Positions 1 to 64,000 of a stretch of DNA of 64,000 bases are shown here, piece after piece. Source of the DNA: Spartobacteria bacterium (GTDB taxonomy: Bacteria > Verrucomicrobiota > Verrucomicrobiia > Chthoniobacterales > Chthoniobacteraceae). The position numbers were made by a program, and so were the translations under genes. Location of the stretch: NCBI GenBank assembly GCA_043777315.1, contig JAYVPW010000150.1, positions 1 through 64,000 on the forward strand, given 5' to 3'. The notes under the pieces were generated by a model that worked only from the letters and a program-made list of their open reading frames with translations, ran no database searches and had not been told where the DNA came from. Numbering within the stretch: position 1 is the stretch's first letter; each line of letters opens with the position of its first letter.

Positions 1-182
1 GCCGTCCTGAGCTTGATTGGCCGCCCGTGGATGCACGCTCAACTAAACGCTTCGCACTGCAATCGAGAGTCATGTTGATTTAGCGAGATGGTATGAGGCG
101 GTTGCACTTCGGTATCTTGCCGAGGATCCGCAAAAGGCGGAAGGGATGGCCGAGCGCAACGTGAGAGATTTCGTGCAACGCG

Positions 183-715
183 ATGCATGTCACTTGTCCC
201 ACGCTCAGGGGTCGCACCACTCCGGGTTGTAAGGGAGGCGGGAGAAAGGTGAAGGTGCGCTCTTATTCGATGATCGCTTCGGGGCCGTCGCCGGCCCAGC
301 CGACGAGGGAGGTGAAGGTGGCGTGGGTCGGGTCGGCTTTTTGGGCGGTGATTTTTCGAGGATTTGGCCGCGGTCTTTCATGTTCCAGCGGTCGTAGGTC
401 TCGCCGTTGACGCGATTTCATTCAGTCGATGAGGATGCCGCGGTGGTGGGTGAACTCCGCCGGGGCTTTGGTGATCGGTTCTTTGCGTCGGCGTCCATGA
501 CGTGGAGGTAGGGTTTATAATTGATGGGCGTTTTCTGGCGTCGAGACATCGTGCGAGTACATGTAGCGCGCAATGGGTTTGCTCTTGGCGAGGATGTCGA
601 AGTGGTCGGCGGGGGTGTCGCGGAAGGAGAAGGCGGGGTCGGCGGCGAGGGCGGAGGTGAGCGCTGTAGCGGCGGCGACAAAAATGGCGGTAAGAAATTT
701 TATGCGCTCTTTCAT
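183..715 (-). pseudogene. degraded ORF for a secreted protein: an intact signal peptide (MKERIKFLTAIFVAAATALTSALA, start 715) is followed by a premature stop at 515; downstream protein-like segments continue in all three frames
   Basis: minus-strand translation of 263-715 shows protein-like stretches (NRVNGETYDRWNMKDRGQILEK, ITAQKADPTHATFTSLVGWAGDGPEAIIE) in shifted frames. Confidence 0.25.
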
Positions 716-951
716 CCAGGTTGAGAGGTGGCACCGTTTTTGAGGAAGGCAGACGGAGTTGGACCAATCCGGAAGAGAGTCAACTCGGAGGGAGTTTTGC
801 TTGCCCTTGAATTGTGCGGCAAAAGTATGGGCGATTTTGTTTTTTGACTGCGGATTGCGCGGATGAACGCAGATACTCGGAGCGTTCATCTGCGTGATTC
901 GCAGTGGTTTTTGACTCTCTTTCCCCGTTTTTCAGGGCAGGGCGCGGGTGA

Positions 952-1012
952 GGGGGAAATAGTTAGAGGTCCTTCGACTGCGCCCGCAAAGCCGGGCTTC
1001 GCTCAGGATGAC
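952..1012 (+). repeat. family-B ~60-nt repeat (GGGGGAAATAGTTAGAGGTCCTTCGACTGCGCCCGCAAAGCCGGGCTTCGCTCAGGATGAC), copy 1
   Basis: near-identical copies at 3213-3273 and 5409-5459, and two inverted copies at 49005-49137; lies just 3' of the flotillin gene. Confidence 0.8.
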
Positions 1013-1049
1013 GGCGGAGGCTGGGAGCTTCCGCTCCGGTCGGTTTGCT

Positions 1050-3128
1050 CTACGTTCTTCCGGGGGCTTTGGCTTGGGAGTCCGCGACGACTTTTTCGAG
1101 GGCGGCGAGGTCGGTGGGGGACTCGGCGATTTTGATGCCGGATTTTTCGGAGACGAGGAGGGCGACGAGGGTGTTGAGGAGGCTGAGGGAGGTGTTTTCG
1201 CCTTTGCCGTCGGAGCCGGTGATGAAGACGCGCTCGGGGACGAGGGGCTGGGTGCTTTTGCTGAACTCGGTGGTGAGGTGGTTCAGCGCGAAGAGGCGGG
1301 CGTCGCCGTAGGCTTTGATTTTTTGGAGAAAGACGGCGGCTTCCGCGAGGCCGGTTTTGGTGATGCGGGCGGCTTCGCCTTCGCCGTAGAGCGTTTGGGA
1401 TTGGGCCTGGCCTTCGGCGAGGGCGACGTCGCGTTTTGCAAGGCGTTGGGCGTTGGCGAGTTCGGCTTCGCCGCGGTTGGCGGCGACTTCGATTTCGATG
1501 CGGGATTGCGTGAGCTCGCGCTCTTTTTCGGCGGCGGCCTGGTGTTTGTTCAGCTCTTTGAGGTGCTGGGCGGCTTCCTGTTGTTTGGCGTAGGTTTCGC
1601 GCTGTTCCTGGGCGAGGCGGCGGACGCGGAGTTGGTCGAAAAGGGTTTCGATCGGATCGACTCCGCCGGCCATGAGGCGGCCGGTTTCAGGGCGGCCGAT
1701 GAGGACGGCGACGCAGTTGATGTCGAACTCGGTGAAGCGGCGGCCGAGTTCTTCGGTGGCGCGTTTTTGGATTTCTTCGCGGTGGGTGAGGAGGTCGAGC
1801 ATGTTGCTGCTCTGCGCCACGTCGCGGAAGTAGGCGGTGAGGACGGGGTCGAGCGTCTGCGTGATGAGGCGCTTCACGTCGCCGAAGCGCTGGATGACGC
1901 TGGGCGCTTTTTGGTAGTCGATGTGGAGGACGAGCGAGAGCGGGAGGAGCGGCTCGTAGCCGTCGGCGGTGATCATCTCGATGCTGGCGAGATCTTTGTC
2001 GTACTGATGTGCCTCGGCCTGGCCGGTGATCCAGCGGAGGACGAAATTGACAGTCGGGACGTGCTCGACTTTCAGGGCGTAGGGATTGAGCGCGTATTTT
2101 CCGGGCGGGAGCGCGCGTTTCCAGACGCCCTTTTCGCCGGACTCGACCTGTTCGCCGTAGCGGAAATCTTTGCCGGTCACGTCCGAGCCCTGTGCGCCGT
2201 AATAGCTGACGACGACGCCGACGTAGCCGATCGGAATCAGCGTCTTCGACTTGATCTCGACGGTGGCAAACCAGCGGTTGATGAAGAATGTGCCGTCGGT
2301 GAGGACCTGGAGTTGGCGGCCGCGTTTTCCGCCGAGGGCGAGGAAACGCTCGGTGTCCTGGAAGTAGTTGTGATCGGGCTCGCCGGGCGGTGCGACGATT
2401 TCGGGGGCGATGATTTCGCCCGACGCGATGGTCGGTCCGTCATGCACGGCGACGACGCCGATGGTGTCGGCGGCGAGGAGGTCGGCGGCTTCTTTTTGCT
2501 CGGCGGGCGAGAGCGCGCCGGGGAGGTCGGGCGGGGAGGTGGCGCGGTCGGCGCGGCGCACTCCGCCGATGACGACGGGGCGGAATCCGTCCTTCGCGCG
2601 GAGCTCTTCCTGCCACTGCGCGTACATGTCCACCCGCTCGCCGAGGCCCGCGTAGACACGATCTTCGGTGATCACGACGAAGAGCGACGTGTTGATGGCG
2701 AAGACGCCTTCGCGCAAAATCGCGCGCTGTCGGCCGCGCTGGCCGCCGTTGTGGATGAAGGCGTCGGCGTCCTGGAAATAGTTGGATTCGACGACCTGGC
2801 CGAGCGTCTGGGTGGGAGAAAGCGGGGCGCCGTCGCGGGCATAGACGTAGCCGATGCGGCCCTCGGCGACGGTGACGAGCGGCATTTCGTGGATGCGGAA
2901 TTGCCACGGAAAAAACCAGAATTGCAGGCCGCCGCGGAGGAGCCGCGTCTGGTATCCGGCCTCGCCATTGAGCGCGATGATGCGGCCTTCCGCGAGGGAG
3001 CCGCGGCTCGACCAAAGCTTTTCGATGACGCCGACTTTTTGGTGGGGAATGTAGCGGAGGCCGGTAACCCAGAGGACGAGAAGCGCGACGACGGCGATGA
3101 TGGCGAGGACGACGATGAGGGAGCCCAT
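1050..3128 (-). CDS. SPFH/band-7 (flotillin/YqiK-like) membrane protein, 692 aa
   Basis: N-terminal TM helix (IVVLAIIAVVALLVLWV), SPFH-like core, C-terminal Ala/Glu/Gln-rich coiled coil typical of flotillins. Confidence 0.75.
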   Translation of the reverse strand: MGSLIVVLAIIAVVALLVLWVTGLRYIPHQKVGVIEKLWSSRGSLAEGRIIALNGEAGYQTRLLRGGLQFWFFPWQFRIHEMPLVTVAEGRIGYVYARDGAPLSPTQTLGQVVESNYFQDADAFIHNGGQRGRQRAILREGVFAINTSLFVVITEDRVYAGLGERVDMYAQWQEELRAKDGFRPVVIGGVRRADRATSPPDLPGALSPAEQKEAADLLAADTIGVVAVHDGPTIASGEIIAPEIVAPPGEPDHNYFQDTERFLALGGKRGRQLQVLTDGTFFINRWFATVEIKSKTLIPIGYVGVVVSYYGAQGSDVTGKDFRYGEQVESGEKGVWKRALPPGKYALNPYALKVEHVPTVNFVLRWITGQAEAHQYDKDLASIEMITADGYEPLLPLSLVLHIDYQKAPSVIQRFGDVKRLITQTLDPVLTAYFRDVAQSSNMLDLLTHREEIQKRATEELGRRFTEFDINCVAVLIGRPETGRLMAGGVDPIETLFDQLRVRRLAQEQRETYAKQQEAAQHLKELNKHQAAAEKERELTQSRIEIEVAANRGEAELANAQRLAKRDVALAEGQAQSQTLYGEGEAARITKTGLAEAAVFLQKIKAYGDARLFALNHLTTEFSKSTQPLVPERVFITGSDGKGENTSLSLLNTLVALLVSEKSGIKIAESPTDLAALEKVVADSQAKAPGRT

Positions 3129-3212
3129 GATTTTTTTGGAGGTTGAGTGGGGAAGTGTTGAGGGTCGGGCGGGAAAGACAAGCGGGCGTGAGGCGGGGCG
3201 GCGCGTCCCGTC

Positions 3213-3273
3213 GGGGGAAATAGTTAGAGGTCCTTCGACTGCGCCCGCAGAGCCGGGCTTCGCTCAGGATGAC
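3213..3273 (+). repeat. family-B repeat, copy 2 (divergent promoter region between the flotillin and FAH genes)
   Basis: sequence identity to 952-1012. Confidence 0.8.
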
Positions 3274-3371
3274 ACGGAAGGCTTTGACGCGTGCCGAGAT
3301 GTGCGCGCGGAAATGAATTTTGAGCTTCGGAATCGCGCGGGGAAATCGGAGAAGCGGCGGAGATTATCGCC

Positions 3372-4208
3372 ATGAAAATCACTCGTTTCCGATCTCCCGA
3401 CGGCTCCATCGGTTTCGCCAAAATGGATGCGGACGGGACGGCGCATCGGTTGCGAGGTGGCTTGTTTACAGGGTTTGAGGAGACGGGGGAGGCCGTGGAG
3501 ATCGCGAAGATTCTCGCGCCGGTGGAGCCGGTGGCGCTGCTTTGCATCGGGCTGAATTATCGGCAGCACGCGGCGGAGACGGGGGCGGCGCTGCCGGAGT
3601 GGCCGGTGCTTTTTATGAAGGCGATCAGCTCGGTGCAGAATCCGGGCGATCCGATTGTGCTGCCGCGGTGGATGCGGAGCGGGAAGGTGGATTTCGAATG
3701 CGAGCTGGCGGTGGTGATCGGGCGGGCGTGCAAGAATGTCCGGCGCGAGGAGGCGCTCGATTACGTGCTCGGCTACATGTGCGCGAATGATGTGAGCGCG
3801 CGGGATTGGCAGAAGGAGGGCGGCGGGTCGCAGTGGTGCCGGGGGAAGAGCTTCGACACGTTTTGTCCGCTCGGTCCGGTGCTGGTCACGGCGGACGAAA
3901 TCCCGGACCCTGGCGCGCTGCGGATTCGCACGATCGTGAGCGGCGAGGTGATGCAGGATTGCGCGACGAGCGACATGATTTTCGACGTGCCGGCGTTGAT
4001 CGAATTCCTCAGCGGGAGCACGACGCTTCTGCCGGGGACGGTGATTCTGACGGGCACTCCGCACGGGGTCGGGATGGCGCGGAAGCCGCCCCGGTTCTTG
4101 ATTCCCGGCGATCGAGTGGTGGTGGAAATCGCGGAGATCGGGGCGCTGGAAAACCCGGTCGTCGGAGAGGACGCCGCTGAGGGTTCGCGGTTTGCGTTGC
4201 CGGGTTGA
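3372..4208 (+). CDS. fumarylacetoacetate hydrolase (FAH) family protein
   Basis: FAH-family fold motifs (ECELAVVIG, ILTGTPHGVG); 278 aa. Confidence 0.8.
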   Translation: MKITRFRSPDGSIGFAKMDADGTAHRLRGGLFTGFEETGEAVEIAKILAPVEPVALLCIGLNYRQHAAETGAALPEWPVLFMKAISSVQNPGDPIVLPRWMRSGKVDFECELAVVIGRACKNVRREEALDYVLGYMCANDVSARDWQKEGGGSQWCRGKSFDTFCPLGPVLVTADEIPDPGALRIRTIVSGEVMQDCATSDMIFDVPALIEFLSGSTTLLPGTVILTGTPHGVGMARKPPRFLIPGDRVVVEIAEIGALENPVVGEDAAEGSRFALPG

Positions 4209-4431
4209 GCGCGGTGGCGCGTCCTTGAGAATTCATTAGTCCGAGGAGGAGGAGCGCCCGCTTCCACCGCCCCGCCGGGGCGCATCGCTTTCTTCCGTCG
4301 TCCGGTGGCTGACGCCACCGGCTAATTTCCGGAGGCCCTCCGGGCCAGGCGATCCGGAAACGACTTGGCAAGCGCTCTCATCGCCAAAGGCCCCCCGAGC
4401 TAAGGTCTGGAAACGTCGTTCGGCATTTGCG

Positions 4432-4791
4432 CTACGGATCGGAAACGGGCTCGCGGGGCGCGGGGCGGAGGGAGCGGACGAGGTGGTGCATTTCGAGGGC
4501 GGAGGACTGGATGAGGTCGCTGAAAGCGGCGATTTCCGCGGCGGCGGCGGGGCAAATGGGCTCGTATTTTCGCGCGAGGACGGCGGCCATGAGGTGCATC
4601 CCGCTGAGGCTTTGGCTGATGGTGTCGTGCAGGGTTTGCGCGAGCCGTTCCTGCTCGCGGCTGGCGGCGGCGAGGATGCCGCATTCGAGGCGGGCGCTTC
4701 TCGCCTTTTCCTCGGCGAGCTCGGCGGTCAGTTCGCGGAGCTGTTGGCTGAGGGCGGTCGCGGGTTCATCGGGAGAGGGTGGGGTGGACAT
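4432..4791 (-). CDS. stand-alone histidine-kinase dimerisation/phosphoacceptor (HisKA_3-like DHp) protein lacking an ATPase domain, ~119 aa
   Basis: H-box-like EQERLAQTLHDTISQSL; ATG at 4791; no HATPase_c anywhere downstream. Confidence 0.5.
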   Translation of the reverse strand: MSTPPSPDEPATALSQQLRELTAELAEEKARSARLECGILAAASREQERLAQTLHDTISQSLSGMHLMAAVLARKYEPICPAAAAEIAAFSDLIQSSALEMHHLVRSLRPAPREPVSDP

Positions 4792-4841
4792 GGGCGGAGT
4801 CGCGCGGAGTGGTCCGGGCGATGCCGGGAGGGTCGGAAATT

Positions 4842-5239
4842 TTAGCGGTGCGGCGCAAGTTCCCTCGCGGCTTGCGCGAGGATGGCGTCGAGGTCTTTCG
4901 GGACGAAGGGCTTCAGCAAGTGGTGACGGAATCCGGCGGCTTCGCTTTTCCGCCGGTCGGCGTTCATCCCGAAGCCGCTCATGGCGATGGCGAAAATCGG
5001 TTGCGGCAGCCGGGCGCGGCGGAGCAAATCCCAGCCGTCGCCGTCCGGCAGTCCGATGTCGCTGATGAGCACGTCGCAGTCGGCGCCGGGCAGGTCGGCG
5101 AGGGCGCTTTCGAGAGTGCCGGCGGAAAGGACGGCGTGGCCCATTTGCTCGAGGTAAAGGGTGAGCCACTTCAGCGTGTCGGCGTGGTTTTCCACGACGA
5201 AAATGCGGAGTGGGGGCGTGGCGGGAGTCGAGGGGTTCA
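4842..5239 (-). CDS. single-domain response regulator (CheY-like receiver only)
   Basis: RIFVVENHADTL...DVLISDIGLPDGDGWDLL...LLKPF receiver motifs; ATG at 5239. Confidence 0.8.
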
Positions 5240-5408
5240 TGCTCTCGGGGACATCGCGGGACGCTGGGGGAGGTGCCGTGGGGCGGAGGGATGAGCGGGG
5301 CGTCGGGGCGGTGCGTGGGATTTGTTCCGGAGTCCTTCGGAGCGCAGCGCGTACGAAGTCGAAGAAAGTCTCTCGATTTCCCCCGCCGGACGCGCGGGTG
5401 GGGGAAAA

Positions 5409-5459
5409 GTAAGAGGTCCTTCGACTTCGCTGCGCTGCGCTCAGGATGACGGGGAAGGC
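5409..5459 (+). repeat. family-B repeat, copy 3 (shorter variant), overlapping the 3' end of the kinase gene
   Basis: GGGGGAAAAGTAAGAGGTCCTTCGAC...GCTCAGGATGAC. Confidence 0.7.
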
Positions 5460-8400
5460 TGCACGCTGGGGCGGGGGGATTCGTCTCCGAGCGGGAGCTC
5501 GACGGTGAAAGTCGCGCCTTTTCCGGGGCCGGGGCTGGCGGCGAGGAGCTGGCCGCCGTGGCCGAGGATGGTGGCTTTCGAGATCGCGAGGCCGAGGCCG
5601 AGGCCACCGAATTCGCGGGCGATGGAGGGGTCGGCCTGCTCGAAGGGATTGAAGATTTTCGGGATGACCCCGGCTTCGATCCCGATGCCGTTGTCGGTGA
5701 TTTCGACGACGATGCAGTCGCGCTCGTTCCGAGATCGGAGGGTGATTTCGCCCCCGCCTGGCGTGAATTTCGACGCGTTTTTGAGGAGGTTCCAGAACAC
5801 CTGCTGGAGCCGGCAGATGTCGCCGGTGAGCCGGTATTCGCCGGCGTCGAGCGCGATGCTGAGGCGCTGTTTTTTTTCCTCGAAGTCCGCGGCACTGACT
5901 TCCACCGCGCCTCGCACCGCCGCGTGCAAATCCATCGGCTCGCGGATGAGCTCGAGTTTGCCTTTCGCGATGCGGGTGAGGTCGAGCATGTCGTCGATGA
6001 AATGCGCTTCGATCTGGATATTGCGCTCGATCATTTCGAGGCCGCTGCGCAGCGACTCCGGCAGATCTTTGCAGCGCCTCATCGTCTCCACGGCCATGAG
6101 CACGGGAGTGAGCGGGGTGCGCAGCTCGTGCGAGAGGACGGCGAGGAAGTGATCTTTGGCGAGCGTGGCGGCCTCGGCGTCGGCTCGAGCGCGTTCGTTT
6201 TCCTGGAGTGCCTCCCACAGTTGCGCGCGGCTTTCCTCGAGCGCTTCGCTGGCGGCGCGCGCCTCTGTCTGGTCGCGGAAAATTTCCACCAAGCCGACCG
6301 ATTGGCCCGTCCCGTCGTGCATCGCCATCATCACGCCGCTGCCCCAGAACCGGCTCCCATCCTTGCGCAGATGCCAGCGTTCGTCGGTCGCCCGGCCGAC
6401 GGCGAGCGCGGTCTCCGCCTCGCGCGCGCAGGCGCCGGATTCGCGGTCTTCCGGGGTGAAAATCACGTCGGCGGGCTGCCCGAGGATCTCCGCCTCGGTG
6501 TAGCCGAGGAGGCGTTGCGCGCCGGAATTCCAGCCGGTGATCCGCCGCTCCTGATCCATGGAAAAGATCGCGTAATCGCGCGCATTTTCGACCACGAGCC
6601 GCAGCCGCTCCTCGCTCACCCGCAGCGCCTCCTCGCTCCGCTGGCGCTCGGTGATATCGACGAAGGTGAGCACCGCCCCGGCGATCACATCCTCGGTCGT
6701 GCGATACGGGCGCAGCCGGGCGAGGAAACAGTTGCCCGACGGCGCGCTCACTTCCCGCTCGATGGGGGTGAGCGTCTCCAGCACGCGCACGGCGTCCGCG
6801 GCGAGCTCCGGATAATCGAGCCGGTGCTGGAGGTCGGCGAGCGGGCGGCCGACGTCGCCGGGGATGAGATTGAAAAGCGCGATCGCCGGCGGGGTGTAAC
6901 GCGCGATGCGGAGTTCGCGGTCGAGGAAGACCGTGGCGATGGCGGTGGCCGACATCAGGTTCTGCAGGTCGCTGTTGGTGTGCGCGAGCTCCTCGATGTT
7001 GCTCTTCAGCTCCTGGTTCACGGTCGTCAGCTCTTCGTTGACCGACTGCAATTCCTCGCGCCCGGTCTCGAGTTCTTCGGTGGCGGAACGCAGCTCTTCG
7101 TTCATCGCCTGGAGCTCTTCGTTGCTGGCTTTTAGCTCCTCGGTCGAGGTCTCGTATTGCTCCACCGTCTCGCGCAGCCGCGATTTCACCTGCTCGATTT
7201 CGCGCTCGAGATGCCGGATCGCGGGCTCATCCTCCACGCGCGAGAGCGCCGTCTGTTCGTTCGGATTTTCACGCAGCGACAGGACGACGAGCAGATAATC
7301 CGGCGCGATGTCCTGCGCCGGCGCGACGCGGAGATCGACGGCGTGCAGCGTCCCATCGAGGTCCACGGGCACGCGGAAAACCTCCACCGCCGAGCTCGTC
7401 TGCACCGCGCGAAAGAGCGCCGCCCGCAGCTCCACCCGCAGCATCGGGTGGACGACCTGGAGCAGATTCACGCTCGGCGTGCCGCCGCTGAAGTGGAGAA
7501 ACCGGCCCGCATTCTCCGAGATGTGGACGATGTGGTAGTCGCGATCGACGATCAGCGACGGCGGGGCGAAACGCTCGATCAGCTTGAAATGCAGCTCCTC
7601 CCACGAGACGCGGTGTGCGTCGGAATTGGCGTTCTCTTTCGCCTGCGCCGCCTTGCCGGGAGCAACGAAGGCAGCGCCGTGGATGAACGGCCCGTGGCTC
7701 GCGTGATCCCGCGCCTCCAGCGCCCGCCGCAGCGCGCTGCTGCCCGTGGGAAGCGACACCGTCACGCGCGCGTCCGAGCACTTCGTGTAGATGCGGTGCG
7801 TCTTGTCGAGGAGGGTGTAGAGCCCGCTCTCCTCGTCCATCGTTTCCGAGGCGCCGAGGAAGAGCCGCCCGCCTTTGCGCAGCGCGAAATGGAAGATCTC
7901 GCAGGCGCGCATCTGCGCCTCGCGCGTGAGGTAGATGAGCAGGTTCCGGCAGGTGATGAGGTCGAGCCGGGAGAACGGCGAATCGCGCAGCAGATCATGC
8001 ACGGCAAAGAGCACCATCTCGCGCAGGTCGCGCCGAACGCGGTAGCCGTGCGGCTCTTTCACAAAAAAGCGCCGGAGCCGCTCGTCGGTGACATCGGCGG
8101 TGATGGTCGTCGGATAAACTCCGTCGCGCGCGCTCGCGATCGACTCTTCGTCGAGGTCGGTGGCAAAGACTTGGATGGCGGGCGGATTTTCCAGCCGCCC
8201 GGCATACTCGCAGAGCAGCATCGCGACGGAATAGGCCTCCTCGCCGGTGGCGCACGCGGCGGTCCAGACGCGCAGAGTGTCGCCCGATTTTTTGCCGGAA
8301 AAGAGCTCCGGTATTCCAGCCTCCAGCGCCTCGAAGGCGCCGCGATCGCGGAAAAAATTCGTCACGCTGATCAGCAAATCCTGGAGCAGCGCGCCCGCCT

Positions 8401-9334
8401 CGCCGGGATGCGTGCGCATGAAATCGAGGTAGGCGGGGAGCTCTGTGACCGCGTTCACCTGCATCCGGCGCGCGATGCGGCGCAGGATCGTGGCGCGTTT
8501 ATAATAGGTGAAGTCGCGGCCCGTCCGCGCGCGCAGGAACGAAAGCACCTCGCGTAGCGCTACTTCCTTCCCGCTCGCGTCCGTCGGTGGCGGCTCCGCT
8601 GGCTGCGGGCCCTCCTCCGGCGGCAGCTTCAGGCGTTGCGCGGTATCCTGATATTCCAGCAGCCGCTGCGGCATCTGCGCGACGCGGAGCACCCAATCGA
8701 CCATCCCCGTGGCGATCGCCGATTGCGGCATGCTGGAATGTTCCGCCTCGTCGGGATCCTGCGCGATGGTCAGCCCGCCGCGCTCCTTGATCCGCTTGAT
8801 TCCGAGCGCCCCGTCGCCATCGGCGCCCGAGAGAACGATCGCCGCCGAGTGCGGCCCGTGCGAGTCGGCGAGCGAGCGGAAAAAGAGATCGAGGGTGACC
8901 CGCCGGCCCCGCTCGTGATCCATCTCCGAGAGCTGCAAAATGCCATCGACCGCGGAGAGATGCTTGCCGGGCGGGATGACGTAAACGCAGTTCGCGCGCA
9001 CCTCGATGCGATCGGTGGCCTGCACCACCGGCATCGTCGTCGCCCGGCCCAGCACCTCCGCCATCGTGCTCTCGTGGCCGGGGGCAAGGTGGAGGACCAC
9101 GACGAAAACCAAACCGCTCTCCGCCGGCATCGCGTTGAAAAACTCTTGCAGCGCCCGCACGCTCCCCGCCGATCCGCCGAGCCCGACCATCGGCAGCATT
9201 TGGTAGCCGTACGCCGGCACGGAATTGTCGATCTCCGACGCGAGCTCCTCCTCGACATGATCCGGCGCGAGTTCGGGCAGGCCGGTGTGATCCGGGACAT
9301 TCGCGGGAGGGAGCGGCGGTTCCGGGACAGTCAT
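5441..9334 (-). CDS. CheB methylesterase - CheR methyltransferase - PAS - coiled coil - PAS - histidine kinase (HisKA+HATPase_c) fusion protein, 1297 aa
   Basis: CheB core (VGLGGSAGSVRAL...VVLHLAPGHES...GADGDGALGIKRIKERGG), CheR core (LRVWTAACATGEEAYSVAMLL), H-box HELRTPLTPV, G-box GGLGLGLAIS. Confidence 0.85.
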   Translation of the reverse strand: MTVPEPPLPPANVPDHTGLPELAPDHVEEELASEIDNSVPAYGYQMLPMVGLGGSAGSVRALQEFFNAMPAESGLVFVVVLHLAPGHESTMAEVLGRATTMPVVQATDRIEVRANCVYVIPPGKHLSAVDGILQLSEMDHERGRRVTLDLFFRSLADSHGPHSAAIVLSGADGDGALGIKRIKERGGLTIAQDPDEAEHSSMPQSAIATGMVDWVLRVAQMPQRLLEYQDTAQRLKLPPEEGPQPAEPPPTDASGKEVALREVLSFLRARTGRDFTYYKRATILRRIARRMQVNAVTELPAYLDFMRTHPGEAGALLQDLLISVTNFFRDRGAFEALEAGIPELFSGKKSGDTLRVWTAACATGEEAYSVAMLLCEYAGRLENPPAIQVFATDLDEESIASARDGVYPTTITADVTDERLRRFFVKEPHGYRVRRDLREMVLFAVHDLLRDSPFSRLDLITCRNLLIYLTREAQMRACEIFHFALRKGGRLFLGASETMDEESGLYTLLDKTHRIYTKCSDARVTVSLPTGSSALRRALEARDHASHGPFIHGAAFVAPGKAAQAKENANSDAHRVSWEELHFKLIERFAPPSLIVDRDYHIVHISENAGRFLHFSGGTPSVNLLQVVHPMLRVELRAALFRAVQTSSAVEVFRVPVDLDGTLHAVDLRVAPAQDIAPDYLLVVLSLRENPNEQTALSRVEDEPAIRHLEREIEQVKSRLRETVEQYETSTEELKASNEELQAMNEELRSATEELETGREELQSVNEELTTVNQELKSNIEELAHTNSDLQNLMSATAIATVFLDRELRIARYTPPAIALFNLIPGDVGRPLADLQHRLDYPELAADAVRVLETLTPIEREVSAPSGNCFLARLRPYRTTEDVIAGAVLTFVDITERQRSEEALRVSEERLRLVVENARDYAIFSMDQERRITGWNSGAQRLLGYTEAEILGQPADVIFTPEDRESGACAREAETALAVGRATDERWHLRKDGSRFWGSGVMMAMHDGTGQSVGLVEIFRDQTEARAASEALEESRAQLWEALQENERARADAEAATLAKDHFLAVLSHELRTPLTPVLMAVETMRRCKDLPESLRSGLEMIERNIQIEAHFIDDMLDLTRIAKGKLELIREPMDLHAAVRGAVEVSAADFEEKKQRLSIALDAGEYRLTGDICRLQQVFWNLLKNASKFTPGGGEITLRSRNERDCIVVEITDNGIGIEAGVIPKIFNPFEQADPSIAREFGGLGLGLAISKATILGHGGQLLAASPGPGKGATFTVELPLGDESPRPSVQPSPSS

Positions 9335-9446
9335 GTTTTTTCACTAAACCCGGAGGCGAAGCTTGGCGAGTTTTGCCGTCCCGCGCTTTTCGCGGGGAGT
9401 TGGAATACGAGGTAAGTTTTACCATGTTCGCGACTACCCGCACGCC

Positions 9447-10547
9447 ATGACCATCGCCATTCCGAAAGAAATCAAAGCCCAGGAATCCCGCGTCGCCCTC
9501 ACCCCCGGCGCGGCTTCGCAGCTCGTGAAACGCGGACACAGCGTGCTCGTCGAATCAAGCGCTGGAGCGGGCGCCGGGTTTTCCGACGCCGATTACGCCG
9601 CCGCCGGAGCCGAGCTCGTGAGCGAGCACGCGGAGCTTTTCGCGCGCGGTGATTTGGTCGTGAAAGTGAAGGAGCCGCTGCCGTCCGAATACCCGCTGTT
9701 GCGACCGGGCCAGCTCCTTTTCACCTACCTCCATCTTGCGGCAAACCGCGCGCTGACCGACGCGCTCATCGCCTCCGGCGTCACCGCCATCGCGTACGAA
9801 ACGATCGAGGTGAACCACCACCTCCCGCTGCTCGAGCCAATGAGCGAAATCGCGGGGCGCATGTCCGTCATCGTCGGCGGCTACTTTCTCGCGAAGCACT
9901 GCGGCGGCAGCGGCACCCTGCTCGCCGGCGTCCCCGGCGTGTTGCCGGGAAAAGTGGTCGTCCTCGGTGGCGGAGTCGCCGGCGTGAACGCCGCGCGCAT
10001 GGCCAGCGGCCTCGGCGCGGATGTCACGATTCTCGAGATCGACCTCGAGCGGATGCGTTTCCTCGACATGACTTTGCACGGCGTCCACACGCTTTATTCC
10101 GACGAGTCGCATCTCAGCGAACTGCTCCCCGCCGTGGACCTGCTCATCGGCGCGGTCCTCGTGCCCGGAGCGAAAGCCCCGAAGCTCATCACCCGCGAAA
10201 TGCTCCGCTGCATGAGGCCCGGCAGCGTGCTCGTGGACATCGCGGTGGACCAGGGAGGCTGCGCCGAAACCACCCGCCCGACCACGCATCACGACCCCGT
10301 TTTCGTCGAGGAAGGCGTCACGCATTACTGCGTCGCGAACATGCCCGGAGCCTACGCCCGCACCGCCACGCAAGCGCTCGTCAATGTCACGCACCGCTAC
10401 ATCGGCATCCTCGCCGACCACGGCCTCGCCGCCGCCTGCGACCGCCAGGCCTCGCTGCTGGGTGGAATCAACGTCATGCACGGGAACGTCACCCACCGCG
10501 CAGTCGCCGCCGCCCACGGCCTGCCCTTCGTGTCGCCCGTGCCGTAG
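9447..10547 (+). CDS. ald: alanine dehydrogenase
   Basis: [10 protein letters not shown]...Rossmann [14 protein letters not shown]; full-length AlaDH/PNT family architecture; start moved to ATG 9447 inside ORF 9363..10547. Confidence 0.85.
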
Positions 10548-10578
10548 CGGCAGAAGGAGAAGCGGGCGAAGCCCAGCT

Positions 10579-10737
10579 CCGGGTAGCGCACTCGTCCCGA
10601 GTGCTGGTTTCGGCGTCCCGCCGAAACGAACTTTAAAAAAAACGTCCGCCGCTTGGACGTTCTCCAATATCGAACCGCTTCCTAAAGTTCGACGAGGCGG
10701 GACGCCTCGACCAGCGCTCGGGACGAGCGCGCTACCC
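10579..10737. repeat. MITE-like inverted-repeat element, copy a (~159 bp); ~56-nt arms CCGGGTAGCGC(A/G)CTCGTCCCGAG(T/C)GCTGGTTTCGGCGTCCCGCCGAAACGAACTTT with a variable centre
   Basis: copies at 12899-13060 and 47263-47425; sits in the convergent intergenic space between ald and the cyt-c gene. Confidence 0.8.
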
Positions 10738-10775
10738 AAACAGGACACGCGCGCAGCGTATCCCCTGCGCTTCCG

Positions 10776-12839
10776 CTACTTCACCACCGTGCGCAAATAT
10801 TGCCGGATCGCCTCGAACTGCGCGTGCGCGTCGCCGCCGTAGAAATCGGTGAGCGGCGTCTTGCCCTCGTCGTCGGCAAATTTCGGCATCTTCGATTCGG
10901 GATCGATGCGCAGCGGATTCAGCACCCAGCGATGGAAATATCCCGCGCGCAAACGCTCGGTCGAATACGCGAGATTGATCCCCGGTGCCTCGAAGACCGC
11001 GGTCGGCAAACGCTCGCCGACCCCGTGACAGGTCGTGCAATTGAACCCGCCATTTTCGCCGAGCAATTTCTCGCCATTGGCCGCCATCTCTTTGTCCGCG
11101 GGCTTCTCCGGCTCGACGGTCGGTGAAAAACCATGCTCCAGCGACAGCCCCGCGGCGATCCCCGGCGCGACCGTCGCGAAGCCCGGCATCCGCGCGATGA
11201 GCCACGGGCGCGGCTTGTATTTCTGATGCCCGGCGATGAATTCCGCGGCAAACGCCGGCTGCAATTTCTCGCCAAACCAGGTCGCCATCGGAGTCGCCGA
11301 GCCGGCAATCGGCAGACCCTCGCCCTCCGGCGTCGGCGCGCCTGCTTGCAGCGCGGACATTTCGCTCTCCACATCCGACCAAGTGCTCACCGCGCCGTCG
11401 CGCGCGTGGCAGGCGGTGCAGCGCATGTTGCGCATCTGCCGCTCCGCAAATTCGATCGGCGCGTCCTGCTTCAACGAGCCGAATCCCGTCGCGGCAAAAG
11501 CGACGAGCGCATCGCGCTGCGCGGGCTCGAGATTGAAGTCCGGCGCGGCTCCGCGAGCGGTCGCGTCGGCGGCGAGACAGCCCTTCGTCCAGCCGGATTT
11601 CAGCGTCGCCGCGAGCGTCGGCTGCGTCGTCGGCGGCAGACCTGCGTGGCAGTTCAGACATCCGCTCGCGACCAGATTTTGCGCCCCGCGCGCCGCGTCG
11701 CCTTTTGGACCCGCGGCAAATTCACGCTGCGTCCCCGACAGCAAAAACGCGGCGAGGCTTTCCGTCTCCGCGTCGGTCAACCGGAAATTCGGCATGTGCG
11801 TCCACGCGAAATTCTTCGCGGGTTCTTTCAAATAATTGCGCAACGCGGCGGGCTGCCACTTGGCTTTCACATGGTTCAGCGGCGTGCGGTCGTGCTCGTC
11901 CTTGCCGGTGAATTCCGGCGGCGTGTGGCAGGTGATGCAGCCGAGATTTGCGAACAGCGCACCGCCCGCCGGCGCGGGATCGGCGGAGAGCGCGATGTCG
12001 TCGCGCTTGCCCATCGAAACGAGATACGCCGCGAGGTCCGCCGCGCGCGGATCGATCTCGCCCGCCTTCGCCGAGAAAACCCGCGGCATCAGTGCGTGCG
12101 GGCGGATCGAATGCGGATCGCTGATCCAATGCGCAAGCCACGTCTCGTTGAATTTCGCGCCGAGTTCATCGAAGACCGGCGCATCCTGCGCGAGCTCCGG
12201 CATCCCCTCGCCGCGCGGCGGAATCAGCGCCGCATCCGCATGGCACGCCGAGCACCGGAGCTGCGCAAAAAGCAGCCGTCCCTCGCGCACTCGCACGCCT
12301 TCCCGCAGCTCATTCGCGGCGAGCGCGTGCGTGAAAACATTCGGCGGCACCGGCTCCGGCGCGAATTCCTTCGACGACCATTTGAGCTGCAAGCTCGCGT
12401 CCATTTTCCCATCGCTCACGAACTCGACGACGAACGGATTCGCGCCTTTTTTGAGCTGCACCGGCTTGCTCACCGTCTGCGCGGTATTGTCGCCCGCGCC
12501 TTCCAAAATCGGCGCGCCGTTCAGCGTCATTTTCATGCTCCCGCGCACCTCCGCGAGCAGCGTGAATTCGGCCCGCAGCGGCGAGTTCATTTCGCCTTCC
12601 CACTTCGCCGTGAATGCGCCCGCCGGCAGAAACGGCGTCACCGCCTGCCCCGCGGGAACGTAGATGGAGACAAGCCTCGCGGGCCGCGTGTCCGTTTTCC
12701 CGCCCGCGGAAAAAGTGAGCGTGAGCCCCTGCCCGGACTTCGCCGCGAGCTCCGGCAGCGGCGGTGCTTTCACCGGATTTTCCTCGGCGAAAATTGGCAG
12801 CGAGAGCGCCGCGAGAGCGGCGAAAAGGAGGCGCTTCAT
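10776..12839 (-). CDS. multi-haem c-type cytochrome (planctomycete-type, 5 CxxCH motifs), secreted
   Basis: CSACH, CITCH, CLNCH, CTACH, CTTCH; signal peptide MKRLLFAALAALSLPIFA (ATG 12839). Confidence 0.8.
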   Translation of the reverse strand: MKRLLFAALAALSLPIFAEENPVKAPPLPELAAKSGQGLTLTFSAGGKTDTRPARLVSIYVPAGQAVTPFLPAGAFTAKWEGEMNSPLRAEFTLLAEVRGSMKMTLNGAPILEGAGDNTAQTVSKPVQLKKGANPFVVEFVSDGKMDASLQLKWSSKEFAPEPVPPNVFTHALAANELREGVRVREGRLLFAQLRCSACHADAALIPPRGEGMPELAQDAPVFDELGAKFNETWLAHWISDPHSIRPHALMPRVFSAKAGEIDPRAADLAAYLVSMGKRDDIALSADPAPAGGALFANLGCITCHTPPEFTGKDEHDRTPLNHVKAKWQPAALRNYLKEPAKNFAWTHMPNFRLTDAETESLAAFLLSGTQREFAAGPKGDAARGAQNLVASGCLNCHAGLPPTTQPTLAATLKSGWTKGCLAADATARGAAPDFNLEPAQRDALVAFAATGFGSLKQDAPIEFAERQMRNMRCTACHARDGAVSTWSDVESEMSALQAGAPTPEGEGLPIAGSATPMATWFGEKLQPAFAAEFIAGHQKYKPRPWLIARMPGFATVAPGIAAGLSLEHGFSPTVEPEKPADKEMAANGEKLLGENGGFNCTTCHGVGERLPTAVFEAPGINLAYSTERLRAGYFHRWVLNPLRIDPESKMPKFADDEGKTPLTDFYGGDAHAQFEAIRQYLRTVVK

Positions 12840-12898
12840 GCCCGCGATATTTTCGGGAGATGCGGATGGGTGCAAGCTTTCGACCGGTTCGGTCCGAT

Positions 12899-13060
12899 CC
12901 GGGTAGCGCGCTCGTCTCGAGCGCTGGTTTCGGCGTCCCGCCGAAACGAACTTTTCTGACGCCGGCATTGTTCGGACGCGCTCCGATCTCCCCGCGTCTT
13001 AAAAAAAGTGCGTCGCGGCGGGACGCCGCGACCAGCGCTCGAGACGAGCGCGCTACCCGG
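12899..13060. repeat. MITE-like inverted-repeat element, copy b (~162 bp)
   Basis: perfect terminal arms CCGGGTAGCGCGCTCGTCTCGAGCGCTGG...; lies between the dehydrogenase-domain gene and the cyt-c gene. Confidence 0.8.
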
Positions 13061-13134
13061 ATCGGAGTTCCGCGCTCGCGCAAAAAAGGCTGCGCCCTCG
13101 CGGACGCAGCCTTTTTGAATTTACGCGCGTCGGA

Positions 13135-15506
13135 TTAGCGCAGCGCCGAGTAAGTTACGCCCGGCTTTGCGTCCGGCGCGACGACGTTGATCGTCCCCGC
13201 CACATCGGCCGGCACGTCGCCGCCGTCAGCGGATTTGATGTTCATCTTCAACCGGAACTGATCGACCGGCTGGAGGTCCGGCACCTCGATGAAGACGCTC
13301 TTTTTGTCGGCGCTCACCTTGACCGAAGTGATCGTCAAATCGTCCCGGCCTTTCGCCGCGGGGTCGCTGACTTTGTATTCCGCGGAGCCGTAATCCGAGG
13401 TCCAGCGGTAGTTGTGGACCTGCATCGAGTAGTTCTGCACATCGCCCGCCGTCGCAGCATCCACGGGGCTCGTGAAGCCGATGTGGATGCCTTTGTTCGT
13501 GATGTGAATCGTGTTCTGCATGCACACATTTTTGCCCGTGAAACGGACGCGCTGGACGGCGGCATCTTTCGATCCATTCGTCTGCCAGCCGCGCAATCCG
13601 GCGACGTAAAGCTGTCCGTCGAGCGGGCTGAAACGCGCGCGCATCACGCCGCTGTCAAACTTCAGCGGGAACTTCACGACCGCGCCTTGTGCGACCTCGC
13701 CGACGCGCTCCTGCAGCACGTTGAAGAGCGAACTTTTCCCGTACGAAAGGTAGAGCAACTGGCCTTTGAGCGGGCCCCATTTGTCGCTCATTTCCCAGAC
13801 GTGCGCGCCGCACGAATTGTCCCAATCGTAGGGAATCCAGCACAGATGCGCGGGGTGCGAAGTCGGCGGCGGATCGAGATGGGAGAGGTCCGGCACCTCG
13901 ATGAATTCGCCCTGCTTGACGTAATGAATGTAGTCCACCGGAACCCACGTGCCTTGGTTGTCGCCGGTCGTGACTTCGCCATTTGGACCAACGCCCATGC
14001 CGTTCGGCGCGCGGATGCCGGTCGCGAAGACCTCGAATTTCTGGCCGTCTTTCGAGACCTTGAAGACGCAGCCGTTGTGGTCGCTCAACGGGCCCCAACC
14101 GCGACCGCCGGGATTCACCGGGCCGCCTTTGGTGAAGTAGAAATTGCCCTGCGATCAGTCTCCAAACCGAACGTGAATTCGTGGAAGCCGGGTGTGACCT
14201 GAACGTCGTTGTTGAAGTTCTCGTAAAGGTCGGCCTCGCCGTCGGCGTTGAGGTCGTGGAGCCGCGTGATCTGATCGCGGCCGAGGACGTAAACGACGTC
14301 ATCGACGATCTTCAAACCGAGCGCCTGAAACAGGCCGGTTGCGTAGCGTTTCCACTGCAAATTTTCGAGCTTCGCATCGATGCCCGAGACGATCCAAACG
14401 TCGCCGCTCCAGGTGCTGACGGCCATGCGCCCGTCCTTGAAAAAATCGACCCCGGCGATGCGGAACCACGACTTCGCCGCGTTCTCAAACGGCACGGTGA
14501 GCGTGTCCACAACGTACGGGCTTTTGTCGTCCGTGCCGAGCGTGCCGGCGGTTTTCGCGACCTCCGGCCAATGCGGCGCGCCGCCTTTCGTGAACTGTTT
14601 TAAGTCGGCGGGTTTCGCGAGGGCATTGATCGCCGCAGTGACTTTCGGAGCATCCGGCAGCGCGCATTTTCCAAACGCGACTTTGAACGCCTGACCGGCC
14701 GCGAAGGCTGGCAGATGCAGCGTCACGCGCGCACCGCTCGCCACGAACTTCGCGCCCGCCGGAGCGCCGACGAGCCCGACGACGAGCCGATTGTCTGGGT
14801 TGACGATTTCGTTGCTGACGAATGCGAGACCACCCTCGACGACCGCCGTCGTTCCTTCCACTCCGTCCGCAATCAGGAGATTCGAGGCCGCTCCGGGAGC
14901 GACGACATTAAACGTCCGCGTGAGCAAATCGATCTCGCCGGATTTCTCGAGCGCCGGCATTTCCAGCACCGACGCCGTGCCGACCGTGTAGGCCAGCACC
15001 ACATTGTCGCCGCTCAAATAGAGGCCTTTATATTTCGCCCACTCTTTCGGCAGCGGACCGAAAGGAACTTTTGCCGCGCCCGGCCCGGTCGGCAATTTAC
15101 GCGGATCGGTGAGGTCTTCGCCCTTGCTCCAGCCCGGCCCCGGATTGGTCTCAAAATAAATATTCGCGCCCTCTTTCGGACTCGGATTCGGTCCATGTCC
15201 GCCATCGAAGGTGACGCCTTTCAGTTTGATCCAGCCACCGGTCCAGCCGCCCGCCATCCGCAGCAGCTCGGTGTCAAAAAGCAGCGTCCCCTCCGCATTC
15301 TGCGCCTCGGTTTTGCCGAGCTTGATCGCGATGCCTTTGTTCGTGCAGGAGCCTTTTCCGTCGAGCGTGCTCATGCCTTCGGGATTCAAATAGGTCGCCG
15401 AAAGAAAGCGGCCGTAGTCCATATCCTCCCACTTGTTCGCCGCGACAGCGGCGGCTGCGGTGAGCGTGTAAATGGCGGTGAGCAGAAGCGGAATTCGTCG
15501 GGTCAT
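13135..15506 (-). pseudogene. secreted membrane-bound-dehydrogenase-domain (TIGR02604-like) beta-propeller protein split into two ORFs (14115..15506 and 13135..14118) by an apparent 1-nt frameshift near 14118-14157
   Basis: both halves are paralogous to successive parts of the dehydrogenase domain of the 36484..40464 protein; frame 1 reads ...GLETDRRAISTSPKAAR*, frame 2 reads SQGNFYFTKGGPVNPGGRGW... across the junction; signal peptide MTRRIPLLLTAIYTLTAAAAVAA. Confidence 0.5.
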
Positions 15507-15567
15507 GCGTTTCGCCGGGCGGAATTGAGTCAAATAAAACCGGGGCGTCCGGGTTCTCCCCGGCAAC

Positions 15568-16257
15568 ATGAAATTCAACACGCTCGTTGCAGTGACGTTG
15601 TTCCCCCTCGGAACGATTGCTGTGCATGCTGACGTGATCCGGCTCGCGGATGGCCGCGTGATCGATGGGCAGATTGCCGAGCCCGCGGAGGTCACGATCA
15701 AGACCGCGACGGGCGCGCAGAAAGTCGCGTTCGGCCTCCTGTCGGCGGACTTGCAGAAAATTTATTGGCCGAAAATGGCGGAGACCCGCGCGGTCGCCGA
15801 GGCCAAGGCGCTTGCCGATGCCAAAGTCGTCGCCCCGGTTTCCGACGACGATCTCACCGCGCTCGCGAACGAGGTGAACCTCGAGACCTGGCAGCAGGTC
15901 GCGGCGATCGGCTCCTTCCGCGACAAACCGGAGAAGCGCGGGACCGGCGGGCTCGTCGTGACGAAAGCGTTCAACGCGCTCGATGAAAACTGGGTGACGG
16001 TTTATTCGCCAAAAGATCCCGTCGGCGAGGCGTGGAACTGGAACGACCAGATGACCCGCGCCAAGGCCATGCAGGAGCGTTCGCCGCAGTTCATGCAGCG
16101 CCGCTGGCTCGAGCTTTTCATCAAGGCCGGCGCCGCGGTCGAGTCGCGCGATTCCAACGAATTCGCGCTGGCCGTCCGAGAAATGAAGCGAAATCCGATC
16201 GCCAGCACGGGCACTTCGGCGGGCGATTCTGGCCGCAATTTTTTCCCAGCAAAATAG
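15568..16257 (+). CDS. hypothetical secreted protein (signal peptide)
   Basis: MKFNTLVAVTLFPLGTIAVHA signal; no recognised domain. Confidence 0.5.
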   Translation: MKFNTLVAVTLFPLGTIAVHADVIRLADGRVIDGQIAEPAEVTIKTATGAQKVAFGLLSADLQKIYWPKMAETRAVAEAKALADAKVVAPVSDDDLTALANEVNLETWQQVAAIGSFRDKPEKRGTGGLVVTKAFNALDENWVTVYSPKDPVGEAWNWNDQMTRAKAMQERSPQFMQRRWLELFIKAGAAVESRDSNEFALAVREMKRNPIASTGTSAGDSGRNFFPAK

Positions 16258-16304
16258 CCCGACCCGGGTTATCTACGGCGCGATTCTCAACTCCCCACCA
16301 CCTC

Positions 16305-16859
16305 ATGTTCGGCAAACAAAAACGCAAAGCTGCCTGGGTTTCCACCGCTCTCGAGCGCTACGAGCGCCCGCTCCTGCAATACGCGATGAGCATTCTCGGC
16401 GAGATCGAACGCGCCCGCGATGTGGTGCAGGAGACCTTCATGCGCCTGCATAATCAGGAGCAGGAAAACATCGAGGGACATCTCTCGCAGTGGCTTTTCA
16501 CCGTCTGCCGGAACTGCGCGCTCAAATCGCTCAAGAAAGAGGAACGCTACATTTACATTGAGGCATCCGAGTTCGAGCAGAAGCGCTGCGAGGGCCTCAC
16601 GCCGCTGATGGAGCTCGAGCGCAAGGAGCGCACCGCGCGCCTGATGCAGCTCGTCAAAGAACTTCCCAAGAACCAGCAGGAGGTCGTCCGCCTCCGCTTT
16701 CACCACCACCATTCTTACCAGGAAATCAGCGACATCACCGGCCTCAGCGCCGGCAACGTCGGTTTCCTCCTCAACGCGGCGATGCGCAACCTGCGCACCA
16801 AGATGGAGCGCGATGAGAAGGACGAAAAAATCATCTATCTGAAAAAGGGAGTTGCCTGA
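16305..16859 (+). CDS. ECF (sigma-70 family, group 4) RNA polymerase sigma factor
   Basis: region-2 and region-4 motifs (VQETFMRLH..., QQEVVRLRF...SYQEISDITGLSAGNV); ATG 16305 inside ORF 16032..16859. Confidence 0.8.
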   Translation: MFGKQKRKAAWVSTALERYERPLLQYAMSILGEIERARDVVQETFMRLHNQEQENIEGHLSQWLFTVCRNCALKSLKKEERYIYIEASEFEQKRCEGLTPLMELERKERTARLMQLVKELPKNQQEVVRLRFHHHHSYQEISDITGLSAGNVGFLLNAAMRNLRTKMERDEKDEKIIYLKKGVA

Positions 16860-16862
16860 CAA

Positions 16863-17423
16863 ATGAGAGGGAAAATCAGCGATCAAGACCTGACCGATTA
16901 CGCGCTCAACGAGCTGCAGCCCGAGGAACGGCTGTATCTCGAATCGATGCTCGCGATCTCGGAGGAATGCCGGCACGACATCTACCAGATGATCGAAGTC
17001 GGGCAGATGCTCGACGAGGGCTTCGAGGCGGAGGAAGACCTGTCCCAAACATTTTGGCTCACCGGCGCCCAGCGGAATAAACTCGTGCATTTCCGCCGGA
17101 CACCCGCGCTGTGGCAGCGCGCGACCGGCGTCGTCGCGCTCGCGGCTTGCGCGGCTTTTCTGCTCACGCATCCGTTGTTTTGGCAAATGAACGGCACCTC
17201 TCGCGAAGCCGTGGCTTTCTCGAATTCGGTCTCCACGATCGACAGCAACTCCGCCACGGCGACCCCGGTGAATTTCTCCACCCCGCTGGCCAGTTTTGCC
17301 GCCTTCGCCGATGACACTGCGAGCTGGCTGCCGACCGTTTCCGAGGTGCTCGACCCCATGGTTTGCACGCCGCCGTCGTGGGTGGAAAACGCGCACCTCA
17401 CGATCGTGTCCGACGGGCCGTAA
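16863..17423 (+). CDS. anti-sigma factor-like membrane protein
   Basis: 4 nt downstream of the sigma gene; N-terminal anti-sigma-like segment, one TM helix (VVALAACAAFLL). Confidence 0.55.
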   Translation: MRGKISDQDLTDYALNELQPEERLYLESMLAISEECRHDIYQMIEVGQMLDEGFEAEEDLSQTFWLTGAQRNKLVHFRRTPALWQRATGVVALAACAAFLLTHPLFWQMNGTSREAVAFSNSVSTIDSNSATATPVNFSTPLASFAAFADDTASWLPTVSEVLDPMVCTPPSWVENAHLTIVSDGP

Positions 17424-17723
17424 AGCTCGCGCGAGCAAACTGCCCCTGATTCCTGACGCCGTTCGAGGCTTGGTTCCCGAACGGCGTTTCTGTTTTAAAG
17501 ACCTGAAATGATCCGAATTTTTGGTCCGCAAAATCACGCGAAACAACGCGAAATTCGGAATCCGTTTCTGGTCTGCTTTTGCGTGATTTCGCGTTCTTTC
17601 GCGGACCGAATCTCCCATGTTCAGGCGGTCATAATACTCCCTGCAAACCGCTTGCCGCTCCCACGCCTGAACCCTTCGCGGAACTGAATCACCCAATGCT
17701 CAGCCGCCAATTTTCTCCACGCC

Positions 17724-18791
17724 ATGCCCACCCAAACCACCGCTGAATCGCCCACCGCCGTTCCTGTCCCCGACTCCGCTGCGCCGGTCGACGACAAAGC
17801 TGCCGCCGCCATGCTCGTCGATGCGTTCAACCGCATCTCCGCTGAGATGGGCAAATTCATCGTCGGCCAAAGCGAAGTCATCGAGCAGCTCGTCATCGCG
17901 GTGCTCGCCGGCGGGCATTGCCTGCTCGAAGGCGTCCCCGGCCTCGCGAAAACCGCGATGATTCGCTCGCTCTCGCGCTGCATGGATTTGTCGTTCCGGC
18001 GCATCCAATTCACCCCCGACCTGATGCCGTCCGACATCACCGGCACCGACATCATTCAGGAAGATCCCGCGACCGGTCACCGCAAGTTCGTGTTCCAAAA
18101 AGGCCCGATCTTCGCGCAAATGATCCTCGCGGACGAAATCAACCGCACCCCGCCGAAAACGCAGGCCGCACTGCTCGAAGCGATGCAGGAACACTCCGTC
18201 ACGATCGGCGGCAATACGCTGAAACTCGAAGAGCCGTTCTTCGTCCTCGCGACGCAAAATCCGATCGAGCAGGAGGGAACGTACCCGCTCCCCGAGGCTC
18301 AGCGCGACCGCTTCATTTTCCTCGTGAAAGTCGAGTATCCGAGCCGCGAGGAAGAGCGCCAGATCATCGCCCGCACCACCGGCACCTTCGGCGCAGAACT
18401 CCAGCCCGTGATCCACGGCGACCAGATCATCGCCCTCCAGCAGGTCGTCCGGAAAGTCCCCGTGCCCGAGCACGTGATGGATTTCGTCCTCGACCTCGTC
18501 CGTTTCACCCGCCCGAAAAGCACCGACGCTCCCGCCTTCGTCAAAGAGCTGATCGAGTGGGGCGCCGGCCCGCGCGCCTGCCAAAATCTCGTCCTCGCCG
18601 GCAAAGTCCGCGCCGTCCTCCGCGGCCGTTTCCACGTCACCATCGACGACATCGAAGCGCTCGCTCCGCCGATCCTCCGGCACCGCATCGTCGCCACTTT
18701 CAACGCCGAGGCCGAAGGGATCAACGTGGACGACATCGTTGCGCGGATTTTGAAGATCGTGCCGCGAGGCGAGGCGAAGCGGACCCTTTGA
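17724..18791 (+). CDS. MoxR-family AAA+ ATPase
   Basis: Walker A GVPGLAKT, Walker B ILADEINR, typical 355-aa MoxR layout. Confidence 0.9.
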
Positions 18792-19214
18792 AAATTTTGA
18801 ATTTTGAATTCTTAATTTTGAATTGAGCGCGCTCCGTGAAGGACAACGTCATCCGGGAGAAGGCTTATTCTTTTGCGCTCGCGATCATCGGATTTTGCCG
18901 CGAATTGCGGCAGATTCGTGAGTTCGAGTTGAGCCACCAGCTTTTCAAGAGCGGCACCAGCATTGGAGCCAATGTAGAGGAGTCGCAAGCCGCCCAAAGC
19001 CGCGCCGACTTTCTCTCGAAAATGTGCATCGCCTCCAAAGAAGCGCGCGAAACTTTGTATTGGTTAAGCCTCATCCGGGACGACCCGTATTTCGTGCAAC
19101 TCCCCTCCGCACCTCTGCTCTCCGACTGCTCCGAAATCGTCCGCATCCTCACCTCAATCGTGAAAAGCACCGGCGACTCCTGAATTCAAAATCAAGAATT
19201 CAAAATTCAAAATT
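18791..19214. repeat. low-GC cassette bounded by inverted AT-rich heptamer arrays (AATTTTG)n: left arm 18791-18824, right arm 19183-19214 (one mismatch); carries a four-helix-bundle gene
   Basis: arms are reverse complements; interior ~52% GC against ~65% in the flanks. Confidence 0.8.
18836..19183 (+). CDS. four-helix-bundle protein (23S rRNA intervening-sequence protein family, TIGR02436/PF05635)
   Basis: family motifs QLFKSGTSIGANVEE, ADFLSKMCIASKEARETLYWLSLI; 115 aa. Confidence 0.8.
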   Translation: MKDNVIREKAYSFALAIIGFCRELRQIREFELSHQLFKSGTSIGANVEESQAAQSRADFLSKMCIASKEARETLYWLSLIRDDPYFVQLPSAPLLSDCSEIVRILTSIVKSTGDS

Positions 19215-19222
19215 GTCTCCCC

Positions 19223-20128
19223 GTGGCCCACGTCTCCGACTTCCTCACCCCCGCCGATCTCCAAAAGATCAGCAACCTCCAAGTCCTCGCGCGCCAGGTT
19301 GTCGAGGGCTTCTGCTCCGGCCTGCATCGCTCGCCGCACAAAGGTTTCAGCGTCGAGTTCAAGCAGCACCGCCAGTACGTCCCCGGCGACGAAATCCGCC
19401 ACATCGACTGGCGCGTCTTCGGCCGCAGCGACCGCTTCTACATCCGCGAGTACGAAGAGGAGACGAACCTCCGCGCCTCGCTGCTGCTCGATCTCAGCGG
19501 CTCTATGAATTACGGCGGCGCCAAAAACGGCGGCCCGAGCAAATACCAATACGCCACGCGACTCGCCGCCTGCCTCGCGTATCTCATGCTCCAGCAGCAG
19601 GACACCGTCGGCCTCGCCACCTTCGACACGAAGATCCGCAAATACATCCCGCCGCGCTCCCGCGTGAGTCATTTGAAAGTGATCATCGACGAGCTCCAGC
19701 GCGCCACTCCCGGCGGCGAAACCGAGCTAGGCGACGTCTTCCACGACCTCGTCCCGAAGCTCCACCGCCGCGGCCTGCTCATCGTGATCTCCGACTGCTT
19801 CGGCGACGTCGCCGCGCTCATGAAAGCGCTCGCGCACTTCCGCCACGCCAAGCACGAGATCCTCATTTTCCAAATCTGGGACCGCGACGAACTCGAGTTC
19901 CCCTTCAAAAACTGGACGCAATTCGACTGTCTCGAACGCGACGGCGTGAAGCACCTGCTCGACCCCGTGCAACTCCGCCAGGCCTACCTCGCGAACCTCG
20001 AGAAATTCCGCGAAGACCTCACCCGCGGCTGCCGCCGGCACAAGATCGACCTCGTCCCCTTCACGACCGACCAGCCGTACGCCGATGCGCTCGCCGCGTA
20101 TCTGAGCCGGAGGATGGCGCGCGGATGA
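19223..20128 (+). CDS. DUF58 (vWA-like) protein, MoxR partner
   Basis: [26 protein letters not shown] and LLLDLSGSM motifs. Confidence 0.85.
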
Positions 20129-20691
20129 AAGGGGACGGGGAAAGCGGAGAACGTCGAACGTCGAACGTCGAACGTCGAACGTCGAACGAGGAGGAAGCGG
20201 CGAATGGAACGCTGCAAGGCGCTTCGAGGGTTTGGGACTTGGAGGAACGATTGCTCGATTACTCCGTTCGGATCATTCGCCTCGCCGATGCGCTTTTTCC
20301 GTCGCGCGCTGGGAACCATGTCGCGGGTCAATTGCTTCGCTCCGGCACTTCTCCCCTGCCAAATCACGGCGAAGCGGAGTCAGCCGAATCGCCTGCCGAT
20401 TTCCTCCACAAACTCCGCATTTGCCTGAAAGAACTTCGCGAATCAAAGCGCTGGCTGCGTCTCATTCATCGCGCTCCCCTGATCGACAGACCGGAAAAAG
20501 TCGAGCCGCTCCTCGCTGAAACCGAAGAGCTCATTCGCATTTTCGTCGCCAGCATCCGCACCGTCGAGAGCCGCCAGTTCAGTCCCCGCGTCCGTGAGGA
20601 CGCCTCCGATTCCGATACTTCGACGTTCGACGTTCGACGTTCGACGTTCGACGTTCTCCCCTCCCAGCCCCCACCCGAGGAAACCCCATGA
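20125..20691 (+). CDS. four-helix-bundle protein (23S rRNA IVS protein family), second copy; start uncertain (ATG 20125 overlaps the DUF58 stop; the conserved core begins ~20230); stop overlaps the next ATG (ATGA)
   Basis: family motifs [41 protein letters not shown]; both termini are translated from the heptamer arrays ([12 protein letters not shown] / [12 protein letters not shown]). Confidence 0.6.
20131..20667. repeat. heptamer-armed hairpin element E1: left arm GGGG..GGAGAACGTC(GAACGTC)4 at 20131-20187, right arm (GACGTTC)5TCCCCTCCC at 20618-20667; the loop carries a four-helix-bundle gene
   Basis: arms are reverse complements with a G-rich/C-rich clamp; same family as E2-E4. Confidence 0.8.
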
Positions 20692-22841
20692 ATTTCCTCA
20701 ACGCCGCCCTCCTCGCCGGCACCCTCGCCCTCGCGATCCCGATCATCATTCACCTCTTCCACAAGAGCCGTTTCGAGGTGGTGAAATGGGGCGCGATGCA
20801 CCTGCTCGAGTCGGTCATCCGCACCAATCAAAAGCGCGTCCGCATCGAGCAGCTCATCCTCATGGCGATCCGCGCCGCGATCCCGCTGCTGCTCGCACTC
20901 GCCATGGCGCGGCCCATCTGGCAGGGCGCGCAGAAGCTCCTCGGCGAGGCGAAAACCTCCACGATCCTGCTGCTCGACAACAGCTACTCGATGGAAGCCG
21001 GTCGCACCGGCACCTCGAATTTTTCCCTCGCCCGCGACGAAGCCACGCGCGTCGTCAACGACCTGAAACGCGGCTCCGACGTGCAGGTCGTTTTGATGGG
21101 AGAAGGGGGCTCCTCCCTGCTCGACCAGCCGACCTACGACACCGGACGCATCACGCAGGGGCTCACGAAATTGAGCGCGGGTTACGGCACCGCAACCGTC
21201 CCGGCGTCGCTCGATTTTGCGGCCGGCATCTTCGAGAAAATGCACGAGTCGGCGCGGAATCTCGTCGTCCTCACTGACTTCCAGCGCGTCAGTTTCGAGG
21301 CCACGGAAGACGCCGCGCTCGGGCAGGCGCTCGACCGGCTGAAAAAGCAGACGATCGCGCCGCACGTCACATTTTTCGATGTCGGGCAGGAGGTGAAAGA
21401 CAACGTCGCGCTCGAGTCGCTCGACTTCTCGCGCCTCATGGTCGGCGTCGGACAGAAGATCCAAATCCGCGCGAACCTCCGCAATTTCGGCGACGCCAAT
21501 TACCCCGACCTGCGCGTCTATTTCAAAGCCGACGGGAAGGAAAAATCGGTTTCCCAGATCGCACTTTCGCCGCACGAAAAGCGGCAGGTTCTTTTCACGC
21601 ACGCGTTCGATACGCCCGGCTCGCACGTCGTCGAAGTCTTCGCCGACGCGGACGCGCTCAAGGCCGACAACAGCTACCTCGCGAGCATTCCCGTGCGCGA
21701 CAAAGTCCCGGTGTTGCTGATCAACGGCGACCCGAGCGGCGAGCCGATGAAAGGCGAAACCGACTTCGCCGAAATCGCGCTGGCTCCGAACAGCGCGGCC
21801 CGCGTCGAACTCGCCGACCTGCTCGCGACGAAGGTCGTGCGGGCCGAAGAACTGGACCCGAAACGCCTCTCCGAGTCGGCAGTCGTGATCTTGGCCAATG
21901 TCCGCAAACTCAATGACGATCAGCTTCGCGGGCTCGAGGAGTTCGTGAAAAACGGCGGCGGCCTCCTCGTTTTCAGCGGCAACCGCGTCGATCCGGCGTG
22001 GTACAATTCCGCCTTTTTCAAAGACGCGAAGGGCCTGCTCCCGCTGATCCTCGGCCCGCTCGCCGGCGACCTGAAAGAGAGTTCGCCGTCCGTCTCCGTC
22101 GTCTCGCAGCGTTTCGACAATCCCGCGCTCGAACTCTTCAACGATTCACGCAACGGCAACCTCTCCGACTCCGCGATCAAGCTCTGGTTCAAGCTCAAGG
22201 AGCCCGGTGCCTCCGCCGTGACGACGCTCGCCCGACTCGAAAACGGCGACCCATTTCTCGTCGAAAAACCGTTCGGCGAAGGCCGCGTGATCCAGTGCTC
22301 GACGGCACTCGACGCCGACTGGAGCAACCTGCCGATGCGCCCGACCTATTTGCCGCTCCTCCAGCGCCTCTCGGTCTATCTCGCCTCCACGATTTATCCG
22401 TCGCGAAATCTCGACGTCGGCAAGCCGCTCATCGCGCTCCTGCCCGCCGCGGATGCGGGAAAAAAAGCGACGATCACGAACCCCGACGGCGCGGCGGTCG
22501 AGGTGCTGATCGTGAAGAAAGGCGAGCGCGGCGTGGTCGAGTTTGGCAAGACCCAGCGGCCCGGACTTTACACCCTCACGGCGGCCGGCGGGCAGCCGGT
22601 GCATTACGTCGTCAACGCGTCGCGCCGCGAGTCCGACCTCCAGCGATTGAGCGATGCGGAGATCGCCGATTTCGCGAAACAGCATGGCGTCGCGGTCGTC
22701 CACAACGGCGCGGAATACAAGGCGCTGGATCAGTCGCGGCGGTTCGGGACAGAGCTGTGGAAACCAATCCTGTGGGCGCTGCTCGGAATGGTTTTTGTGG
22801 AGGTGGTGGTGGAGCAGAAATTTGCGGGGAGGCGGAAATGA
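20688..22841 (+). CDS. BatA-like membrane protein (N-terminal double-TM domain + vWA-like region + C-terminal TM), 717 aa
   Basis: N-terminus [24 protein letters not shown]...LILMAIRAAIPLLLALAM matches the BatA N-terminal double-transmembrane domain; LLLDNSYSM vWA MIDAS-like. Confidence 0.7.
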   Translation: MNFLNAALLAGTLALAIPIIIHLFHKSRFEVVKWGAMHLLESVIRTNQKRVRIEQLILMAIRAAIPLLLALAMARPIWQGAQKLLGEAKTSTILLLDNSYSMEAGRTGTSNFSLARDEATRVVNDLKRGSDVQVVLMGEGGSSLLDQPTYDTGRITQGLTKLSAGYGTATVPASLDFAAGIFEKMHESARNLVVLTDFQRVSFEATEDAALGQALDRLKKQTIAPHVTFFDVGQEVKDNVALESLDFSRLMVGVGQKIQIRANLRNFGDANYPDLRVYFKADGKEKSVSQIALSPHEKRQVLFTHAFDTPGSHVVEVFADADALKADNSYLASIPVRDKVPVLLINGDPSGEPMKGETDFAEIALAPNSAARVELADLLATKVVRAEELDPKRLSESAVVILANVRKLNDDQLRGLEEFVKNGGGLLVFSGNRVDPAWYNSAFFKDAKGLLPLILGPLAGDLKESSPSVSVVSQRFDNPALELFNDSRNGNLSDSAIKLWFKLKEPGASAVTTLARLENGDPFLVEKPFGEGRVIQCSTALDADWSNLPMRPTYLPLLQRLSVYLASTIYPSRNLDVGKPLIALLPAADAGKKATITNPDGAAVEVLIVKKGERGVVEFGKTQRPGLYTLTAAGGQPVHYVVNASRRESDLQRLSDAEIADFAKQHGVAVVHNGAEYKALDQSRRFGTELWKPILWALLGMVFVEVVVEQKFAGRRK

Positions 22842-23015
22842 GGGGGGAGGCGGAGAACGTCGAACGTCGAACGTCGAACGTCGAACGTCGAAGTAGGAGC
22901 GCGCGGCGTGGCGTTTCCGTGCATCGCGCGGCGCAGTTGAACTCACGACATTTTCGGAATTCGCCACGCCGGAATCCGCCACTTCGACGTTCGACGTTCG
23001 ACGTTCGACGTTCGA
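22842..23015. repeat. heptamer-armed hairpin element E2 (arms (GAACGTC)4/(GACGTTC)4, ~88-bp loop)
   Basis: GAGGGGGGAGGCGGAGAACGTC(GAACGTC)3GAAG ... CTTC(GACGTTC)3GACGTTTTCCCCTCCCC. Confidence 0.85.
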
Positions 23016-23049
23016 CGTTTTCCCCTCCCCGCCACCCGGTTTTGTCCCG

Positions 23050-25812
23050 ATGAACGAACGCGTCGAAACCACCCTCCGCTTCGTCGGCGACTGGCCCGCC
23101 TGGCTCGGCCTCACCGCGGCCCTCATCCTCGCCGGAGCCGCATGGCTGCTGTATCGCCGCGATGTGCGTCTGGTGCGCCCGGCCTTGCGCTGGCTGCTCC
23201 CGACCCTCCGCGCGCTGGCGATCGCGATGATCGTTTTGATGCTGAGCGGACCAGTGCTGCATCATCGCAAAACGATCGGTCAGCTCTCGAAATTGCTGCT
23301 GTTCGTGGACAGTTCTCGGAGCATGGATTTGACCGATTCGTCGATGAGCATCGGGCGCAAAATCCTGATCCTTCAGCGCATGGGGATGCTCTCGCCGGAT
23401 GCGTTGAAAATGGATTTGCCGAAAGCCGGCGAAGCGCTCGCCGAGGCGCAGATGCTCGCGGAAAAGACGAAGCTTTCCACGAACGCGGACGATGCGGCGT
23501 TCAAAAAGATCACGACCGATTTCGCAGGGAAAATCACGGTGGCGCGGGAGCTGATCGCGAGCGCGGGAAGCGCGGGCGATCAACTCGCACGTTTCGGAAA
23601 AGAGCTCGGCGAACCGGCGCGGGAGATCGCCGGACGGGAGTTCAAAAAAATCGATGACCGCGCGCGTGCGACGCAGGATCTCACGCGCCTCGGCGAGAGC
23701 GCGCGGCGCTGGCAGGACGAGCTCGAGGAGGCATTTCAGAAGACCGCGAACGAGGCTGCCGCGGGCGACCTTTCGCCGCTGCGCGCGGCGCTGCAGAAGT
23801 TCGACGCGATGCCGCGGACGCAGCGCGTGCAGTCGCTTTTGCTCGAAGGCGGCTCGCCGCCGATGCTCGCGAAAGTCGCCGAGACTTATGACGTGCAACT
23901 CCTTTCGCTCGACAGCGGCGAGGCCAAGAAAATCTGGCAGCCGACCGCCAAAAACTCGTCGCTTCCGACCGCGCTTCCGAAACCCGTCGGCGACGTGACG
24001 AATCTCGCGACGGGTGTGAAAGCCGGCGCTGGCGAGCAGGAAAAAGAGCAGCGCGGCGCGGTCGTCGTGTTCAGCGACGGCCAGCATAATGACGGCGATT
24101 CGCCGGTCGAAATGGCGAAGATGCTCGGCGCGCGCGGGATGCCGATTTTCACCGTCGGCATCGGCAGCCAGACGCGTCCGCGCGATCTCGCGGTCGTGAA
24201 AACGGAGGGGCCGGACGCCGTGTTTTATCAGGATCGCGTGCGCGGGCAGGTCACGCTGAAGGACGACATGCCGGCGGGGATGCCTTTCAAAGTCGCGATC
24301 CAGGACGGCGACAAAATGCTGTGGGAACAGCAGGTGATCAGCGACGGGACGCAGCTCCGAAAAGTGCCGTTCGACTTCGCAGTGAAGGAACTCGTCGAGG
24401 CGAAATTGGCCGCTGGCAAAGGGAGCGGCGTGCAGGTTTCCGGCGTCCCGCTCGATTTGAAAGTGAGCGTCTCGCAGATCGAAGGCGACCGTGAGCCGAG
24501 CAATAATTTCGGCAGCCTCCGCGTGCGCGCGGTGACGCAGAAACGCAAGATTTTGATCATCGACGGACGCCCGCGCTGGGAGTCGCGCTACCTGCGGAAT
24601 CTCTTCGATCGCGATGAGCAGTGGGACGTCACGTCGGTCATCGCCGGCGCGAAAGTCGGCGAGCCAGGATTCGCCCGTGGGACGAAGCCGGACGAATTTC
24701 CGACCGACCCCGCGACGCTCGCCGGATTCGATTTGATCATCCTCGGCGAGACGCCGCGCACGCTCTGGAAAGGCGAGGAATTGCAGTGGATCAGCGACTT
24801 CGTGAACAAGCGCGGCGGGGCGCTGATTCTCGTCGATGGCGCTCGCGGACGATTCAAGGAATACGCCGACTCGCCGCTCGCGCCGCTCTTTCCCGTCGAG
24901 TGGAAAGCGCCCGCGGTGCGCGAGGGAATCACGAAGATTTCGCTCACGGGTCGGAGCGCAAATCTCGCGCCTTTCGCGCTCGCCGCGGACCGCGCGCAGA
25001 ACGCCGAAGTGTGGAGCAAGTTGCTCCCGCCGCACTGGATTTCGGGCGCGAGCGCGCTGCCCGGCGCGGAGCGTTTGCTCGATGCGGAAGTGGGCGGGCA
25101 CGCGGTTGCCGCGGTGGTTTATCGCCCGTTCGGCGCGGGCAAGGTGCTTTATCACGCGTTCGACGAATCGTGGCGCTGGCGCTACGAAATCGGCGACCTG
25201 CATCACGTCCGATACTGGAATCAAATCGCCAACTGGATCGCGGAATTGCCCTTCGCCGTGCGCGACAAATTCATCTCGCTCGACGCGGGCGCGCTGACCT
25301 ATCGGCCCGGCGAATCCGCCGACATCCGCGTGCGTCTGCGCGACGGAGAAGGCAAGCCGGTGAGCAACGCGAGCGTCGATGCCGTACTCTACCGCGACGG
25401 GCAAAAAGTCGCGGGCATCAGGCTCAGCGCCGACGACAATGCGGGCGGACTTTTCCACGGAAAAACCGCGGCGCTGGAGCCGGGAAATTACGAGATCGGG
25501 ATCGAGTCCGCGGCGATCCCGCAAAATGAACTCAAGGCGCGCACGACCTTCAAAGTCGAGCCGCGCGAGACGGGCGAACTCACGCTGCTGAACCTCAACG
25601 AAGACCTGCTCCGGCAGATGTCGGCGGCGAGCGGCGGTCAATATCTGCGCGAGGAAAACGCGGGCAAACTGATCGATCTCCTCGCGCCCTTGAGCCAGGG
25701 CAAGGTGATCGAGAGCGAGACGCCGCTGTGGCAGAGCTACGCGTGGTTTCTGCCGATCGTGGCGCTGCTGACGGCGGAGTGGATCGTGCGGAAACGGGTG
25801 GGGCTTTTGTGA
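23050..25812 (+). CDS. BatA/BatB-like vWA-domain membrane protein, 920 aa
   Basis: N-terminal double-TM, vWA-like block (VVVFSDGQHNDGDSP), C-terminal TM. Confidence 0.65.
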   Translation: MNERVETTLRFVGDWPAWLGLTAALILAGAAWLLYRRDVRLVRPALRWLLPTLRALAIAMIVLMLSGPVLHHRKTIGQLSKLLLFVDSSRSMDLTDSSMSIGRKILILQRMGMLSPDALKMDLPKAGEALAEAQMLAEKTKLSTNADDAAFKKITTDFAGKITVARELIASAGSAGDQLARFGKELGEPAREIAGREFKKIDDRARATQDLTRLGESARRWQDELEEAFQKTANEAAAGDLSPLRAALQKFDAMPRTQRVQSLLLEGGSPPMLAKVAETYDVQLLSLDSGEAKKIWQPTAKNSSLPTALPKPVGDVTNLATGVKAGAGEQEKEQRGAVVVFSDGQHNDGDSPVEMAKMLGARGMPIFTVGIGSQTRPRDLAVVKTEGPDAVFYQDRVRGQVTLKDDMPAGMPFKVAIQDGDKMLWEQQVISDGTQLRKVPFDFAVKELVEAKLAAGKGSGVQVSGVPLDLKVSVSQIEGDREPSNNFGSLRVRAVTQKRKILIIDGRPRWESRYLRNLFDRDEQWDVTSVIAGAKVGEPGFARGTKPDEFPTDPATLAGFDLIILGETPRTLWKGEELQWISDFVNKRGGALILVDGARGRFKEYADSPLAPLFPVEWKAPAVREGITKISLTGRSANLAPFALAADRAQNAEVWSKLLPPHWISGASALPGAERLLDAEVGGHAVAAVVYRPFGAGKVLYHAFDESWRWRYEIGDLHHVRYWNQIANWIAELPFAVRDKFISLDAGALTYRPGESADIRVRLRDGEGKPVSNASVDAVLYRDGQKVAGIRLSADDNAGGLFHGKTAALEPGNYEIGIESAAIPQNELKARTTFKVEPRETGELTLLNLNEDLLRQMSAASGGQYLREENAGKLIDLLAPLSQGKVIESETPLWQSYAWFLPIVALLTAEWIVRKRVGLL

Positions 25813-25847
25813 TGATGAATGCGCTGCTGATTTTCGCGGGGTTCGCG

Positions 25848-25963
25848 GAGGGGGCAAACGTCGAACGTCGAACGTCGAACGTCGAACGTCGAAGTGGGGA
25901 AACTGAAGAGACGCTGCGCGTCGGACTCTGCGTTCGACGTTCGACGTTCGACGTTCAGCGTTC
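25848..25963. repeat. heptamer-armed hairpin element E3 (~35-bp loop)
   Basis: GAGGGGGCAAACGTC(GAACGTC)3GAAG ... (GACGTTC)-type arm ...TTTGCCCCTC. Confidence 0.85.
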
Positions 25964-26002
25964 GACGTTTGCCCCTCTTCCGTCCGCAACCCGACTCCCG
26001 CC

Positions 26003-29000
26003 ATGAGCTACAAACTCGACCCCAAAATCCTCTCCAAACTCCGCGCCTTCGCCGCCCGACGGCGCAAGCTGATCATCATCCGCGGCATCTGCACCGCGAT
26101 CGCGATGCTGCTCGCGACGATGATGACCGTGGCGTTCGTCGATCTCGTTTTCGTGCTCCCCGACGGCGTGCGCTGGGGGCTCAGTGCCGTCGCTTATCTT
26201 GCCGTGATCATCGCGGAATGGCGCACGTGTCTGACGCTGCTCGCTCATGCGCCCGGTCCGCGGCGGCTGGCGCGTTTGCTCGAACATGCGGAGCCGAAGC
26301 TGCGCGAGGATTTACTTTCCGCGGTCGAGCTGGGGACGAGCAAGGATGGGGAGGTCGTCGATTCGGAGCAGTTCCGCGCGCTGGTGCAGAGCGATGTCGC
26401 GGCGCGGATGGAAAACGTCGATGTCGATCGGTTGCTGCCGGTCGGTTTGGTGCGGCGGTATCTCGGGATCGCGGCGGCGATTTTCGTGGCGATGATCGTG
26501 GCGTTCGTGATGACGGGGACGCAGTTCGGCACGCTGATGATGCGGGCGCTGCTGCCGATGGCGAACTTCGCGCGCGTCTCGAAATTCAAGGTCGCGATCG
26601 TCGAGCCGAAGCCGGCGGAAATGCCGGTGGCGTTCGGCGATGCGGTGCCGCTGCTGATCGAAGTTTCCGGCGGACGGACGAGCAAAGCGGTGCTCGAGAT
26701 ATTCACGAAAACCGGGGGGCGCGAAGTTGTGCCGATGACTCCGGCGGAGGGCGATCGCTTCTCGTCCACGATCCAAGTGGCGCGCGAGAACGTCGAATAT
26801 CGGGTGCGGGCGGGCGACGCGATCACGCGCAAATACCGGCTGGCGGCGATGCCTCGTCCGCACATCGCGAAGTTCGAGAAGAGCTACACTTTTCCCGCTT
26901 ACTCACGAGTCGCTCCGAAGGCTGTGACCGAGGAAAATGGTGATCTCGCGGCGCTGGAAGGGAGCGAAGTCGAGCTGCGGCTCGAGCCGAATCAGAAGAT
27001 CAAGAGCGGCGAACTCGTGATCGAACAGGGGCGCGTGACCTCGACCGTGCCGCTCGTCGAGGGCACCGGAAATCGGCTCACCGCAAAGATTTCACTGAAA
27101 ACTTCGGGGACGTATCGGGTGCATCTCGTCGCGGCGGAGAGCGGATTCGAGAACAAGTTCAGCCCGGAATACGAGATCCGCGCGGTGCCGGACCTTGTCC
27201 CGCAGGTCGATCTGGAATTGCCGAAAGACGACCTCATTTTGCCGGCAAACGAGATCGTCGATCTGGAAGGAACGGCGACCGATGACCAGTCGCTCGCGAA
27301 GGTCTCGCAGCTCGTCCGCGTGAACGAGGGTCCGTGGCGCGAAGTGCCGCTGGCAAAGGATCCGGGGGCGAAGACGAAAGTGGAGCGGCGCTGGGATTTG
27401 TTCGAGCAGGGCGTGAAGCCGGGCGATTTGCTGACGACGAAATTGCTCGCGGTGGATTTGAAGGGGAACAAGTCGGAGTCGAGGTCGCTGCAGATCACGA
27501 TCACGGCGTCGGGCTTCGAGACGAAGCGGGTGACCGGGCTGGATGCGCAGCGCGAATTGCTGCGGGTGATCGGCGAGGCGCGGGCGGCGGCGGACGCGCT
27601 GGAGAAGCAGGGGAACGAGGCGCGCGATGCGTTCGCCCGGCTGCCCGAAAACGATTCGCAGCGGAAGCAGACGGCGGTGACGGCGGCGGCGGCAATGGCG
27701 ACTTTCGATGCGAAAGCGGCGGCGATTTGGGGGCAGTTGACCGCGACGTTGCGCGCCTCTTCGCCGGGACATCAGAGCGCCGATCTCGCGCTACTCGCCC
27801 GACTGCTTTCACGCATGGATACAGGATCCGCGGACAATGCGCGCGATGCGCTCGGGCTCGTTATGCCCGATGCGGGTTCGCCGTTTGCGCGCGATCAAAT
27901 GCGTGAATTTGCCGACGGAACCTCGCGCACCGGACAGCGCGCGCGGTCGGCGCACGACGGTTATAAATCGCTCGTCGGAGCCGAGGAGCTCGATGTGCTC
28001 GCGGAGAATATGTCGGTCGTCGCGAAAGAGCAGGAACGGCTCGCGGCGCTCGCGCAAAAGAGCGGCACGGATGCGGCGAAATGGGCGCAGATCGCGAACC
28101 GGATCCGGGTGATCGTTGCGGAGACGCGGAGCCTGGAGCAGTTGATGACCTCGACGGGCGAGCATCTCGGCGGCGCGTTTCCGGACCGGATCAAACGGCT
28201 GGCAAAGGAGATCGAGAAACAGCGGACGGTGATCGACGCGGCGATCACCGCAGGCACGCCGGATCAGAAGTTGAACGAGCCGACGAAACTGCTCGCGCAG
28301 GCGTGCGCGAATGCGGCGAGGAGCCTTTTGGATTTCGAACGCGAGACGGCCTACACGCCGGTGAAGAAGGTCACGGAAATGACGAAAGAGACGGGGCCGA
28401 CGTACGCGAATTTCGAGCGGTTGCGGGCTGATTTTCAGCAGGTGAAGGCGATGGACAAGTTGCCGGCGGATGCTGTGGCAGGCTTGATCTCGCGGCGATG
28501 GGACGAACGGATCGAGGCGTTCAAAGCGCACGGCGATGCGGAGGAGGCGCGGCCGGATTCGGACGCGTATTTTGTGAATGATGTGCGGTCAGTTTCGCTC
28601 GCGCTGAAGGCGACGCACGAGGCGGCGACGGACGACGCGGCGCTGTTGAAAGAGAAGCTGGCGGCGCTGGAGAAAAATTTCCGGCTGCTCGAGAGCGGGC
28701 ACAATTTGTTCGAGGTGGCGGATGGTTTGAAGCAGCTCGCGGGGGCGGAGAAGTGGGAGATTTACAGCGCCCGCGCGCGCACGTCGGCGCCGCGGGATTG
28801 GAGCTGGCTGGAGGCGCGGCTGCGGGCGCTGCCGGAGGAGCTGGGCAAGGCGGCGCTCGATGAGGAGACGAAGAAACTGACGGGCGAGGCGCAGAAGATT
28901 TTGTGGCAGGTGCTGCAGCAGCCGTTCGCGCAGCAGGTAGCGCAGGAGATGCCGCAGCGGTTCAATCCGCAGCGGGAGCCAGTGGCGAAGCGGGCGGAAA

Positions 29001-31447
29001 TCGAGAAGACGGCGGCGATGGTGAATCAGGCGCTGGCGATTTTCCGCAAGCCGATGCAGGAGGCGCGCGAGCAGCTCGCGCAGATGGTGCCGAAGCTGTC
29101 GGAGATCGCGGCGCAGCTCGCGAAAGAGACGGAGGAATTGAAAAAAGAGACGCAGGAGGAGGCGCAGAAAACGGCGGAGAAATCGCCGGCGGAAGCGCAG
29201 GCGGAGACGCAAAAAACTTTGGCGAAACAGGAGAAGCTGAACTCGGAGGTCGGCGCGTTGAAGGATGCGCTGCGGGCGGATGCGAACCAGCAGGACGTGG
29301 CGAAAAAGGAAGGGCGCGAGCGGGCGCGCGATGCGGACGATGCGCTGGCGATGTTGAAGGAGCCGCCCGTCCGGGCTGAACAGGCTTTGCTGGAAGCGGC
29401 GCAGGCGCCCAAAGCCGATCTGCGGAAAGAGGCGCTGAACGGCGCGACGGAGCATCAGCAGAAACTCGCGGATGCGCTGAATCAGCTCGCGGAGCACTAC
29501 GCCAAAGTGGAGGAAGGGAAGGCGGACGAGACGCGGATGGCGTTGCGCGAGACGGAGGAAAAGAACGGCGTGAAGGAGCAACTCGACGCGCAATTTGCTA
29601 AGGCCGAGCAGATGGCGGAACTCGCGCAGAAGTCGCCGGAGGAACTGCTGGCACAGCTCGAAAAAGCGCTCGCGAAAAGTCCGGCGATGCAGAAGGAGCT
29701 CAGCGAAATTTCCAAGAACACGCTGGCCGACGCGCAGAAGCAGCTCGATCAGGCAAGCCGGCAGGAGAATCAGGTGGCGCAGGATTTGGCGAAAATGACG
29801 GCGCAGGCGACGGCTCCGAACGCGCCGCAAACGCAGACACCGCAGACCGCGAAGCAAGCTGTGGAGAAGGCTCAGCAGGCGGCGAAGCAATCGCTCGACG
29901 CGGCGAAGAACGCGCAGAAACAGGCGGACGAAGCGGTGCAGGCGGCGAAGGCGGCGAGCAATCAGCCCGCCGTGGAGCAGGCGCGGCAGGCGCGGACGGA
30001 AGCGGCGGCGGCGGCGCAAGCGGCCGAGCAGGCGGCGCAAGCGGCGGAGCAAATGACGAAGCCGAGTGAGGCCGCGAACGCAGCAAAAGCGGTGGTGGAG
30101 AAATCGGCGGAAGCGGCGAAGGATGCGGCGCAGGCGGCGGGTGATGCGGCGAAGGCGCAGGCGACCGCGCAGCAGACGGCGGCGCAGCAAACGGGTGATC
30201 CGCAGGCGAAGAATCAACAGACTTCAAAAGAAGCGGGGGAGGCGACGCAGGCCGCACAACAGGCGGCGCAGGCGGCGAAAAACGCGGAAGCGGCGGCGCA
30301 GCAGGTCGCGGCGATGACGCAGCCGCAGAATGCCGCGACCCCGCAAATGGCGCAAAACGCGACGCCTCCCGCAGCGCCGGCAGCACCTCCCGCGGCGACT
30401 CCGAATTCACCAAATCCAGCGACCCCGGCACCGGCGAAAAATGCGCAGCTCGCGCCGGCGGCGGCGCAGCAGCCGGAGATCGCAAAGGCCGCGAATCAAG
30501 CAGGGGAGCAGGTTGCGCGGGCGGGGCGGCACGAGGAGCGGCTGCAAAACATGGCGGTCGGGGAGAAGCTGCAGCAGCTCGGGAGTGACGTGAAGCAGAC
30601 GGCGGCAGAGCAGGTTCCGAATGCACAGCAGGCACTCGCGAAGGCGGAGAAACCGGCGCAAGCGCAGGCGGCGGTGAACGCGGCGGACTCGCAACTCGCG
30701 GCGCAGGCGGCGCAGTTGCAGGCGGCGGCGAATCCGGCGATGGCGGCTCCTCCGCAGACGGGGCAAGCGACGTCGCAATCGGCCACGCCCGCGGATGCGC
30801 AAGCTCCGGCGACGCCGGACAGCGCGCAGGCGGCGGGGGCTCCGCAGAGTGCGCAGGCGAGCGCCGCGAATTCGCCTCCGCCGAGCGGGAAGCCGCCGGG
30901 CCAGCAAAGCCCGGCGATGCAGGCGCAGAGCGGCTCTCCGGCCGGTGCGCCTCCGCAGGCCGCGCCCGCGCAGCAGGGGATGCTGGCTGATCTCGCGGCG
31001 ACGCCCCCTTCACCGCAGGAACAAGTGTGGATGGCGCGGACGCTCGATGCGCTGGATGCGGCGTTGCATTCGGAGCCGCCGGGCGCGGGCGAGAAAAGCG
31101 ACCCGCAGGCGGGCGCGCAGGCGCAGGCCGCGATGGCGGCGGCCGCGCAGGCTGCGGCTCAGGCGATGCGGGCGGAACGGAGCGAGAGTTCGGAGACGCC
31201 GGCAGGGATCGTCGGGAAGGGCGATTTGCAGGTGAAGTCGAAGGGCGGAGTGAAGGCGGCGGGGACGGCGCAGGCGTACGGGCAGACGGCGGAATTGAAG
31301 GGCGCGATCAAGCCGGGCGAATGGGGAAAATTGCCGAAGCAGGTCGCGGAGGAACTGAGCCAGGGCCAGCGGGAAAAGGTGGCGGGCGAGTATCGCAATC
31401 AGATCGAGACGTACTATCGGGTGATCGCGGAGAAATCGAAAAAGTGA
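26003..31447 (+). CDS. giant (1814 aa) membrane-anchored protein with long coiled-coil and Ala/Gln/Glu/Pro-rich low-complexity tail; Bat-operon associated; function unknown
   Basis: two N-terminal TM segments, >1000 aa of predicted coiled coil, A/Q/P-rich C-terminal third (DNA-level GCGGCGCAGGCGGCG repeats). Confidence 0.6.
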   Translation: MSYKLDPKILSKLRAFAARRRKLIIIRGICTAIAMLLATMMTVAFVDLVFVLPDGVRWGLSAVAYLAVIIAEWRTCLTLLAHAPGPRRLARLLEHAEPKLREDLLSAVELGTSKDGEVVDSEQFRALVQSDVAARMENVDVDRLLPVGLVRRYLGIAAAIFVAMIVAFVMTGTQFGTLMMRALLPMANFARVSKFKVAIVEPKPAEMPVAFGDAVPLLIEVSGGRTSKAVLEIFTKTGGREVVPMTPAEGDRFSSTIQVARENVEYRVRAGDAITRKYRLAAMPRPHIAKFEKSYTFPAYSRVAPKAVTEENGDLAALEGSEVELRLEPNQKIKSGELVIEQGRVTSTVPLVEGTGNRLTAKISLKTSGTYRVHLVAAESGFENKFSPEYEIRAVPDLVPQVDLELPKDDLILPANEIVDLEGTATDDQSLAKVSQLVRVNEGPWREVPLAKDPGAKTKVERRWDLFEQGVKPGDLLTTKLLAVDLKGNKSESRSLQITITASGFETKRVTGLDAQRELLRVIGEARAAADALEKQGNEARDAFARLPENDSQRKQTAVTAAAAMATFDAKAAAIWGQLTATLRASSPGHQSADLALLARLLSRMDTGSADNARDALGLVMPDAGSPFARDQMREFADGTSRTGQRARSAHDGYKSLVGAEELDVLAENMSVVAKEQERLAALAQKSGTDAAKWAQIANRIRVIVAETRSLEQLMTSTGEHLGGAFPDRIKRLAKEIEKQRTVIDAAITAGTPDQKLNEPTKLLAQACANAARSLLDFERETAYTPVKKVTEMTKETGPTYANFERLRADFQQVKAMDKLPADAVAGLISRRWDERIEAFKAHGDAEEARPDSDAYFVNDVRSVSLALKATHEAATDDAALLKEKLAALEKNFRLLESGHNLFEVADGLKQLAGAEKWEIYSARARTSAPRDWSWLEARLRALPEELGKAALDEETKKLTGEAQKILWQVLQQPFAQQVAQEMPQRFNPQREPVAKRAEIEKTAAMVNQALAIFRKPMQEAREQLAQMVPKLSEIAAQLAKETEELKKETQEEAQKTAEKSPAEAQAETQKTLAKQEKLNSEVGALKDALRADANQQDVAKKEGRERARDADDALAMLKEPPVRAEQALLEAAQAPKADLRKEALNGATEHQQKLADALNQLAEHYAKVEEGKADETRMALRETEEKNGVKEQLDAQFAKAEQMAELAQKSPEELLAQLEKALAKSPAMQKELSEISKNTLADAQKQLDQASRQENQVAQDLAKMTAQATAPNAPQTQTPQTAKQAVEKAQQAAKQSLDAAKNAQKQADEAVQAAKAASNQPAVEQARQARTEAAAAAQAAEQAAQAAEQMTKPSEAANAAKAVVEKSAEAAKDAAQAAGDAAKAQATAQQTAAQQTGDPQAKNQQTSKEAGEATQAAQQAAQAAKNAEAAAQQVAAMTQPQNAATPQMAQNATPPAAPAAPPAATPNSPNPATPAPAKNAQLAPAAAQQPEIAKAANQAGEQVARAGRHEERLQNMAVGEKLQQLGSDVKQTAAEQVPNAQQALAKAEKPAQAQAAVNAADSQLAAQAAQLQAAANPAMAAPPQTGQATSQSATPADAQAPATPDSAQAAGAPQSAQASAANSPPPSGKPPGQQSPAMQAQSGSPAGAPPQAAPAQQGMLADLAATPPSPQEQVWMARTLDALDAALHSEPPGAGEKSDPQAGAQAQAAMAAAAQAAAQAMRAERSESSETPAGIVGKGDLQVKSKGGVKAAGTAQAYGQTAELKGAIKPGEWGKLPKQVAEELSQGQREKVAGEYRNQIETYYRVIAEKSKK

Positions 31448-31530
31448 TGAAACTTTCGCAATTTCCAGACGCATCTTCCGTTCGTGGGGAAGTCAGAATT
31501 AGCCACGGACAGCCACGGACAGACACGGAC

Positions 31531-31665
31531 GGGGGAGGGGAGGGGAGAACGTCGAACGTCGAACGTCGAACGTCGAACGTCGAAGTGTCGGATTCCGAAA
31601 GGCGCGATGCTTTTAGCAGCATCTTTTTTGACTTCGACGTTCGACGTTCGACGTTCGGCGTTCGA
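31531..31665. repeat. heptamer-armed hairpin element E4 (~46-bp loop containing its own small hairpin GATGCTTTTAGCAGCATC); preceded by (AGCCACGGAC)x3 at 31501-31530
   Basis: GGGGGAGGGGAGGGGAGAACGTC(GAACGTC)3GAAG ... CTTC(GACGTTC)2GACGTTCGGCGTTCGACGTTTTC. Confidence 0.85.
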
Positions 31666-31710
31666 CGTTTTCTGAAAAATGCTCCGACGTTTGCGGCGGC
31701 GCTGCTGTCG

Positions 31711-32730
31711 ATGGCGATGACCTTTTTCACGGCAACAGGAAGCGCGGCGGACAAGGTGGACGAGGCGCTTTTTCGGGCGTCGCAGTTTTTGCTCTCGCAG
31801 CAGGATGCGACGAGTGGCGCGATCTCGTTGAAGGGGCGAAATGAGACGGCGATGACTTCGCTTTCCGTCCTCGCGCTCGCGTCGCTGGGACATCAGCCGG
31901 GCGATCCGACGCCGGAGGGGAAGGCGATGAAACGCGGGATCGGCTACATCGTGCGGACGGATTCGCAGCAGCCGGATGGGTATTTTGGACAGAAGGATAA
32001 TTCGCGGATGTACGGGCACGGGATCACGACGCTGATGCTCGCGGAGATGCTCGGGATGGGCGCGGATGCGGAGCAGGATGAGCTCGTGCGGGAGAAATGC
32101 CGGAAGGGGATTCAGTTGATTTTGCGCGCGCAAAAAGTGCCGAAGAACGAGCACTCGCGCGGCGGCTGGCGCTACACGCCGGACGATGCGTCGTCGGATA
32201 TGTCGGTGACGGTGTGGCAGGTGATGGCGTTGCGCGCGGCGAAAAACGCGGGGATCGACGTGCCGAAAGAGGCGATCGAGGACGCGGTGAAATACATCAA
32301 GCGGCTCTACGACAGCGAAGGCGAGAAGCGCGGGAAAATCCTGCCGGGCGGGTTCGGCTATCAGAACAAAGGGCGCGAACTTTCAACGACCGCGGAGGGG
32401 TTGCTCGCGCTGCAAGTGTGCGGCGAATACGACGCGCCGGAGACGCTCGGGGCGGCGGAACGTCTCTCGAAAGAAAAGATCCGGCCCGAGGAGCGCTGGT
32501 TTTATTACACGACTTATTATTACGCGCAGGGGATGTATCAGCGCGGCGGGAAATATGCGGAGGACGGGCGCCAAGCGGTTGCCGACTCGCTGCTGCCGCT
32601 GCAATCGCGCGAAGGCTCGTGGGAGCAGGGCGGGGGAGACGGGCGGGAGGCGGGGAAGGTTTACGCGACCTCGATGGCGATCCTCAGCCTTGCGGTGAAG
32701 AACCACTTTTTGCCGATCTACCAGCGGTAA
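31711..32730 (+). CDS. prenyltransferase/squalene-oxidase-repeat (alpha-alpha toroid) protein; start may lie upstream (a CTG/non-canonical start would restore a signal peptide FAAALLSMAMTFFTATGSAA)
   Basis: repeated QxxDGxW-like motifs (QQPDGYFGQ, RGGWRY, REGSWEQ). Confidence 0.6.
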   Translation: MAMTFFTATGSAADKVDEALFRASQFLLSQQDATSGAISLKGRNETAMTSLSVLALASLGHQPGDPTPEGKAMKRGIGYIVRTDSQQPDGYFGQKDNSRMYGHGITTLMLAEMLGMGADAEQDELVREKCRKGIQLILRAQKVPKNEHSRGGWRYTPDDASSDMSVTVWQVMALRAAKNAGIDVPKEAIEDAVKYIKRLYDSEGEKRGKILPGGFGYQNKGRELSTTAEGLLALQVCGEYDAPETLGAAERLSKEKIRPEERWFYYTTYYYAQGMYQRGGKYAEDGRQAVADSLLPLQSREGSWEQGGGDGREAGKVYATSMAILSLAVKNHFLPIYQR

Positions 32731-33059
32731 AGGCGGGCGCGCGCCAAGCCCGGTTGTGGCGCTTCTTTTTTAAGCAGTCCCCGTCACGGGATCGGACTGG
32801 GGGCCCTCGCCGGTGGCGTTGACGCCGCTGAGGGCGAGCGTCACTTCCGTCCCGACGCCGAGCGCGAGGGTGACCTCCGTGCCGGTGACCGCCACGAGGA
32901 GCGTCTGCTCCGCCCCCGGGTTTTGGTAGAGCTTGAATGAATCCGCATCCCGCGTCGCCGAGCAGTAGTTGAAAGCGCACCCGGCCCAGCGTCGTAGCGG
33001 CGAGGCCGAGCGCGGTATTGCGGACGCGGGTCGCCTGCTGACTCGCCGAGCCCGTCGCC

Positions 33060-33320
33060 GTCACCTCCGTTCCCTCTCCCCCAACGCCAAACCGCCAGCC
33101 ATCCGCCACTGTTCTCCATCCCTCAGACCCTAGCCTCCGGCCGTCTCGCTCCGTGCTCCGCTTCCCGACGGAAGACGGCCAGCCGTTGCCCTCCGTTCTT
33201 CGTCTCCCGAGGTCGATCGCCATCCGTGCAGCGCCGTTCTCCACTTCCCGGCGTCGAGCCGCCAGCCATCCGCCTCCGTGCTCCACTTCCCAGCGGCAAA
33301 CCGCCAGCCGTGCGCCTGCC
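33060..33320. repeat. degenerate tandem repeat (~4 units of ~55-65 bp, core CCGCCAGCCATCCGCCnCCGTGCTCCACTTCCC)
   Basis: repeated CCGCCAGCC / GT(G/T)CTCCACTTCCC blocks; region 32730-33690 has no convincing ORF. Confidence 0.5.
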
Positions 33321-33689
33321 CGGCCCGCCCGCGGGTTCAGAGGGAGAGCGAGCTCGGCGACGGGCCAAGCACTTCAGCTCCCCATCGGCATCCTGACCTT
33401 GGCGTCGCGCCTCTCTGTTCGACTTCCATGAGCAAAGGAAGCCACTACCGAAGTCACGCGGCTTCCCCTGGGCTGGGTGGCGGGGCCTTCGGGCGAAGGC
33501 AGACGAAGCTGCCGGGTCGGTGAGGGCGAGCGGCGGGAGCGTGGGCGCGGGGTGACGGGGAGGAGCGGGGCGGTGAGTTTTTCGTAGAGGCGAAAGAGGT
33601 GTTCGACCCGCGCGCGGTCGCTGCTGCCGAGGCGCTGGAAAAGCTCCCGGTCGTCCCCGGCGTAGGCCTTCTCGACCGCGCGATCCAGC

Positions 33690-36287
33690 GTCGCATGCGC
33701 CTTTTGCGAGCTCCGCCGGCATGGAGAGCGGGTCGTAGAGATCGGCGAGCGTGCGCATCCCCCTCGGCGGCAGGTGCGGCTCCCGCGCCGCCAGCACCGC
33801 CCGAGCGGCGTTCTCCACGGCGGCCCGCTGGGCAGGCGTGGCGGAGTCGGGCCAGGGGAAGTTGTTGTAAACGAGCCCGGCGGAATAGCGGTAGTCGGAC
33901 TTCAACCGCCCGGCGAGTTGGCGCATCCATGCCATGTGCATGGAGGAAGTGAGGACGCCGAAATGCCACGCGGTAGCGCCCGGGGAGACAAAGACGAGAT
34001 TGTTCGAAATCACTTCAGCGCGCTGCAACGCCATCGGAATGTAACTGCGTCCTTCGGAAGAGACGCCCGGGACAAGAAGATAGGACTCATTTGGCTGTCG
34101 ATCTTCCCCAAACCGGGTGGGCGTGGTGGCTAGTCGGGTCGTAGTCAGACGATTACTGGCAAGCCGGTGTTGCCGCACTCTTTCGATGCGCTCCATGACT
34201 TTGGGCATCAGCCGAAGCACGCCGGGCGCGACATCCTTCAACCACAAGCACCATCGGTCGATGCCGTTGATGAATTCTTCCGATCCGAGAATTGGACGAA
34301 TGAACGGCGCGGCTCCGGGCTCCTCTGCAAGCAATGTGATGCGCTCCGAGGTAGTCAGCATCAAATGCCCGCCATCGTTCGGCATCGAGCCGAAGATCAA
34401 TGGGGGCACGTCGCAGAGGGGAGTAGTCCGTTTGGTGATGGTGACGTCTAGGCCTTCCGCAAGATACGGCGAGATGTTCGCCGCGACGGTGACGGTCGGC
34501 TCGGCGTGGTTTCCTTCGTAGTCGAAGATTTATTTGTTCGCGCCGCTCCCGACTCCAAAGCCGATGATGACGACATGGACGTGGGCTTTTCCGCGGGACT
34601 CGCTGGCCCACGGGAAGGTGCGGTGGGCGAAATGGATCTTGATGCCGTAGCGCTGGAAGAGGTCGCCCGAGAGGATGCCGACTTGCTCGCCTTGGCTGAT
34701 GGAGTTCGTGGAGACGAAGGCGACGGATGGAGTCCCGGGTAGGGTGGGCGTCCCGCCCGCCGGCCGAGGCGTCCCGCCTGGGCGCACTTCCCGGGTGCCG
34801 GAAGATCGTTCCGGCGAGACGCCGGAACCGGCGGGCGGGACGCCCACCCTACCCGGGACGGCGGTGCTCAGGTATTGGGCCGCGCGCCGATACCAGCAGG
34901 TGACGAAGTCGAGGACGCCAGCGCCTTTCACGCCCTCCCAGACGTGCGCCATATCGGCCTTTTGCTCGGCGTTCTGGTAGTGCTTGCCCACGAAGGGCGG
35001 GTTGCCGAGGACGTAGCTGCACTGGGCGGCGGGGAGGACGGTGTGCCAGTCGAGGCGGAGGGCGTTGGCGTGCCGAATGTCGGCGGTGCGGGTGAGGGGG
35101 AGGCCTTCGATGGGCGCGCCGAGGAGGGCGCTGGCGGCCTGGTTCATCTGGTGTTCCATGAGCCACATGGCGACTTCGGCGATGCGGACGGGCTATTCAT
35201 CGATCTCGATGCCGTGAAACTGGGCGACGCTGACGCCGAGGAAGAGGGAGCGGACGACCTTCATGATGTCGCGCTCGCTGGTGTACTGGGCACCCTGCTG
35301 GCGGCGGGCGCGGTCCTCCATGATGCCCTGGAAGAGGGAGCCGAAGACGGCGGGGGAGATGCGGGCCCACTGGAAGTCGCAGCAGTAGAGGAGGGAGTCG
35401 CGCATTTTCGCGTCGAAGACGGGCGTGCGGAGGCGCTCGGCGAAGAGCTTGCCATTGACGTAGGGGAAGGCGGCGATCTCGTCTTCGATGCCGCGCTGGC
35501 GCTCGGTCTCGCGGGTGTCGAGGATTTCAAAGAGGAAATTGAGCTGCTGGCCGAGGTCGGAGCCATCGGGCCGGGTGCGGGTGCGGATGAAGGCGGTGAA
35601 GGCTTCGGGGCCGAAGATGCCGTTGTCCTCGGCGAAGAGGCGGACGAGGAGGCGGACGAGGAGGCGCTCGATCTCGTGGCCGCCGCGCGGGTCATGGGCG
35701 CTGCCAAAGCCGCCGGTTTTCAGCGCATCGTGCAGGTCGCACATGCGGGCGCAGGCTTTTTCGTTGGCCTCGTCCTCGGGCTGGTAGCGGACGCGGGTCT
35801 GGCCGAGCATGAAGGCGAAGTGCCGGACGTGCTGGGGGAATTCGGCGAGGGTGAAGTGGTGTTTTTCGATCTGCCGCCCGGCAAAGAGGGGGAGGTCGAG
35901 CTGGTCGTCGGGCTCGAGGTCGTAGAGGACGAAGCGGGCGAAGTCGGAGACGAGGACGTAGCGGGGGAGGTCGTGGTGGAGGCCTGCGCGGGCGAGGTCT
36001 GCGATGTAGGTGAAGGCCTGGGTCTCGGCGAGGGCGAGGTCTTCGCCGAAGCTCTTGTGCTCGACGAGGAGGCGTCCTTTCCAAAGGAGATCGATGGCGG
36101 AGACGTGGCCTTTGAGGTTGGTGACGTTGTGCTCGAAGGCGGCGAGGGCGGAGCGGCGGAGGCCGAAGACGTCGAAGAAGGCGTTGTAGAAGGTCTGCTT
36201 TTCGGCGCGCTCGGAGCGGGCGCCGGTGTGCTCGCGGCTGAAGCGGATGGCGCGGTGCTGGATTTCGCTCCAGGAGAGATGGGGCAT
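33690..36287 (-). pseudogene. MmeI-like type IIG/IIL restriction-modification enzyme gene (nuclease/helical N-domain, N6-adenine MTase NPPF, TRD) broken by two in-frame stops (TAG at 35193-35195, TAA at 34530-34532) and degenerate beyond ~33690
   Basis: fragments 35193..36287, 34530..35168 and 33690..34532 are collinear and in one reading frame; motifs LSWSEIQ...EKQTFYNAFFDVFG, LGNPPFVGK, AFVSTNSISQGEQV, HFGVLTSSMHMAWMRQLAGRLKSDYRYSAGLVYNNFPWP, LADLYDPLSMPAEL. Confidence 0.65.
34732..34859. repeat. 128-bp perfect palindrome (32-bp arms GTCCCGGGTAGGGTGGGCGTCCCGCCCGCCGG / rc, 64-bp centre) inserted in frame (141 nt, ~47 aa) inside the MTase domain of the MmeI-like gene
   Basis: the insertion sits exactly between conserved ...AAQYL and AFVSTNSI... 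blocks; terminal CCCGGGTAG and internal GGCGTCCCGCC resemble the MITE-like family. Confidence 0.8.
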
Positions 36288-36483
36288 GGGCGCGGCGGGT
36301 GGCGGGATTTGGGCGCTGGTGCAAGGCGGTCGGCGTCCGTGACGCTGGAACCGGCGGGAGGATTTAGTTTCAAAGAATGCGGGGTGTGGGGAATTGTCCC
36401 GCAGCCTCGCAGATTGTGGTGGAAGTATCTCGCGTCTGGGGGGCCTCCCGCCTCAGGCTGCCGCTCCTTTCCTTTTGAAACTC

Positions 36484-39400
36484 ATGAAACAAATCCTCCC
36501 CGCCTCACTCCTCGCCTCACTCCTCGCGCCGATCTCTTTGTTCGCCGCGCCGCCGGCCAAGCTCGATCTTCACAAGGGCGAGCACATTGCCATCATCGGC
36601 AATACGCTGGCGGACCGGATGCAGCACGACGGGACGCTGGAGGCGTTCATTCATAAGGCTCACGCGCAGGACGAGATCAGCATTCGGAACCTCGGTTTTG
36701 CCGCGGATGAAGTGGCGGCGCGGATGCGCTCGGACGATGTGCCGAAGACGGAGGAATGGCTGACACGGGCGAAGGCGGACGTGGTGCTGGCGTTCTGGGG
36801 GTTCAATGAGTCGTTTGGCGGGTATGACGGGATCGCGAAGTTCAAGACGGACCTGGAGAAGTTCATCAAGGAAACGAAGGCGGCGAAATACAACGGGACG
36901 TCTGCGCCGCGGCTCGTGCTCTTTTCGCCGATCGCGGGGGAGAAGATGGTGGACCCGAATCTGCCGGACCCGGAGAAGAACAACACGAATTTGCAGAACT
37001 ACACGGCGGCGATGGCGGAGGTGGCGAAGGCGAACGATGTGCAGTTTGTCGATCTGTTTGCGCCGTCGCTGGAGCTTTACAAAAACGCGAAGCAGCCGCT
37101 GACGCACAATGGCATTCACCTGACGGTGGCGGGTTATCAGGCGCTCGCGCCGGTGATTTACCAAGCGATGTTCGCCGCCGCGCCGCCCGCGCTCGACGAG
37201 AAGCTGCGCGCGGCGGTGCAGGTGCAAAATGAGGTGTGGCTGAGCCGCTACCGGACGGTCGATCAATACAATATTTTCGGCGGACGCTCGACGATCGGTT
37301 ACGAGTCCGGGAAGGGCGGTCCGAAGATCGATAATCGGGCGGTGCTCTGGCCGGAATTGGCGCAGCGCGATGTGATGACGGAGAACCGCGAGGCGCGCGT
37401 GTGGGCGATCGCGAAGGGCGGAGACTTGAAGATCGATGACTCGAATCTGCCGCCGGTGCCGAAGATTCAGTCGAACAAACCGGGGACGAATCCCGATGGC
37501 TCCTACACTTTTATCGGCGCGGAAGAGGCGATCAAGCACATGACCGTGCCGAAGGGGGTGAAGATTCAGCTCGTCGCGAGCGAGGAGCAATTTCCCGAGC
37601 TGGTGAGTCCGGTGCAGATGAATTGGGACACGAAAGGGCGGCTGTGGGTGTCGGCGTGGAAGAACTACCCGGAGCGGACGCCGACGAGCAAAGAGGGCGA
37701 CAAGTTGCTCGTGCTCGACATCGGGCCGGACGGCAAGGCGACGAAATGCACGACGTTCTTCGATCAGCTCAATTGCCCGACGGGGTTCCAGTTTTACAAA
37801 GACGGCGTGGTGGTGATGCGGTCGCCGGATTTGTTGTTTTTGCGCGATACGGATGGGGACGGGAAGGGCGAGGTGCAGGAGCGGTTGCTCAATGGGCTCG
37901 ACGCGGCGGATTCGCATCACGAGACGAACTCGATGGCGATCGAACCCGGCGGCGCGATCTATTTGAGCGACGGCGTTTTCCATCGGACGCAGGTGGAGAC
38001 GGCGGCGGGACCGGTGCGGAATGTGAACGGTGCGCTCTACCGCTGGGAGGGGCGCACGGGGAAATTCGAGCGCTACGTGGCTTACGGCTTCGCGAATCCG
38101 CACGGCAAAGTGTTCGATTATTGGGGCAACGATCTGATGACCGACGCGACCGGCAATGCGAATTACTTCGGGCCGGCGTTCAGCGGCCACATCGACTTCC
38201 CGGGCACGCATCCGAGCATGAAAGAGTTCTGGCAGCGTCCGTCGCGCCCGTGTCCCGGCACGAACATCCTGTCGAGCCGCGCGTGGCCGGCGGAGTTTCA
38301 GGGGAATTTTCTCAACACGAATGTGATCAGCATTCAGGGCATCTTCCGCGCGAAACTCAGCGAGGAAGGCTCGGCCATCAAAGGCGAGACGCTCGAACAT
38401 CTGATCACTTCGGATGACCCGAATTTTCGCCCGTCCGGCATCTCCGTCGCGCCCGACGGCTCGCTCTACTTCATGGACTGGCACAAGCCGCTCATCGGCC
38501 ATCTCCAGCATCACTTGCGCGACCCGAACCGCGAGATGGATCACGGCCGCATCTACCGCCTGACTTACGAAGGCATGCCGCTTCTCAAGCCCGCGAAGAT
38601 CGACGGACAGCCCGTCGCGGCCCTGCTCGATCTTTTGAAAGAGCCCGAGAACAACGTCCGCGAGCGCGCCAAAGTTGAGCTGGGCAAACACGACTCCGCC
38701 GAGGTCATCGCCGCGACGAACAAGTGGGTCGCCGCCCTCGACAAGTCCGAGCCGACCTACGAGCACAACCGCCTCGAAGCACTCTGGGTTCACCAGTATC
38801 ACAACGTCGTGGACCTCGCGCTTCTCGGCGAAGTCCTGAAATCCCCCGAGCCCCGCGCCCGTGCGCAAGCCGTCCGCGTCCTGACTTACTGGCGTGACCG
38901 TGTTCCAAATGCGACTGCACTGGTGAAAGCCGCCGCCGGCGACGACCACATGCGCGTCCGCCTCGAAGCCGTGCGCGCCGCGAGCTTCTTCAACGACAAA
39001 GACGTGCCCGCCGCGATCGACGCCGCCTCCACCGTCCTCAAGCAGCCGACCGACTACTACATCGACTACACGCTGAAAGAGACGCTCAAGCAGCTCCAGG
39101 GACTCTCGAAAGAAACCGTGCTCCCGACCGACCCGCAGATTCTCACCGCCCTGCTCGGGAAAATGTCCGACGCAGAGCTGAGCAAAGCGCCGGGCAGCGA
39201 ACCCGTCTTCATGGCCCGTCTCGAACGCAAAGGCACCGACCCCGTCGCCCGCGAAAAAGCGGTCACCGAACTCGTCAAGCTTCGCAACACCGACGCCGTC
39301 ACCGAACTCGTCGCCGCCCTCCAGCGCCTCGATGAAAAAGGCGGCGGATCACAGGCCGACGACCTCGGGAAAATGCTCGGCGCCGCGCCCGCTGCGACGC

Positions 39401-40464
39401 TGGTGAAAAATCGCCCCGCACTTTCCGCCCTCGCGCAAAAAGCCGCGCAGCCCGGCGTCCGCCGTGCCGCATGGGCCTCGCTCATTACCGCCGATGCGAA
39501 CCCGCAGGCCACGTTGGCCGAGGTGAAATCCGACGCCGCGGGCGAGTCGTTCATCAACGCCATCGGCTTCGTCCCCGACCCCGCCTTGCGAGCCAAGTTT
39601 CAGCCGATCCTCGTCACGGTCCTGACCGAAGCCAAGACCCCCGCACCCGTGCGCGTCGCCGCCCTCCACGCCCTCCCGCTCATGGGCGCGGAGAACGCCA
39701 AAGCCAACGCCGCCACCCTCGCCGCGCATTTGCAGAAAGGCCTCGAGCGCCCCGCCGCCGCCCGCGCGCTGATGCAGCTCCCGCGCGACAGTTGGGATAA
39801 AGCGACCGCCGCCCCGCTCGCCGAGAGCATCCTCGCATGGGCCAAGACCGTCCCCGCCGACAAGCGCACCGGACAGGACTTCGTCGAGATCCAGCAGGCC
39901 GGCCTCGAGCTCGCCAGCCTCCTCCCGCCCGCCGACTCCACCCGCATCCGCAAAGAACTCCGCGGCCTCGGCGTCAGCGTTTTCGTGATCAAAACCGTCC
40001 GCGAGCAAATGCGCTACGACACCCCGCGCCTCGTTGTCGAAGCCGGCAAACCCTTCGAGGTCATCTTCGAAAACATGGACCAAATGCCGCACAACATCGT
40101 CTTCGTCGAGCCCGGTGCCCGCCAGGCCATCGCCGAAGCCGTCCAGACCATGAAGCCCGATCAGCTCGACAAAGAAGGCCGCCCCTACGTCCCGCAGAAA
40201 GGCGACAAACGCATCCTCCAAGCCTCCCACCTCATCGAGCCCGGCCAAAAGGAAACCATAAAAATCAACGCGCCGCGCGAAGAGGGCGACTACGAATACG
40301 TCTGCACCTTCCCCGGTCACTGGGTCATCATGTTTGGCAAAATGGTCGTCACCAAAGACGTGGACGCCTACCTCCAAGCGAACCCCGACGCCACCCCCGC
40401 ACCGGCCGCACCGGCCGCCGCGATTCACCACCACAGCTCCGACGCCGGTTTGGTGAGAAAGTAG
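36484..40464 (+). CDS. secreted multidomain protein: SGNH/GDSL-like N-domain, membrane-bound-dehydrogenase-domain beta-propeller (TIGR02604-like), HEAT repeats, C-terminal cupredoxin (azurin/plastocyanin-like) domain; 1326 aa
   Basis: signal peptide MKQILPASLLASLLAPISLFAAP; C-terminal type-1 copper-like CTFPGHWVIMFGKM with upstream His (QMPHNIVF); HEAT-like AVRVLTYWRD... Confidence 0.75.
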   Translation: MKQILPASLLASLLAPISLFAAPPAKLDLHKGEHIAIIGNTLADRMQHDGTLEAFIHKAHAQDEISIRNLGFAADEVAARMRSDDVPKTEEWLTRAKADVVLAFWGFNESFGGYDGIAKFKTDLEKFIKETKAAKYNGTSAPRLVLFSPIAGEKMVDPNLPDPEKNNTNLQNYTAAMAEVAKANDVQFVDLFAPSLELYKNAKQPLTHNGIHLTVAGYQALAPVIYQAMFAAAPPALDEKLRAAVQVQNEVWLSRYRTVDQYNIFGGRSTIGYESGKGGPKIDNRAVLWPELAQRDVMTENREARVWAIAKGGDLKIDDSNLPPVPKIQSNKPGTNPDGSYTFIGAEEAIKHMTVPKGVKIQLVASEEQFPELVSPVQMNWDTKGRLWVSAWKNYPERTPTSKEGDKLLVLDIGPDGKATKCTTFFDQLNCPTGFQFYKDGVVVMRSPDLLFLRDTDGDGKGEVQERLLNGLDAADSHHETNSMAIEPGGAIYLSDGVFHRTQVETAAGPVRNVNGALYRWEGRTGKFERYVAYGFANPHGKVFDYWGNDLMTDATGNANYFGPAFSGHIDFPGTHPSMKEFWQRPSRPCPGTNILSSRAWPAEFQGNFLNTNVISIQGIFRAKLSEEGSAIKGETLEHLITSDDPNFRPSGISVAPDGSLYFMDWHKPLIGHLQHHLRDPNREMDHGRIYRLTYEGMPLLKPAKIDGQPVAALLDLLKEPENNVRERAKVELGKHDSAEVIAATNKWVAALDKSEPTYEHNRLEALWVHQYHNVVDLALLGEVLKSPEPRARAQAVRVLTYWRDRVPNATALVKAAAGDDHMRVRLEAVRAASFFNDKDVPAAIDAASTVLKQPTDYYIDYTLKETLKQLQGLSKETVLPTDPQILTALLGKMSDAELSKAPGSEPVFMARLERKGTDPVAREKAVTELVKLRNTDAVTELVAALQRLDEKGGGSQADDLGKMLGAAPAATLVKNRPALSALAQKAAQPGVRRAAWASLITADANPQATLAEVKSDAAGESFINAIGFVPDPALRAKFQPILVTVLTEAKTPAPVRVAALHALPLMGAENAKANAATLAAHLQKGLERPAAARALMQLPRDSWDKATAAPLAESILAWAKTVPADKRTGQDFVEIQQAGLELASLLPPADSTRIRKELRGLGVSVFVIKTVREQMRYDTPRLVVEAGKPFEVIFENMDQMPHNIVFVEPGARQAIAEAVQTMKPDQLDKEGRPYVPQKGDKRILQASHLIEPGQKETIKINAPREEGDYEYVCTFPGHWVIMFGKMVVTKDVDAYLQANPDATPAPAAPAAAIHHHSSDAGLVRK

Positions 40465-40834
40465 CGCCGTCGCGCACGCCTTTCGGTGCGCCACTTCATC
40501 GTTCCCAAGCTCCCGCTGGTTTCACGATTTTCATGTGGGAAAAGCGGCCTTTACGCGAGCAGCCTTGTTGCTGGCGAGACTTATCGGCCGAAGACACTCA
40601 ACTGAAACGACAAGAGATCCTCTGCCGCCGAAAAGCATCGCCCTTCCGGCGCGGGTCTCAAGGAACCACTGATCTAACCAACATGCCCGTTTCGATGGGG
40701 AGCGTACGGGTCCTCGCGTGTCGTGGCTGGTTCCCTCGCCGGGCACTCTTCCGAGGCGCGGATCATCGGCGAGGGCGCCGATGACAGCACGCGAAGGCGC
40801 GTGCGCTACCCGGCCCGATTAAATCAGTGGTTCC

Positions 40835-43222
40835 TTAATAGATCAGCGTCAGCGTCAGAAAGGCGTTGTAGAGGAAGCTATCCACCTTGCCTTCCTGGTC
40901 CTGAGGGCCGAGGCCGGGGACGCGTTCGGTGTTGCGACGGTAGATGTCGCGGTAGCCGCCGCCGGGGACGAAGAAGCCGACGCCGGCGGAGAGGATGATG
41001 TTATCGGTGAGCAAGGGCCGATATTTGAAGCCGAGGCTGGTGTCGAGGCCGAGGTCGTTGCGGGCGCGGTTGGTTTGCAGGGCGACTTCGATCGGCTTGG
41101 TCTCGGCGAGCCAGATGTAGTTCACGTTGACGAAGGCTTTGAGCTTCGGAGTGACGTCGATGTCCGAACCGACACCGACGATCATGACACCGGGGTTGAC
41201 GAAGTTCGACTGACCTTCGCTCTTGCTCGTGCGCAGGTCTGGGACCAGGGAGTCGCGTTGCTTGAGACCTACCGAAGTGCCGCCGAGATTCGGGCCTTCG
41301 TGGACATACCAACTGAAAGGTCCGCCGATGAAGAACGGGTTGTCTTGAATGCTATCGAAGCCTGTGGCGGTGCGGTTGTTTGGGTTGCCATCGCCGCTGG
41401 CGTAGAAGCCGGAGAGCTTGAGGCGATACCAGTCGCGATCGTAACTCAGTTCCAGCGCGGCCATCTGCGCGTTGATCGTGACCTTGCGCCCGGCCAGGCT
41501 GTTGAAGTTGTCTTCGCCCGTCACCTCGTAAAAAGCGTGGTTGATGTTGAAGCGTCCGATGTGTCCATCACCGGTCCATCCGAAGTAGAAGGCCTTGACT
41601 TCATGCCCGCGCAAGCCGCCGTCGCGCCCGGTGAAGTCACCATTGTCTTTGACGGTGCCGAAAGGTGACGGGCGGGTGAGGAAGCCGTTCTTGTCGTAGT
41701 GTGTCCCGCCGTCGTCTAGGTTCGCGTGGAAGCTGAACTGCGCGGTGTAGCCCTTCCAAATGGCATCCTGCCGGAAGACGTTCGCGATGATGACGTCCTG
41801 ATGCCGTGACTGGAAAGTGTTAAGGTCGGAGTAGGTGTCTTTCTCGCGCTGGTTGAAGTAGGCGAGGTTGTATTGGATCCGGTTGTTATCGAGGTTGCCG
41901 AAGATGCGGGCACCTAGATTGGTGTCGGCAAAGATGAAGCCGCGAAAATCACTGACAAAGGGCTGGATGCCCCAGCGGGAGGAGATGAAGTCGTAGTTGT
42001 CGGATAGGTCTCCGATGTGGATCTCGGCAAAGGCCTCCTGCAAGGCGAAGAAGTCGCGGTGCCGGTTGGTGTAGCGCGTATTCTCCAAGTCCTTGCGCCC
42101 GTTCTTTCCGCTGCTGTGACGATCATCCTTCTTCGCCTGACTCCTATCCCGCACCTCATTCGTCTGCGGATCCACTTCCACGAGCCTTTTGGCATTGCCC
42201 GTCGGGGTGAGCTGCGGCGCGATGAAGTTGAAGGCGTCGCCGGGGTTGACGGTTTTGGTGAAGTTGGCGGGGAAGCCGCCCTTCGGATTCACATTGTCAC
42301 CGTCAGTCGGGATGGACTGCAGCTTGTCGGTGCTTTGCGCGGCCTTGTTCTCGTTGAACTCGGTCCCGCGCGGGTCTGGATCGATGTTGTTGTTCTCGCG
42401 GACGCGGGTCCAGTTCTGGTTATAGACACCGAGGACTCGGATCAGCCAGTGGACGGGCTTGAAGGCGGTCTCGCCTTGAAAGATGTCGATGGCCAACGAT
42501 GTGTCATTCGAGAAAAGCATCTGCTGGCTGCGCCCAAAGAAGTCGAAGCTGTTCGGCTGCGCGGTGCTGACGCCGCTGGGAGTGGGAAGCTTCCGGTATT
42601 CATAGAGGGAAAAGTTCTTTGCCGTGAGGTTGAGAAAAATGTCCTGCCCGATGATCGGCACGTCACCTTTCAAGGTGCTCTGCCGATACGGATGCCAGAG
42701 CGCGGGCGTCTCGTACTGGTAAGGTGTCTCGTGCGTCGGGTCGCGGTAGCGCGTCCAGTGCGGAAAGTTGAGGAACCAGCGGTTCGGCACCCCTTTGGAA
42801 TGCGGCAGCAGGCCGAGACCCTCGCGGCCCATCGGATACTCGGGATACTCCCAGACTTTGTTGATCGGTGCCTGGCCGTGGACGCCGCGGCGCGGGAGCC
42901 TGAGCCCGCCGGGAGCCGTGGACTCGGCGCCGTAGTTGGGCCGGAGTTGCACTTGATCGGGGAAAAGGAAGTCGCTCGGCTCCGGGCTGCGCTCGGGCGT
43001 GAGTCCGTGGGTCGGGCCGTCGCCGCCACCGGGGTCGGGGTTGAATTGCAGCGGCGATCGCGGAGGGGCGGAATCCTCGGTGCCGGGCTCGTGATGGCCG
43101 TAAAACGGGCGGAGAAAAGGCGAACCGCTTTTGAACTTCGGCCCCGCCTCCTCGGCGGGCGAAGGAGTGGCGCAAAGCAGGGAGACGATGCCGGATGCGA
43201 GCCAGCGCGAAGCCGGATACAT
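40835..43222 (-). CDS. putative outer-membrane beta-barrel-like protein, 795 aa (signal peptide MYPASRWLASGIVSLLCATPSPA)
   Basis: beta-strand-like alternating aromatic/polar pattern throughout, C-terminal ...FLTLTLIY; no named family recognised. Confidence 0.45.
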   Translation of the reverse strand: MYPASRWLASGIVSLLCATPSPAEEAGPKFKSGSPFLRPFYGHHEPGTEDSAPPRSPLQFNPDPGGGDGPTHGLTPERSPEPSDFLFPDQVQLRPNYGAESTAPGGLRLPRRGVHGQAPINKVWEYPEYPMGREGLGLLPHSKGVPNRWFLNFPHWTRYRDPTHETPYQYETPALWHPYRQSTLKGDVPIIGQDIFLNLTAKNFSLYEYRKLPTPSGVSTAQPNSFDFFGRSQQMLFSNDTSLAIDIFQGETAFKPVHWLIRVLGVYNQNWTRVRENNNIDPDPRGTEFNENKAAQSTDKLQSIPTDGDNVNPKGGFPANFTKTVNPGDAFNFIAPQLTPTGNAKRLVEVDPQTNEVRDRSQAKKDDRHSSGKNGRKDLENTRYTNRHRDFFALQEAFAEIHIGDLSDNYDFISSRWGIQPFVSDFRGFIFADTNLGARIFGNLDNNRIQYNLAYFNQREKDTYSDLNTFQSRHQDVIIANVFRQDAIWKGYTAQFSFHANLDDGGTHYDKNGFLTRPSPFGTVKDNGDFTGRDGGLRGHEVKAFYFGWTGDGHIGRFNINHAFYEVTGEDNFNSLAGRKVTINAQMAALELSYDRDWYRLKLSGFYASGDGNPNNRTATGFDSIQDNPFFIGGPFSWYVHEGPNLGGTSVGLKQRDSLVPDLRTSKSEGQSNFVNPGVMIVGVGSDIDVTPKLKAFVNVNYIWLAETKPIEVALQTNRARNDLGLDTSLGFKYRPLLTDNIILSAGVGFFVPGGGYRDIYRRNTERVPGLGPQDQEGKVDSFLYNAFLTLTLIY

Positions 43223-43309
43223 CGGGCGGGAATGCGGAGAGGGCACCGTTTTTCGCACGGCGGTTGATTGGCGGAAAGCTCGCGGAGTCGCAATGTAATT
43301 GTCGCGGCA

Positions 43310-45178
43310 ATGAAAAATCTCGCGCGCCTCGCGCTTCAAAGTTGCGATCCGGTTCCGCCCTGCTATTCCTCCGGCGTGCAGCCGTTTTTCCCGGGTTACT
43401 CCTTCGTTTGCGCCGCGCTCGCCTTCGCTCTCCTCGCGGGCACCTCTCGTGCCGAGACGGCGCAACTCACGCAGGGCGATGTCACGAAGATCATCGCGCA
43501 AGCCGTGGAGGAAGCGCGACGGATCGATCCGAACGCGATCATCGCAGTGACCGACCGGGAGGGTTTTCTCCTCGGGCTCTGGGACGTGCGAGGGAATCTC
43601 CCGACTCCTCTCCCGAACTTTGACGTGGGTTCATTTGCAGTCGTGAAACTTTACAGCCTCGTCGCCGGGGCGATCACACGCGCGAGCACGGCGGCATTTT
43701 TGAGCAGCAATCAGGAGGCCTTCACATCCCGCACGGCGGGCTACATCATCCAGCAGCACTTCCCGGTCGGCGTGCGGAATACGGGCACGGGCCCGCTCGT
43801 CGGAGTTGGGTTTTCGAGCCTCTTTTACAGCGATGTGAATCGGGTGAAACTGATCCCGCCGGGCTTCGATGGCGCGGATCCCATCGACGCAAGAAAGTCT
43901 CCGGGCGCACGCGCCCCGGCGTTTCCGCTCACCTCCCTCAACGACTCCCCGGGCGGCGTGCCGCTTTACAAAGATGGCCAGCTCGTCGGCGGTATCGGCG
44001 TCACCGGCGATGGCTCGCCGACCGACCTGACCCCCGCCGGCGCGATCTTCTTCAACCAGACGCAGCGCGACGCGACGACGGGTTTCAAAATGGGCGAGGA
44101 CCAGGATGAGTTCGTCGCGCTCGCGGGGCAGACCGGCTTTCGCCCCGCCGATGAAATCGTCGCGACCAACGTGCTCATCAACGGCATCCGCATCCCGTAC
44201 GTTTTTCCGCGGCTGGAGGACATCCGCGATGCCGGCGATGCCGGACCGCTCGGAGAACACGGGCACGCGATCGACGTGCCGGCGGGAAAAGGGCCGGACA
44301 CGCCTATTTTCGGCCCGGGCTTTGTCGTGGGACCGGGCGGGGCGCTGATCCCGGTCACGATCCAAATAGGAACAACCCCGGGCGCGGCGGTTTTCGCCAG
44401 CGGATCGCCGCAGGCCTCGCCGGCCGAGTATCCGTACGAGCACAAAAACCTCGGCGGCTTCGACGGGAAAATTCGGTTTCCGTTCCGCGACGATCCGCAT
44501 CTGAGCGACCCGGCTCGCAGCAAAATCCAAGGCGCGCGGCGGCTCGATGCGGGCGAAGTCGAAGGGATCATTCGCCACGCCGCCGAGCGCGCCTTCATCA
44601 CGCGCGCCGGCATCCGCCTGCCGGTCGGAACGAGCGCCAAGGTCTTCATCAGCGTCGTGAACAATCCGTTCAAAGCCGGCGAGCCGCCGGCGATCCTCGG
44701 CGTTTTCGGCACCGGTGAGCCGACGATTTTTTCCTGGGATGTCTCCGTGCAAAAGGCGCGCACTGCCGTCTTTTTCTCGAATCGTCAGCTCGCCGAGTCT
44801 TCGCGCACCGTCGGCTTTCTCGCGCAACGCTTTTTCCCGCCGGGCCTCGATGGCCGTCCGCACGGCCCGTATTTTGGATTTCAGGAAGCGGTCACGCTCA
44901 GGCAAAAACCCGGCACTCCCCCGCATGCGCTCGGCTTTCCCGGCAATCCGAACCTCCCGAACGGCATGACCATTTTCCCCGGAGGCTTCCCGCTTTATCG
45001 CAATGGCCAGCTCATCGGGGCGATCGGGATTTCCGGCGACGGCGTCGATCAGGACGACATCATCGCCACGAGCGGCACCGTCGATTTTCTGCCGAATCCG
45101 AACATCCGCGCCGACAACTACATCTACCGCGGTGCGCGTCTCCCCTACGTGAAATTCCCGCGCGATCCGGTGCGCTGA
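43310..45178 (+). CDS. secreted protein with two tandem GlcG/HbpS-like (DUF336) domains
   Basis: duplicated motifs GGIGVTGDG and GAIGISGDG; start ATG 43310 (MKNLARLAL...) preferred over alt-start 43268. Confidence 0.65.
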   Translation: MKNLARLALQSCDPVPPCYSSGVQPFFPGYSFVCAALAFALLAGTSRAETAQLTQGDVTKIIAQAVEEARRIDPNAIIAVTDREGFLLGLWDVRGNLPTPLPNFDVGSFAVVKLYSLVAGAITRASTAAFLSSNQEAFTSRTAGYIIQQHFPVGVRNTGTGPLVGVGFSSLFYSDVNRVKLIPPGFDGADPIDARKSPGARAPAFPLTSLNDSPGGVPLYKDGQLVGGIGVTGDGSPTDLTPAGAIFFNQTQRDATTGFKMGEDQDEFVALAGQTGFRPADEIVATNVLINGIRIPYVFPRLEDIRDAGDAGPLGEHGHAIDVPAGKGPDTPIFGPGFVVGPGGALIPVTIQIGTTPGAAVFASGSPQASPAEYPYEHKNLGGFDGKIRFPFRDDPHLSDPARSKIQGARRLDAGEVEGIIRHAAERAFITRAGIRLPVGTSAKVFISVVNNPFKAGEPPAILGVFGTGEPTIFSWDVSVQKARTAVFFSNRQLAESSRTVGFLAQRFFPPGLDGRPHGPYFGFQEAVTLRQKPGTPPHALGFPGNPNLPNGMTIFPGGFPLYRNGQLIGAIGISGDGVDQDDIIATSGTVDFLPNPNIRADNYIYRGARLPYVKFPRDPVR

Positions 45179-45547
45179 TTATTTGGCCGCCGCGCGATAT
45201 TCGCGCAACGCCGCGCCGAGCCAGTCGGCGCTCGGGATGGTCTTTCCGTCTGGCATTTCGACGAGGTAGGGCTTGCCGCTCAGGTGGCTCTGTGAGCCGG
45301 CGAGCCGGATGAAATCCTCGGGCGTTTTCACCTCTTTTTTTACGTAATCGTACTTCCGCTGCATGAGCTTCGCCGCTTCCGCCGCGTCGTGCTCGCTGCC
45401 GTTGCGAATGAAGATCAGCCTCGAGTCGGCGACATGTTTGATCAGGTAGGCGACGGTCTCGTCGGTCGTCGGTGCAGCCTCCGCGCGCAGCGCAAAACAT
45501 CCGATGAATAGGCCGGGCAACAGTGCGAGAAACGAGCGGGTTTTCAT
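45179..45547 (-). CDS. small secreted hypothetical protein (~122 aa)
   Basis: signal peptide MKTRSFLALLPGLFIGCFALRAEA. Confidence 0.45.
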   Translation of the reverse strand: MKTRSFLALLPGLFIGCFALRAEAAPTTDETVAYLIKHVADSRLIFIRNGSEHDAAEAAKLMQRKYDYVKKEVKTPEDFIRLAGSQSHLSGKPYLVEMPDGKTIPSADWLGAALREYRAAAK

Positions 45548-45656
45548 CGCGGGAAAATCGTGACCGACGACCCGCGCGGTTGCTTTCCCCTTGTTGTTCA
45601 CGGGGCCGATTTTACGATCCGCCGGGATTCCACCTCAACTGATTCCCGAGCCGATT

Positions 45657-46490
45657 ATGATTCTCAAACACGCCATTCCCTTCGCTTTCGCCGCGTCCGT
45701 TTTGCTGGCCGGCTGCGCCTCGAAATCGGTTTTGCGCGGCCCGATCACGGATGCGCCGCCGGTGCGGAGCGCGTCGTTTCGGCAGGCGATGGGGAGCGTG
45801 ATCGGCACGCCCTTTGTCCCCGGAAATCGCATCACCACGCTGATCAACGGATCGCAAATTTTTCCCGCGATGTTGAGCGCGATTCACTCCGCGAAAAAAA
45901 CGGTCACCTTCGAGACTTTCGTCTTCGAAAAGGGCGAGGTTCCGCAGCGATTCGCGGAGGCGCTCGCCGAGCGGGCGCGGGCCGGGGTGAAGGTCCACGT
46001 CATCCTCGACGCGCACGGCGCGAGCAAGTCGCGCGCATACAATTCGCTCTTCAAATCCGCTGGCGTGCAGGTCGAGCGCTACCACCACATCTTTTATCCC
46101 GACGTCCGCCGGTACAACAACCGCACGCACCGCAAGCTCCTCGTGATCGACCAAAAAGCCGTCCGGCGCGCGTCCCGCAAACGCTGGAGCAAGCTGCTCG
46201 ATGCCGGGATCGAGATCTACGAATTCGAGCCAACGATGATTCACAGCAAGCTTCTCATCGCCGACGGGCTCTTCGTTTCCATCGGTTCCGCGAATTTCGA
46301 CAACCGCTCGCTGCTGCTGAACGACGAGGCAAATTTCGACGTGCTCGACGCCGGATTCGCCGCGCAGCAGGCGCGGCTTTTCGTGCAGGATCGGGCGCGA
46401 TCGGAGAAGGCGACCGCTGAGAAAGTGAAGGGAAAAGTCGCCGAGAAACCGGCGCAAGCCGTGCAGACGCCGGTCGAATCGCAGCTCTGA
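45657..46490 (+). CDS. phospholipase D/cardiolipin-synthase-family lipoprotein with two HKD motifs but an apparent ~130-aa internal deletion between them
   Basis: lipobox LLAGCAS; HKD1 THRKLLVIDQ, HKD2 HSKLLIADG...GSANFDNRS separated by only ~35 aa. Confidence 0.55.
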   Translation: MILKHAIPFAFAASVLLAGCASKSVLRGPITDAPPVRSASFRQAMGSVIGTPFVPGNRITTLINGSQIFPAMLSAIHSAKKTVTFETFVFEKGEVPQRFAEALAERARAGVKVHVILDAHGASKSRAYNSLFKSAGVQVERYHHIFYPDVRRYNNRTHRKLLVIDQKAVRRASRKRWSKLLDAGIEIYEFEPTMIHSKLLIADGLFVSIGSANFDNRSLLLNDEANFDVLDAGFAAQQARLFVQDRARSEKATAEKVKGKVAEKPAQAVQTPVESQL

Positions 46491-46495
46491 TTTTC

Positions 46496-47245
46496 ATGCG
46501 CATCGTCCTTAAATTTGGCTCCGGGATTCTCGCGAATGCCGAGGGGAACAGCCTCGATCGGGCGCAGTTCGAGCGGCTGAGCGCGGAGGTCGCGGAGCTC
46601 GTGCGCGACGGGCACGAATGCGTGATCGTCTCGAGCGGCGCGGTCGCCGCCGGATTGATGGCGCTCGGGCTGAAAGATCGGCCCGAAGAGCTCGCCGCGC
46701 GGCAGGCGTGCGCCGCGGTCGGGCAGTCGAAGTTGATGCAGCTTTACGCGACGATGTTCGAGAGCCACGGGCTGAACGTCGCGCAGCTCCTCCTCACCCA
46801 CGGCGACCTCGACAGCCGCACCCGTTACGCGAACGCGCGGAACACGCTCGAGCATTTGCTCACGCGAAAATCGGTCGTGCCGATCATCAACGAGAACGAC
46901 TCGGTGGCCGTGGAGGAGCTAAAATTCGGCGACAACGACCGGCTCTCCGCCGAGGTCGCAATCCTCGCCCGCGCGGACCTGCTCATCCTCCTCACCAGCG
47001 TCGATGGATTGCTCGACGGCAGCGGCGCGACCGTCGGCGTGGTCGAGGACATCGATGCGGTTTCCTCGCTCGCGCGGCAGGAAAAAGGACAGTTCTCTGT
47101 CGGCGGAATGATCTCGAAATTGCAGGCCGTGAAGCTCGCCGTGGAGGCGGGGATTTTGACCCAAATCGCGCACGGCCGAAAGGCGCGGCAGATCGGCGAC
47201 ATCGTCGCCGGCAGGCAGGTCGGGACGAAATTCCTGCCGCGCTGA
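46496..47245 (+). CDS. proB: glutamate 5-kinase (no PUA domain)
   Basis: MRIVLKFGSG..., VVPIINENDSVAVEE, FGDNDRLSA. Confidence 0.85.
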   Translation: MRIVLKFGSGILANAEGNSLDRAQFERLSAEVAELVRDGHECVIVSSGAVAAGLMALGLKDRPEELAARQACAAVGQSKLMQLYATMFESHGLNVAQLLLTHGDLDSRTRYANARNTLEHLLTRKSVVPIINENDSVAVEELKFGDNDRLSAEVAILARADLLILLTSVDGLLDGSGATVGVVEDIDAVSSLARQEKGQFSVGGMISKLQAVKLAVEAGILTQIAHGRKARQIGDIVAGRQVGTKFLPR

Positions 47246-47262
47246 GGACGCGCTTGTGCAGT

Positions 47263-47425
47263 CCGGGTAGCGCATTCGTCCCGAGTGCTGGTTTCGGCGT
47301 CTCGCCGAAACGGACTTTCCTGACGCGTCAGCCTCCACGGACGCGTCTTGAGAATCAGACGTTTTTCAAAGTCCGTCGCGGCGGGACGCCGCGACCAGCA
47401 CTCGGGACGAGTGCGCTACCGGGAA
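47263..47425. repeat. MITE-like inverted-repeat element, copy c (~163 bp)
   Basis: arms CCGGGTAGCGCATTCGTCCCGAGTGCTGGTTTCGGCGTCTCGCCGAAACGGACTTT / rc. Confidence 0.8.
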
Positions 47426-47545
47426 CGGAGTTCCCGCGCGGGTTGTCAACCGATACGCCTCCGCTACCCTCCCGCTCGCGTGGTCCAGCTCATCCTCCAA
47501 CTCAGCCGGGCCTTTCTCCGCGACGCGCGCGCGCGGCGGACGCTG

Positions 47546-47785
47546 ATGTTTTATGGCGTGATCATCGCGCTCGTCCTGCTCTTCATCGGCGCGACTTTTC
47601 TCGACGATTGGCCGCGCGAGCATCCGGTTTGGTTCGTCGGATATTGGGCGGTCTGCGCGTGGCTCACGCTTGCGGTCGTGCTGCTCGCGACATTCGACAT
47701 GCTCGTGCTGCGCGCGGCGGCGCGGAAAGAAAGGCAGCGGCTCGCGCGGCAAGTTTTGCACGACGACTTGGAATCCGGCCGATGA
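47546..47785 (+). CDS. small two-TM membrane protein (79 aa)
   Basis: MFYGVIIALVLLFIGATFL...WAVCAWLTLAVVLLATF; stop overlaps the dgt ATG (ATGA). Confidence 0.45.
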   Translation: MFYGVIIALVLLFIGATFLDDWPREHPVWFVGYWAVCAWLTLAVVLLATFDMLVLRAAARKERQRLARQVLHDDLESGR

Positions 47786-48981
47786 GGACGCGCGCCGAAT
47801 TCGAGGAGATCGAGCGGGAGAAACTCGCGCCGTTCGCGCAAAAATCGGGCGATTCGGCGGGCCGCGACCATCCCGAGCCGCGGCATCCTTTTCGCACCGA
47901 GTACGAGCGCGACCGCTCGCGGATCATTCATTCGCGGGCCTTCCGGCGTCTCGAGTACAAGACGCAGGTCTTCCTCAACGGGCAGGGCGACCACCTGCGC
48001 ACGCGCCTCACGCACACGATGGAGGTCGCCTCGATCAGCCGCACGATCGCCCGCGCGCTCGGCCTGAACGAGGATCTCGCCGAGGCGATCGCGCTCGCCC
48101 ACGACCTCGGCCACGCGCCTTTCGGGCACTCCGGCGAGGAGGTGCTGCACGAGCTGATGTCCGGCCACGGCGGCTTCGAGCACAACACGCAGAGCCTGCG
48201 GATCGTCGAGCTGATCGAGCAAAAATATCCGCGCTTTTCCGGGCTCAATCTCTCGTGGGAAGTGCGCGAGGGGCTGAAGAAGCACGCGAAGTTTTACGAC
48301 CCGCCCGAGCCTTCCGCCGACGGCGAAAAACTTTTCTGCCCGTCGCTCGAAGCGCAGATTGCGAACCTCGCCGACGAGATCACGTACTACAGCCACGACC
48401 TCGACGACGGCATCGACTTCACGCTCATCACGCCGCGGCAGCTCGCGGAACTCGATGTGTGGGAGGAAAGTTACGCGGAAGTGCGCGCGAATTTCCCGAA
48501 GCTCCGCGCGAAGGAGCTGCACAGCTACGTCATCCGCTGCATCATCGACCGGCAGGTGCAGGACGTGATCGCGACCAGCGACGAGCTCATCACCGCGGCG
48601 AAAGTCGGCAGCGTGGACGATGTGCGCCGGCAGAAAAAACCGCTGATCCGCTACAGCCTGCCGCTGCTCACCGCGAACAAAAAGCTGCGCCGTTTTCTCT
48701 ACAAAAATCTCTACTACCACCCACGCGTCGCCGGCGTGAATCAGCGTGCGTGCGGGATGCTCCGGCGCGTCTTCGCGGCGTATCTCGCGGAGCCGGAATT
48801 GCTCGGCGCCTCGACCGCGCGGCGGGTGGCGCGGGATGGTTTGCACCGGACGGTTTGCGATTATCTCTCCGGGATGACCGATCGATATTTGCTCGAAGAG
48901 CACGCGCGTCTGATCGAGGGAAAAAGCGTCGAGCTCGTGGCGCGTGGCGTGCCCGATCATTTGAGCCGGCGTTGGGAGTGA
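47782..48981 (+). CDS. dgt: dGTP triphosphohydrolase-like HD-domain protein (Dgt family)
   Basis: HD motif HTMEVASISRTIA...LAHDLGHAPFGHSGE. Confidence 0.8.
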   Translation: MRTRAEFEEIEREKLAPFAQKSGDSAGRDHPEPRHPFRTEYERDRSRIIHSRAFRRLEYKTQVFLNGQGDHLRTRLTHTMEVASISRTIARALGLNEDLAEAIALAHDLGHAPFGHSGEEVLHELMSGHGGFEHNTQSLRIVELIEQKYPRFSGLNLSWEVREGLKKHAKFYDPPEPSADGEKLFCPSLEAQIANLADEITYYSHDLDDGIDFTLITPRQLAELDVWEESYAEVRANFPKLRAKELHSYVIRCIIDRQVQDVIATSDELITAAKVGSVDDVRRQKKPLIRYSLPLLTANKKLRRFLYKNLYYHPRVAGVNQRACGMLRRVFAAYLAEPELLGASTARRVARDGLHRTVCDYLSGMTDRYLLEEHARLIEGKSVELVARGVPDHLSRRWE

Positions 48982-49004
48982 GCGGCTGCGCGGGGGGAAG
49001 TGTC

Positions 49005-49137
49005 GTCATCCTGAGCGAAGCCCGGCTCTGCGGGCGCAGTCGAAGGACCTCTTACTTTTCCCCCTCCTCAATCCGCGCGTCGTCGGGGGAAAAGTAAGAG
49101 GTCCTTCGGCTCCGCTGGCGCTGCGCTCAGGATGACC
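49005..49137. repeat. inverted pair of family-B repeats (copy 4 reversed at 49005-49054, copy 5 forward at 49085-49137) forming a ~130-nt hairpin between convergent genes; candidate bidirectional terminator
   Basis: GTCATCCTGAGCGAAGCCCGGCTCTGCGGGCGCAGTCGAAGGACCTCTTACTTTTCCCCC ... GGGGGAAAAGTAAGAGGTCCTTCGGCTCC...GCTCAGGATGACC. Confidence 0.75.
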
Positions 49138-49162
49138 GGATGGAACTCGCGCTGACGCAAAT

Positions 49163-49819
49163 TCACCGCGCGTCGTCGCGCAGAAATCCGAGCACGCAGC
49201 GGAGCCGCTCGGCCACATCGAGTTGCTCGAGGATTTTTTGCCGCCGCGCCGGGTCTCCGAGAAAAGTATGCGCGACGATGTCGCCGACGAGTTCGGGGTT
49301 GGAGACTTTCGCGAGCTGTTCGTCGAACCCCGCGGGGACACTGATACCTTTGGCCCGCAGCTCGCCGCAGAGATCGAGCACGGAGGCCGCGAGCGCGCGG
49401 GTCTCCACCGCATCCCCGCCTGCTGAATGAAGCCCGCGCAGTTCCGCGATGCGGAAAGGCCCGTCCTGCACGAAGCCGGAAAGACGCACGCGCGCGAGAC
49501 CCTGGAGCACGAGATGGAACGTGCCGTCGGGCTGCGCCACGCACGCGCGCACCAGGCCGAGGCCCGCGATTTCGTGAAAGTCGGCGGGCGATTTCGCTTC
49601 GCTGAGACCGGGGCGCATGAGGGCGACGCAGAACATTCGGTCGCGTTCGAGGCACCACTCCAGCATCGCGAGATAGCGCGGCTCGAACAGGCGCAGCGGC
49701 AGCAGGGTCTTCGGAAAAAGCGTGGCGTTCGGCAGCACCATGACGGGCGCTTCCAGCGGAAGACGGAGCGATTGGGAGCCGGTGTTTTTCACGCGTGCGG
49801 TTTCGGAAAGGTAGCACAT
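49163..49819 (-). CDS. LON substrate-binding (Lon N-terminal) domain protein
   Basis: LPLRLFEPRYLAML... Lon-N signature; true start may be the internal Met at 49741. Confidence 0.7.
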   Translation of the reverse strand: MCYLSETARVKNTGSQSLRLPLEAPVMVLPNATLFPKTLLPLRLFEPRYLAMLEWCLERDRMFCVALMRPGLSEAKSPADFHEIAGLGLVRACVAQPDGTFHLVLQGLARVRLSGFVQDGPFRIAELRGLHSAGGDAVETRALAASVLDLCGELRAKGISVPAGFDEQLAKVSNPELVGDIVAHTFLGDPARRQKILEQLDVAERLRCVLGFLRDDAR

Positions 49820-49857
49820 CGGTTGGCGGATGGAGCCCGCTCCGATAGGCTCGACGG

Positions 49858-50697
49858 ATGAACATCGTCCCCGCTGCTTTCGACATCATCACGCTGAAAT
49901 CCGGCGTGCGTAGTCTGCGCTGTCGTGAGTCGTTCGAGACGTTTCATCCGGTGGTCGGGCCGATGGCGGAAGCGCGGACGCTGCACGTCGGGCAGCAGCG
50001 GCTCGTCGAGCGGGCGCAGCATCGCGCGCGCTTCGTCGTGTGGGATGTGGGGCTCGGCGCGGCGGCAAATGCGATCGCCGTGGTGGAGGCATTCGCGGGC
50101 TGGCGCGGTCCGGCGCGGGTGGAGCTGCACAGCTTCGACGAGACAACCGCACCGCTGGAATTCGCGGTCGCGCACGCCGAGGAGCTCGGATATTTGGCCG
50201 GACATCGCGAGTCGATCGAGAGCCTGCTGGCGAAGGGTGAATCGCCCGGCGAGGTCGAGTGGAGGCTGCACCGCGGGGATTTTCGCGAGCTGATCCGCAC
50301 CGCCGTGCTGCCGCCGCCGGACGCGATTTTGTACGATCCGTATTCCGCGAAAACCAACCCCGGCATGTGGACGCTCGAACATTTTCAAAACGTCCGCGCC
50401 CGCCTCGCCGACGACGTGCCGTGCCTGCTCACGAATTACACGATGTCCACTGCGGTGCGCGTGACGCTGCTGCTCGCCGGATTTTTTGTCGGTCGCGGCG
50501 GCGGGGTCGGCGAGAAGGGCGAGACCACCGTGGCGGCCAATGATCGCGCGCTCCTCGAGGCGCCGCTCGGCCGCGCGTGGCTGGAACGCGTCCGCTTTTC
50601 CTCGGCGGGCGCGCCGCTCCGCCACGGCGTCGAGTCGGGGGCCATCGCGCCGCCGGACTGGGACGCGTTGCTGCGGCATCCGCAGTTCGCGGATTGA
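49858..50697 (+). CDS. MnmC-like (DUF752/COG4121) SAM-dependent tRNA methyltransferase-domain protein
   Basis: AILYDPYSAKTNPGMWTLEHF...LLTNYTMSTAVRVTLLLAGFFVG. Confidence 0.65.
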   Translation: MNIVPAAFDIITLKSGVRSLRCRESFETFHPVVGPMAEARTLHVGQQRLVERAQHRARFVVWDVGLGAAANAIAVVEAFAGWRGPARVELHSFDETTAPLEFAVAHAEELGYLAGHRESIESLLAKGESPGEVEWRLHRGDFRELIRTAVLPPPDAILYDPYSAKTNPGMWTLEHFQNVRARLADDVPCLLTNYTMSTAVRVTLLLAGFFVGRGGGVGEKGETTVAANDRALLEAPLGRAWLERVRFSSAGAPLRHGVESGAIAPPDWDALLRHPQFAD

Positions 50698-50762
50698 AAA
50701 AAGGCGCGCGAGGCAACCGCCCCGCCGACGTAAATCGGGGCGGGCTTCTCGCCGACGGACGC

Positions 50763-52313
50763 TTACTTCGTCGCGGCAGCCACCGGCTCGAGTGCCGGAT
50801 TATCCGTGCGGAAAGGCGACGCGGGCAGGCCGACGCCGTTGACCAGATTGCACTCCGGATTGTCCGCCCACGCGTAGCGCACCGCGACGGGCTTCGCGAC
50901 TTGCGGGCTCGAGACGACGAGGTGATCGCCTTGAATTTCCGCGTCCGCCCAGACGAATTTCTTGTCCGCGCCGGCAATCGCAAAACCTTTCAGCCGTTCG
51001 CCGTCCGCCGCCTTCATCCCGACCGCGTTGCGGAAGCTGAGGCGAATTTTCCCCTCCTCCTCCTGGGACCCGCTGAAGATCGGCCCCGAGTATTCCGTCT
51101 CGCGAAAATAGACCGTCGCCTCCGCCGCGAGCGCGAGCCGGCGACCGACCTCCTGCTTGTTTTTCGGGTGAATGTCTTCCGCCTCGCCGACATCGATCGC
51201 CACCGCCATGCCCGTGTGCGGCAGCTCGAGCGTCATCAATTGCGCCTCACGCAACTCCGCCCACTGGCTCTCGCCGGGCGCTTCTTTTCGCGCCATGAAA
51301 TTCGCGAGCTGCACAAACAGAAACGGAAACTCCGCGCCCCACGCCCGCCGCCAGCTCACGATCATCGTCGGGAAAAGCCGGGCGTATTCTGTCGCGCGCG
51401 ACGCGTTCGATTCGCCCTGATACCACGTCCCGCCTTGGATCGTGTAGGGCAGGATCGGCGCGACCATCCCATTATAAAGTGAGCCCGGCCCGCCGATCGC
51501 ATCACCGCCGCGCGGCGCGTTCGGAGCCCGCGGCGGCTTGGTGCCGTCGGCCTTCGCTTTTTCCGCGACCACTTTCCAGTCGGCGAGCGCCTGGTCGTAC
51601 GTCTCTTTCGCTTTCGGATAATCGGCCTTCGCCTTCTCCCACGAATCGAGGATCGGCTTGAACGCCGGGTCCGCCGTCAGCACCTCCGTCGGCGTCCAAT
51701 ATTCCGCCGGCGTCCCGCCCCACGAGGTGTGGATGAGGCCGACCGGCACCTTCATGTTTTGATGAAGTTGCCGCCCAAAAAAGTAACCGACCGCCGTGAA
51801 GCCCGGCACCGTCTCCGGCGTGCAGACTTCCCACTTCCCGACGCAATCGACCTGCGGCTCGAGCTGCGCGCTCTTCCTCACCGTGAAGCACCGGATCGCC
51901 GGAAATTTCGCCGCCGCGATCTCCTCCGCCGCGTTCATCGTCCCGCGCACGGTGAACTCCATGTTCGACTGCCCGGAGCAAACCCAGACCTCGCCGACGA
52001 TCACGTTCTTCACGGTGATCGTGTTCTTCCCAGCGATCGTCATATCGCCCTCCACGCCGGGCTTCAATTCCTCGAAGCGCACGTTCCATTTCCCCTCCGC
52101 ATCCGCCGCCGCCTCCGCGGTTTTGTCGGCGAATTTCACGCTCACCTTTTCGCCCGGCTCGGCCCAGCCCCAGACGTTCGCCTTGCTCTCCTCCTGCAGC
52201 ACCATGTTGTCGCTGATGATGGCCGGCAGCTTCACATCCGCCCACGCGACGGAGCCGAAAAAAGCGGTCGCGGCGAGGAACGGGACGAGGCGGGTGGAGA
52301 GGGGGGTTTTCAT
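50763..52313 (-). CDS. sialate O-acetylesterase-like SGNH hydrolase (DUF303 family), secreted
   Basis: GQSNM motif, signal peptide MKTPLSTRLVPFLAATAFFGSVAWA. Confidence 0.75.
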   Translation of the reverse strand: MKTPLSTRLVPFLAATAFFGSVAWADVKLPAIISDNMVLQEESKANVWGWAEPGEKVSVKFADKTAEAAADAEGKWNVRFEELKPGVEGDMTIAGKNTITVKNVIVGEVWVCSGQSNMEFTVRGTMNAAEEIAAAKFPAIRCFTVRKSAQLEPQVDCVGKWEVCTPETVPGFTAVGYFFGRQLHQNMKVPVGLIHTSWGGTPAEYWTPTEVLTADPAFKPILDSWEKAKADYPKAKETYDQALADWKVVAEKAKADGTKPPRAPNAPRGGDAIGGPGSLYNGMVAPILPYTIQGGTWYQGESNASRATEYARLFPTMIVSWRRAWGAEFPFLFVQLANFMARKEAPGESQWAELREAQLMTLELPHTGMAVAIDVGEAEDIHPKNKQEVGRRLALAAEATVYFRETEYSGPIFSGSQEEEGKIRLSFRNAVGMKAADGERLKGFAIAGADKKFVWADAEIQGDHLVVSSPQVAKPVAVRYAWADNPECNLVNGVGLPASPFRTDNPALEPVAAATK

Positions 52314-52431
52314 AAATGTGGGCGGCGATGCTGTGCCGAACCCGTGCCGACCGCGAGCGATTTTCAGCGATGGGGACTGTCTGAAATCCGGTGCGAGGCC
52401 CCGCGGGGACGACGCGGGTTTCGGTATCAAT

Positions 52432-53448
52432 TCAAGGAGTGAGGCCCGCGTAGAGGGCGAGATACCGCGCGGCGAGGGCGGGCCAGGCGAAGTGCGCGTG
52501 CGTCCAGCTCGCGAGCGCGGAGCGTGCGTCGGTGGTCAGCTTGTCGTCGGCGAAAGCGCGCGCGAGGGCGGTGCGGAGGCTCTCCACATTTGGATCGCAA
52601 ATGTAACCGTGCTGGCCCGCGAGATGCCCGGCCCACGGCGTCGCGGTCGTGGTCAGCGCGGGCGTGCCGACCTGGCAGGCTTCGAGCACGGCGAGGCCGA
52701 AGTTTTCGGAATGGGTCGGCAGGCAGAAAAGATCGGCGCCTTGAAAATACGGCCAGCGCGCCTCGCCCCAGATTTCGCCGAGCCAATCGACGCGCGGAAG
52801 TCGCGGCGCGAGCGCGGCGGCGAGCGCCTTCAGCCCGCCCACGCAGCCCGCGTCTCCACCGCCGACGATGACGAGCCGCGCCTCCCCCGGCACGGCGCTC
52901 GCGGCCAGCGCGCGGAGCAGGAGATCGAGCCCCTTTTTCGGATGAATCCGTGAAAGAAAGAGCAGAACCCGCTCGTCCTCCCGCCAACCGAGCGCGGCGC
53001 GCGCGGCGGCATAATCCGGCCCCGCATCCGAGGTCAGGCCGAGCGGCAGAGATTCGATGTGTTGCCCGGGAATCATCTGCCGGAGCCGATCCGACTCGGG
53101 CTGCGCGGTCGCCAGGAGACACGCGGCGCGGGAGAGGAACTGCTTTTCCACGAGATGGAAATACGGCCACTTTTTCCACCACCGATGCCGCCACGCCCAC
53201 GGCTCCAACATGCCGTGCGGCGAGACGATGAACGGAATTTTCCGCCGCAGACATTCGCGCGCGAACCGCGGATACGCGGGCTGCCAGAGGCCGTGAAAAT
53301 GCACGACGTGCGGTCCGCCATCGGTGTCGGGCAGCCCGCCATCGACGGTCGTGCCCGCCTCTCGCAATGCGCCGCGCAGGCTCTGGATCGCCGCGTCGAG
53401 ACCGCCGACGCGCTGCTCGGGAGGGGGCTCGAAAAAGTGAACCTTCAT
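52432..53448 (-). CDS. glycosyltransferase family 1 (GT4-type)
   Basis: C-terminal GT1 motifs (ADLFCLPTHSENFGLAVLEA); ATGA overlap with the upstream gene. Confidence 0.75.
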   Translation of the reverse strand: MKVHFFEPPPEQRVGGLDAAIQSLRGALREAGTTVDGGLPDTDGGPHVVHFHGLWQPAYPRFARECLRRKIPFIVSPHGMLEPWAWRHRWWKKWPYFHLVEKQFLSRAACLLATAQPESDRLRQMIPGQHIESLPLGLTSDAGPDYAAARAALGWREDERVLLFLSRIHPKKGLDLLLRALAASAVPGEARLVIVGGGDAGCVGGLKALAAALAPRLPRVDWLGEIWGEARWPYFQGADLFCLPTHSENFGLAVLEACQVGTPALTTTATPWAGHLAGQHGYICDPNVESLRTALARAFADDKLTTDARSALASWTHAHFAWPALAARYLALYAGLTP

Positions 53449-54590
53449 CGCGCCGCGGCGATCGTCTCGCGGTAAAGCGCCTCGTAGCTCGCCGCCATTT
53501 TCTCGAAGGAAAATTCCGCCTCCGCCAGCGCCCGCGCCGCCGCGCCGCGCGCCGCGCTGTCGCCGATTTCCGCGAGCCAGCGCGGGTCCGCGCCGATGGC
53601 GATCGAGTTGCTGGAATTTAGGAACGGCATCTCGGCGAGCAGGTTCTCCGTGATCGCGCACGGCAGTCCGGCGGACATCGCCTCGAGGATCGCGAGCGGC
53701 AGCCCTTCAAATTCCGCCGTGTGCAAAAACAGGTCCGCCGCGAGCAGAAACGCCGGGACGTCCGCCTGCCACGGTAAACGCCGCACCGCCCCGGAAAGCC
53801 CGCGGGCAGAGACTTCGCGGTCCCAGGCCACCGCCAGCGCGCCGTCGCCAATCCACAGAAACCGCGCGCCCGGATGCGCTGTCAAAATGCGCGCGGCGTG
53901 CTCGAGGAAAAGCAGCGGACGTTTCTGTGGAACCATCCGGCCGACGCCGATGACCACGAGCGCGGCGGCGTCGAGGCCGAGTTCCGCGCGCTTCGCCGCG
54001 CGGGCGGCGCGTCGCGTCGCGAGGTCGAAAATCGGAACGCCATTCGGGATCATCCGCAGCCGCGCCGCGTCGCCGAGAAACCGTGCGAGATCGTCCCGGC
54101 GCTGCCCGAGCACCGTCACCAACATCCCCGGATACGCCGCCAGTGCGCGCCGCGAAATGAAGTCGCGCGGAGCCGCCATCCGAGCGCGGAGATAGCGCGC
54201 GGATTGCGTCAGGTGGATCGTGCAGAGGCTCGGCAAACCGGCGAGCCGCGCCGCGTGGAGCAGGTCGAGCCCGTCCTCGAGATTCTGTTTGTTGAGGTGC
54301 AGGAAATCGAATCCGCCGCGCTGCCAATCCGCCGCGATGCGTTTCGCCGCCCGCGTGTCGAATGCGCTGGCGATCGAGCGCCCGAGCCGATCGTAGGTGT
54401 TCGAGTAGCCGGCGCGGCTCACTTTCCCGAATGCACAAAACGCGCCGGCGAGCTCATCCATCCGCGGGTGCGAGGAGGCCCACAGCGTCACCTCGTGCCC
54501 GCGCGCGGCCAGCGCGCGCCCGAGGTAAATCAAGTAAAGTTCGCCCCCGCCGCGCGAGCCCGAACTGCTGCTGACGAGCAGGATTTTCAT
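53445..54590 (-). CDS. glycosyltransferase family 1
   Basis: MKILLVSSSSG...EGLPLAILEAMSAGLPC. Confidence 0.75.
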   Translation of the reverse strand: MKILLVSSSSGSRGGGELYLIYLGRALAARGHEVTLWASSHPRMDELAGAFCAFGKVSRAGYSNTYDRLGRSIASAFDTRAAKRIAADWQRGGFDFLHLNKQNLEDGLDLLHAARLAGLPSLCTIHLTQSARYLRARMAAPRDFISRRALAAYPGMLVTVLGQRRDDLARFLGDAARLRMIPNGVPIFDLATRRAARAAKRAELGLDAAALVVIGVGRMVPQKRPLLFLEHAARILTAHPGARFLWIGDGALAVAWDREVSARGLSGAVRRLPWQADVPAFLLAADLFLHTAEFEGLPLAILEAMSAGLPCAITENLLAEMPFLNSSNSIAIGADPRWLAEIGDSAARGAAARALAEAEFSFEKMAASYEALYRETIAAAR

Positions 54591-55639
54591 CGCGCGAGCA
54601 CGGCCTGCATCGCCTCCATCCATTTCGCCGCCCCGGCTTCCGGCGACCACGCAGCCGCCTTCTGCCGCGAAGCAAAACCCCACTCCGCCAGCCGTTCGCG
54701 GTGCTCGATGCACTGGCGCATCGCCGCGGTCAGCGCGTCCACATTTCCCGCCGAAACGATGATCCCGTTCACCCCTTCCTCGACCAAATCGTGCGCCGCC
54801 CCGACCGCATCGGAACAGAGAATCGGCAGCCCCGCGCCGAGCGCCTGATTCACGACGACACCCCAGCCATCGTGCCGGCTCGGCAGGACAAAAACGTCGG
54901 CCTGCGCGAAGAATCGCGGCAGCTCCCGCGGGGGTTGAAAGCCCGCGAAGTCAATCCGGGCCTTGATCTCCGGTCGGAGCGCGCCGAGCAGCACCGGCAA
55001 ATCCGCCTCGCGCCCGACGAGCAGCAGCCGCGCATTTTCCAGCCGCGCAAACGCCGCCAGCAGCACGTCGATTCCTTTCCGCGCGATCATTTGCCCGCAA
55101 AAAAGAAACGTCACCTCCGCGCGCACCGCGGGCCGGCTCGCGGCGAGAAATGGCGCGAGTTCGCAATGATAAGGAATGCAGAAACTGCGCGGCTCCGGGA
55201 ACCGGTCCCGATACTCCCGCTGCGCCAGCGAGCCGACCGCCGCGATGCCCGCCGCGCGCTGCAGCGGCGCGCACAAAAAATCGTGCAGCCGCCCCTTTCC
55301 GGTGAGCCGTTCGCCCCAGAAAATCCACGGCGTCTCCCCCAGCCGCGCGCGCATCAGCCACTGCGCCGTGAGCGACATCAGCGTGTTCATCACCACCAGA
55401 TCGAAGCCGCGCAAATCGGGGGGCCAATTCAAATGCACGCGCGCCCCGCGGACGGGCAGCCACGTCCCCGCGAGCACGCTTTCAAAGCTCGCGAGCGCCT
55501 CGTCCGGCCACGGCGAATCCGGCGCTTCGTCCTCCAAATAAAAGACGCGCAGATCGATCTCCGGCCGCGCCGCGAGCGCGCGAAAAAGATCGCGCTGATA
55601 GGGCGAGGGAACGACGGAGACGACAGCGACGCGGATCAT
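54587..55639 (-). CDS. glycosyltransferase family 1
   Basis: DVFVLPSRHDGWGVVVNQALGAGLPIL; start ATG 55639 overlaps the stop of the upstream gene. Confidence 0.75.
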   Translation of the reverse strand: MIRVAVVSVVPSPYQRDLFRALAARPEIDLRVFYLEDEAPDSPWPDEALASFESVLAGTWLPVRGARVHLNWPPDLRGFDLVVMNTLMSLTAQWLMRARLGETPWIFWGERLTGKGRLHDFLCAPLQRAAGIAAVGSLAQREYRDRFPEPRSFCIPYHCELAPFLAASRPAVRAEVTFLFCGQMIARKGIDVLLAAFARLENARLLLVGREADLPVLLGALRPEIKARIDFAGFQPPRELPRFFAQADVFVLPSRHDGWGVVVNQALGAGLPILCSDAVGAAHDLVEEGVNGIIVSAGNVDALTAAMRQCIEHRERLAEWGFASRQKAAAWSPEAGAAKWMEAMQAVLAR

Positions 55640-57156
55640 GGGCGGCGGCCCCGAGGCGCGAGCGGTGGCCGCGGCACGGCCGGCGTGCGCCCGGCGAAAC
55701 GCCGCACGCGCGCGACCACGATCGCCCCGAGATACATGCCCAGCGCGATGCTCGCGAGCGTCGGCAGGGCTGCGGTGGTGAAGACGAAAAGGCTGCGCAT
55801 CGAAATGACCGCGGCGAAAAAACCGGAGGCGTAAATGAGCGTGCCGACCTCCGAGTTTCGCGCCGAGCCCATGTAGCTCCACCAGCCCGCGAGCGCGCCG
55901 AAAAACAGGGCGGTGACGAACACCGCGAGATACCCGCCGGCCATGTAGGCCTCGCCGACAAAGGTGGTCGCGATCGTGAGCCCGCTGACCTCCATCGCGT
56001 CCTCGATCGTGACGCTCAAGCCCTCCGGTTTTCCCTTCCAAAGTGCGCGCGGGATCGGGCGGATGAGCGCGTTGTATGGCACCTCCCAGCCGAGGTAGGC
56101 GTGGCGGTGCGGGAAGACCTCCACGAGGCAGCCGATCGCGTAGAGATTGTAGTCGATGAACATCGATTGCTCGTGGGTCTCCGTGGCTCTGACGGGAGCC
56201 GCTTCCCACCAATTGCGGAAGCCGATTTGCCGGAACTGGAGCATCACGCTCGTCGCCGTCAGCAGCGTGAGTGAAATGACGATCGTCAGCGTGACGACCT
56301 GCTTTTTCCGCTCGGGTGGCGAGGCGAAGGCGAAGCCGATGAGAAACGTCACGAGATAAGCCGCGAAGATGTTCCGCGTGCCGGTGGTGAAGCCGTAAAA
56401 AAAGGTGAAGAGCGTGCCGGCGGCGATGCCGGTGAGTGCGAATTTTCCGAAGCGATGCCGGCGCGCGAAGACGATGCCGGCGAGCGGCGGCAGCAGGTAA
56501 AGCAACATGCCGAGCTCCACGAGCATCGCGCTCCAATCGCCCAGCCGGCCGCGCGTCCACGGCTGCGAAAAACGGGGCTCGAGGAAATAGTAGAGCATCT
56601 CGGAAACGTCGAATTTCGCCGAGTAAATCATGTGGAAATAGCCGATCGCGAAACAGAGCCAGAAGATCGTGACGAACCAGACGGGCGGCATTTCCGCTGT
56701 GCGCATCCGCTCGAGCGGGGCGCGTTTGGGATGCCACAAATGCCGGCCGATCAAGATGCCTGCGAAACCGATGAGCACCGTGTGAATCGCGGTGCGCGTG
56801 GACTCCACGATGAGGATTTGATCGAAGAGAGGCTGCGGAAAAAGGAACTCGAAAAAGGTGAGGAAATAGAGCGCGGCCAGCGCCATCAGATCGGCGCGGA
56901 TGAGGTTCCGCACGCCCTTCCGAAAGTCATACGCGACGCTGAGGGCGAGGCTGAATGCCACGCCGAGGGCCGCGCTTTTCGCGATGGCTGACGGCAGTTT
57001 TCCAAACATGACGGCGGCGGTGATCGCGAGCCCGATCAATGCGGCGACCGTTCCGGCGGGGACGGCTCGGGCGACGAAATCAGAGGGCGGCGCGTCCGGC
57101 GGACTGACCTTGCGCCAGTCGGGCAGCTCGCGTTTTTTTGGGCGGGCGAAGTTCAT
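55636..57156 (-). CDS. polytopic membrane protein, O-antigen polymerase/ligase-like (Wzy/WaaL family)
   Basis: ~11 predicted TM helices plus a large periplasmic loop; located inside the GT cluster. Confidence 0.5.
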   Translation of the reverse strand: MNFARPKKRELPDWRKVSPPDAPPSDFVARAVPAGTVAALIGLAITAAVMFGKLPSAIAKSAALGVAFSLALSVAYDFRKGVRNLIRADLMALAALYFLTFFEFLFPQPLFDQILIVESTRTAIHTVLIGFAGILIGRHLWHPKRAPLERMRTAEMPPVWFVTIFWLCFAIGYFHMIYSAKFDVSEMLYYFLEPRFSQPWTRGRLGDWSAMLVELGMLLYLLPPLAGIVFARRHRFGKFALTGIAAGTLFTFFYGFTTGTRNIFAAYLVTFLIGFAFASPPERKKQVVTLTIVISLTLLTATSVMLQFRQIGFRNWWEAAPVRATETHEQSMFIDYNLYAIGCLVEVFPHRHAYLGWEVPYNALIRPIPRALWKGKPEGLSVTIEDAMEVSGLTIATTFVGEAYMAGGYLAVFVTALFFGALAGWWSYMGSARNSEVGTLIYASGFFAAVISMRSLFVFTTAALPTLASIALGMYLGAIVVARVRRFAGRTPAVPRPPLAPRGRRP

Positions 57157-58283
57157 GGGGAAAGTGAGCGGGCGCTGTGGGCGAGCAGCATTTCGGCCGG
57201 CGCGGACCAGTCGTATCGCTCCGCGAGCGGGCGCGGATGCGCGGCCCACCATTCCAGTTCCGCCGCCAGCGCGGCGCGGTCGAGCGCCGGAAAAATCGAG
57301 CCGTTCTCGCGATGCCGGATGAGGTCGCGCGCGCCGACGCGGTCACTCACGAGCGCGGGGATTCCGCAGTTGAGCGCCTGCGGCACGACGAGCCCGAAAC
57401 CTTCCTCCAGCGAAGGAAGGACAAGCACGGAGCTGCGGCGAAAAGCCTCCGCGAGCGCGGGCTGCGGGACCGGCCCGTGGAAGTTGAGCTTCGTGCGGCC
57501 GCGATACGCGGCGAGGTCGGCCGCGCACTCGGCGAGCACCGCGCCGTAGAAATCGAGCGACCAATTTTCGAGGCCCGAAAGCTCGAGCGCGGCGAGGAGC
57601 GTACGGATGTTTTTGCGAAGCCCAACTTGTCCGGCAAAAACAATGCGGAAATCGCGCGGGGGCCTCGCGCCATCCGCGTGGAAAACGAGCGGGTCCGCGC
57701 CGTACGGGACGAGCCAAATCCGCGAGTCGTCGATGCCGAGCGCGAGGAGTTGATCGCGCACCACCGTCGAGGCCGCGCAGTGCCAGTCGGCGAGCGCGTA
57801 TTCCTCATCGGCGCGCGCAAAATAGTCTGCATCGTACGGGCACACCGCCGCGAGCGAGAGGCCCGCCCGCGCGTATTCCGGCTCCATGATTCGCACCCAT
57901 TCGCGCACCGGTCCGGTCGCGTGATTCATCACCGTCCGAAGGCCGAGCCGCTTCGCCGCGCGAAAAGTTTGAAGGCATTGCCCCGGCATCCCGTGAATGA
58001 AATCACACGACGCGAGATGCGCGCCCACCCAGCGATCGAAGGTGCGGTCCTGCCACAAAAAAAGCGCGCGGGAGCCCGGGCGCCAGCGCTCGGGCACGAG
58101 CTTCAGCAGGCCGTAAACCGCGAGGGTCGCGAGGCTGTGCGTGCGCACGTTCAGGCCTTTGACCGCCGGCAGTTTCCAGCGCGGATAACCCGAATAGTAG
58201 CAGCCGAGCGCCCCTCGTTCCGCGACCGCCTGGGCGAGCGGAAACAGGTGGCACGGGTTCGTCGCGGAAAACGAAATCTTCAT
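57153..58283 (-). CDS. glycosyltransferase family 1
   Basis: LVLPSLEEGFGLVVPQALNCGIPALVSD. Confidence 0.75.
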   Translation of the reverse strand: MKISFSATNPCHLFPLAQAVAERGALGCYYSGYPRWKLPAVKGLNVRTHSLATLAVYGLLKLVPERWRPGSRALFLWQDRTFDRWVGAHLASCDFIHGMPGQCLQTFRAAKRLGLRTVMNHATGPVREWVRIMEPEYARAGLSLAAVCPYDADYFARADEEYALADWHCAASTVVRDQLLALGIDDSRIWLVPYGADPLVFHADGARPPRDFRIVFAGQVGLRKNIRTLLAALELSGLENWSLDFYGAVLAECAADLAAYRGRTKLNFHGPVPQPALAEAFRRSSVLVLPSLEEGFGLVVPQALNCGIPALVSDRVGARDLIRHRENGSIFPALDRAALAAELEWWAAHPRPLAERYDWSAPAEMLLAHSARSLSP

Positions 58284-59167
58284 TTCGCCGGCTCCGGTTT
58301 TCGCACGAGACGCATCCAGCCGATGTAGTCCGGCCATTGGATGGGTTGCCGCCGGGCGAGGCTTTCCGGCACGCCCGCGATTGCTGCGAGCCACCACTGC
58401 GGCTCGCGCAAAATCCAGCGCCAGCCGCGTCTCCACGCGTAGCTCATCTGCCGCGCGGCGCGGAAGGCCAGAACGCCCGGCAGGTGCGGCGCGGGGCAGC
58501 GCATCAGCGCGCTCCAGCATTCGTTGCGCGCGTGCAGATGGTGCATCCGAATTTCATTCCGGTTCACGCGCGAGTAGTGATGCCGCACCGTGATCGACGG
58601 ATCGAAACGCACGCGCCAGCCGGCGGCGAGGCAGCGGAGCGCGAAGTCGGGTTCGTCGTAGGCATTCCAAAAACGCAGGTCGTGTCCGCCGAGCTCGAGG
58701 AAGACGGAGCGTCGAAAAGCGCACGCGCAATTGACGTAGGTTCCCTCCCACCGGGGAGCGCCAAAGCTCGTGGCCGTCAGGGTTTCCGGGAATTCGTCGG
58801 AGCGCTGCGGAAACGACGCGACGCCGAGTTGCGGGTGCTTTTCAAAAAGCTCACGCAGCCTCGCGAGCGCGTCCGGCTCGAGCGGATAGCTGTCGTCATC
58901 GAGGCTGAGCACCAGGTCGGCGGAGGCGTGTCGCATCAGATGGTCGCGCGACGCGGTCGAGCCGAGCGGGCTCGGATTCGTGAAAACGCGAAACGCGGAA
59001 AACTCCGCGGCGAGCATTTCCGCCGTGCCGTCCGAGCAGCCGTCCGCGCAAATCAGCACCTCGTCCGGCGCCGGGGCGAGCGCGGCGATGCGCGCACAAG
59101 TCCGGCGCAAATCCTCGCGCCGATTGCGCGTCGCAATCATCACGGCGCAGGTCGCAGCCATCACCAT
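58280..59167 (-). CDS. glycosyltransferase family 2
   Basis: MVMAATCAVMIATRNRREDL...DDDSYP GT-A motifs. Confidence 0.7.
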   Translation of the reverse strand: MVMAATCAVMIATRNRREDLRRTCARIAALAPAPDEVLICADGCSDGTAEMLAAEFSAFRVFTNPSPLGSTASRDHLMRHASADLVLSLDDDSYPLEPDALARLRELFEKHPQLGVASFPQRSDEFPETLTATSFGAPRWEGTYVNCACAFRRSVFLELGGHDLRFWNAYDEPDFALRCLAAGWRVRFDPSITVRHHYSRVNRNEIRMHHLHARNECWSALMRCPAPHLPGVLAFRAARQMSYAWRRGWRWILREPQWWLAAIAGVPESLARRQPIQWPDYIGWMRLVRKPEPAK

Positions 59168-60072
59168 CCCGGCTGGCCGAGCTCGCGACGGAAGCGCCGC
59201 ACGAGCCAGCGATTGCGCCACTCCGCGGAGATTTGGCGGGCGCGATTGAGCAGCCGCTCGCGGCGGGATGCCGGTGGCGGCGCCTCCTGCATCAGCCACG
59301 TTTTGATGAACTGAAAATTCGAGCGGCTCGGCACTTTTCCGACCCGCTGCTCGAGCCGCGCGCAGAGCGCCTTGGCCTCTCGGGAGTTGTGGTCGTTGAG
59401 TTCGTGGTGGTCGCACCACGGCTTGTCGTCGCCGATGTGGAAGGTGAGGAATTGATTCCACAGCACCTTCGTTTTGAAGCCGGTGAGCACCTCCAGATTG
59501 AGGATCAGCGCGAGATCGAAATCGGGCGCGCCGATGCAAAGATCGCCGAGGTCGAAGCGCCCGATCCATGCGCGCGGGAAGATGAAACAATCGAACCCTT
59601 CGTGCGGCTGGCCGGCTTCCGCATACATCGCGGGAAGCTGGTCGGGAGAATCGTAGCCGCTCGCGATCGTGCGCCGCGGGATGACGTAGGCGCACTCCTC
59701 GCCGGCCCGGACCATCGCCGCGAGCGCGGTGTAGAAATAGGGCTGCGGGCAGATGTCCATGTTCGTGAAAATCACGTATTCGCCGCGCCCGTGGAGCGCC
59801 GCGAGCGAGAGGACTTCCGCGAAGATCGGCAGCGGATCTTTCCAGGCAAGATGTGCGACTTCACCGACGCGGCGCGTGAGTGGCGGCAGGGCGATCGCTG
59901 GTTTTTCCAAGCCCGCCAAATCGTCCGGGAAGGCTGCGGCGATCAGCTCCACCGACTCCACCGGGACCTCCGCGAGCGCGCGGCGGAGCGCTGCGAAAGT
60001 GACGCGCTGAGACCGCTCCGCCGCCGAGCCGGCGGGCGCGGCGAACGGATTGATGAGGTGGGTAAAAAGCAT
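59161..60072 (-). CDS. hypothetical protein in polysaccharide cluster (possible nucleotide-diphospho-sugar transferase fold)
   Basis: 303 aa from Met at 60072; no named family recognised. Confidence 0.4.
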   Translation of the reverse strand: MLFTHLINPFAAPAGSAAERSQRVTFAALRRALAEVPVESVELIAAAFPDDLAGLEKPAIALPPLTRRVGEVAHLAWKDPLPIFAEVLSLAALHGRGEYVIFTNMDICPQPYFYTALAAMVRAGEECAYVIPRRTIASGYDSPDQLPAMYAEAGQPHEGFDCFIFPRAWIGRFDLGDLCIGAPDFDLALILNLEVLTGFKTKVLWNQFLTFHIGDDKPWCDHHELNDHNSREAKALCARLEQRVGKVPSRSNFQFIKTWLMQEAPPPASRRERLLNRARQISAEWRNRWLVRRFRRELGQPGW

Positions 60073-60086
60073 CGAAAAAATCGCTC

Positions 60087-60986
60087 TCAACGCGAGAACG
60101 CCGCGCGCAGCGAGAGGATGGGAAAGGCTAGCAGGTAGCGCACCCGGGCCTGTCGGAGGTTCCACGAAAAGGTGCGGCGAAAGAGCTGCCACGCTTCCGC
60201 GCGGGCTCCCGCGCGGAGGCAGGCGAGACTCGCGGGACGGCTGTGAACCGTCAGGATTTCCCGCCGCGCCCGCCGTCGCCAGCGTCCCCCCGGGTAACCG
60301 CCCGCAGTCTCGCGGGCGATCATTTCGAGCACTCCGCGGGCGGAGTTTTGCAGCGAAGCGATCGCGCTCCCGGCATGTCGGCGATACGCAAAAACCGGCG
60401 GTGATTCCACGCGCACAAAGCCCCGTGAAACGCCGAGCCGCAGCCACAAATCCGAGTCTTCGGCGTTGAAGCCGTGGTCCGCGAACCCGCCTGTAGCCTG
60501 CAACGCCGAGCGTTTCACCGCCGTCGCGCAGGTTCCGATCCACGGCACCCGTGGCGCGGTCGAGAGATAATCCGGGTGCGCCGTGTCGCGATATTCTGAA
60601 CGCTGCGGAAACGGCGGCGGATCCGCCTCGCGGAAGTCCACCTGCGTGCCGGCGATGAAATCCGGGCGGTCGTGTCTCTCGATCGCTGCGCGGTAGGTCG
60701 CGAGGGTCCAGGGAAACCAGACGTCATCGCTGTCGAGAAAGGCCACGTATTCCCCCCCCGCGCGCTGCCAGCCCAAATTTCGCGCGGGACCGGGGCCGCG
60801 CCTTTCACTCCGGATGACGGTGAGCCGGTCGCCGAAAGTTTTCAGCACCTCAGCCGTGCCGTCGGTCGAGCCGGCATCGACGACGATGAGCTCGAAATCA
60901 CGGCACTCCTGCGCGAGCACCGAGTCGATCGCGGCGGGGAGAAGATGTGCGCGGTTGAAGGTGGGGATGATCACGGAGAAGAGCAT
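60087..60986 (-). CDS. glycosyltransferase family 2
   Basis: MLFSVIIPTFNRAHLL...VVDAGSTDGT...FLDSDD. Confidence 0.75.
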   Translation of the reverse strand: MLFSVIIPTFNRAHLLPAAIDSVLAQECRDFELIVVDAGSTDGTAEVLKTFGDRLTVIRSERRGPGPARNLGWQRAGGEYVAFLDSDDVWFPWTLATYRAAIERHDRPDFIAGTQVDFREADPPPFPQRSEYRDTAHPDYLSTAPRVPWIGTCATAVKRSALQATGGFADHGFNAEDSDLWLRLGVSRGFVRVESPPVFAYRRHAGSAIASLQNSARGVLEMIARETAGGYPGGRWRRRARREILTVHSRPASLACLRAGARAEAWQLFRRTFSWNLRQARVRYLLAFPILSLRAAFSR

Positions 60987-61810
60987 CACGGCCAGAATTT
61001 GCCGCGGTGCAGAAAGCCTTTCGCAGCGCGGATCCACGCGGGTTCGAGGTGATTCGGCAGGCGCGCGGGATCGGCCTTCAGACCGCTCGCGCCGGTGTCG
61101 CAGGTCAGGGTTTCCGGGTCGGCGATTTTCTCCTCCCAGCGCTTTTCGAGGCTGTGGCCAAAGTGCGCCCAGCCGCGCGCCGCCGCCGCGCGCCGCGTGT
61201 CGAGCCGGAGCTGAATCTGCGCCGGGGAACGATATTGAAAATGCTTCAACCGGATGCGCTCCGGCGTGACGAGCCCGAGGTGCCGCGGCCACGCGCCGCC
61301 GGGCCATTGGAGCCTGGCGCGATGCCGGAAAAAACGCGCCTCCGAGGCATCGGCGACGTAGTAGCGCGGCAGATTGGAGTCGTTCATTTCCGGCGCGGCG
61401 CCGTCGGTCTCGAGGCTCAGGCGCGGGAGGTCCGCGGTCGTCAGGTGAAACTGGAAATGCACCGACCAGACGACGTGGTGCGCCGCTGGCACGCGGTCGA
61501 GAAACTCGCGCGGGTCGTCGATGTAGATTTCATCGGCATCCAGCCGGCACCACCAGTCGCCGGGCGAGGCGTCCTCGCGGAAATGCTGGAAAACCTCCGC
61601 ACGCAAACCGTCGTCGAAACGCCGGTCGTCCTGCCGAAACGGGACGACCTGCGCGGACGTGCGCGCGAGTTCCTGGCAGAGCTCCCACGTCCCATCGGTG
61701 CTCCCATTGTCGAAGACGTAAATCCGGTCGCACCATGCCGCGCTTTTCCGCGCGAAGTAGCGCAGGATGTCCGCTTCGTTTTTGACCAGGCAGATGCCGT
61801 GAATGCGCAT
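60986..61810 (-). CDS. GT2-like (GT-A fold) glycosyltransferase
   Basis: ICLVKNEADIL...VFDNGSTDGT...RLDADE. Confidence 0.6.
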   Translation of the reverse strand: MRIHGICLVKNEADILRYFARKSAAWCDRIYVFDNGSTDGTWELCQELARTSAQVVPFRQDDRRFDDGLRAEVFQHFREDASPGDWWCRLDADEIYIDDPREFLDRVPAAHHVVWSVHFQFHLTTADLPRLSLETDGAAPEMNDSNLPRYYVADASEARFFRHRARLQWPGGAWPRHLGLVTPERIRLKHFQYRSPAQIQLRLDTRRAAAARGWAHFGHSLEKRWEEKIADPETLTCDTGASGLKADPARLPNHLEPAWIRAAKGFLHRGKFWP

Positions 61811-61812
61811 GC

Positions 61813-62769
61813 TCAGGTGCTCCGCAGATTGCGCCGCCACGAGGCGAATTTCTCGGCCGCGCCGAAGCCGAGCGCCTTGTAAAAAAGGCGATACCCGAGC
61901 GGGGCCGCCGGTCCCTCGAGATGGAGCAATCCGTGGTCGGCGCGTTCGCGCAAATACGTGCGCGCAGCGGCGAGGTCGTGCCCCGCAATGGTGCGCGCCA
62001 TTTCGAAGCACGCCCGCCCGGCGATGCGCTCGTGCTCTTGATTCCAGAGCCGTTGCCCGACCAGCCACGCATGCGCCGCGTCGATGAGCCGCGTCTTCTC
62101 GCGCACCACGAGCAGGGGGTCGCGGCGGCACAGCGTGTCGTCCGACCAGATGCGATAAACGGCGCCCGGCGACGGGGCGAAAACGAAGCGCAAACCGGCC
62201 TGGATCGCGCGCCAATAAAGCTCGTGTTCCTGGCAGCACGGCTGCGTCTCGTTCCAGCCGCCGAGCGCCTCGATCGCGCGCGTGCGCCACAGGCATCCGC
62301 CGGTCTGCGGCAGCCGCCAGCCGAGCCATTGCGCGTAAAGATCGGAGTCGGTCGCGACGTCGCCGAGGCGGCGCGCGGTCGTCTCGCCGGCCGATGTCTC
62401 GACCCAGACCGGGCTGTAAATCACGTCGGCTTCCGCGCCGTCGGACGACTCGGCGAACTGCCGCTCGATCTTTTCCGGCTCGAGGAAATCATCCGCGTCC
62501 AGGAACTGCACCCATTCGCCGCGCGCCTGCTGCTGCGCCTGATTGCGCGCGTAATTCCCGCCGCGGTGCCCGGTCGAAATGACGCGCACTTTTCCATCGA
62601 ATCCGCGCGCGATCTCGACCGAGCGATCCGCGGAGCCGTCATCGACGATGATGATTTCCGTGGTTGGCCAGCTCTGCGCCAGCGCGCTCTCGACGCAGAC
62701 CGCGAGGGAGCGTTCCGCGTTGAAGCAGGGGATGGCGATGGTGACGAGAGGCTCAGGCACGGTGGTCAA
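61813..62769 (-). CDS. glycosyltransferase family 2
   Basis: VTIAIPCFNAERSL...IIVDDGSADRS...FLDADD. Confidence 0.75.
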   Translation of the reverse strand: MTTVPEPLVTIAIPCFNAERSLAVCVESALAQSWPTTEIIIVDDGSADRSVEIARGFDGKVRVISTGHRGGNYARNQAQQQARGEWVQFLDADDFLEPEKIERQFAESSDGAEADVIYSPVWVETSAGETTARRLGDVATDSDLYAQWLGWRLPQTGGCLWRTRAIEALGGWNETQPCCQEHELYWRAIQAGLRFVFAPSPGAVYRIWSDDTLCRRDPLLVVREKTRLIDAAHAWLVGQRLWNQEHERIAGRACFEMARTIAGHDLAAARTYLRERADHGLLHLEGPAAPLGYRLFYKALGFGAAEKFASWRRNLRST

Positions 62770-63938
62770 ACTTGCGGTTCCGAAAAGTTTTGCACAACCC
62801 GGTCATACGTCTCGCGCAGCGCGGCGCACTGCCGTTCCTGCCCGAATTCCCGCTCGATGCGCTCGCGTCCGGCGCGGCAAATCGCCGGGCGATCCAGCGC
62901 CGCCGAGGCCGCGAGATCCAGTGCTGAAGCCAGTCCCGTGACATCGCCCGACTCGCGAAGGAAGCCGGTTTCGCCATCGGAGATCAGCTCCGGGATGTCG
63001 CAGTGCGCGGTGCCGAGGCAGAGCATTCCGGTCGCCATCGCTTCAGTCAGCGCCAGCGGCGAGCCGCCTTCCGCGTCGCCATTCGCGGCGTGTTTGCTCG
63101 GGCAGAGAAAAAGGTGCGCCCCGCGCAAATGGACGCGCGCTTCCGCGGGCGGGAGGAAGCCGGTGAAGTGAATCCGCGCGGTGAGATCGGGCGCGGAGGC
63201 GATTTCGTGGAGTTCGTTTTTGATCCGGTCGCCCGCCGCGTCGGTGGCGTCGCCGATGATCGTCATTTGCAGGTCCGCTCCTCCGCGAACAGCTTGGGCA
63301 AAGGCGCGGAGGCCATCGGGCAGCCCTTTCTTTTCGACGAATCGGCCCATCATCACGACTCGCAGCGGCGCGGAAAAATCGCGGGGGAGGAAGGGCAGCG
63401 CGGCGAGATCCACGCCGAGGCGGATGACTTCCACCTTCTCCTCGGGGCAGCCGATGGCGACGAGACGGCGGCGCATCGCGGGGCCTTCCGCGAGAAAGAA
63501 ATCACCGCGCGAAAACAGCTCGCGCAGGCGCTCCGGCCAGACCTCGCCGGAGGCTGGAAGCATCCACGCGTCGATCCCGTAGAAGGAGGTAATCATCGGC
63601 ACGCCGAGCGCGCGCTGCAGCGGCAGCGAGGCCCAGCCGCGCATCCCGAAATGCGCGTGAATCAAGGCGGGACGCCACTTCCGGGCGGCCGCACCGGCGA
63701 CGAGCTGCGGCTGGCCGAGCCGGAATGCGACGGAGTTGGCGAGGCGCGCGAGGCCGCATTTTTCCGACCACGGCGGCGGATCGAGCAGCACCGGTGCGCC
63801 ATCGATCGGGAAAAGCGCGCGATTTTCCTCCCGACTGCAGAGCACGGCGGGGCGGACGCCGGGCACGCGGGTGATCTGCGGATGAATCCAATTTTCCGAG
63901 GTCGGGAGGAACGTCTCGAGCGCGTGGAGGACTTTCAT
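62766..63938 (-). CDS. glycosyltransferase family 1
   Basis: LFLCPSKHAANGDAEGGSPLALTEAMATGMLCL; the window ends inside the next upstream gene. Confidence 0.75.
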   Translation of the reverse strand: MKVLHALETFLPTSENWIHPQITRVPGVRPAVLCSREENRALFPIDGAPVLLDPPPWSEKCGLARLANSVAFRLGQPQLVAGAAARKWRPALIHAHFGMRGWASLPLQRALGVPMITSFYGIDAWMLPASGEVWPERLRELFSRGDFFLAEGPAMRRRLVAIGCPEEKVEVIRLGVDLAALPFLPRDFSAPLRVVMMGRFVEKKGLPDGLRAFAQAVRGGADLQMTIIGDATDAAGDRIKNELHEIASAPDLTARIHFTGFLPPAEARVHLRGAHLFLCPSKHAANGDAEGGSPLALTEAMATGMLCLGTAHCDIPELISDGETGFLRESGDVTGLASALDLAASAALDRPAICRAGRERIEREFGQERQCAALRETYDRVVQNFSEPQV

Positions 63939-64000
63939 CGGGAGGCTCGCGGTCTCGCGAAGCGGAGGATGGCTTTCGCCTGCGCACGCGCTTTCGGCGG

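Follow-up and report, generated by a model that had tools for sequence, protein, structure and literature searches.

The ~163-bp palindromic elements described here are very probably REPINs, tail-to-tail doublets of a GTAG-type REP module specific to Chthoniobacterales/Verrucomicrobiota, and the family adds to an established class of small mobile DNA. Placement in the REP/REPIN class follows from three features taken together: GTAG-headed, covarying hairpin arms, the lack of target-site duplication, and a RAYT partner. An initial annotation had called the elements MITE-like. This holds insofar as they are dispersed, small, non-autonomous and palindromic mobile elements, but the partner enzyme and the mechanism differ.

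Elements in the window and anatomy of the arm

Within the window, the whole 64-kb stretch of DNA that was analysed, the three copies listed by the initial annotation (a, b and c, ~163 bp each) were confirmed, each 1-3 nt from its original coordinates, and two that it had missed, d and e, were added. Arms were placed with R1, a covariance model made solely of arms from other genomes. R1 scored the six arms of copies a, b and c at 71-81 bits (E 4e-13 to 5e-15) and gave 9 matches in the window versus 0 in 417 kb of unrelated soil-metagenome contigs; dinucleotide shuffles of the window yielded zero single-arm matches.

10578..10740, plus strand: REPIN copy a; left arm 10578-10634 (+), 49-nt centre 10635-10683, right arm 10684-10740 (-); R1 79.5 and 73.8 bits
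10635..10665, minus strand: hairpin and T-run in the centre of copy a; sequence read by eye, 10-mer count
12898..13061, plus strand: REPIN copy b; arms 12898-12954 (+) and 13005-13061 (-), 50-nt centre; R1 80.7 and 77.4 bits
34734..34857, minus strand: REPIN copy d, short form; R1 76.7 and 64.8 bits
~40694..40814, no strand assigned: decayed REPIN copy e; R1 31.1 bits, E 1e-4, one arm
47262..47424, plus strand: REPIN copy c; arms 47262-47318 (+) and 47368-47424 (-), 49-nt centre; R1 75.6 and 71.3 bits

Copy a, whose left arm has an inner hairpin of the TTTCGG type, is flanked by two converging genes, for an Ald/PNT-family protein (9363-10547, plus strand) and a multihaem cytochrome c (10776-12839, minus strand), and sits between their 3' ends. 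Downstream of the cytochrome c gene, the minus strand of the copy a centre reads GGAGAACGTCC-AAGCGGC-GGACGTT-TTTTTT, a hairpin that by eye looks like a terminator and was not flagged by a terminator scan. The resemblance of this loop to the arm end of the heptamer element, suspected at the outset, is real: GGACGTTCTCC has the 10-mer GGAGAACGTC (minus strand) in common with the starts of four heptamer arrays, and this 10-mer occurs 5 times in the window versus 0.27 expected. Copy b sits between two minus-strand neighbours: the cytochrome c gene, with its 5' end at 12839, and a gene at 13135-14118, whose 3' end faces the copy. The palindrome of copy b reaches outward to 12893-13066, its single-stranded DNA fold has a predicted energy of -89.8 kcal/mol (z = -13.9), and both inner hairpins with their ACTTTT tail were flagged as terminator-like on both strands.

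Copy c is directly 3' of proB (46496-47245, plus strand) and 5' of a small membrane-protein ORF. The divergent copy d has a centre of only 10 nt and a different outer stem (GGTGGG/CCCGCC), and can be read through in frame; it interrupts the methyltransferase region of a fragmented restriction-modification gene of the MmeI family, for which Pfam MmeI_Mtase, TRD and N matches fall on three separate ORFs. The description of all copies as intergenic thus applies to a, b and c but not to d. Copy e retains a recognisable right arm (40758-40814, minus strand), its left arm (GGGGAGCGTACGGGTCCTCGCGTGTCGTGG...) being visible by eye only; it is nested in a perfect 14-nt inverted repeat (40660-40673 / 40824-40837) and its flanking genes are convergent.

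Each arm is a 57-nt module that reads, on its own strand, (N-Y-C)GGGTAG head, hairpin 1, GG, hairpin 2 and a CGAACTTT tail. The two hairpins have stems of 8 bp, each closed by CG around a T-C-Y triloop, which gives them a common CG-TCY-CG apex. In all 8 good arms of the window an 8-bp/triloop hairpin comes after (G)GGTAG or CGGTAG; among the loci collected elsewhere, the invariance of GGGTAG and of the apex is partly by construction, as the retrieval pattern specified both. The two arms of one window copy are complementary at 46-52 of 57 positions. Arms of copies a, b and c agree with one another at 48-54 of 57 positions (84-95%), beside centres of 49-50 nt that are only about 55-59% alignable, a combination that simple copying of whole REPINs does not alone explain.

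Terminal arms around a variable centre, as initially proposed, are present, but they are not simple inverted repeats, as family-wide the inner halves do not pair arm to arm. Across the 76 complete doublets that were parsed, each outer hairpin is an inverted copy of the other and pairing between arms is confined to the outer ~27 nt (89% Watson-Crick); in the inner hairpins pairing is local (Watson-Crick 92.5% and 82.5%, versus 33% arm to arm). Predicted single-stranded DNA folds have a long outer stem and are very stable (z = -11 to -14).

Stem covariation was assessed on 70 arms from other genomes, none of them from the window. In these, 92.9% of cells were paired versus 72.5% after shuffling, 12 of 16 pairs had changed on both sides, and the covariation score of 0.582, versus 0.191, was reached by 0 of 500 shuffles; slid controls paired at 55% or less. 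Where the outer hairpins are mismatched, the GTAG-bearing strand of either arm shows G.T, a pattern mirrored between arms: H1 has 11.2% G.T and 0% A.C, H4 on the same strand 0.9% G.T and 9.2% A.C, many of the G.T variants being recurrent and perhaps not independent events. This mirrored asymmetry implies that each arm is constrained on its own strand, which fits recognition as single-stranded DNA and not as a single transcript.

Spread of the family and its insertion sites

The expectation of many more copies was borne out, as a scan of Chthoniobacterales genomes returned more than 113 loci, a lower bound, nearly all of them in that order. Copy density is 5 in the 64-kb window and at least several matches per MAG. 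Among 76 elements whose setting was recorded, 30 lie between tandem, 15 between convergent and 7 between divergent genes, and 12 (~16%) are intragenic and in frame, with DnaE, UvrA, HrpB and MmeI among the hosts. Most copies in this sample are found at gene 3' ends, 45 of the 52 classifiable intergenic ones being between tandem or convergent genes, and orientation relative to transcription is without bias (11 versus 12).

The target-site duplications that the initial annotation proposed to look for did not materialise: no direct repeat flanks 53 of 73 elements, and in the others it is 4 nt or shorter even with 5 boundary shifts. Empty-site comparisons at the proB and recG sites likewise revealed no clear target duplication. 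Complementarity of the flanks mostly ends after 0-3 nt, exceptions being one locus elsewhere (L003, 17 nt) and copy b (8 nt). Presence is polymorphic at the site of copy c: two relatives (L119 and L121; 80-83% nucleotide identity) lack the window block 47247-47431 in their orthologous proB intergenic region, and comparison with these empty sites indicates that copy c splits a translationally coupled pair of genes. Among proB homologues, the nearest is 92% identical. For the sites of copies a and b, no orthologues of the cytochrome c gene were found in the metagenome scan; a scan with the Ald/PNT protein gave 80 loci, none syntenic and none with arms, and serves as a negative control only.

RAYT genes between family arms and inside recG

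An autonomous partner with matching termini, sought from the start, exists in related genomes, but it is a RAYT (HUH/Y1) and not the DDE transposase of a classic MITE. RAYT genes bracketed by full family arms lie inside recG in three loci (L073, L025 and L093), and five further arm-bracketed RAYT genes (L114-L118) were found independently by protein homology, R1 scoring their arms at 48-76 bits. The RAYT protein matches NCBIfam REP_Tyr_transpos over 139-142 of 146 profile positions (E 1e-21; 76-77 bits, just below the equivalog cutoff of 80) and Pfam Y1_Tnp at 24.3 bits (cutoff 23). In a PDB search TnpA-REP (4ER8) was the sole match, with the HUH and Tyr residues aligned. By tblastn the window holds neither RAYT nor recG, its matches being translated arms only, and we infer the cognate RAYT of the source genome from its relatives. 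A Y1-like homologue (L005, 43% identity) was set aside, as it is not flanked by family arms. An origin of the REPIN centres as deletion remnants of RAYT-internal DNA was not demonstrated, the only match being the arm-adjacent linker (11-16 nt).

We propose that in this clade the elements, being non-autonomous, would be recognised as single-stranded DNA hairpins and cut and rejoined by RAYT, whose gene lies between two family arms in relatives, a layout known as a 'REPtron'. By analogy with IS200/IS605 TnpA and with the biochemistry of E. coli TnpA-REP, RAYT would bind the GTAG-headed hairpin on single-stranded DNA, for example at replication forks, and would catalyse excision and insertion without target duplication. 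The mirrored G.T/A.C asymmetry and the covariation of the stems, both read from sequence, are consistent with the predicted binding and cleavage of the REP hairpin. As a side effect, the inner hairpin with ACTTT(T) could attenuate transcription from either side.

Inside recG, the arm-RAYT-arm unit (~617 bp) is inserted in frame into a loop of RecG helicase domain 1, its arms translated as linkers. The RAYT insert is present in 110 of the 120 RecG homologue clusters that are closest (59-100% identity); HUH is intact in 100 of the carrier clusters and the Y..NP motif in 91. Empty sites, clean and remnant, were also found (L123, L122). RAYT may thus have become a conserved internal domain of RecG in this clade, no longer a free-standing gene, a possibility that we rate at slightly less than even. 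JGI automated annotation gives these proteins the label 'RecG-like helicase/REP element-mobilizing transposase RayT', and a literature search found no paper on the arrangement. Should the chimera be produced and have activity, it would tie REPIN processing physically to the helicase of stalled forks and branched DNA, places that expose single-stranded hairpins. It is tempting to speculate that this would be a new form of transposase domestication, one that might explain why REPs of this phylum recur inside replication and repair genes. Were the embedded RAYT functional, the host role of RAYTs and REPINs would become directly testable.

Known systems and alternative explanations

REP/REPIN-RAYT systems have been studied in Pseudomonas, E. 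coli and Stenotrophomonas (Nunvar 2010; Bertels & Rainey 2011, PMC3116915; Ton-Hoang/Messing 2012, PMC3479197). The family shares with them a GTAG head beside an imperfect GC-rich palindrome, an inverted pairing of repeats that can fold as one long hairpin, a location that in the sampled loci is mostly extragenic and at gene 3' ends, the lack of target duplication, and a RAYT gene that encodes HUH and Tyr motifs and has repeats of its own family on either side. It differs in that the arm consists of two tandem hairpins with an identical CG-TCY-CG apex, four per element; the stems of the inner hairpins are unrelated between the two arms, and the spacer is highly variable (10-80 nt). Further differences are the host clade, Verrucomicrobiota, and a RAYT ORF that includes translated arms and lies inside other genes or operons.

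Closer at hand are the GTAG-19 REPs of Opitutus terrae (Di Nocera et al. 2013, PMC3733652), of the same phylum, which form tail-to-tail dimers with variable spacers and have intragenic copies in uvrA, dnaE2, an N-6 DNA methylase and helicases, a pattern that the DnaE, UvrA, HrpB and MmeI hosts match. The REP-encoded peptides listed there, GTGVPPV and HGRDARAT, can be back-translated to GTAG-CACGGG-CGTCCCG-CCCGTG, which would have the head and apex of our outer hairpin with a different stem. By this comparison, made via back-translated peptides, the two families appear to be related. Unlike the O. terrae repeats, the family belongs to Chthoniobacterales and not Opitutales, and neither a compound two-hairpin arm with conserved ACTTT tail nor a recG-embedded RAYT is described in PMC3733652; 'recG' is absent from the text and supplements of that paper.

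With IS200/IS605 elements (TnpA Y1; IS608, ISDra2) the family has in common the transposase fold and motifs (Pfam Y1_Tnp), the lack of target duplication, a strand-specific constraint on structure and, as we infer here, subterminal hairpins recognised on one strand. Membership of that group was rejected. IS200/IS605 ends are not mutual inverted copies and have no GTAG head, whereas here the two ends repeat each other in inverted orientation with GTAG at the head; IS200/IS605 elements are, in addition, autonomous and multi-copy, and the transposase here matches the RAYT model instead, its match to NCBIfam transpos_IS200 being weak (15-21 bits versus a cutoff of 55). E. coli BIMEs also combine REPs of alternating orientation with linkers, lie at operon 3' ends and have possible attenuator and gyrase/IHF roles, but they are mosaics of Y and Z REPs with linker motifs, whereas here a fixed pair of compound arms of other sequence is found.

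Classic MITEs, internally deleted derivatives of DDE-transposase insertion sequences that move as double-stranded DNA via terminal inverted repeats, would account for the size (110-165 bp), the 46-52 of 57 complementary terminal positions in window copies, the dispersal and the insertion polymorphism. Correia elements, RUP and ERIC/IRU-type repeats are likewise small, non-coding and dispersed, with inverted-repeat termini and a transposase acting in trans. Such elements generate target-site duplications and have DDE-type partners, and neither was found: in the loci analysed the HUH/Y1 RAYT is the sole transposase between these termini. Moreover, the inner arm halves, 33% complementary family-wide, are locally palindromic with compensatory changes, and a GTAG head beside a hairpin is a REP signature (PMC3733652). 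We consider a classic MITE origin highly improbable. The initial annotation had also allowed for a conserved structured RNA family, and the four hairpins could be seen as the fold of a non-coding RNA gene or a cis-regulatory motif, given their strong covariation, the very stable predicted folds (z = -11 to -14) and the mostly intergenic location close to gene ends. This reading found no support and is likewise highly improbable: Rfam 15 gave no match on any copy at the gathering threshold and none at E <= 1 over 10400-13300, orientation to flanking transcription is random (11:12), and G.T is tolerated on opposite strands of the two arms, which leaves no single transcript with four good hairpins. 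In-frame copies inside protein genes, arms that flank a transposase gene and presence/absence variation at an orthologous site also speak against it.

Somewhat less remote, though still unlikely, is that the elements primarily serve the host, as bidirectional terminators or attenuators, stabilisers of mRNA 3' ends or nucleoid/gyrase protein sites, with mobility secondary or extinct. Nucleoid or gyrase protein binding has been proposed for E. coli BIMEs. The preponderance of tandem and convergent settings (45 of 52), the terminator-like inner hairpin and conserved ACTTT(T) tail of copy b on both strands, and the centre hairpin with T8 of copy a downstream of the cytochrome c gene would all fit, and conserved arms beside drifting centres suggest selection on the arms. 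Such roles are compatible with the REPIN reading, but they leave the bracketing of RAYT unexplained and do not account for in-frame copies in DnaE, UvrA and RecG, the 7 copies between divergent genes, or the splitting of a translationally coupled pair by copy c.

As REPINs, the family brings Chthoniobacterales, and with them Candidatus Udaeobacter, which is among the most abundant soil lineages, into a class known mostly from work on Proteobacteria. It supplies a clean covariance model for repeat annotation and instances in which essential replication and repair proteins tolerate an in-frame repeat, and its compound two-hairpin arm constrains what RAYT must recognise. The repeats also explain odd low-complexity inserts in predicted proteins, such as 'GSARVSRAGDGVPPSRT' and 'RRDAATSTRDACAT', and may add to the fragmentation of MAGs.

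Copies in the window and arm anatomy

The three repeats of the initial annotation lie where it placed them. The arm patterns matched nowhere else in the window and had no match in the shuffled window. A repeat survey and R1, a covariance model built only from arms of other genomes, located two further copies; R1 had no match in unrelated soil-metagenome contigs totalling 417 kb.

Elements in the window (64% G+C)
10578-10740: copy a
12898-13061: copy b
47262-47424: copy c
34734-34857: copy d, divergent short copy (repeat survey and R1)
about 40694-40814: copy e, decayed copy (R1)

Each arm, read on its GGGTAG strand, runs (N-Y-C)GGGTAG, N6, CGTCYCG, N6, GG, N6, CGTCYCG, N6, CGAACTTT: a GTAG head, two 8-bp hairpins with a common CG/TCY/CG apex, and a conserved tail. 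A scan of one genome per species found the pattern at more than 113 loci. Nearly all are in Chthoniobacterales, Udaeobacter and Chthoniobacter among them; a few are in Limisphaerales and Verrucomicrobiaceae. No catalogued protein is more than 92% identical to the window's proB, whose best named matches are from Chthoniobacteraceae/Chthoniobacter. Together, these loci and the window yielded 76 complete elements of 106-169 bp.

The hairpin modules are under structural selection on a defined strand. In 70 arms, all from outside the window, 92.9% of hairpin cells are paired, compared with 72.5% after shuffling, and at 12 of the 16 base pairs both partners vary. The arms score 0.582 for covariation; shuffled arms score 0.191, and none of 500 shuffles reached the observed value. 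Pairing in slid controls is no higher than 55%. The 56-nt inverted arms described initially are half of the picture, since only the outer hairpins relate arm to arm. Family-wide, these are mutual inverted copies (89%). Each inner hairpin pairs with itself (92.5% and 82.5% Watson-Crick) and not with the other (33%). As single-stranded DNA, a typical short element forms a long outer stem with two local hairpins on top; in copy b the inner stems happen to resemble each other, and the whole folds as a single long hairpin.

Copy e is nested in a perfect 14-nt inverted repeat (40660-40673/40824-40837), and the element of a related locus, L003, in a 17-nt, REP-head-like one (GGGGAGCGCAGGC; 2975-2994/3104-3123). 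In both cases the element may have inserted at the apex of a hairpin that was already there.

The probable partner transposase and its place in recG

Among the pattern-retrieved loci, three contain an ORF with an arm at either end, a unit of about 617 bp in all. The ORF has HUH (DHVH) and Y-I-x-R-N-P motifs and passes Pfam Y1_Tnp (24.3 bits, cutoff 23). It matches essentially the full NCBIfam profile 'REP-associated tyrosine transposase' (E 1e-21) at 76-77 bits, below the cutoff of 80, and the only PDB entry related to it is E. coli TnpA-REP, 4ER8. Judged by its sequence, the ORF is a RAYT, a REP-associated tyrosine transposase. A protein search returned 280 clusters of homologues, mostly 212-217 aa and many labelled RayT by JGI. 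Homologues on independently fetched contigs have full arms on both sides, scoring about 48-72 bits with R1. An autonomous partner with matching termini, suggested as a check at the outset, thus exists in related genomes.

In these three loci the unit sits in frame in recG, between the helicase motifs 'APTQILAEQH' and 'IGTHALLY', with the arms translated. In Udaeobacter-like contigs the RAYT ORF lies between two T2SSE-type ATPase genes; it is 212-216 aa long, translated arms included, and its stop and start codons overlap with those neighbours. Arm-RAYT-arm units therefore occupy at least two genomic sites across the order.

RAYT units and empty sites in related genomes
L073 1967-4828 (+): recG with in-frame RAYT
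L025 618-3371 (+): recG with in-frame RAYT
L093 119-2905 (-): recG with in-frame RAYT
L123 1001-3112: recG, clean empty site
L122 1001-3145: recG, decayed arm at the same position
L114 4001-4639: RAYT ORF between T2SSE-type ATPase genes
L116-L118 4001-4651: RAYT ORF between T2SSE-type ATPase genes

The insert is present in 110 of the 120 best RecG homologue clusters (840-965 aa, down to 59% identity) and missing from 10; HUH is intact in 100 of the insert-bearing clusters and Y..NP in 91. Many carry the automatic JGI label 'RecG-like helicase/REP element-mobilizing transposase RayT'. Our literature search found no publication on a RAYT inserted in RecG.

Mobile DNA, MITE or structured RNA

Copy c is an insertion polymorphism: window 47247-47431 is absent from the orthologous site in two relatives whose flanking genes are 80-83% identical in nucleotides, a gain or loss at that site. 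In both relatives a small ORF directly follows proB. In one of them, L119, this ORF, for a 119-aa membrane protein, overlaps proB by GTGA (L119 3247-3260, compared with window 47245-47490), and the two genes are probably translationally coupled in the relatives. In the window the two are separated by copy c, which forces the small ORF to use another start codon. Copies b and c also match over the 13-15 nt that follow their right end, GGA[T/A]CGGAGTTCC (13061-13075, 47424-47438). The recG-borne unit in L073 is followed by GGAGTTCC (~3831-3840), and similar flanks occur at the empty sites of L123 (GGAATTCC) and L119 (GAGTCCGG). This common flank may reflect a target preference or a stretch carried along.

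The initial annotation took the repeats for MITE-like. We found no target-site duplication flanking them, and the RAYT is bracketed by the same arms; a REPIN/RAYT system, in which a REPIN is a tail-to-tail arm doublet around a centre, is very probably the correct reading instead. By analogy with IS200/IS605 and TnpA-REP biochemistry, the RAYT would recognize the GTAG-headed hairpins in single-stranded DNA and then cut and rejoin them. The other alternative raised, a family of structured RNA genes, would account for conserved hairpins, but the mismatches are mirrored between arms. On one strand, outer hairpin H1 has 11.2% G.T and 0% A.C and its counterpart H4 0.9% G.T and 9.2% A.C; on the GTAG-bearing strand of each arm, outer-hairpin mismatches are G.T, never A.C. 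The constraint thus acts on each arm's own strand, a pattern that no single transcript can account for. By a simple codon-usage ORF caller, 30 of the 76 elements lie between tandem genes, 15 between convergent and 7 between divergent genes, 12 are intragenic, and 12 have unclassifiable contexts. In tandem contexts, 11 elements have one orientation relative to transcription and 12 the other, and Rfam has no match on the elements. Strand asymmetry, contexts, orientation and the Rfam result point to a DNA-level element.

The weak spot of the REPIN/RAYT account is the centre. Between copies a-c the arms are identical at 48-54 of 57 positions (84-95%), while the centres, 49-50 nt each, drift freely and are barely alignable, and past the linker they show no sequence derived from a RAYT. 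Selection or conversion may maintain the arms of old elements; the alternative is that arms can be renewed separately.

A side effect on the host is plausible from sequence. The inner hairpin of copy b with ACTTT(T) scored as terminator-like on both strands in a terminator scan. In copy a, a hairpin followed by T8 lies in the centre, in an orientation that suits the cytochrome c gene; the scan did not call it.

Known systems and neighbouring features

REP/REPIN-RAYT systems are marked by a GTAG head with a palindrome, inverted doublets, 3'-end placement, no duplication and a flanked RAYT (PMC3116915, PMC3337134, PMC3479197). Di Nocera et al. (2013) described GTAG REPs in a verrucomicrobium, Opitutus terrae, along with dimers joined tail to tail by variable spacers and numerous intragenic copies, notably in uvrA, dnaE2, an N-6 methylase, a DNA ligase and helicases (PMC3733652). 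Given these hallmarks and this precedent, our elements belong to an already known kind. The intragenic bias to replication and repair genes is common to both: our 12 in-frame copies lie in DnaE (four), UvrA, HrpB, MmeI-type genes (two, including copy d), MetH, a class-I tRNA synthetase, AcrB and one protein without a Pfam match.

In-frame REPINs at ten related loci, in DnaE (four, including L029 and L042), UvrA, HrpB, MmeI-type, MetH, class-I tRNA synthetase and AcrB
L015 3678-3805
L029 2978-3087
L042 6233-6342
L041 4185-4297
L102 7864-7991
L084 4364-4502
L072 6140-6287
L055 515-633
L063 6987-7122
L096 5925-6071

The L029 and L042 copies are probably orthologous because they have the same flank. 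The peptides encoded by O. terrae GTAG-19 REPs, GTGVPPV and HGRDARAT (PMC3733652), back-translate to GTAG-CACGGG-CGTCCCG-CCCGTG, the outer-hairpin head and apex seen here, a likeness drawn from peptides and not from a published consensus. That paper does not describe the compound two-hairpin arm with ACTTT tail, the spread in Chthoniobacterales or the RAYT location.

The gene hosting copy d, of the MmeI-family type IIL restriction-modification kind, is broken into three or more ORFs, has an in-frame stop near 34530 and is probably a pseudogene. The initial annotation's likeness between the copy a loop and a heptamer-element arm end holds as an exact 10-mer in common with the heptamer arrays (10656-10665, minus strand, one occurrence). 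Four inverted array pairs occur, (AACGTCG)5 facing (CGACGTT)5, 6 to ~400 nt apart. The arrays begin with GGAGAACGTC, and the second ends in CGACGTTTTC, which makes them resemble long-stem terminators.

Other features of the window
33123-36287 (-): MmeI-family gene; N and helicase spacer 35193-36287, Mtase 34530-35168, TRD and C 33123-34409
20134-20202/20608-20672: heptamer array pair
22840-22908/22972-23036: heptamer array pair
25834-25916/25922-25986: heptamer array pair
31532-31600/31622-31686: heptamer array pair
944-1022, 3205-3283, 5391-5461 (+); 49004-49117 (-): separate ~70-nt repeat family (GGGGGAAATAGTTAGAGGTCCTTCGACTGCGCCCGCAAAGCCGGGCTTCGCTCAGGATGAC), four copies, 85-95% alike
4302-4347 (+): Rfam Acido-Lenti-1 sRNA, 37.3 bits, barely at the gathering score of 37
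29840-31300 (+): Ala/Gln/Lys-rich, internally repetitive coding stretch (GCGGCG/CAGGCG) within a large ORF

Follow-up and report, generated by a model that had tools for sequence, protein, structure and literature searches.

Heptamer-armed hairpins at the gene junctions of a verrucomicrobial MoxR operon as probable copies of a widespread IVS-type insertion element

In a Spartobacteria bacterium, five gene junctions in a row within a MoxR/DUF58/BatA/VWA operon each contain a hairpin, and these five hairpins are probably (we put the chance at roughly 70%) copies of a widespread, selfish, copy-dispersed insertion element related to the intervening sequences (IVSs) of 23S rRNA. In its complete form, this element is a gene for a four-helix-bundle (4HB) protein (TIGR02436/PF05635) enclosed by two inverted arrays of tandem heptamers. 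The first hairpin, E1, is a complete AT-type copy and the second, E2, a complete GC-type copy; E3, E4, and E5 are miniatures of the E2 type that lack the 4HB gene, and E5 is inverted. The window that we analysed is a stretch of 64,000 nucleotides (GenBank assembly GCA_043777315.1, contig JAYVPW010000150.1, positions 1 to 64,000), for which an earlier sequence-only reading had proposed one element at each junction of this operon. All five are found where that reading placed them or close by (Table 1), with two corrections: E3, E4, and E5 each reach about 10-20 nt further, and E5 is not strictly intergenic but lies in frame within the gene that follows, 3' of its ancestral start codon. The other ~51 kb of the window contains no such element. 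This clustering at five junctions exceeds what random dispersal predicts and counts against an explanation by selfish insertion.

Table 1. Host genes and hairpin elements of the operon (window coordinates)
Feature	Coordinates	Strand	Description
Host gene 1, MoxR AAA+ ATPase	17724..18791	+	AAA_3 E=5e-64
E1, full-length AT-type	18790..19217	+	arms 18790-18827 / 19180-19217, 92% complementary, (GAATTTT)-type heptamers
Host gene 2, DUF58/VWA protein	19223..20128	+	domain match
E2, full-length GC-type	20125..20691	+	arms 20137-20186 / 20619-20662, 98% complementary over 44 nt, (GAACGTC)5.7
Host gene 3, BatA N-terminal domain + VWA protein	20688..22841	+	domain match
E3, miniature GC-type	22838..23053	+	arms 22842-22913 / 22962-23033, 83% complementary over 72 nt
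Host gene 4, 920-aa protein	23050..25812	+	weak VWA match
E4, miniature GC-type	25812..26006	+	arms 25851-25893 / 25933-25975, 95% complementary
Host gene 5, 1814-aa protein	26003..31447	+	without Pfam match
Host gene 6	31447..32730	+	weak likeness to prenyltransferase/squalene-cyclase repeats
E5, miniature GC-type	31531..31675	+	arms 31545-31586 / 31631-31672, 95% complementary

Orthologues of host gene 4 were found in two relatives (L110 and L114), and those of host gene 5 in relatives are 1694 to 1815 aa long. The ancestral start of host gene 6 is the ATG at 31447; the public annotation (P0127) begins at an internal ATG at 31711, 3' of E5. A scan for promoters and terminators across 16.5-33.5 kb yielded nothing beyond shuffled expectation, and an Rfam scan at gathering scores found no rRNA in the window. 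One terminator-like site falls within the E5 loop. No promoter is evident within the element itself, which probably rides the host transcript; co-transcription with the operon is what the sequence suggests.

The stems of the five elements, which are 100-560 nt in size, are 38-72 nt long and near-perfect. Exact counting gave 83-98% complementarity between arms across the five, and the heptamer core of the E3 stem is perfectly complementary despite the lower value over its whole length. Tandem Repeats Finder detected a period of 7: each arm of E2-E5 contains 5.3-5.7 copies of GAACGTC or its complement, and in E1 the repeat is AATTTTG at 4.6 copies. The sequence-only reading had likewise described four GAACGTC elements and an AT-rich fifth. 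The 21-mer (GAACGTC)3 is confined to E2-E5 in the 64 kb window (25 register matches versus 0 expected). Folding as RNA recovered the long stems, with z-scores of -13.3 for E3, -10.6 for E4, -9.9 for E5, -6.9 for E2, and -3.9 for E1. G-rich 5' sequences and C-rich 3' tails are common to the window's elements, and of the clamps that had been described at both ends of the four GC-type elements, the 3' CTCCCC clamp is missing in E5. Other tandem repeats adjoin E5. Rfam 15, scanned at gathering and E-value thresholds, gave no match at a family's gathering score; the hairpins only resembled miRNA precursors of plants and animals, below threshold. Read as its reverse complement, the loop of E5 corresponds to the right interior end of E3 and E2, and the E3 loop ends like the E2 interior, on the left when read directly and on the right through the alignment of both to the E5 reverse complement. 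Because their loop ends are E2-like, E3 and E5 look like internal-deletion derivatives; the E4 loop has no detectable homology to the E2 interior.

The sequence-only reading had noted 4HB cargo in one loop; the cargo is there, but in two elements. The loop ORF of E1 (18836-19183) matches PF05635 with E=2.5e-21 and TIGR02436 with 92.5 bits, and the 4HB domain in the E2 loop (20245-20571) matches TIGR02436 with 78.9 bits, against a curated cutoff of 24 bits. Both ORFs are in the sense orientation, and E3-E5 have none. The full-length form encodes only this protein (~115 aa, Avd-like) and no transposase, recombinase, or reverse transcriptase; we know of no transposase activity in the 4HB family, which matches the pentameric solved structures 2RLD and 2GSC. 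More than 5000 relatives were returned by a search with this family. The E2-type protein is 64-68% identical to 4HB proteins encoded within GAAC[AG]TC arms in Victivallales and Deltaproteobacteria metagenome-assembled genomes (MAGs), versus only 40% identity to the E1 protein over an 80-residue local alignment. A median dN/dS of 0.16 (29 pairs) shows that the 4HB protein is under purifying selection.

The same architecture extends far beyond this operon: inverted period-7 arrays flank 60 of 77 metagenomic 4HB genes versus 5 of 214 control ORFs. The gene to the left of the 4HB element has the same orientation in 48 of 57 loci, and stop and start codons directly adjoin the arms. The host loci are tight operons (LemA-M48, AddA/B-like, mutA-mutB, and MFP-AcrB); in the surroundings of 20 metagenomic 4HB loci, no rRNA and only one tRNA was found. 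The junction between LemA and M48 occurs in full, miniature, and near-empty states among LemA proteins that are 92-98% identical, and the element at this junction could be old and repeatedly lost instead of repeatedly gained. Many phyla contain the GC type, which was found at more than 108 loci, usually as a miniature lacking the 4HB gene. A search for paired (GAACGTC)n arrays with their loop contents, which the sequence-only reading had proposed as a check, detected 35 hairpins, 3 of which have a detectable 4HB gene in the loop. One Gemmatimonadales MAG contains at least 9 dispersed GC-type copies with homologous loops, and one element elsewhere (L101), read by eye, resembles an internal-deletion derivative of an L097-like element. 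The number of heptamer units ranges from 2 to about 28, and the 7-nt period is constant across elements whose arms vary greatly in sequence. We considered carriage of the GC-type array by phages and set it aside, with only 2 matches in 2.9 million viral contigs.

Do the hairpins belong to the operon? We compared three Chthoniobacteraceae assemblies with the orthologous operon (L114/L197, L110, and L195). All five elements are absent from all three, where the junctions are tight ATGA, ATGA, and TGATG overlaps or short spacers; therefore, the hairpins are lineage-specific insertions and not a conserved feature of the operon. The E2 and E3 sites in L114 are each a single ATGA, the E3 junction in L195 is an 11-nt gap, and the E5 junction in the relatives is a TGATG overlap. 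Short spacers mark the E1 and E4 junctions in relatives; those at the E4 junction are unrelated sequences (25, 68, or 109 nt), and the relatives' spacers fold no better than shuffles. All five elements entered the operon in the window's lineage, E2, E3, and E5 into ATGA/TGATG overlaps and E1 and E4 into junctions where relatives carry short spacers.

The sequence-only reading had suggested that the hairpins might segment the transcript. If they were regulatory punctuation selected by the host, they would exist to split the polycistronic mRNA into units that differ in stability or translation. On the one hand, these are highly stable hairpins, each placed precisely at a gene boundary, their reading-frame arrangement looks tuned, and such stems are cut by RNase III in the Coxiella IVS (PMC4990558). 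On the other hand, the genes of the three relatives are coupled directly by ATGA/TGATG overlaps, and the same family occurs in unrelated operons of many phyla, which suits a parasite better than a regulator. Nor do the stems favour G:U over A:C: across 74 stems, we counted 73 G:U versus 94 A:C mismatches on the sense strand, which gives no signal of selection at the RNA level. The arms may be kept complementary at the level of DNA, or too little time may have passed for young copies to diverge. Hence we regard designed punctuation as improbable, and segmentation of the transcript is unlikely to be the reason for which these elements exist. With the selfish element, the arms would still pair in RNA as a duplex of ~40-60 bp, which, by analogy with 4HB-bearing 23S IVSs, should be a substrate for RNase III; the enzyme would then sever the polycistronic mRNA at every junction. 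Because the hairpins are lineage-specific insertions, any such segmentation would be a side effect.

The way in which the elements fit the reading frames differs between the two types of arm. The period of 7 nt is coprime with the 3-nt codon; therefore, an arm acts alike in every frame. The 5' arm of E1, which abuts the MoxR stop codon TGA (18789-18791), has stop codons in all three frames, and arms of this AT type would end translation immediately after the preceding gene, whatever the frame. The GAACGTC arms have zero stop codons in any frame. In E2, which sits between duplicated ATGA sites, an ORF of 188 codons bridges the hairpin from an ATG at 20125, overlapping the DUF58 stop, to a TGA at 20689-20691, overlapping the BatA start. 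The bridging ORF of E3 has 71 codons, from the ATG at 22838 (ATGA with the BatA stop) to the TGA at 23051-23053 (ATGA with the next start), and that of E4 has 64 codons, from the ATG at 25812 (TGATG with the upstream stop) to the TGA at 26004-26006, which forms ATGA with the start of the 1814-aa gene. E5 lies in frame between the ancestral ATG at 31447 and the signal-peptide region of host gene 6. Surviving GC-type copies would thus keep translation continuous, through ORFs that span from the old start to the new one in E2-E4 and through an in-frame position in E5; the bridging ORFs probably preserve translational coupling, to judge by their layout. An ATGA-ORF-ATGA arrangement also occurs at two loci elsewhere (L027 and L104), and a third (L028) has the same 3' end, but its ORF begins with an ATG 10 nt after the upstream stop. 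A wider test in other GC-rich genomes was too noisy, owing to GTG/TTG starts and spurious long ORFs, so that the pattern there is hard to separate from chance and only these three ATG cases were kept. The stop-free GAACGTC arms, the hairpin-bridging ORFs of E2-E4, and the in-frame position of E5 inside the 5' end of a gene are new here.

Mobility of the element is suggested by its distribution across genomes rather than by a mechanism. The sequence ATGA (or ATGAA) flanks E2, E3, and the hairpins in L027 and L104; however, selection alone would preserve this tetranucleotide as a stop/start signal. Beyond the ATGA, no target-site duplication was discernible for E1, E4, and E5, and none was clear in 25 AT-type elements or at the LemA junction. 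[quoted passage not shown] MITEs, by definition, descend from autonomous elements with a transposase gene, whereas the full form here encodes only the 4HB protein. The copies may be non-autonomous elements that are moved in trans by an unlinked enzyme (REP-associated, IS200/IS605-type Y1 transposase, or another hairpin-recognising enzyme), with the 4HB protein as a passenger. This proposal concerns the mechanism of mobility and is compatible with the main explanation. Most GC-type copies lack a 4HB gene, yet they are multi-copy and dispersed; no catalytic motif is known in 4HB proteins, whose homologues of solved structure are small helical pentamers; and the ATGA beside both E2 and E3 is what one would expect if an enzyme recognised a short specific sequence and inserted beside it. 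However, the 4HB gene is under purifying selection and is almost always enclosed by arms, which suggests that protein and arms are functionally linked, and the arms vary widely in sequence at a constant period, unlike REP/IS605 ends. We consider mobilisation in trans possible but somewhat doubtful.

Transfer of any kind would be unnecessary if the inverted arrays were local microsatellites, arisen in place by replication slippage and hairpin-templated repair. The wide range of copy numbers and the tandem repeats beside E5 are consistent with such an origin, as is the 5' array at the LemA junction, which continues a heptamer-like host sequence (AGTTTTT). However, the empty sites of the E2, E3, and E5 junctions contain no heptamer seed; four junctions have the same heptamer together with similar non-repeat flanks and loop ends; the same 4HB subfamily occurs with the same heptamer in three phyla; and dispersed copies have homologous loops. 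Because these non-repeat parts are shared, a local origin is largely refuted, and we give it very little weight. An artefact of assembly or binning, such as chimeric inverted repeats, has even less to recommend it. The source is a MAG, and in other assemblies many of the arrays are found where a contig ends; however, an independent Logan contig (L109) matches the 3' end of MoxR and the E1 4HB gene and is of a size that would allow both arms, similar hairpins occur inside long contigs of short-read and long-read assemblies from many groups, and the flanking genes retain intact reading frames.

Other families of hairpin repeats that lie within operons (Correia/NEMIS, ERIC, and REP/BIME) are well known. 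Correia/NEMIS in Neisseria and ERIC/IRU in enterobacteria are small intergenic hairpin repeats that are co-transcribed with operons, vary in presence between relatives, and can be cut by RNase III or alter mRNA stability. The window's hairpins likewise lie between genes and are present or absent between relatives; however, they have no sequence relationship to these families, their arms are variable heptamer arrays, their full form has a 4HB gene, and no TA target duplication was seen. REP/BIME sequences are high-copy extragenic palindromes at gene 3' ends in operons, associated with RAYT transposases; REPs are imperfect palindromes of 20-40 nt with a conserved tetranucleotide head. The window-type hairpins are also multi-copy palindromes at gene 3' ends in operons, but their overall and stem lengths and their 7-nt period set them apart from REPs. 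Rickettsia palindromic elements are selfish palindromes that are inserted in frame in coding regions and tolerated there. Comparable are E5, which lies in the 5' part of the coding region of host gene 6, and the putative ORFs that span E2-E4, although the Rickettsia elements are another sequence family in another taxon, and most window copies lie at junctions and not within genes.

Tandem heptamers between genes are known as the cyanobacterial STRR and as the TAACTGA repeats of Beggiatoaceae, Cyanobacteria, and Bacteroidetes (PMC4679880). These share with the window's arrays the 7-nt period, an intergenic location near start codons, variable copy number, and a patchy cross-phylum spread; they were described as direct arrays without cargo, whereas ours are inverted pairs around a 4HB gene or its remnant. 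Some published arrays of this type may be half-elements, and the insertion element offers a concrete hypothesis for widespread intergenic heptamer repeats. The 4HB cargo shares its fold and family with Avd, the nucleic-acid-binding pentameric accessory protein of diversity-generating retroelements (PMC10053308), but no reverse transcriptase or template/variable repeat pair lies beside the window's 4HB genes. The closest likeness is to the 4HB-encoding 23S IVSs of Leptospira, Coxiella, Xanthomonas, and others, which have a long inverted-repeat stem of tandem heptamers in variable copy number and a sense PF05635/TIGR02436 ORF in the loop. In the Coxiella IVS, 3-4 tandem heptamers (GACAGAT) form the stem around an S23p ORF, and RNase III cleavage of this stem was demonstrated in vitro and by RACE (PMC4990558). 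Cleavage of the window's stems is inferred by analogy with it. The 23S IVSs lie in helix 25 or 45 of the rRNA, whereas the window's copies lie in or between protein-coding genes; the window's family also includes miniatures without the 4HB gene, and its bridging ORFs and in-frame insertion make the reading frame matter. The proposal of the sequence-only reading that IVS-type elements sit here in an mRNA operon thus holds up: the cargo is the 23S-IVS protein family, heptamer stems are general at 4HB genes, and Coxiella provides the precedent.

The 4HB ("23S rRNA IVS protein") family has been known for ~30 years, and its genomic behaviour is poorly described. The literature, searched with exact heptamer strings and family names, yielded no general description of heptamer-armed 4HB elements apart from the Coxiella paper, which noted heptamers in one IVS (PMC4990558); the sequence-only reading, which knew of no earlier description at all, was right about the general account. 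That 4HB genes are almost always found in heptamer-armed hairpins between genes suggests that rRNA IVSs are one landing site of a general insertion element. A more far-reaching reading, which we offer only tentatively, is that 4HB genes and inverted heptamer arrays form an unrecognised cross-phylum class of mobile hairpins, of which ORF-bearing 23S IVSs would be the copies that landed in rRNA, and that the 7-nt period is functional. It would give arms that are either closed or open in all frames, suiting the stop/start junctions of operons, and the heptamers could offer the pentameric 4HB protein a binding site that recurs along the arm; in that case, the protein would itself maintain or mobilise the element and be a new kind of mobility protein. 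Such a class would also explain why 4HB genes have repeatedly been reported as seeming parts of cas and other operons. These genes occur in cas loci (PMC3936711), and they should not be taken as functional members of the operons that surround them. The insertion element predicts RNase III cleavage within mRNAs, binding of heptamer arrays by 4HB proteins, and translation through the hairpins that keeps genes coupled. For genome annotation, hairpin-bridging ORFs and in-frame insertions shift the called start codons, as in the gene 3' of E5.

Six co-oriented genes fill 17.7-32.7 kb of the window, and each of the five junctions between them holds a hairpin with heptamer arms (E1-E5, see the table). 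The sequence-only reading had reported such hairpins at every junction, and Tandem Repeats Finder, an inverted-repeat scan and RNA folds all bore it out. In four elements (the GC type, E2-E5) both arms have period 7, with 5.3-5.7 copies of GAACGTC or its complement, and the fifth (the AT type, E1) has 4.6 copies of AATTTTG. Across the five, the arms are 38-72 nt long and 83-98% complementary, and folding the elements, the check proposed with that reading, recovered the stems (z-scores -3.9 to -13.3). Within the 64-kb window the 21-mer (GAACGTC)3 is confined to the GC-type elements, none being expected by chance; five copies occupy five consecutive junctions, and none lies elsewhere. A four-helix-bundle (4HB) gene had been seen in one loop; there are in fact two, in E1 (PF05635, E=2.5e-21; TIGR02436, 92.5 bits) and in E2 (TIGR02436, 78.9 bits), and the loops of E3-E5 measure ~40-100 nt. 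The 3' end of moxR and the E1 4HB gene also occur together on an independent Logan contig.

Genes, hairpins and other features of the window
Feature	Position	Strand
MoxR AAA+ ATPase	17724-18791	+
E1	18790-19217	
4HB ORF in E1	18836-19183	
DUF58/VWA protein	19223-20128	+
E2	20125-20691	
4HB domain in E2	20245-20571	
BatA-N/VWA protein	20688-22841	+
E3	22838-23053	
920-aa protein, weak VWA match	23050-25812	+
E4	25812-26006	
1814-aa protein, no Pfam match	26003-31447	+
Dense tandem repeats	29900-31160	
10-mer and GGGGA copies	31501-31547	
E5	31531-31675	
Terminator-like stem in E5 loop	31606-31629	+
Last gene, weak likeness to prenyltransferase/squalene-cyclase repeats	end 32730	+
Acido-Lenti-1 RNA match	4302-4347	+
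Second hairpin family	12893-13066	
Second hairpin family	34732-34859	
Second hairpin family	47262-47424	
42-nt tandem repeat	33149-33317	
Isolated hairpin	49034-49115	

Four of the elements are visibly related. E2-E5 have in common the heptamer and a 5' flank rich in G (GGGGAGGCGGAG-like), and E2-E4 also a 3' tail rich in C (CCCCTCCC.GCC.CCACCCG). The ends of the E3 loop resemble the interior ends of E2 in direct reading. In reverse complement, the E5 loop agrees with E3 at its right interior end (19/20 nt), and likewise with E2; thus, E5 is an element of the E2/E3 kind in the opposite orientation. The E4 loop gave no comparable match to E2, and its origin by deletion is assumed from arms and flanks. 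E1 is a separate, AT-rich subtype, with a 4HB 40% identical to that of E2 over an 80-residue local alignment. Immediately 5' of E5, the 10-mer AGCCACGGAC occurs three times, followed by three copies of GGGGA, all of them now in the downstream gene's extended reading frame. The E5 loop has a terminator-like stem followed by TTTTTT, a kind of site no more frequent in the region than in shuffles. The 3' part of the 1814-aa gene is dense in 9/12/21/27-nt tandem repeats, pointing to a repeat region of low complexity, or a coiled one, in the predicted protein.

Judging by the name of a MoxR cluster mate, the window comes from a Chthoniobacteraceae-like genome, and three related assemblies carry the same operon. 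In GCA_038207335.1 (L114/L197), DUF58/BatA and BatA/next gene meet in ATGA overlaps, a TGATG overlap joins the 1815-aa gene to the last gene, and the remaining two junctions are spacers of 60 nt and 25 nt. The junction spacers of GCA_028293625.1 (L110) are 100, 21, -4 and 109 nt. The third locus, L195, is 80-85% identical to the window in alignment; two of its intergenic gaps measure 11 nt and 68 nt (217 and 197 nt in the window), and its last junction is a TGATG overlap. This is a long-read assembly, and its operon (1-10000) is called as many short fragments, probably through frameshift errors, which leaves its gene calls untrustworthy and its nucleotide alignment usable. GAACNNN arrays are absent from the operon loci of all three relatives, and their spacers fold no better than shuffles. 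Five gains in the window's lineage are favoured, because loss would need precise restoration of ATGA/TGATG in three lineages; the elements are insertions and no conserved feature of the operon, gain being far more parsimonious than loss. The proposal that the hairpins are purposeful operon punctuation was not borne out, as the three relatives have the operon without them. The elements may have clustered because they spread locally, because they prefer ATGA/TGATG junctions, or because this operon in particular tolerates them. L114 has, between MoxR and DUF58 (1420-1455), a 12-nt inverted pair, AAAACGCCGAAC...GTTCGACGTTTT, made of GAACGTC-like units; it folds no better than shuffles and may be what a GC-type element left behind at the site that E1, of the AT type, occupies in the window.

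The reading-frame behaviour of these elements is new here. Because 7 is coprime with 3, a heptamer array yields the same seven codons whichever frame is read, and GAACGTC/GACGTTC arrays contain no stop codon in any frame of either strand; of 61 AT-type 5' arms, 57 carry stops in two or more frames and 31 in all three. E2 and E3 are each bracketed by a duplicated ATGA, and a bridging ORF (188 codons including the 4HB domain in E2, 71 codons in E3) begins at the old start ATG, which still overlaps the upstream stop, spans the entire hairpin and terminates at a TGA overlapping the new start. The bridging ORF of E4 (64 codons) begins in a TGATG overlap and ends in an ATGA overlap. In the last gene, E5 is an in-frame insertion that separates the ancestral ATG at 31447 from the region encoding the signal peptide; the public annotation of this protein (P0127) begins at an internal ATG at 31711. 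By our rough approximation, the chance of the correct length class with an open frame is ~1/9-2/9 per element and ~3e-4 for all four. The ATGA-ORF-ATGA layout recurs in a Chthoniobacteraceae MAG (L027) and a Verrucomicrobiota MAG (L104), and nearly so in a Phycisphaerae MAG (L028), where the ORF ends in an ATGA overlap and its ATG lies 10 nt past the upstream stop; in GC-rich genomes generally, the bridging-ORF pattern is not separable from chance. We infer that the insertions to survive would be the ones that left translational coupling intact.

Scanning metagenomes with a 4HB alignment yielded 80 loci, 77 of them usable. Inverted repeats with a best period of 7 flank the 4HB gene within 200 nt in 60/77 loci, versus 5/214 control ORFs of the same loci; the arm units include AATTTTG, AGTTTTG, AATTAAG, AATTACG, AATGTTT and GGTTTTG. 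The left neighbour is co-oriented with the 4HB gene in 48/57 cases, the 5' arm usually starts within ~17 nt either side of that neighbour's stop codon, and, where the genes are in tandem, the next start mostly lies no more than ~30 nt from the end of the 3' arm. The host operons are tight (LemA-M48 peptidase, AddA/B-like helicase-nuclease, both methylmalonyl-CoA mutase subunits, MFP-AcrB), and the 4HB ORFs are under purifying selection (median dN/dS 0.16, 29 unsaturated pairs). At the LemA-M48 junction, loci with LemA proteins 92-98% identical form a series from full 4HB elements (L122, L127, L133, L144, L176) through miniatures or remnants of 45-70 nt (L200, L202-205) to a spacer of 15 nt (L206). 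There the 5' array prolongs the host's final codons AGT TTT TAx, a hint of possible microhomology at the insertion site. In L027 (2240-2700) the 4HB gene sits within (TCAGGRR)n arms, and in Geomesophilobacter (L039, 5211-5745) a different 4HB subtype has a GACGTTC array 5' and a GAACGTC array 3'; therefore, neither heptamer sequence nor arm order is fixed relative to the 4HB gene.

GAACGTC arrays occur at no fewer than 108 loci of species-representative genomes, the matches listed including Verrucomicrobiota, Planctomycetota, Gemmatimonadota, Acidobacteriota, Kiritimatiellota, Lentisphaerota, Bacteroidota/Rhodothermales, Desulfobacterota, Burkholderiales and others. Among these matches, about half of the arrays lie no more than 1.5 kb from an inverted partner, and at least 35 hairpins are clearly paired, 3/35 enclosing a recognisable 4HB gene. 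The E2-type 4HB is 64-68% identical to 4HBs within GAAC[AG]TC arms in two MAGs, one from Victivallales and one from a SeepSRB2 deltaproteobacterium. Read by eye, L101 seems to derive from an L097-like element by internal deletion, and one long-read Gemmatimonadales MAG holds at least nine dispersed copies with homologous loops. The (GAACGTC)3 21-mer was found in 2 of 2.9 million viral contigs. Unusual variants (L083, 3004-3217; L024, 4160-4358; L013, 2068-2593) comprise a heptamer hairpin with a (GAGAAC)n hexamer array nested in it, a lone array with GAACGTC repeated ~28 times in tandem, and a multi-array complex locus with no recognisable 4HB gene.

The design is that of the Coxiella burnetii 23S rRNA intervening sequence (IVS): 428 nt with a 28-bp terminal stem, an S23p (4HB) ORF and, in the 5' stem, three or four tandem GACAGAT heptamers, their number varying among strains; RNase III cuts inside the stem in vitro, and the ends were mapped by RACE (PMC4990558). 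This shared design supports the proposed identity as IVS-type elements; the rRNA location is not shared, as rRNA is absent from the window (Rfam scan) and from the flanks of 20 sampled 4HB loci. Homologues of the 4HB family include the DGR protein Avd (PMC10053308) and the pentamers of structures 2RLD and 2GSC. A possible functional association was reported for 4HB genes between cas genes (PMC3936711); our results suggest insertion instead.

No transposase, recombinase or reverse transcriptase lies within the element, and no unambiguous target-site duplication was found in the window elements, the AT-type elements or the LemA junction. The stems show no RNA-specific surplus of G:U over A:C (73 vs 94), promoter and terminator signals do not exceed background in the operon region, and Rfam has no family for the hairpins. 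The observation made in the sequence-only reading is confirmed and the identity it proposed is supported; segmentation of the transcript as the purpose of the hairpins is unsupported. Most likely, the hairpins belong to a selfish, copy-dispersed family of the IVS type that includes miniature derivatives and expanded recently in this operon, akin to both rRNA IVSs and MITE-like operon hairpins (Correia, ERIC, REP). The elements would be co-transcribed with host genes, their stems cleaved by RNase III and translational coupling preserved across them; frame-neutral arms and this coupling would make them tolerable. The general link that ties 4HB genes to inverted heptamer arrays and to insertion at gene junctions appears not to have been described in the literature searched.

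The window also holds a second, unrelated family of hairpin repeats, probably another MITE-like element of this genome: two homologous hairpins of ~170 nt start TCCGGGTAGCGC... and continue ...CTGGTTTCGGCGTC.CGCCGAAACG, and a third has a related head (GTCCCGGGTAGGGTGGGCGTCCCGCC). The Acido-Lenti-1 RNA (RF01687) match scores 37.3 bits against a gathering score of 37. The 42-nt tandem repeat has 4 copies with 68% matches, and the isolated hairpin has a 31-bp stem of 94% complementarity and a 20-nt loop.

Follow-up and report, generated by a model that had tools for sequence, protein, structure and literature searches.

The window analyzed here, the whole 64,000-nt stretch of DNA, carries a forward-strand operon in which moxR (17724–18791; AAA_3 ATPase, Pfam AAA_3 5e-64 and AAA_lid_2) precedes a DUF58/VWA gene (19223–20128; Pfam DUF58 1.4e-47), with an ECF sigma factor gene and an ORF of no assigned family among the neighbors. 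Between these two host genes lies a four-helix-bundle (4HB) gene, hb1, enclosed by two inverted arms. The left arm (18790–18827, + strand) comprises an (AATTTTG)4.6 array at 18793–18824 with 3 bases on either side, and the right arm (19180–19217, + strand), its reverse complement, contains an (AATTCAA)4.6 array at 19183–19214. By an inverted-repeat search, the outer 38-nt arms are 92% complementary, and their 32-nt cores pair at 31 of 32 positions, matching the original prediction of reverse-complementary arms with a single mismatch. Both arms, which had also been described as tandem heptamer arrays, were called as period 7 by Tandem Repeats Finder, with 4.6 copies each of the units AATTTTG and AATTCAA; each arm thereby qualifies as an STRR-type repeat, defined by at least three tandem intergenic 7-nt copies. 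The 18-mer AATTTTGAATTTTGAATT (up to 3 mismatches) occurs at six sites in the window, all within the two arms, compared to 0.02 expected by chance, and the proposed search for other (AATTTTG)n inverted pairs found no second AATTTTG array in the 64 kb. The cassette spans the distance from the moxR stop codon, a TGA (18789–18791) sharing bases with the start of the left arm, to the DUF58 start, a GTG located 5 nt beyond the right arm. The GC content of the segment (18791–19214) is 49.8%, versus 63.5% for moxR, 63.8% for DUF58, and 64.5% for the window, so that the initial estimate of ~52% versus ~65% was about right. Overall, the cassette is ~8–14 points lower in GC than its flanks, with the hb1 ORF at 55.5% and a GC3 of 0.72, compared to 0.82–0.87 in neighboring genes.

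The hb1 gene (18836–19183, + strand) has a GTG start, encodes 115 amino acids, and ends at a TGA that falls inside the right arm. Its product matches PF05635 (23S_rRNA_IVP; 2.5e-21, 76.3 bits with a cut-off of 33.8) and TIGR02436 ("four helix bundle protein"; 1.8e-26, 92.5 bits with a cut-off of 24), is closely related to PDB entry 2RLD (E 4.8e-26), which has five chains, and retains the complete set of family-invariant residues. On the strength of these matches, hb1 is assigned to the PF05635/TIGR02436 family (S23p, 23S_rRNA_IVP, Avd-like), for which at least 5,000 relatives in one search, and at least 7,000 in another, were among the matches listed. Comparison of orthologues, which have pI values of 5.8–7.9 and are not basic, indicates an intact reading frame under purifying selection.

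Further hairpins, all on the + strand, punctuate the same operon. A second cassette (20131–20672), element E1 of the original prediction, has (GAACGTC)5.7 and (TTCGACG)5.4 arms around another 4HB gene, hb2. The cargoes of the two cassettes are indeed members of one family (PF05635/TIGR02436), as had been proposed, although their proteins are just 40% identical. The hb2 ORF lies inside a GC-rich hairpin (20149–20656), begins at ~20230, and, having no stop before the right arm, reaches 20691 and overlaps the batA ATG. Three empty (GAACGTC)5 hairpins follow: one with a 90-nt loop at the junction of the batA-like and 920-aa VWA genes (22855–23019), one separating the 920-aa and 1814-aa genes (25857–25969; 37-nt loop), and one with a 48-nt loop 3′ of the 1814-aa gene (31547–31669). 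In the series moxR, DUF58, batA, 920-aa, 1814-aa, and next gene, hairpins were found at all six consecutive operon junctions and nowhere in the remaining 51 kb, and within the window identical arms surround unrelated loops. Across the loci compared, arrays typically contain 4.4–5.9 units, and hairpin loop lengths are bimodal (18–90 nt or 358–584 nt).

The cassette is co-oriented with the operon and has no recognizable promoter or terminator of its own: a scan, limited for promoters to the sigma-70-type consensus, detected no sigma-70-like promoter or intrinsic terminator in or beside it. The cassette itself was rejected as an intrinsic terminator, given a loop of 352 nt, a right arm without a following T-run, and the negative scan. 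The predicted minimum free energy of the cassette RNA is −147.7 kcal/mol (z = −3.9), with the arms forming the closing helix of the fold and an arm duplex energy of −35.3 kcal/mol. At 120 positions a deviation from the unit consensus had its counterpart in the partner arm, and at 66 it did not. A wobble test found 50 G.U-type versus 68 A.C-type arm mismatches (p = 0.12), with no sense-RNA enrichment; RNA-specific selection on the stem is thus unsupported, and the pairing constraint could act on DNA. Rfam searches identified no rRNA within 17–33 kb and matched no bacterial family, while the empty hairpins yielded only sub-threshold plant and animal miRNA-precursor models, attributable to generic long-hairpin similarity.

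A set of 72 orthologous moxR-DUF58 loci was drawn from one-genome-per-species contigs. The gap between the two genes has a median length of 54.5 nt, is at most 60 nt in 39 of the 72 loci, and exceeds 300 nt in three, confirming both that moxR and DUF58 are normally adjacent and that the insert is absent from most of these gaps. Orthologous cassettes with the same arm unit occupy the same gap in other Chthoniobacteraceae (L014, L082/83, and L084-86), bringing the cassette-bearing lineages, source genome included, to at least four. Synonymous sites in 4HB orthologue pairs are saturated (pS 0.67–0.78; pN 0.17–0.26), and 4HB similarities among orthologues track the host tree. Taken together, the shared gap, the saturation, and the host congruence show that the cassette is not recent but an old resident of this locus in the Chthoniobacter lineage. 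The comparison with related genomes therefore agrees with the original prediction in that most gaps lack the cassette, but the recent insertion it implied is contradicted by same-gap orthologues in three or more further lineages of Chthoniobacteraceae. Monophyly of the cassette bearers was recovered in 0 of 200 bootstraps; a single gain with later losses fits the congruent 4HB similarities better, although the tree is poorly resolved. Further relatives have either an empty hairpin or no insert in this gap, and a sister clade has gaps of 24–30 nt, overlapping genes, and no hairpin. The same junctions in relatives bear hairpins of differing units, position being conserved while sequence has turned over. 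L082 and L083 share 99.3% identity as far as the DUF58 stop codon, beyond which their cassettes differ. L002 and L005 have the same unit in opposite polarity at the same site.

The architecture recurs far beyond this locus. Of 80 4HB loci surveyed in metagenomes, 78 were usable; their inverted-repeat scores had a median of 41, whereas controls averaged 16.6, with a 95th percentile of 22. In all, 70 of 78 loci (90%) scored above that percentile, and period 7 was best in 62 of these 70. Within 900 kb of orthologous loci, every 4HB gene with complete flanks has period-7 inverted arms, and Tandem Repeats Finder called 91 period-7 arrays in 952 kb of loci, versus at most 20 for each other period. 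The same architecture was found in Geotalea uraniireducens, a Nostoc plasmid, a Monoglobus type I R-M operon, and Desulfocapsa, and 4HB genes with inverted heptamer arrays occur in operon spacers of Verrucomicrobiota, Desulfobacterota, Cyanobacteriota, and Bacillota, as well as in 23S rRNA genes. This recurrence across phyla upholds the idea that a heptamer-array arm and 4HB cargo form a unit. Neighboring genes lie on the 4HB strand in 61 of 69 cases upstream and 49 of 56 downstream (about 88%), at median distances of 50 and 44 nt, respectively, and arm polarity is fixed relative to the 4HB gene, with G>C in 58 of 68 5′ arms. Two cassettes reside within 23S genes: an hb1-like heptamer-armed cassette replaces the helix-45 loop (L163), and another, with AATTCTG units, sits just past LSU model position 565 (L135), which maps both at or near classical 23S IVS sites. 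One phage-borne homologue that was inspected has no arms, and one cassette sits in a broken tyrosine-recombinase gene. Two apparent signs of transposition were discarded. On Nostoc flagelliforme plasmids, three identical 4HB copies were found to lie between the same flanking genes and are therefore segmental duplications, and the 24 contigs carrying P0175 all represent the same locus. In freely readable full texts, no paper was found that associates heptamer-array arms with 4HB genes outside rRNA, and this architecture is thus apparently undescribed in the literature searched.

Arms and cargo are a jointly inherited unit: arm unit and protein subfamily are correlated across phyla (Mantel r = 0.57, 0 of 2000 permutations). 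In hosts of 30–65% GC, AATTnnG arms accompany hb1-like genes, and xAACGyC arms accompany hb2-like genes. The freely modular arms that had been envisaged are not in line with this covariation. Since AT-rich arms and low GC typify the subfamily in unrelated hosts, sequence comparison argues that arms and gene arrived jointly from outside the genome. The GC of the 4HB ORF is below that of its locus in 67 of 72 cases (mean difference, 9 points); the reduced GC of hb1 relative to the host is consequently a family trait, and it does not date the arrival of the cassette.

The most probable reading of these results is that the segment represents a hairpin cassette of the IVS type, originally foreign and now resident in a protein-coding operon spacer. 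By analogy to rRNA IVSs, the cassette, a 4HB gene between ~35-bp inverted arms of tandem heptamers, would be transcribed within the moxR-DUF58 mRNA, in which folding predictions pair its arms as a long stem (31/32 bp). RNase III, which experiments have shown to cut rRNA IVSs, would cut this stem, parting the moxR and DUF58 cistrons and freeing the 4HB message. The three cargo-less (GAACGTC)5 hairpins may be non-autonomous relatives of the second cassette. Some descendants kept the moxR-DUF58 cassette, and others lost it or swapped it for different heptamer hairpins. The proposed mobile or horizontally acquired nature of the segment is borne out in part: arms and GC are those of the protein subfamily in unrelated hosts, but no transposase, reverse transcriptase, target-site duplication, or second copy was found (annotated genes at 16.0–32.7 kb; 64-kb window), so that the case for a selfish or mobile element is wholly one of distribution patterns.

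A bolder extension, which we regard as unlikely, is that 4HB-hairpin cassettes are unrecognized, cross-phylum, autonomous mini-elements, in which a pentameric 4HB protein recognizes its own heptamer arrays and empty inverted arrays are non-autonomous derivatives or binding sites. The stoichiometry would then possibly be one 4HB subunit per heptamer repeat, and the copy numbers per array are compatible with a pentamer per five repeats.

Because the hairpins are confined to operon junctions, a host use is possible instead: heptamer hairpins may be retained at cistron junctions for mRNA processing, segment stability, or translational uncoupling, with 4HB genes as loop passengers or RNA-binding regulators. 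The occupation of all six consecutive junctions and of no other site in the 64 kb, the hairpins kept at the same junctions in relatives despite differing units, and the bimodal loop lengths are all consistent with such punctuation. However, hb1-like genes have AT-rich AATTnnG arms in every host, even in the present 64% GC genome with its own GC-rich hairpins, indicating that the arms arrived along with the gene and are not of host origin, and the hairpin-free sister clade, with its short gaps and overlapping genes, implies that the operon can do without them. We consider this explanation doubtful.

Alternatively, the cassette could be mobile at the DNA level, its arms forming cruciform or single-strand hairpins acted upon by a recombinase in trans (cf. 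REP/REPIN-RAYT and IS200/IS605), with heptamers as protein-binding sites and the 4HB pentamer as a DNA-binding accessory. The lack of a wobble bias on the sense strand, the sharp cassette boundaries between 99.3%-identical strains, the cassette inside a broken tyrosine-recombinase gene, the opposite polarity of one unit at one site in L002 and L005, and the identical arms around unrelated loops in the window all point in this direction. Set against them, no transposase or recombinase gene is annotated at 16.0–32.7 kb or beside the cassettes examined, except for that broken gene, and co-orientation with host genes and fixed arm polarity are unexpected for a symmetric DNA palindrome, making this reading quite improbable. 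Shared descent could also yield both co-orientation and fixed polarity. Among known classes of element, a MITE or insertion sequence was rejected, since the arms lack flanking direct repeats and the neighbors annotated (16.0–32.7 kb of the 64 kb covered) are not transposases, as was a REP/REPIN-RAYT system, the enclosed gene encoding a 4HB protein rather than a Y1 transposase, and an integron gene cassette, given two symmetric arms around the ORF and no integrase among the neighbors annotated at 16.0–32.7 kb. Finally, although PF05635 proteins are homologous to Avd, the accessory protein of diversity-generating retroelements (PMC10053308), a remnant or accessory gene of such an element can be dismissed as highly improbable: there is no reverse transcriptase match from ~3 kb upstream to ~13 kb downstream of the cassette, no template/variable repeat pair near hb1, the neighbors are the ECF sigma factor, unassigned ORF, moxR, DUF58, batA, and VWA genes, and the inspected phage-borne homologue is armless.

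To our knowledge, ORF-bearing 23S IVSs, the large 4HB family, and the excess of intergenic heptamers have been known for decades and have never been explained or connected. The survey shows one and the same gene-plus-array unit in operon spacers and in 23S rRNA, with an arm unit specific to each protein subfamily, from which follows the testable hypothesis of cognate protein-repeat recognition and RNase III-type processing of host transcripts. Were the mini-element reading true, it would provide a single account of rRNA IVS ORFs, TIGR02436 function, and the heptamer excess represented by STRR, Xanthomonas GGGAATC, Geobacter, and Chthoniobacter hairpins. A cultured, sequenced isolate of the genus, Chthoniobacter flavus Ellin428 (locus L004), is available. 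Annotation is affected as well, in that gene callers run through GC-rich arrays, lengthening 4HB ORFs to 140–200 aa, and skip some copies, which are missing from annotations.

Among known systems, Avd has a homologous pentameric four-helix-bundle fold (2RLD), but in contrast to Avd, hb1 has no reverse transcriptase or TR/VR nearby and its orthologues are not basic. Neisseria Correia/nemis elements are hairpin MITEs that are transcribed in operons and cut by RNase III; ERIC and REP/REPIN are comparable, and RAYT genes are flanked by their own REP sequences. The cassettes resemble these elements in having short inverted repeats in transcribed spacers, predicted to fold in mRNA, and empty copies with near-identical arms, and 4HB genes are flanked by their own arrays as RAYT genes are by REPs. 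Unlike in MITEs and REP elements, the arms consist of tandem heptamers instead of a unique terminal inverted repeat, and they enclose a gene for a 115-aa helical bundle that is not a transposase and has no known catalytic motif; no target-site duplication is seen. Intergenic heptamers have been described as cyanobacterial STRR, as Xanthomonas GGGAATC (including 70–75 convergent pairs), in Geobacter (4-5x heptanucleotide elements), and as Beggiatoa TAACTGA, in papers that draw no connection to 4HB genes (PMC4692102, PMC2700814, PMC4679880). The arrays described here share with them period 7, ~4–6 copies, and an intergenic location, often in operons and often as inverted pairs; unlike the published repeats, they frame a 4HB gene and covary with it. 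The closest parallel is offered by the ORF-bearing 23S IVSs of Coxiella burnetii, Leptospira, and Xanthomonas, located at helix 25 and helix 45. The Coxiella helix-45 IVS encodes an S23p ORF and carries 2–3 tandem GACAGAT heptamers, and RNase III cleaves its 28-bp terminal stem at the first repeat; a GC content below that of the host and a patchy distribution suggested a horizontal origin (PMC4990558). Likewise, the moxR-DUF58 cassette carries an S23p-family ORF in the orientation of the operon, and its terminal inverted repeats are predicted to close a long stem. It also has tandem heptamers in its arms, GC below the host, and a patchy distribution, and two hb1 relatives lie within 23S genes. 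It differs in occupying an mRNA operon spacer from stop codon to next start rather than an rRNA helix, so that excision would cut a polycistronic mRNA instead of fragmenting rRNA.

Directly 3′ of the moxR stop codon TGA (18789-18791, + strand), the sequence continues as the left arm of the cassette, AAAATTTTGAATTTTGAATTCTTAATTTTGAATTGAG; the four-helix-bundle (4HB) gene (18836-19183, +; hereafter hb1) opens with a GTG start 8 nt past this arm and runs for 115 codons to a TGA within the right arm, AATTCAAAATCAAGAATTCAAAATTCAAAATT, with the GTG start of DUF58 following 5 nt beyond. The arms were scored by a repeat finder as 38 nt with 92% complementarity, their 32-nt cores being complementary at 31 of 32 positions, and Tandem Repeats Finder (TRF) read both cores as period-7 arrays of 4.6 copies in which the sole irregular unit, AATTCTT, has a mirrored counterpart in the opposite arm. 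A motif search returned six matches to the arm motif, compared with 0.02 expected by chance, and the motif is absent elsewhere in the 64-kb window. GC content is 49.8% in the segment and 55.5% in the ORF versus 63.5-63.8% in the neighbors, and GC3 is 0.72 versus 0.82-0.87. The hb1 ORF belongs to families PF05635 (2.5e-21) and TIGR02436 (1.8e-26), and its nearest solved structure is 2RLD (4.8e-26, five chains); the pI of the 4HB protein, 5.8-7.9, is not basic. The arms, the low GC, and the 4HB cargo thus stand as first described. Arrays of AATTTTG present TGA in all three frames within three units, and in several loci (window 18789-18824; comparison loci L014, L084, and L181) the stop of the upstream gene falls within or at the opening unit, so that the cassette supplies it.

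The surrounding genes are all on the + strand, in the order ECF sigma factor, unassigned ORF, moxR, DUF58, BatA/VWA, 920-aa VWA, 1814-aa protein, and prenyltransferase-like protein. Each of six consecutive operon junctions (18790-31669) carries a heptamer-array hairpin. Two of these enclose 4HB genes, namely the AT-rich cassette and, before batA, a (GAACGTC)5 hairpin with a second 4HB gene (hb2; 40% protein identity to hb1); three (GAACGTC)5 hairpins are empty, their loops measuring 90, 37, and 48 nt, and one hairpin lies past the 1814-aa gene. The rest of the window (51 kb) has none. A scan of the cassette found neither a sigma-70-type promoter nor an intrinsic terminator, and no Rfam family matched. 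The hb2 ORF (20230-20691) has no stop before its right arm, reading through (TTCGACG)n to a TGA that overlaps the batA start (ATGA); database gene calls of the hb2 subfamily are overlong (140-200 aa), their RRTSNVE-type repeats being translated arrays. The dense 9/12/21/27-nt tandem repeats within the 1814-aa ORF (29900-31200) and a 42-nt repeat in four copies (33149-33317) are probably coding repeats.

The architecture extends well beyond this operon. Among 80 metagenome loci retrieved with an alignment of proteins resembling hb1 (42-58% identity to it), the 78 4HB genes with complete flanks had a median flanking inverted-repeat score of 41, while 375 control ORFs from the same loci had a mean of 16.6 (95th percentile, 22; 99th, 27.8); 90% of the 4HB genes (70) exceeded the 95th percentile and 77% the 99th. 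The best arm period in those 70 was 7 in 62 and 8 in 6. Arms are AT-rich regardless of host (3-46% GC in hosts of 30-65% GC), and the ORF is lower in GC than the rest of its locus in 67 of 72 cases, by 9 points on average, so that the low GC in the window is a family trait. Neighbors are mostly co-oriented with the 4HB gene (upstream 61/69, downstream 49/56), the median spacing being 50 and 44 nt, respectively, hardly longer than one arm. Arms with a 4HB gene also occur in a polysaccharide operon of Geotalea uraniireducens, in an hsdS/hsdR interval of Monoglobus, and on the Nostoc flagelliforme plasmid pNFSY05 (L170 1384-1878), where the upstream and downstream arrays, (AATTCAA)4.4 and (AATTTTG)4.6, are both perfect and represent the window's unit in reversed polarity relative to the gene. 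Matches were present in 31 plasmid records, 16 of them Nostoc; a phage-borne homolog has no arms. A small gene of the PF13366 (PDDEXK_3) family, which is also linked with rRNA intervening sequences (IVSs), lies a few kb from the Geotalea cassette (L087 16-384). At two loci, tRNA genes (L092 2916-3002 and L168 2928-3002) begin ~70-80 nt downstream of 4HB ORFs stopping near 2848 and 2845, so cassettes also reside within stable-RNA transcription units.

Arm units follow the protein subfamily. Protein distance correlates with rotation-invariant arm-unit distance (Mantel r = 0.57, 0 of 2000 permutations): hb1-like genes have AATTnnG units, and hb2-like genes (68-69% identical to hb2, in ABC-transporter operons of Desulfocapsa and other hosts) have GAACATT, CAACGTT, or GAACGTC units. 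Two cassette lineages, distinct in arm type, are therefore present in the window, whose empty hairpins match the hb2 type. This covariation is at odds with freely combinable arms and cargo and shows arm and gene to be inherited and transferred as a single unit. Relatedness alone can yield such a correlation; binding of the arm by the protein does not follow from it.

A search of one-genome-per-species contigs with a DUF58 probe yielded 80 loci; Chthoniobacter loci are nearest (85-86% identity), which places the window in a verrucomicrobium of the Chthoniobacteraceae. In the 72 loci with both genes, the median moxR-DUF58 gap is 54.5 nt, and among the probe loci only L014 has a 4HB gene in it (AATTYTG arms, protein 61% identical); nearest-protein look-ups added two lineages, L082/83 (70% identical) and L084-86 (63% identical). 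The gap holds empty hairpins in L002-L007 of the same clade and in the more distant L013, L017, and L025, with GGATTTC, CAACGCC, GAACATC, or CAAACKY units (a hexamer in C. flavus Ellin428), and in most sister-clade loci it is 24-30 nt without a hairpin. The L018 gap (1870-2227; MAG labeled Prosthecobacter sp.) is 356 nt, with a different ~100-aa ORF (MYIENKSGTLNG...) and no heptamer arms. Cassette bearers are not recovered as monophyletic in a poorly resolved MoxR+DUF58 tree; 4HB similarity pairs the window with L082 and L014 with L084, the host genes group likewise, and orthologs have pN of 0.17-0.26 versus a saturated pS of 0.67-0.78. The simplest history consistent with these sequences would be one old acquisition, kept under purifying selection and repeatedly lost or replaced. 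Same-gap copies, saturated pS, and concordant grouping contradict a recent insertion. Under the original prediction, an ancient fixed feature was to appear as the same insert, host-like in composition, in all relatives; most relatives lack it and its composition is not host-like, yet the insertion is not recent.

Signs of turnover are present in several loci. The L082 and L083 contigs, which share a sample of origin, have 99.3% identity over the stretch between the sigma factor and the DUF58 stop codon and differ beyond position 5311, where hb2-type cassettes have AACGCTC and AACGTCG arms, respectively. The difference reflects either replacement of the cassette at strain level or a chimeric assembly. 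In L082 (5320-7149), downstream of the hb2-type cassette lie five empty AACGCTC hairpins spaced ~240-266 bp apart, each with a duplicated batA 5′-end fragment, representing either tandem amplification or a metagenome assembly artifact. Empty hairpins with GGATTTC-type units occupy the same gap in L002 (2066-2244), L005 (5894-6011), and L025; polarity is opposite in L002 and L005, and the loops of L002 and L025 are alike. In L180-L187 (e.g., L181 1000-1650), an hb2-like cassette sits inside a broken tyrosine recombinase gene, between an N-terminal part ending ...GKGFKDRVT and a C-terminal catalytic part, SATHLLEAG...LGHADVSTTMIYTHV, with ~90 codons apparently missing. None of the L082/L083 switch, the L002/L005 polarity flip, and the broken recombinase proves transposition. 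The original reading of a mobile or acquired cassette is supported in part: the element is of a foreign type, with arms matched to cargo, but is an ancient resident of this gap and only putatively mobile.

The arms may act at the RNA level. The predicted fold of 18780-19230 is closed by the arm helix (MFE -147.7 kcal/mol, z = -3.9), with a predicted arm duplex of -35.3 kcal/mol. By analogy with IVSs, the cassette would be co-transcribed with the operon and RNase III would cut the arm stem; moxR and DUF58 would thereby end up on separate RNAs, with the 4HB message set free. Deviant arm positions are mirrored in the partner at 120 positions and unmirrored at 66, suggesting a pairing constraint, a count in which local alignment favors mirroring. 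The 5′ arm has G>C in 58 of 68 cassettes, which, together with co-orientation with host genes, suggests strand specificity; both could derive partly from shared descent. G·U mismatches are not in excess over A·C in the arms (50 versus 68), which argues against a constraint on RNA only.

Intergenic heptamer repeats are reported to be over-represented: Xanthomonas has 70-75 convergent pairs (PMC4692102), Geobacter has elements of four and five units (PMC2700814), and TAACTGA arrays occur in Beggiatoa and cyanobacteria (PMC4679880). None of these reports links the repeats to 4HB genes. PF05635 has been recognized as resembling Avd, the accessory protein of diversity-generating retroelements (PMC10053308). 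In the literature searched, for the most part outside subscription journals, no paper describes 4HB genes set between inverted heptamer arrays at sites other than rRNA. With this locus, a general rule comes to light that is apparently undescribed and allows three old puzzles to be tested together. The 80 metagenome loci include two with the cassette inside a 23S rRNA gene, sense strand in both: L163 (2440-2910) in place of the helix-45 loop, with 57-nt heptamer arms, and L135 (1570-2200) just past LSU model position 565, with AATTCTG units. Both are genuine IVSs and belong to the subfamily of the window's 4HB gene. The 428-nt helix-45 IVS of Coxiella has a 28-bp terminal stem, which RNase III cuts at the first of 2-3 tandem GACAGAT heptamers, an ORF for S23p (a 23S_rRNA_IVP-type protein), and GC below that of the genome (PMC4990558). 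The window cassette has all these features in common with it except the rRNA location, RNase III cutting being predicted by analogy. The class that fits it best is that of IVS-type elements, here residing in an operon spacer.
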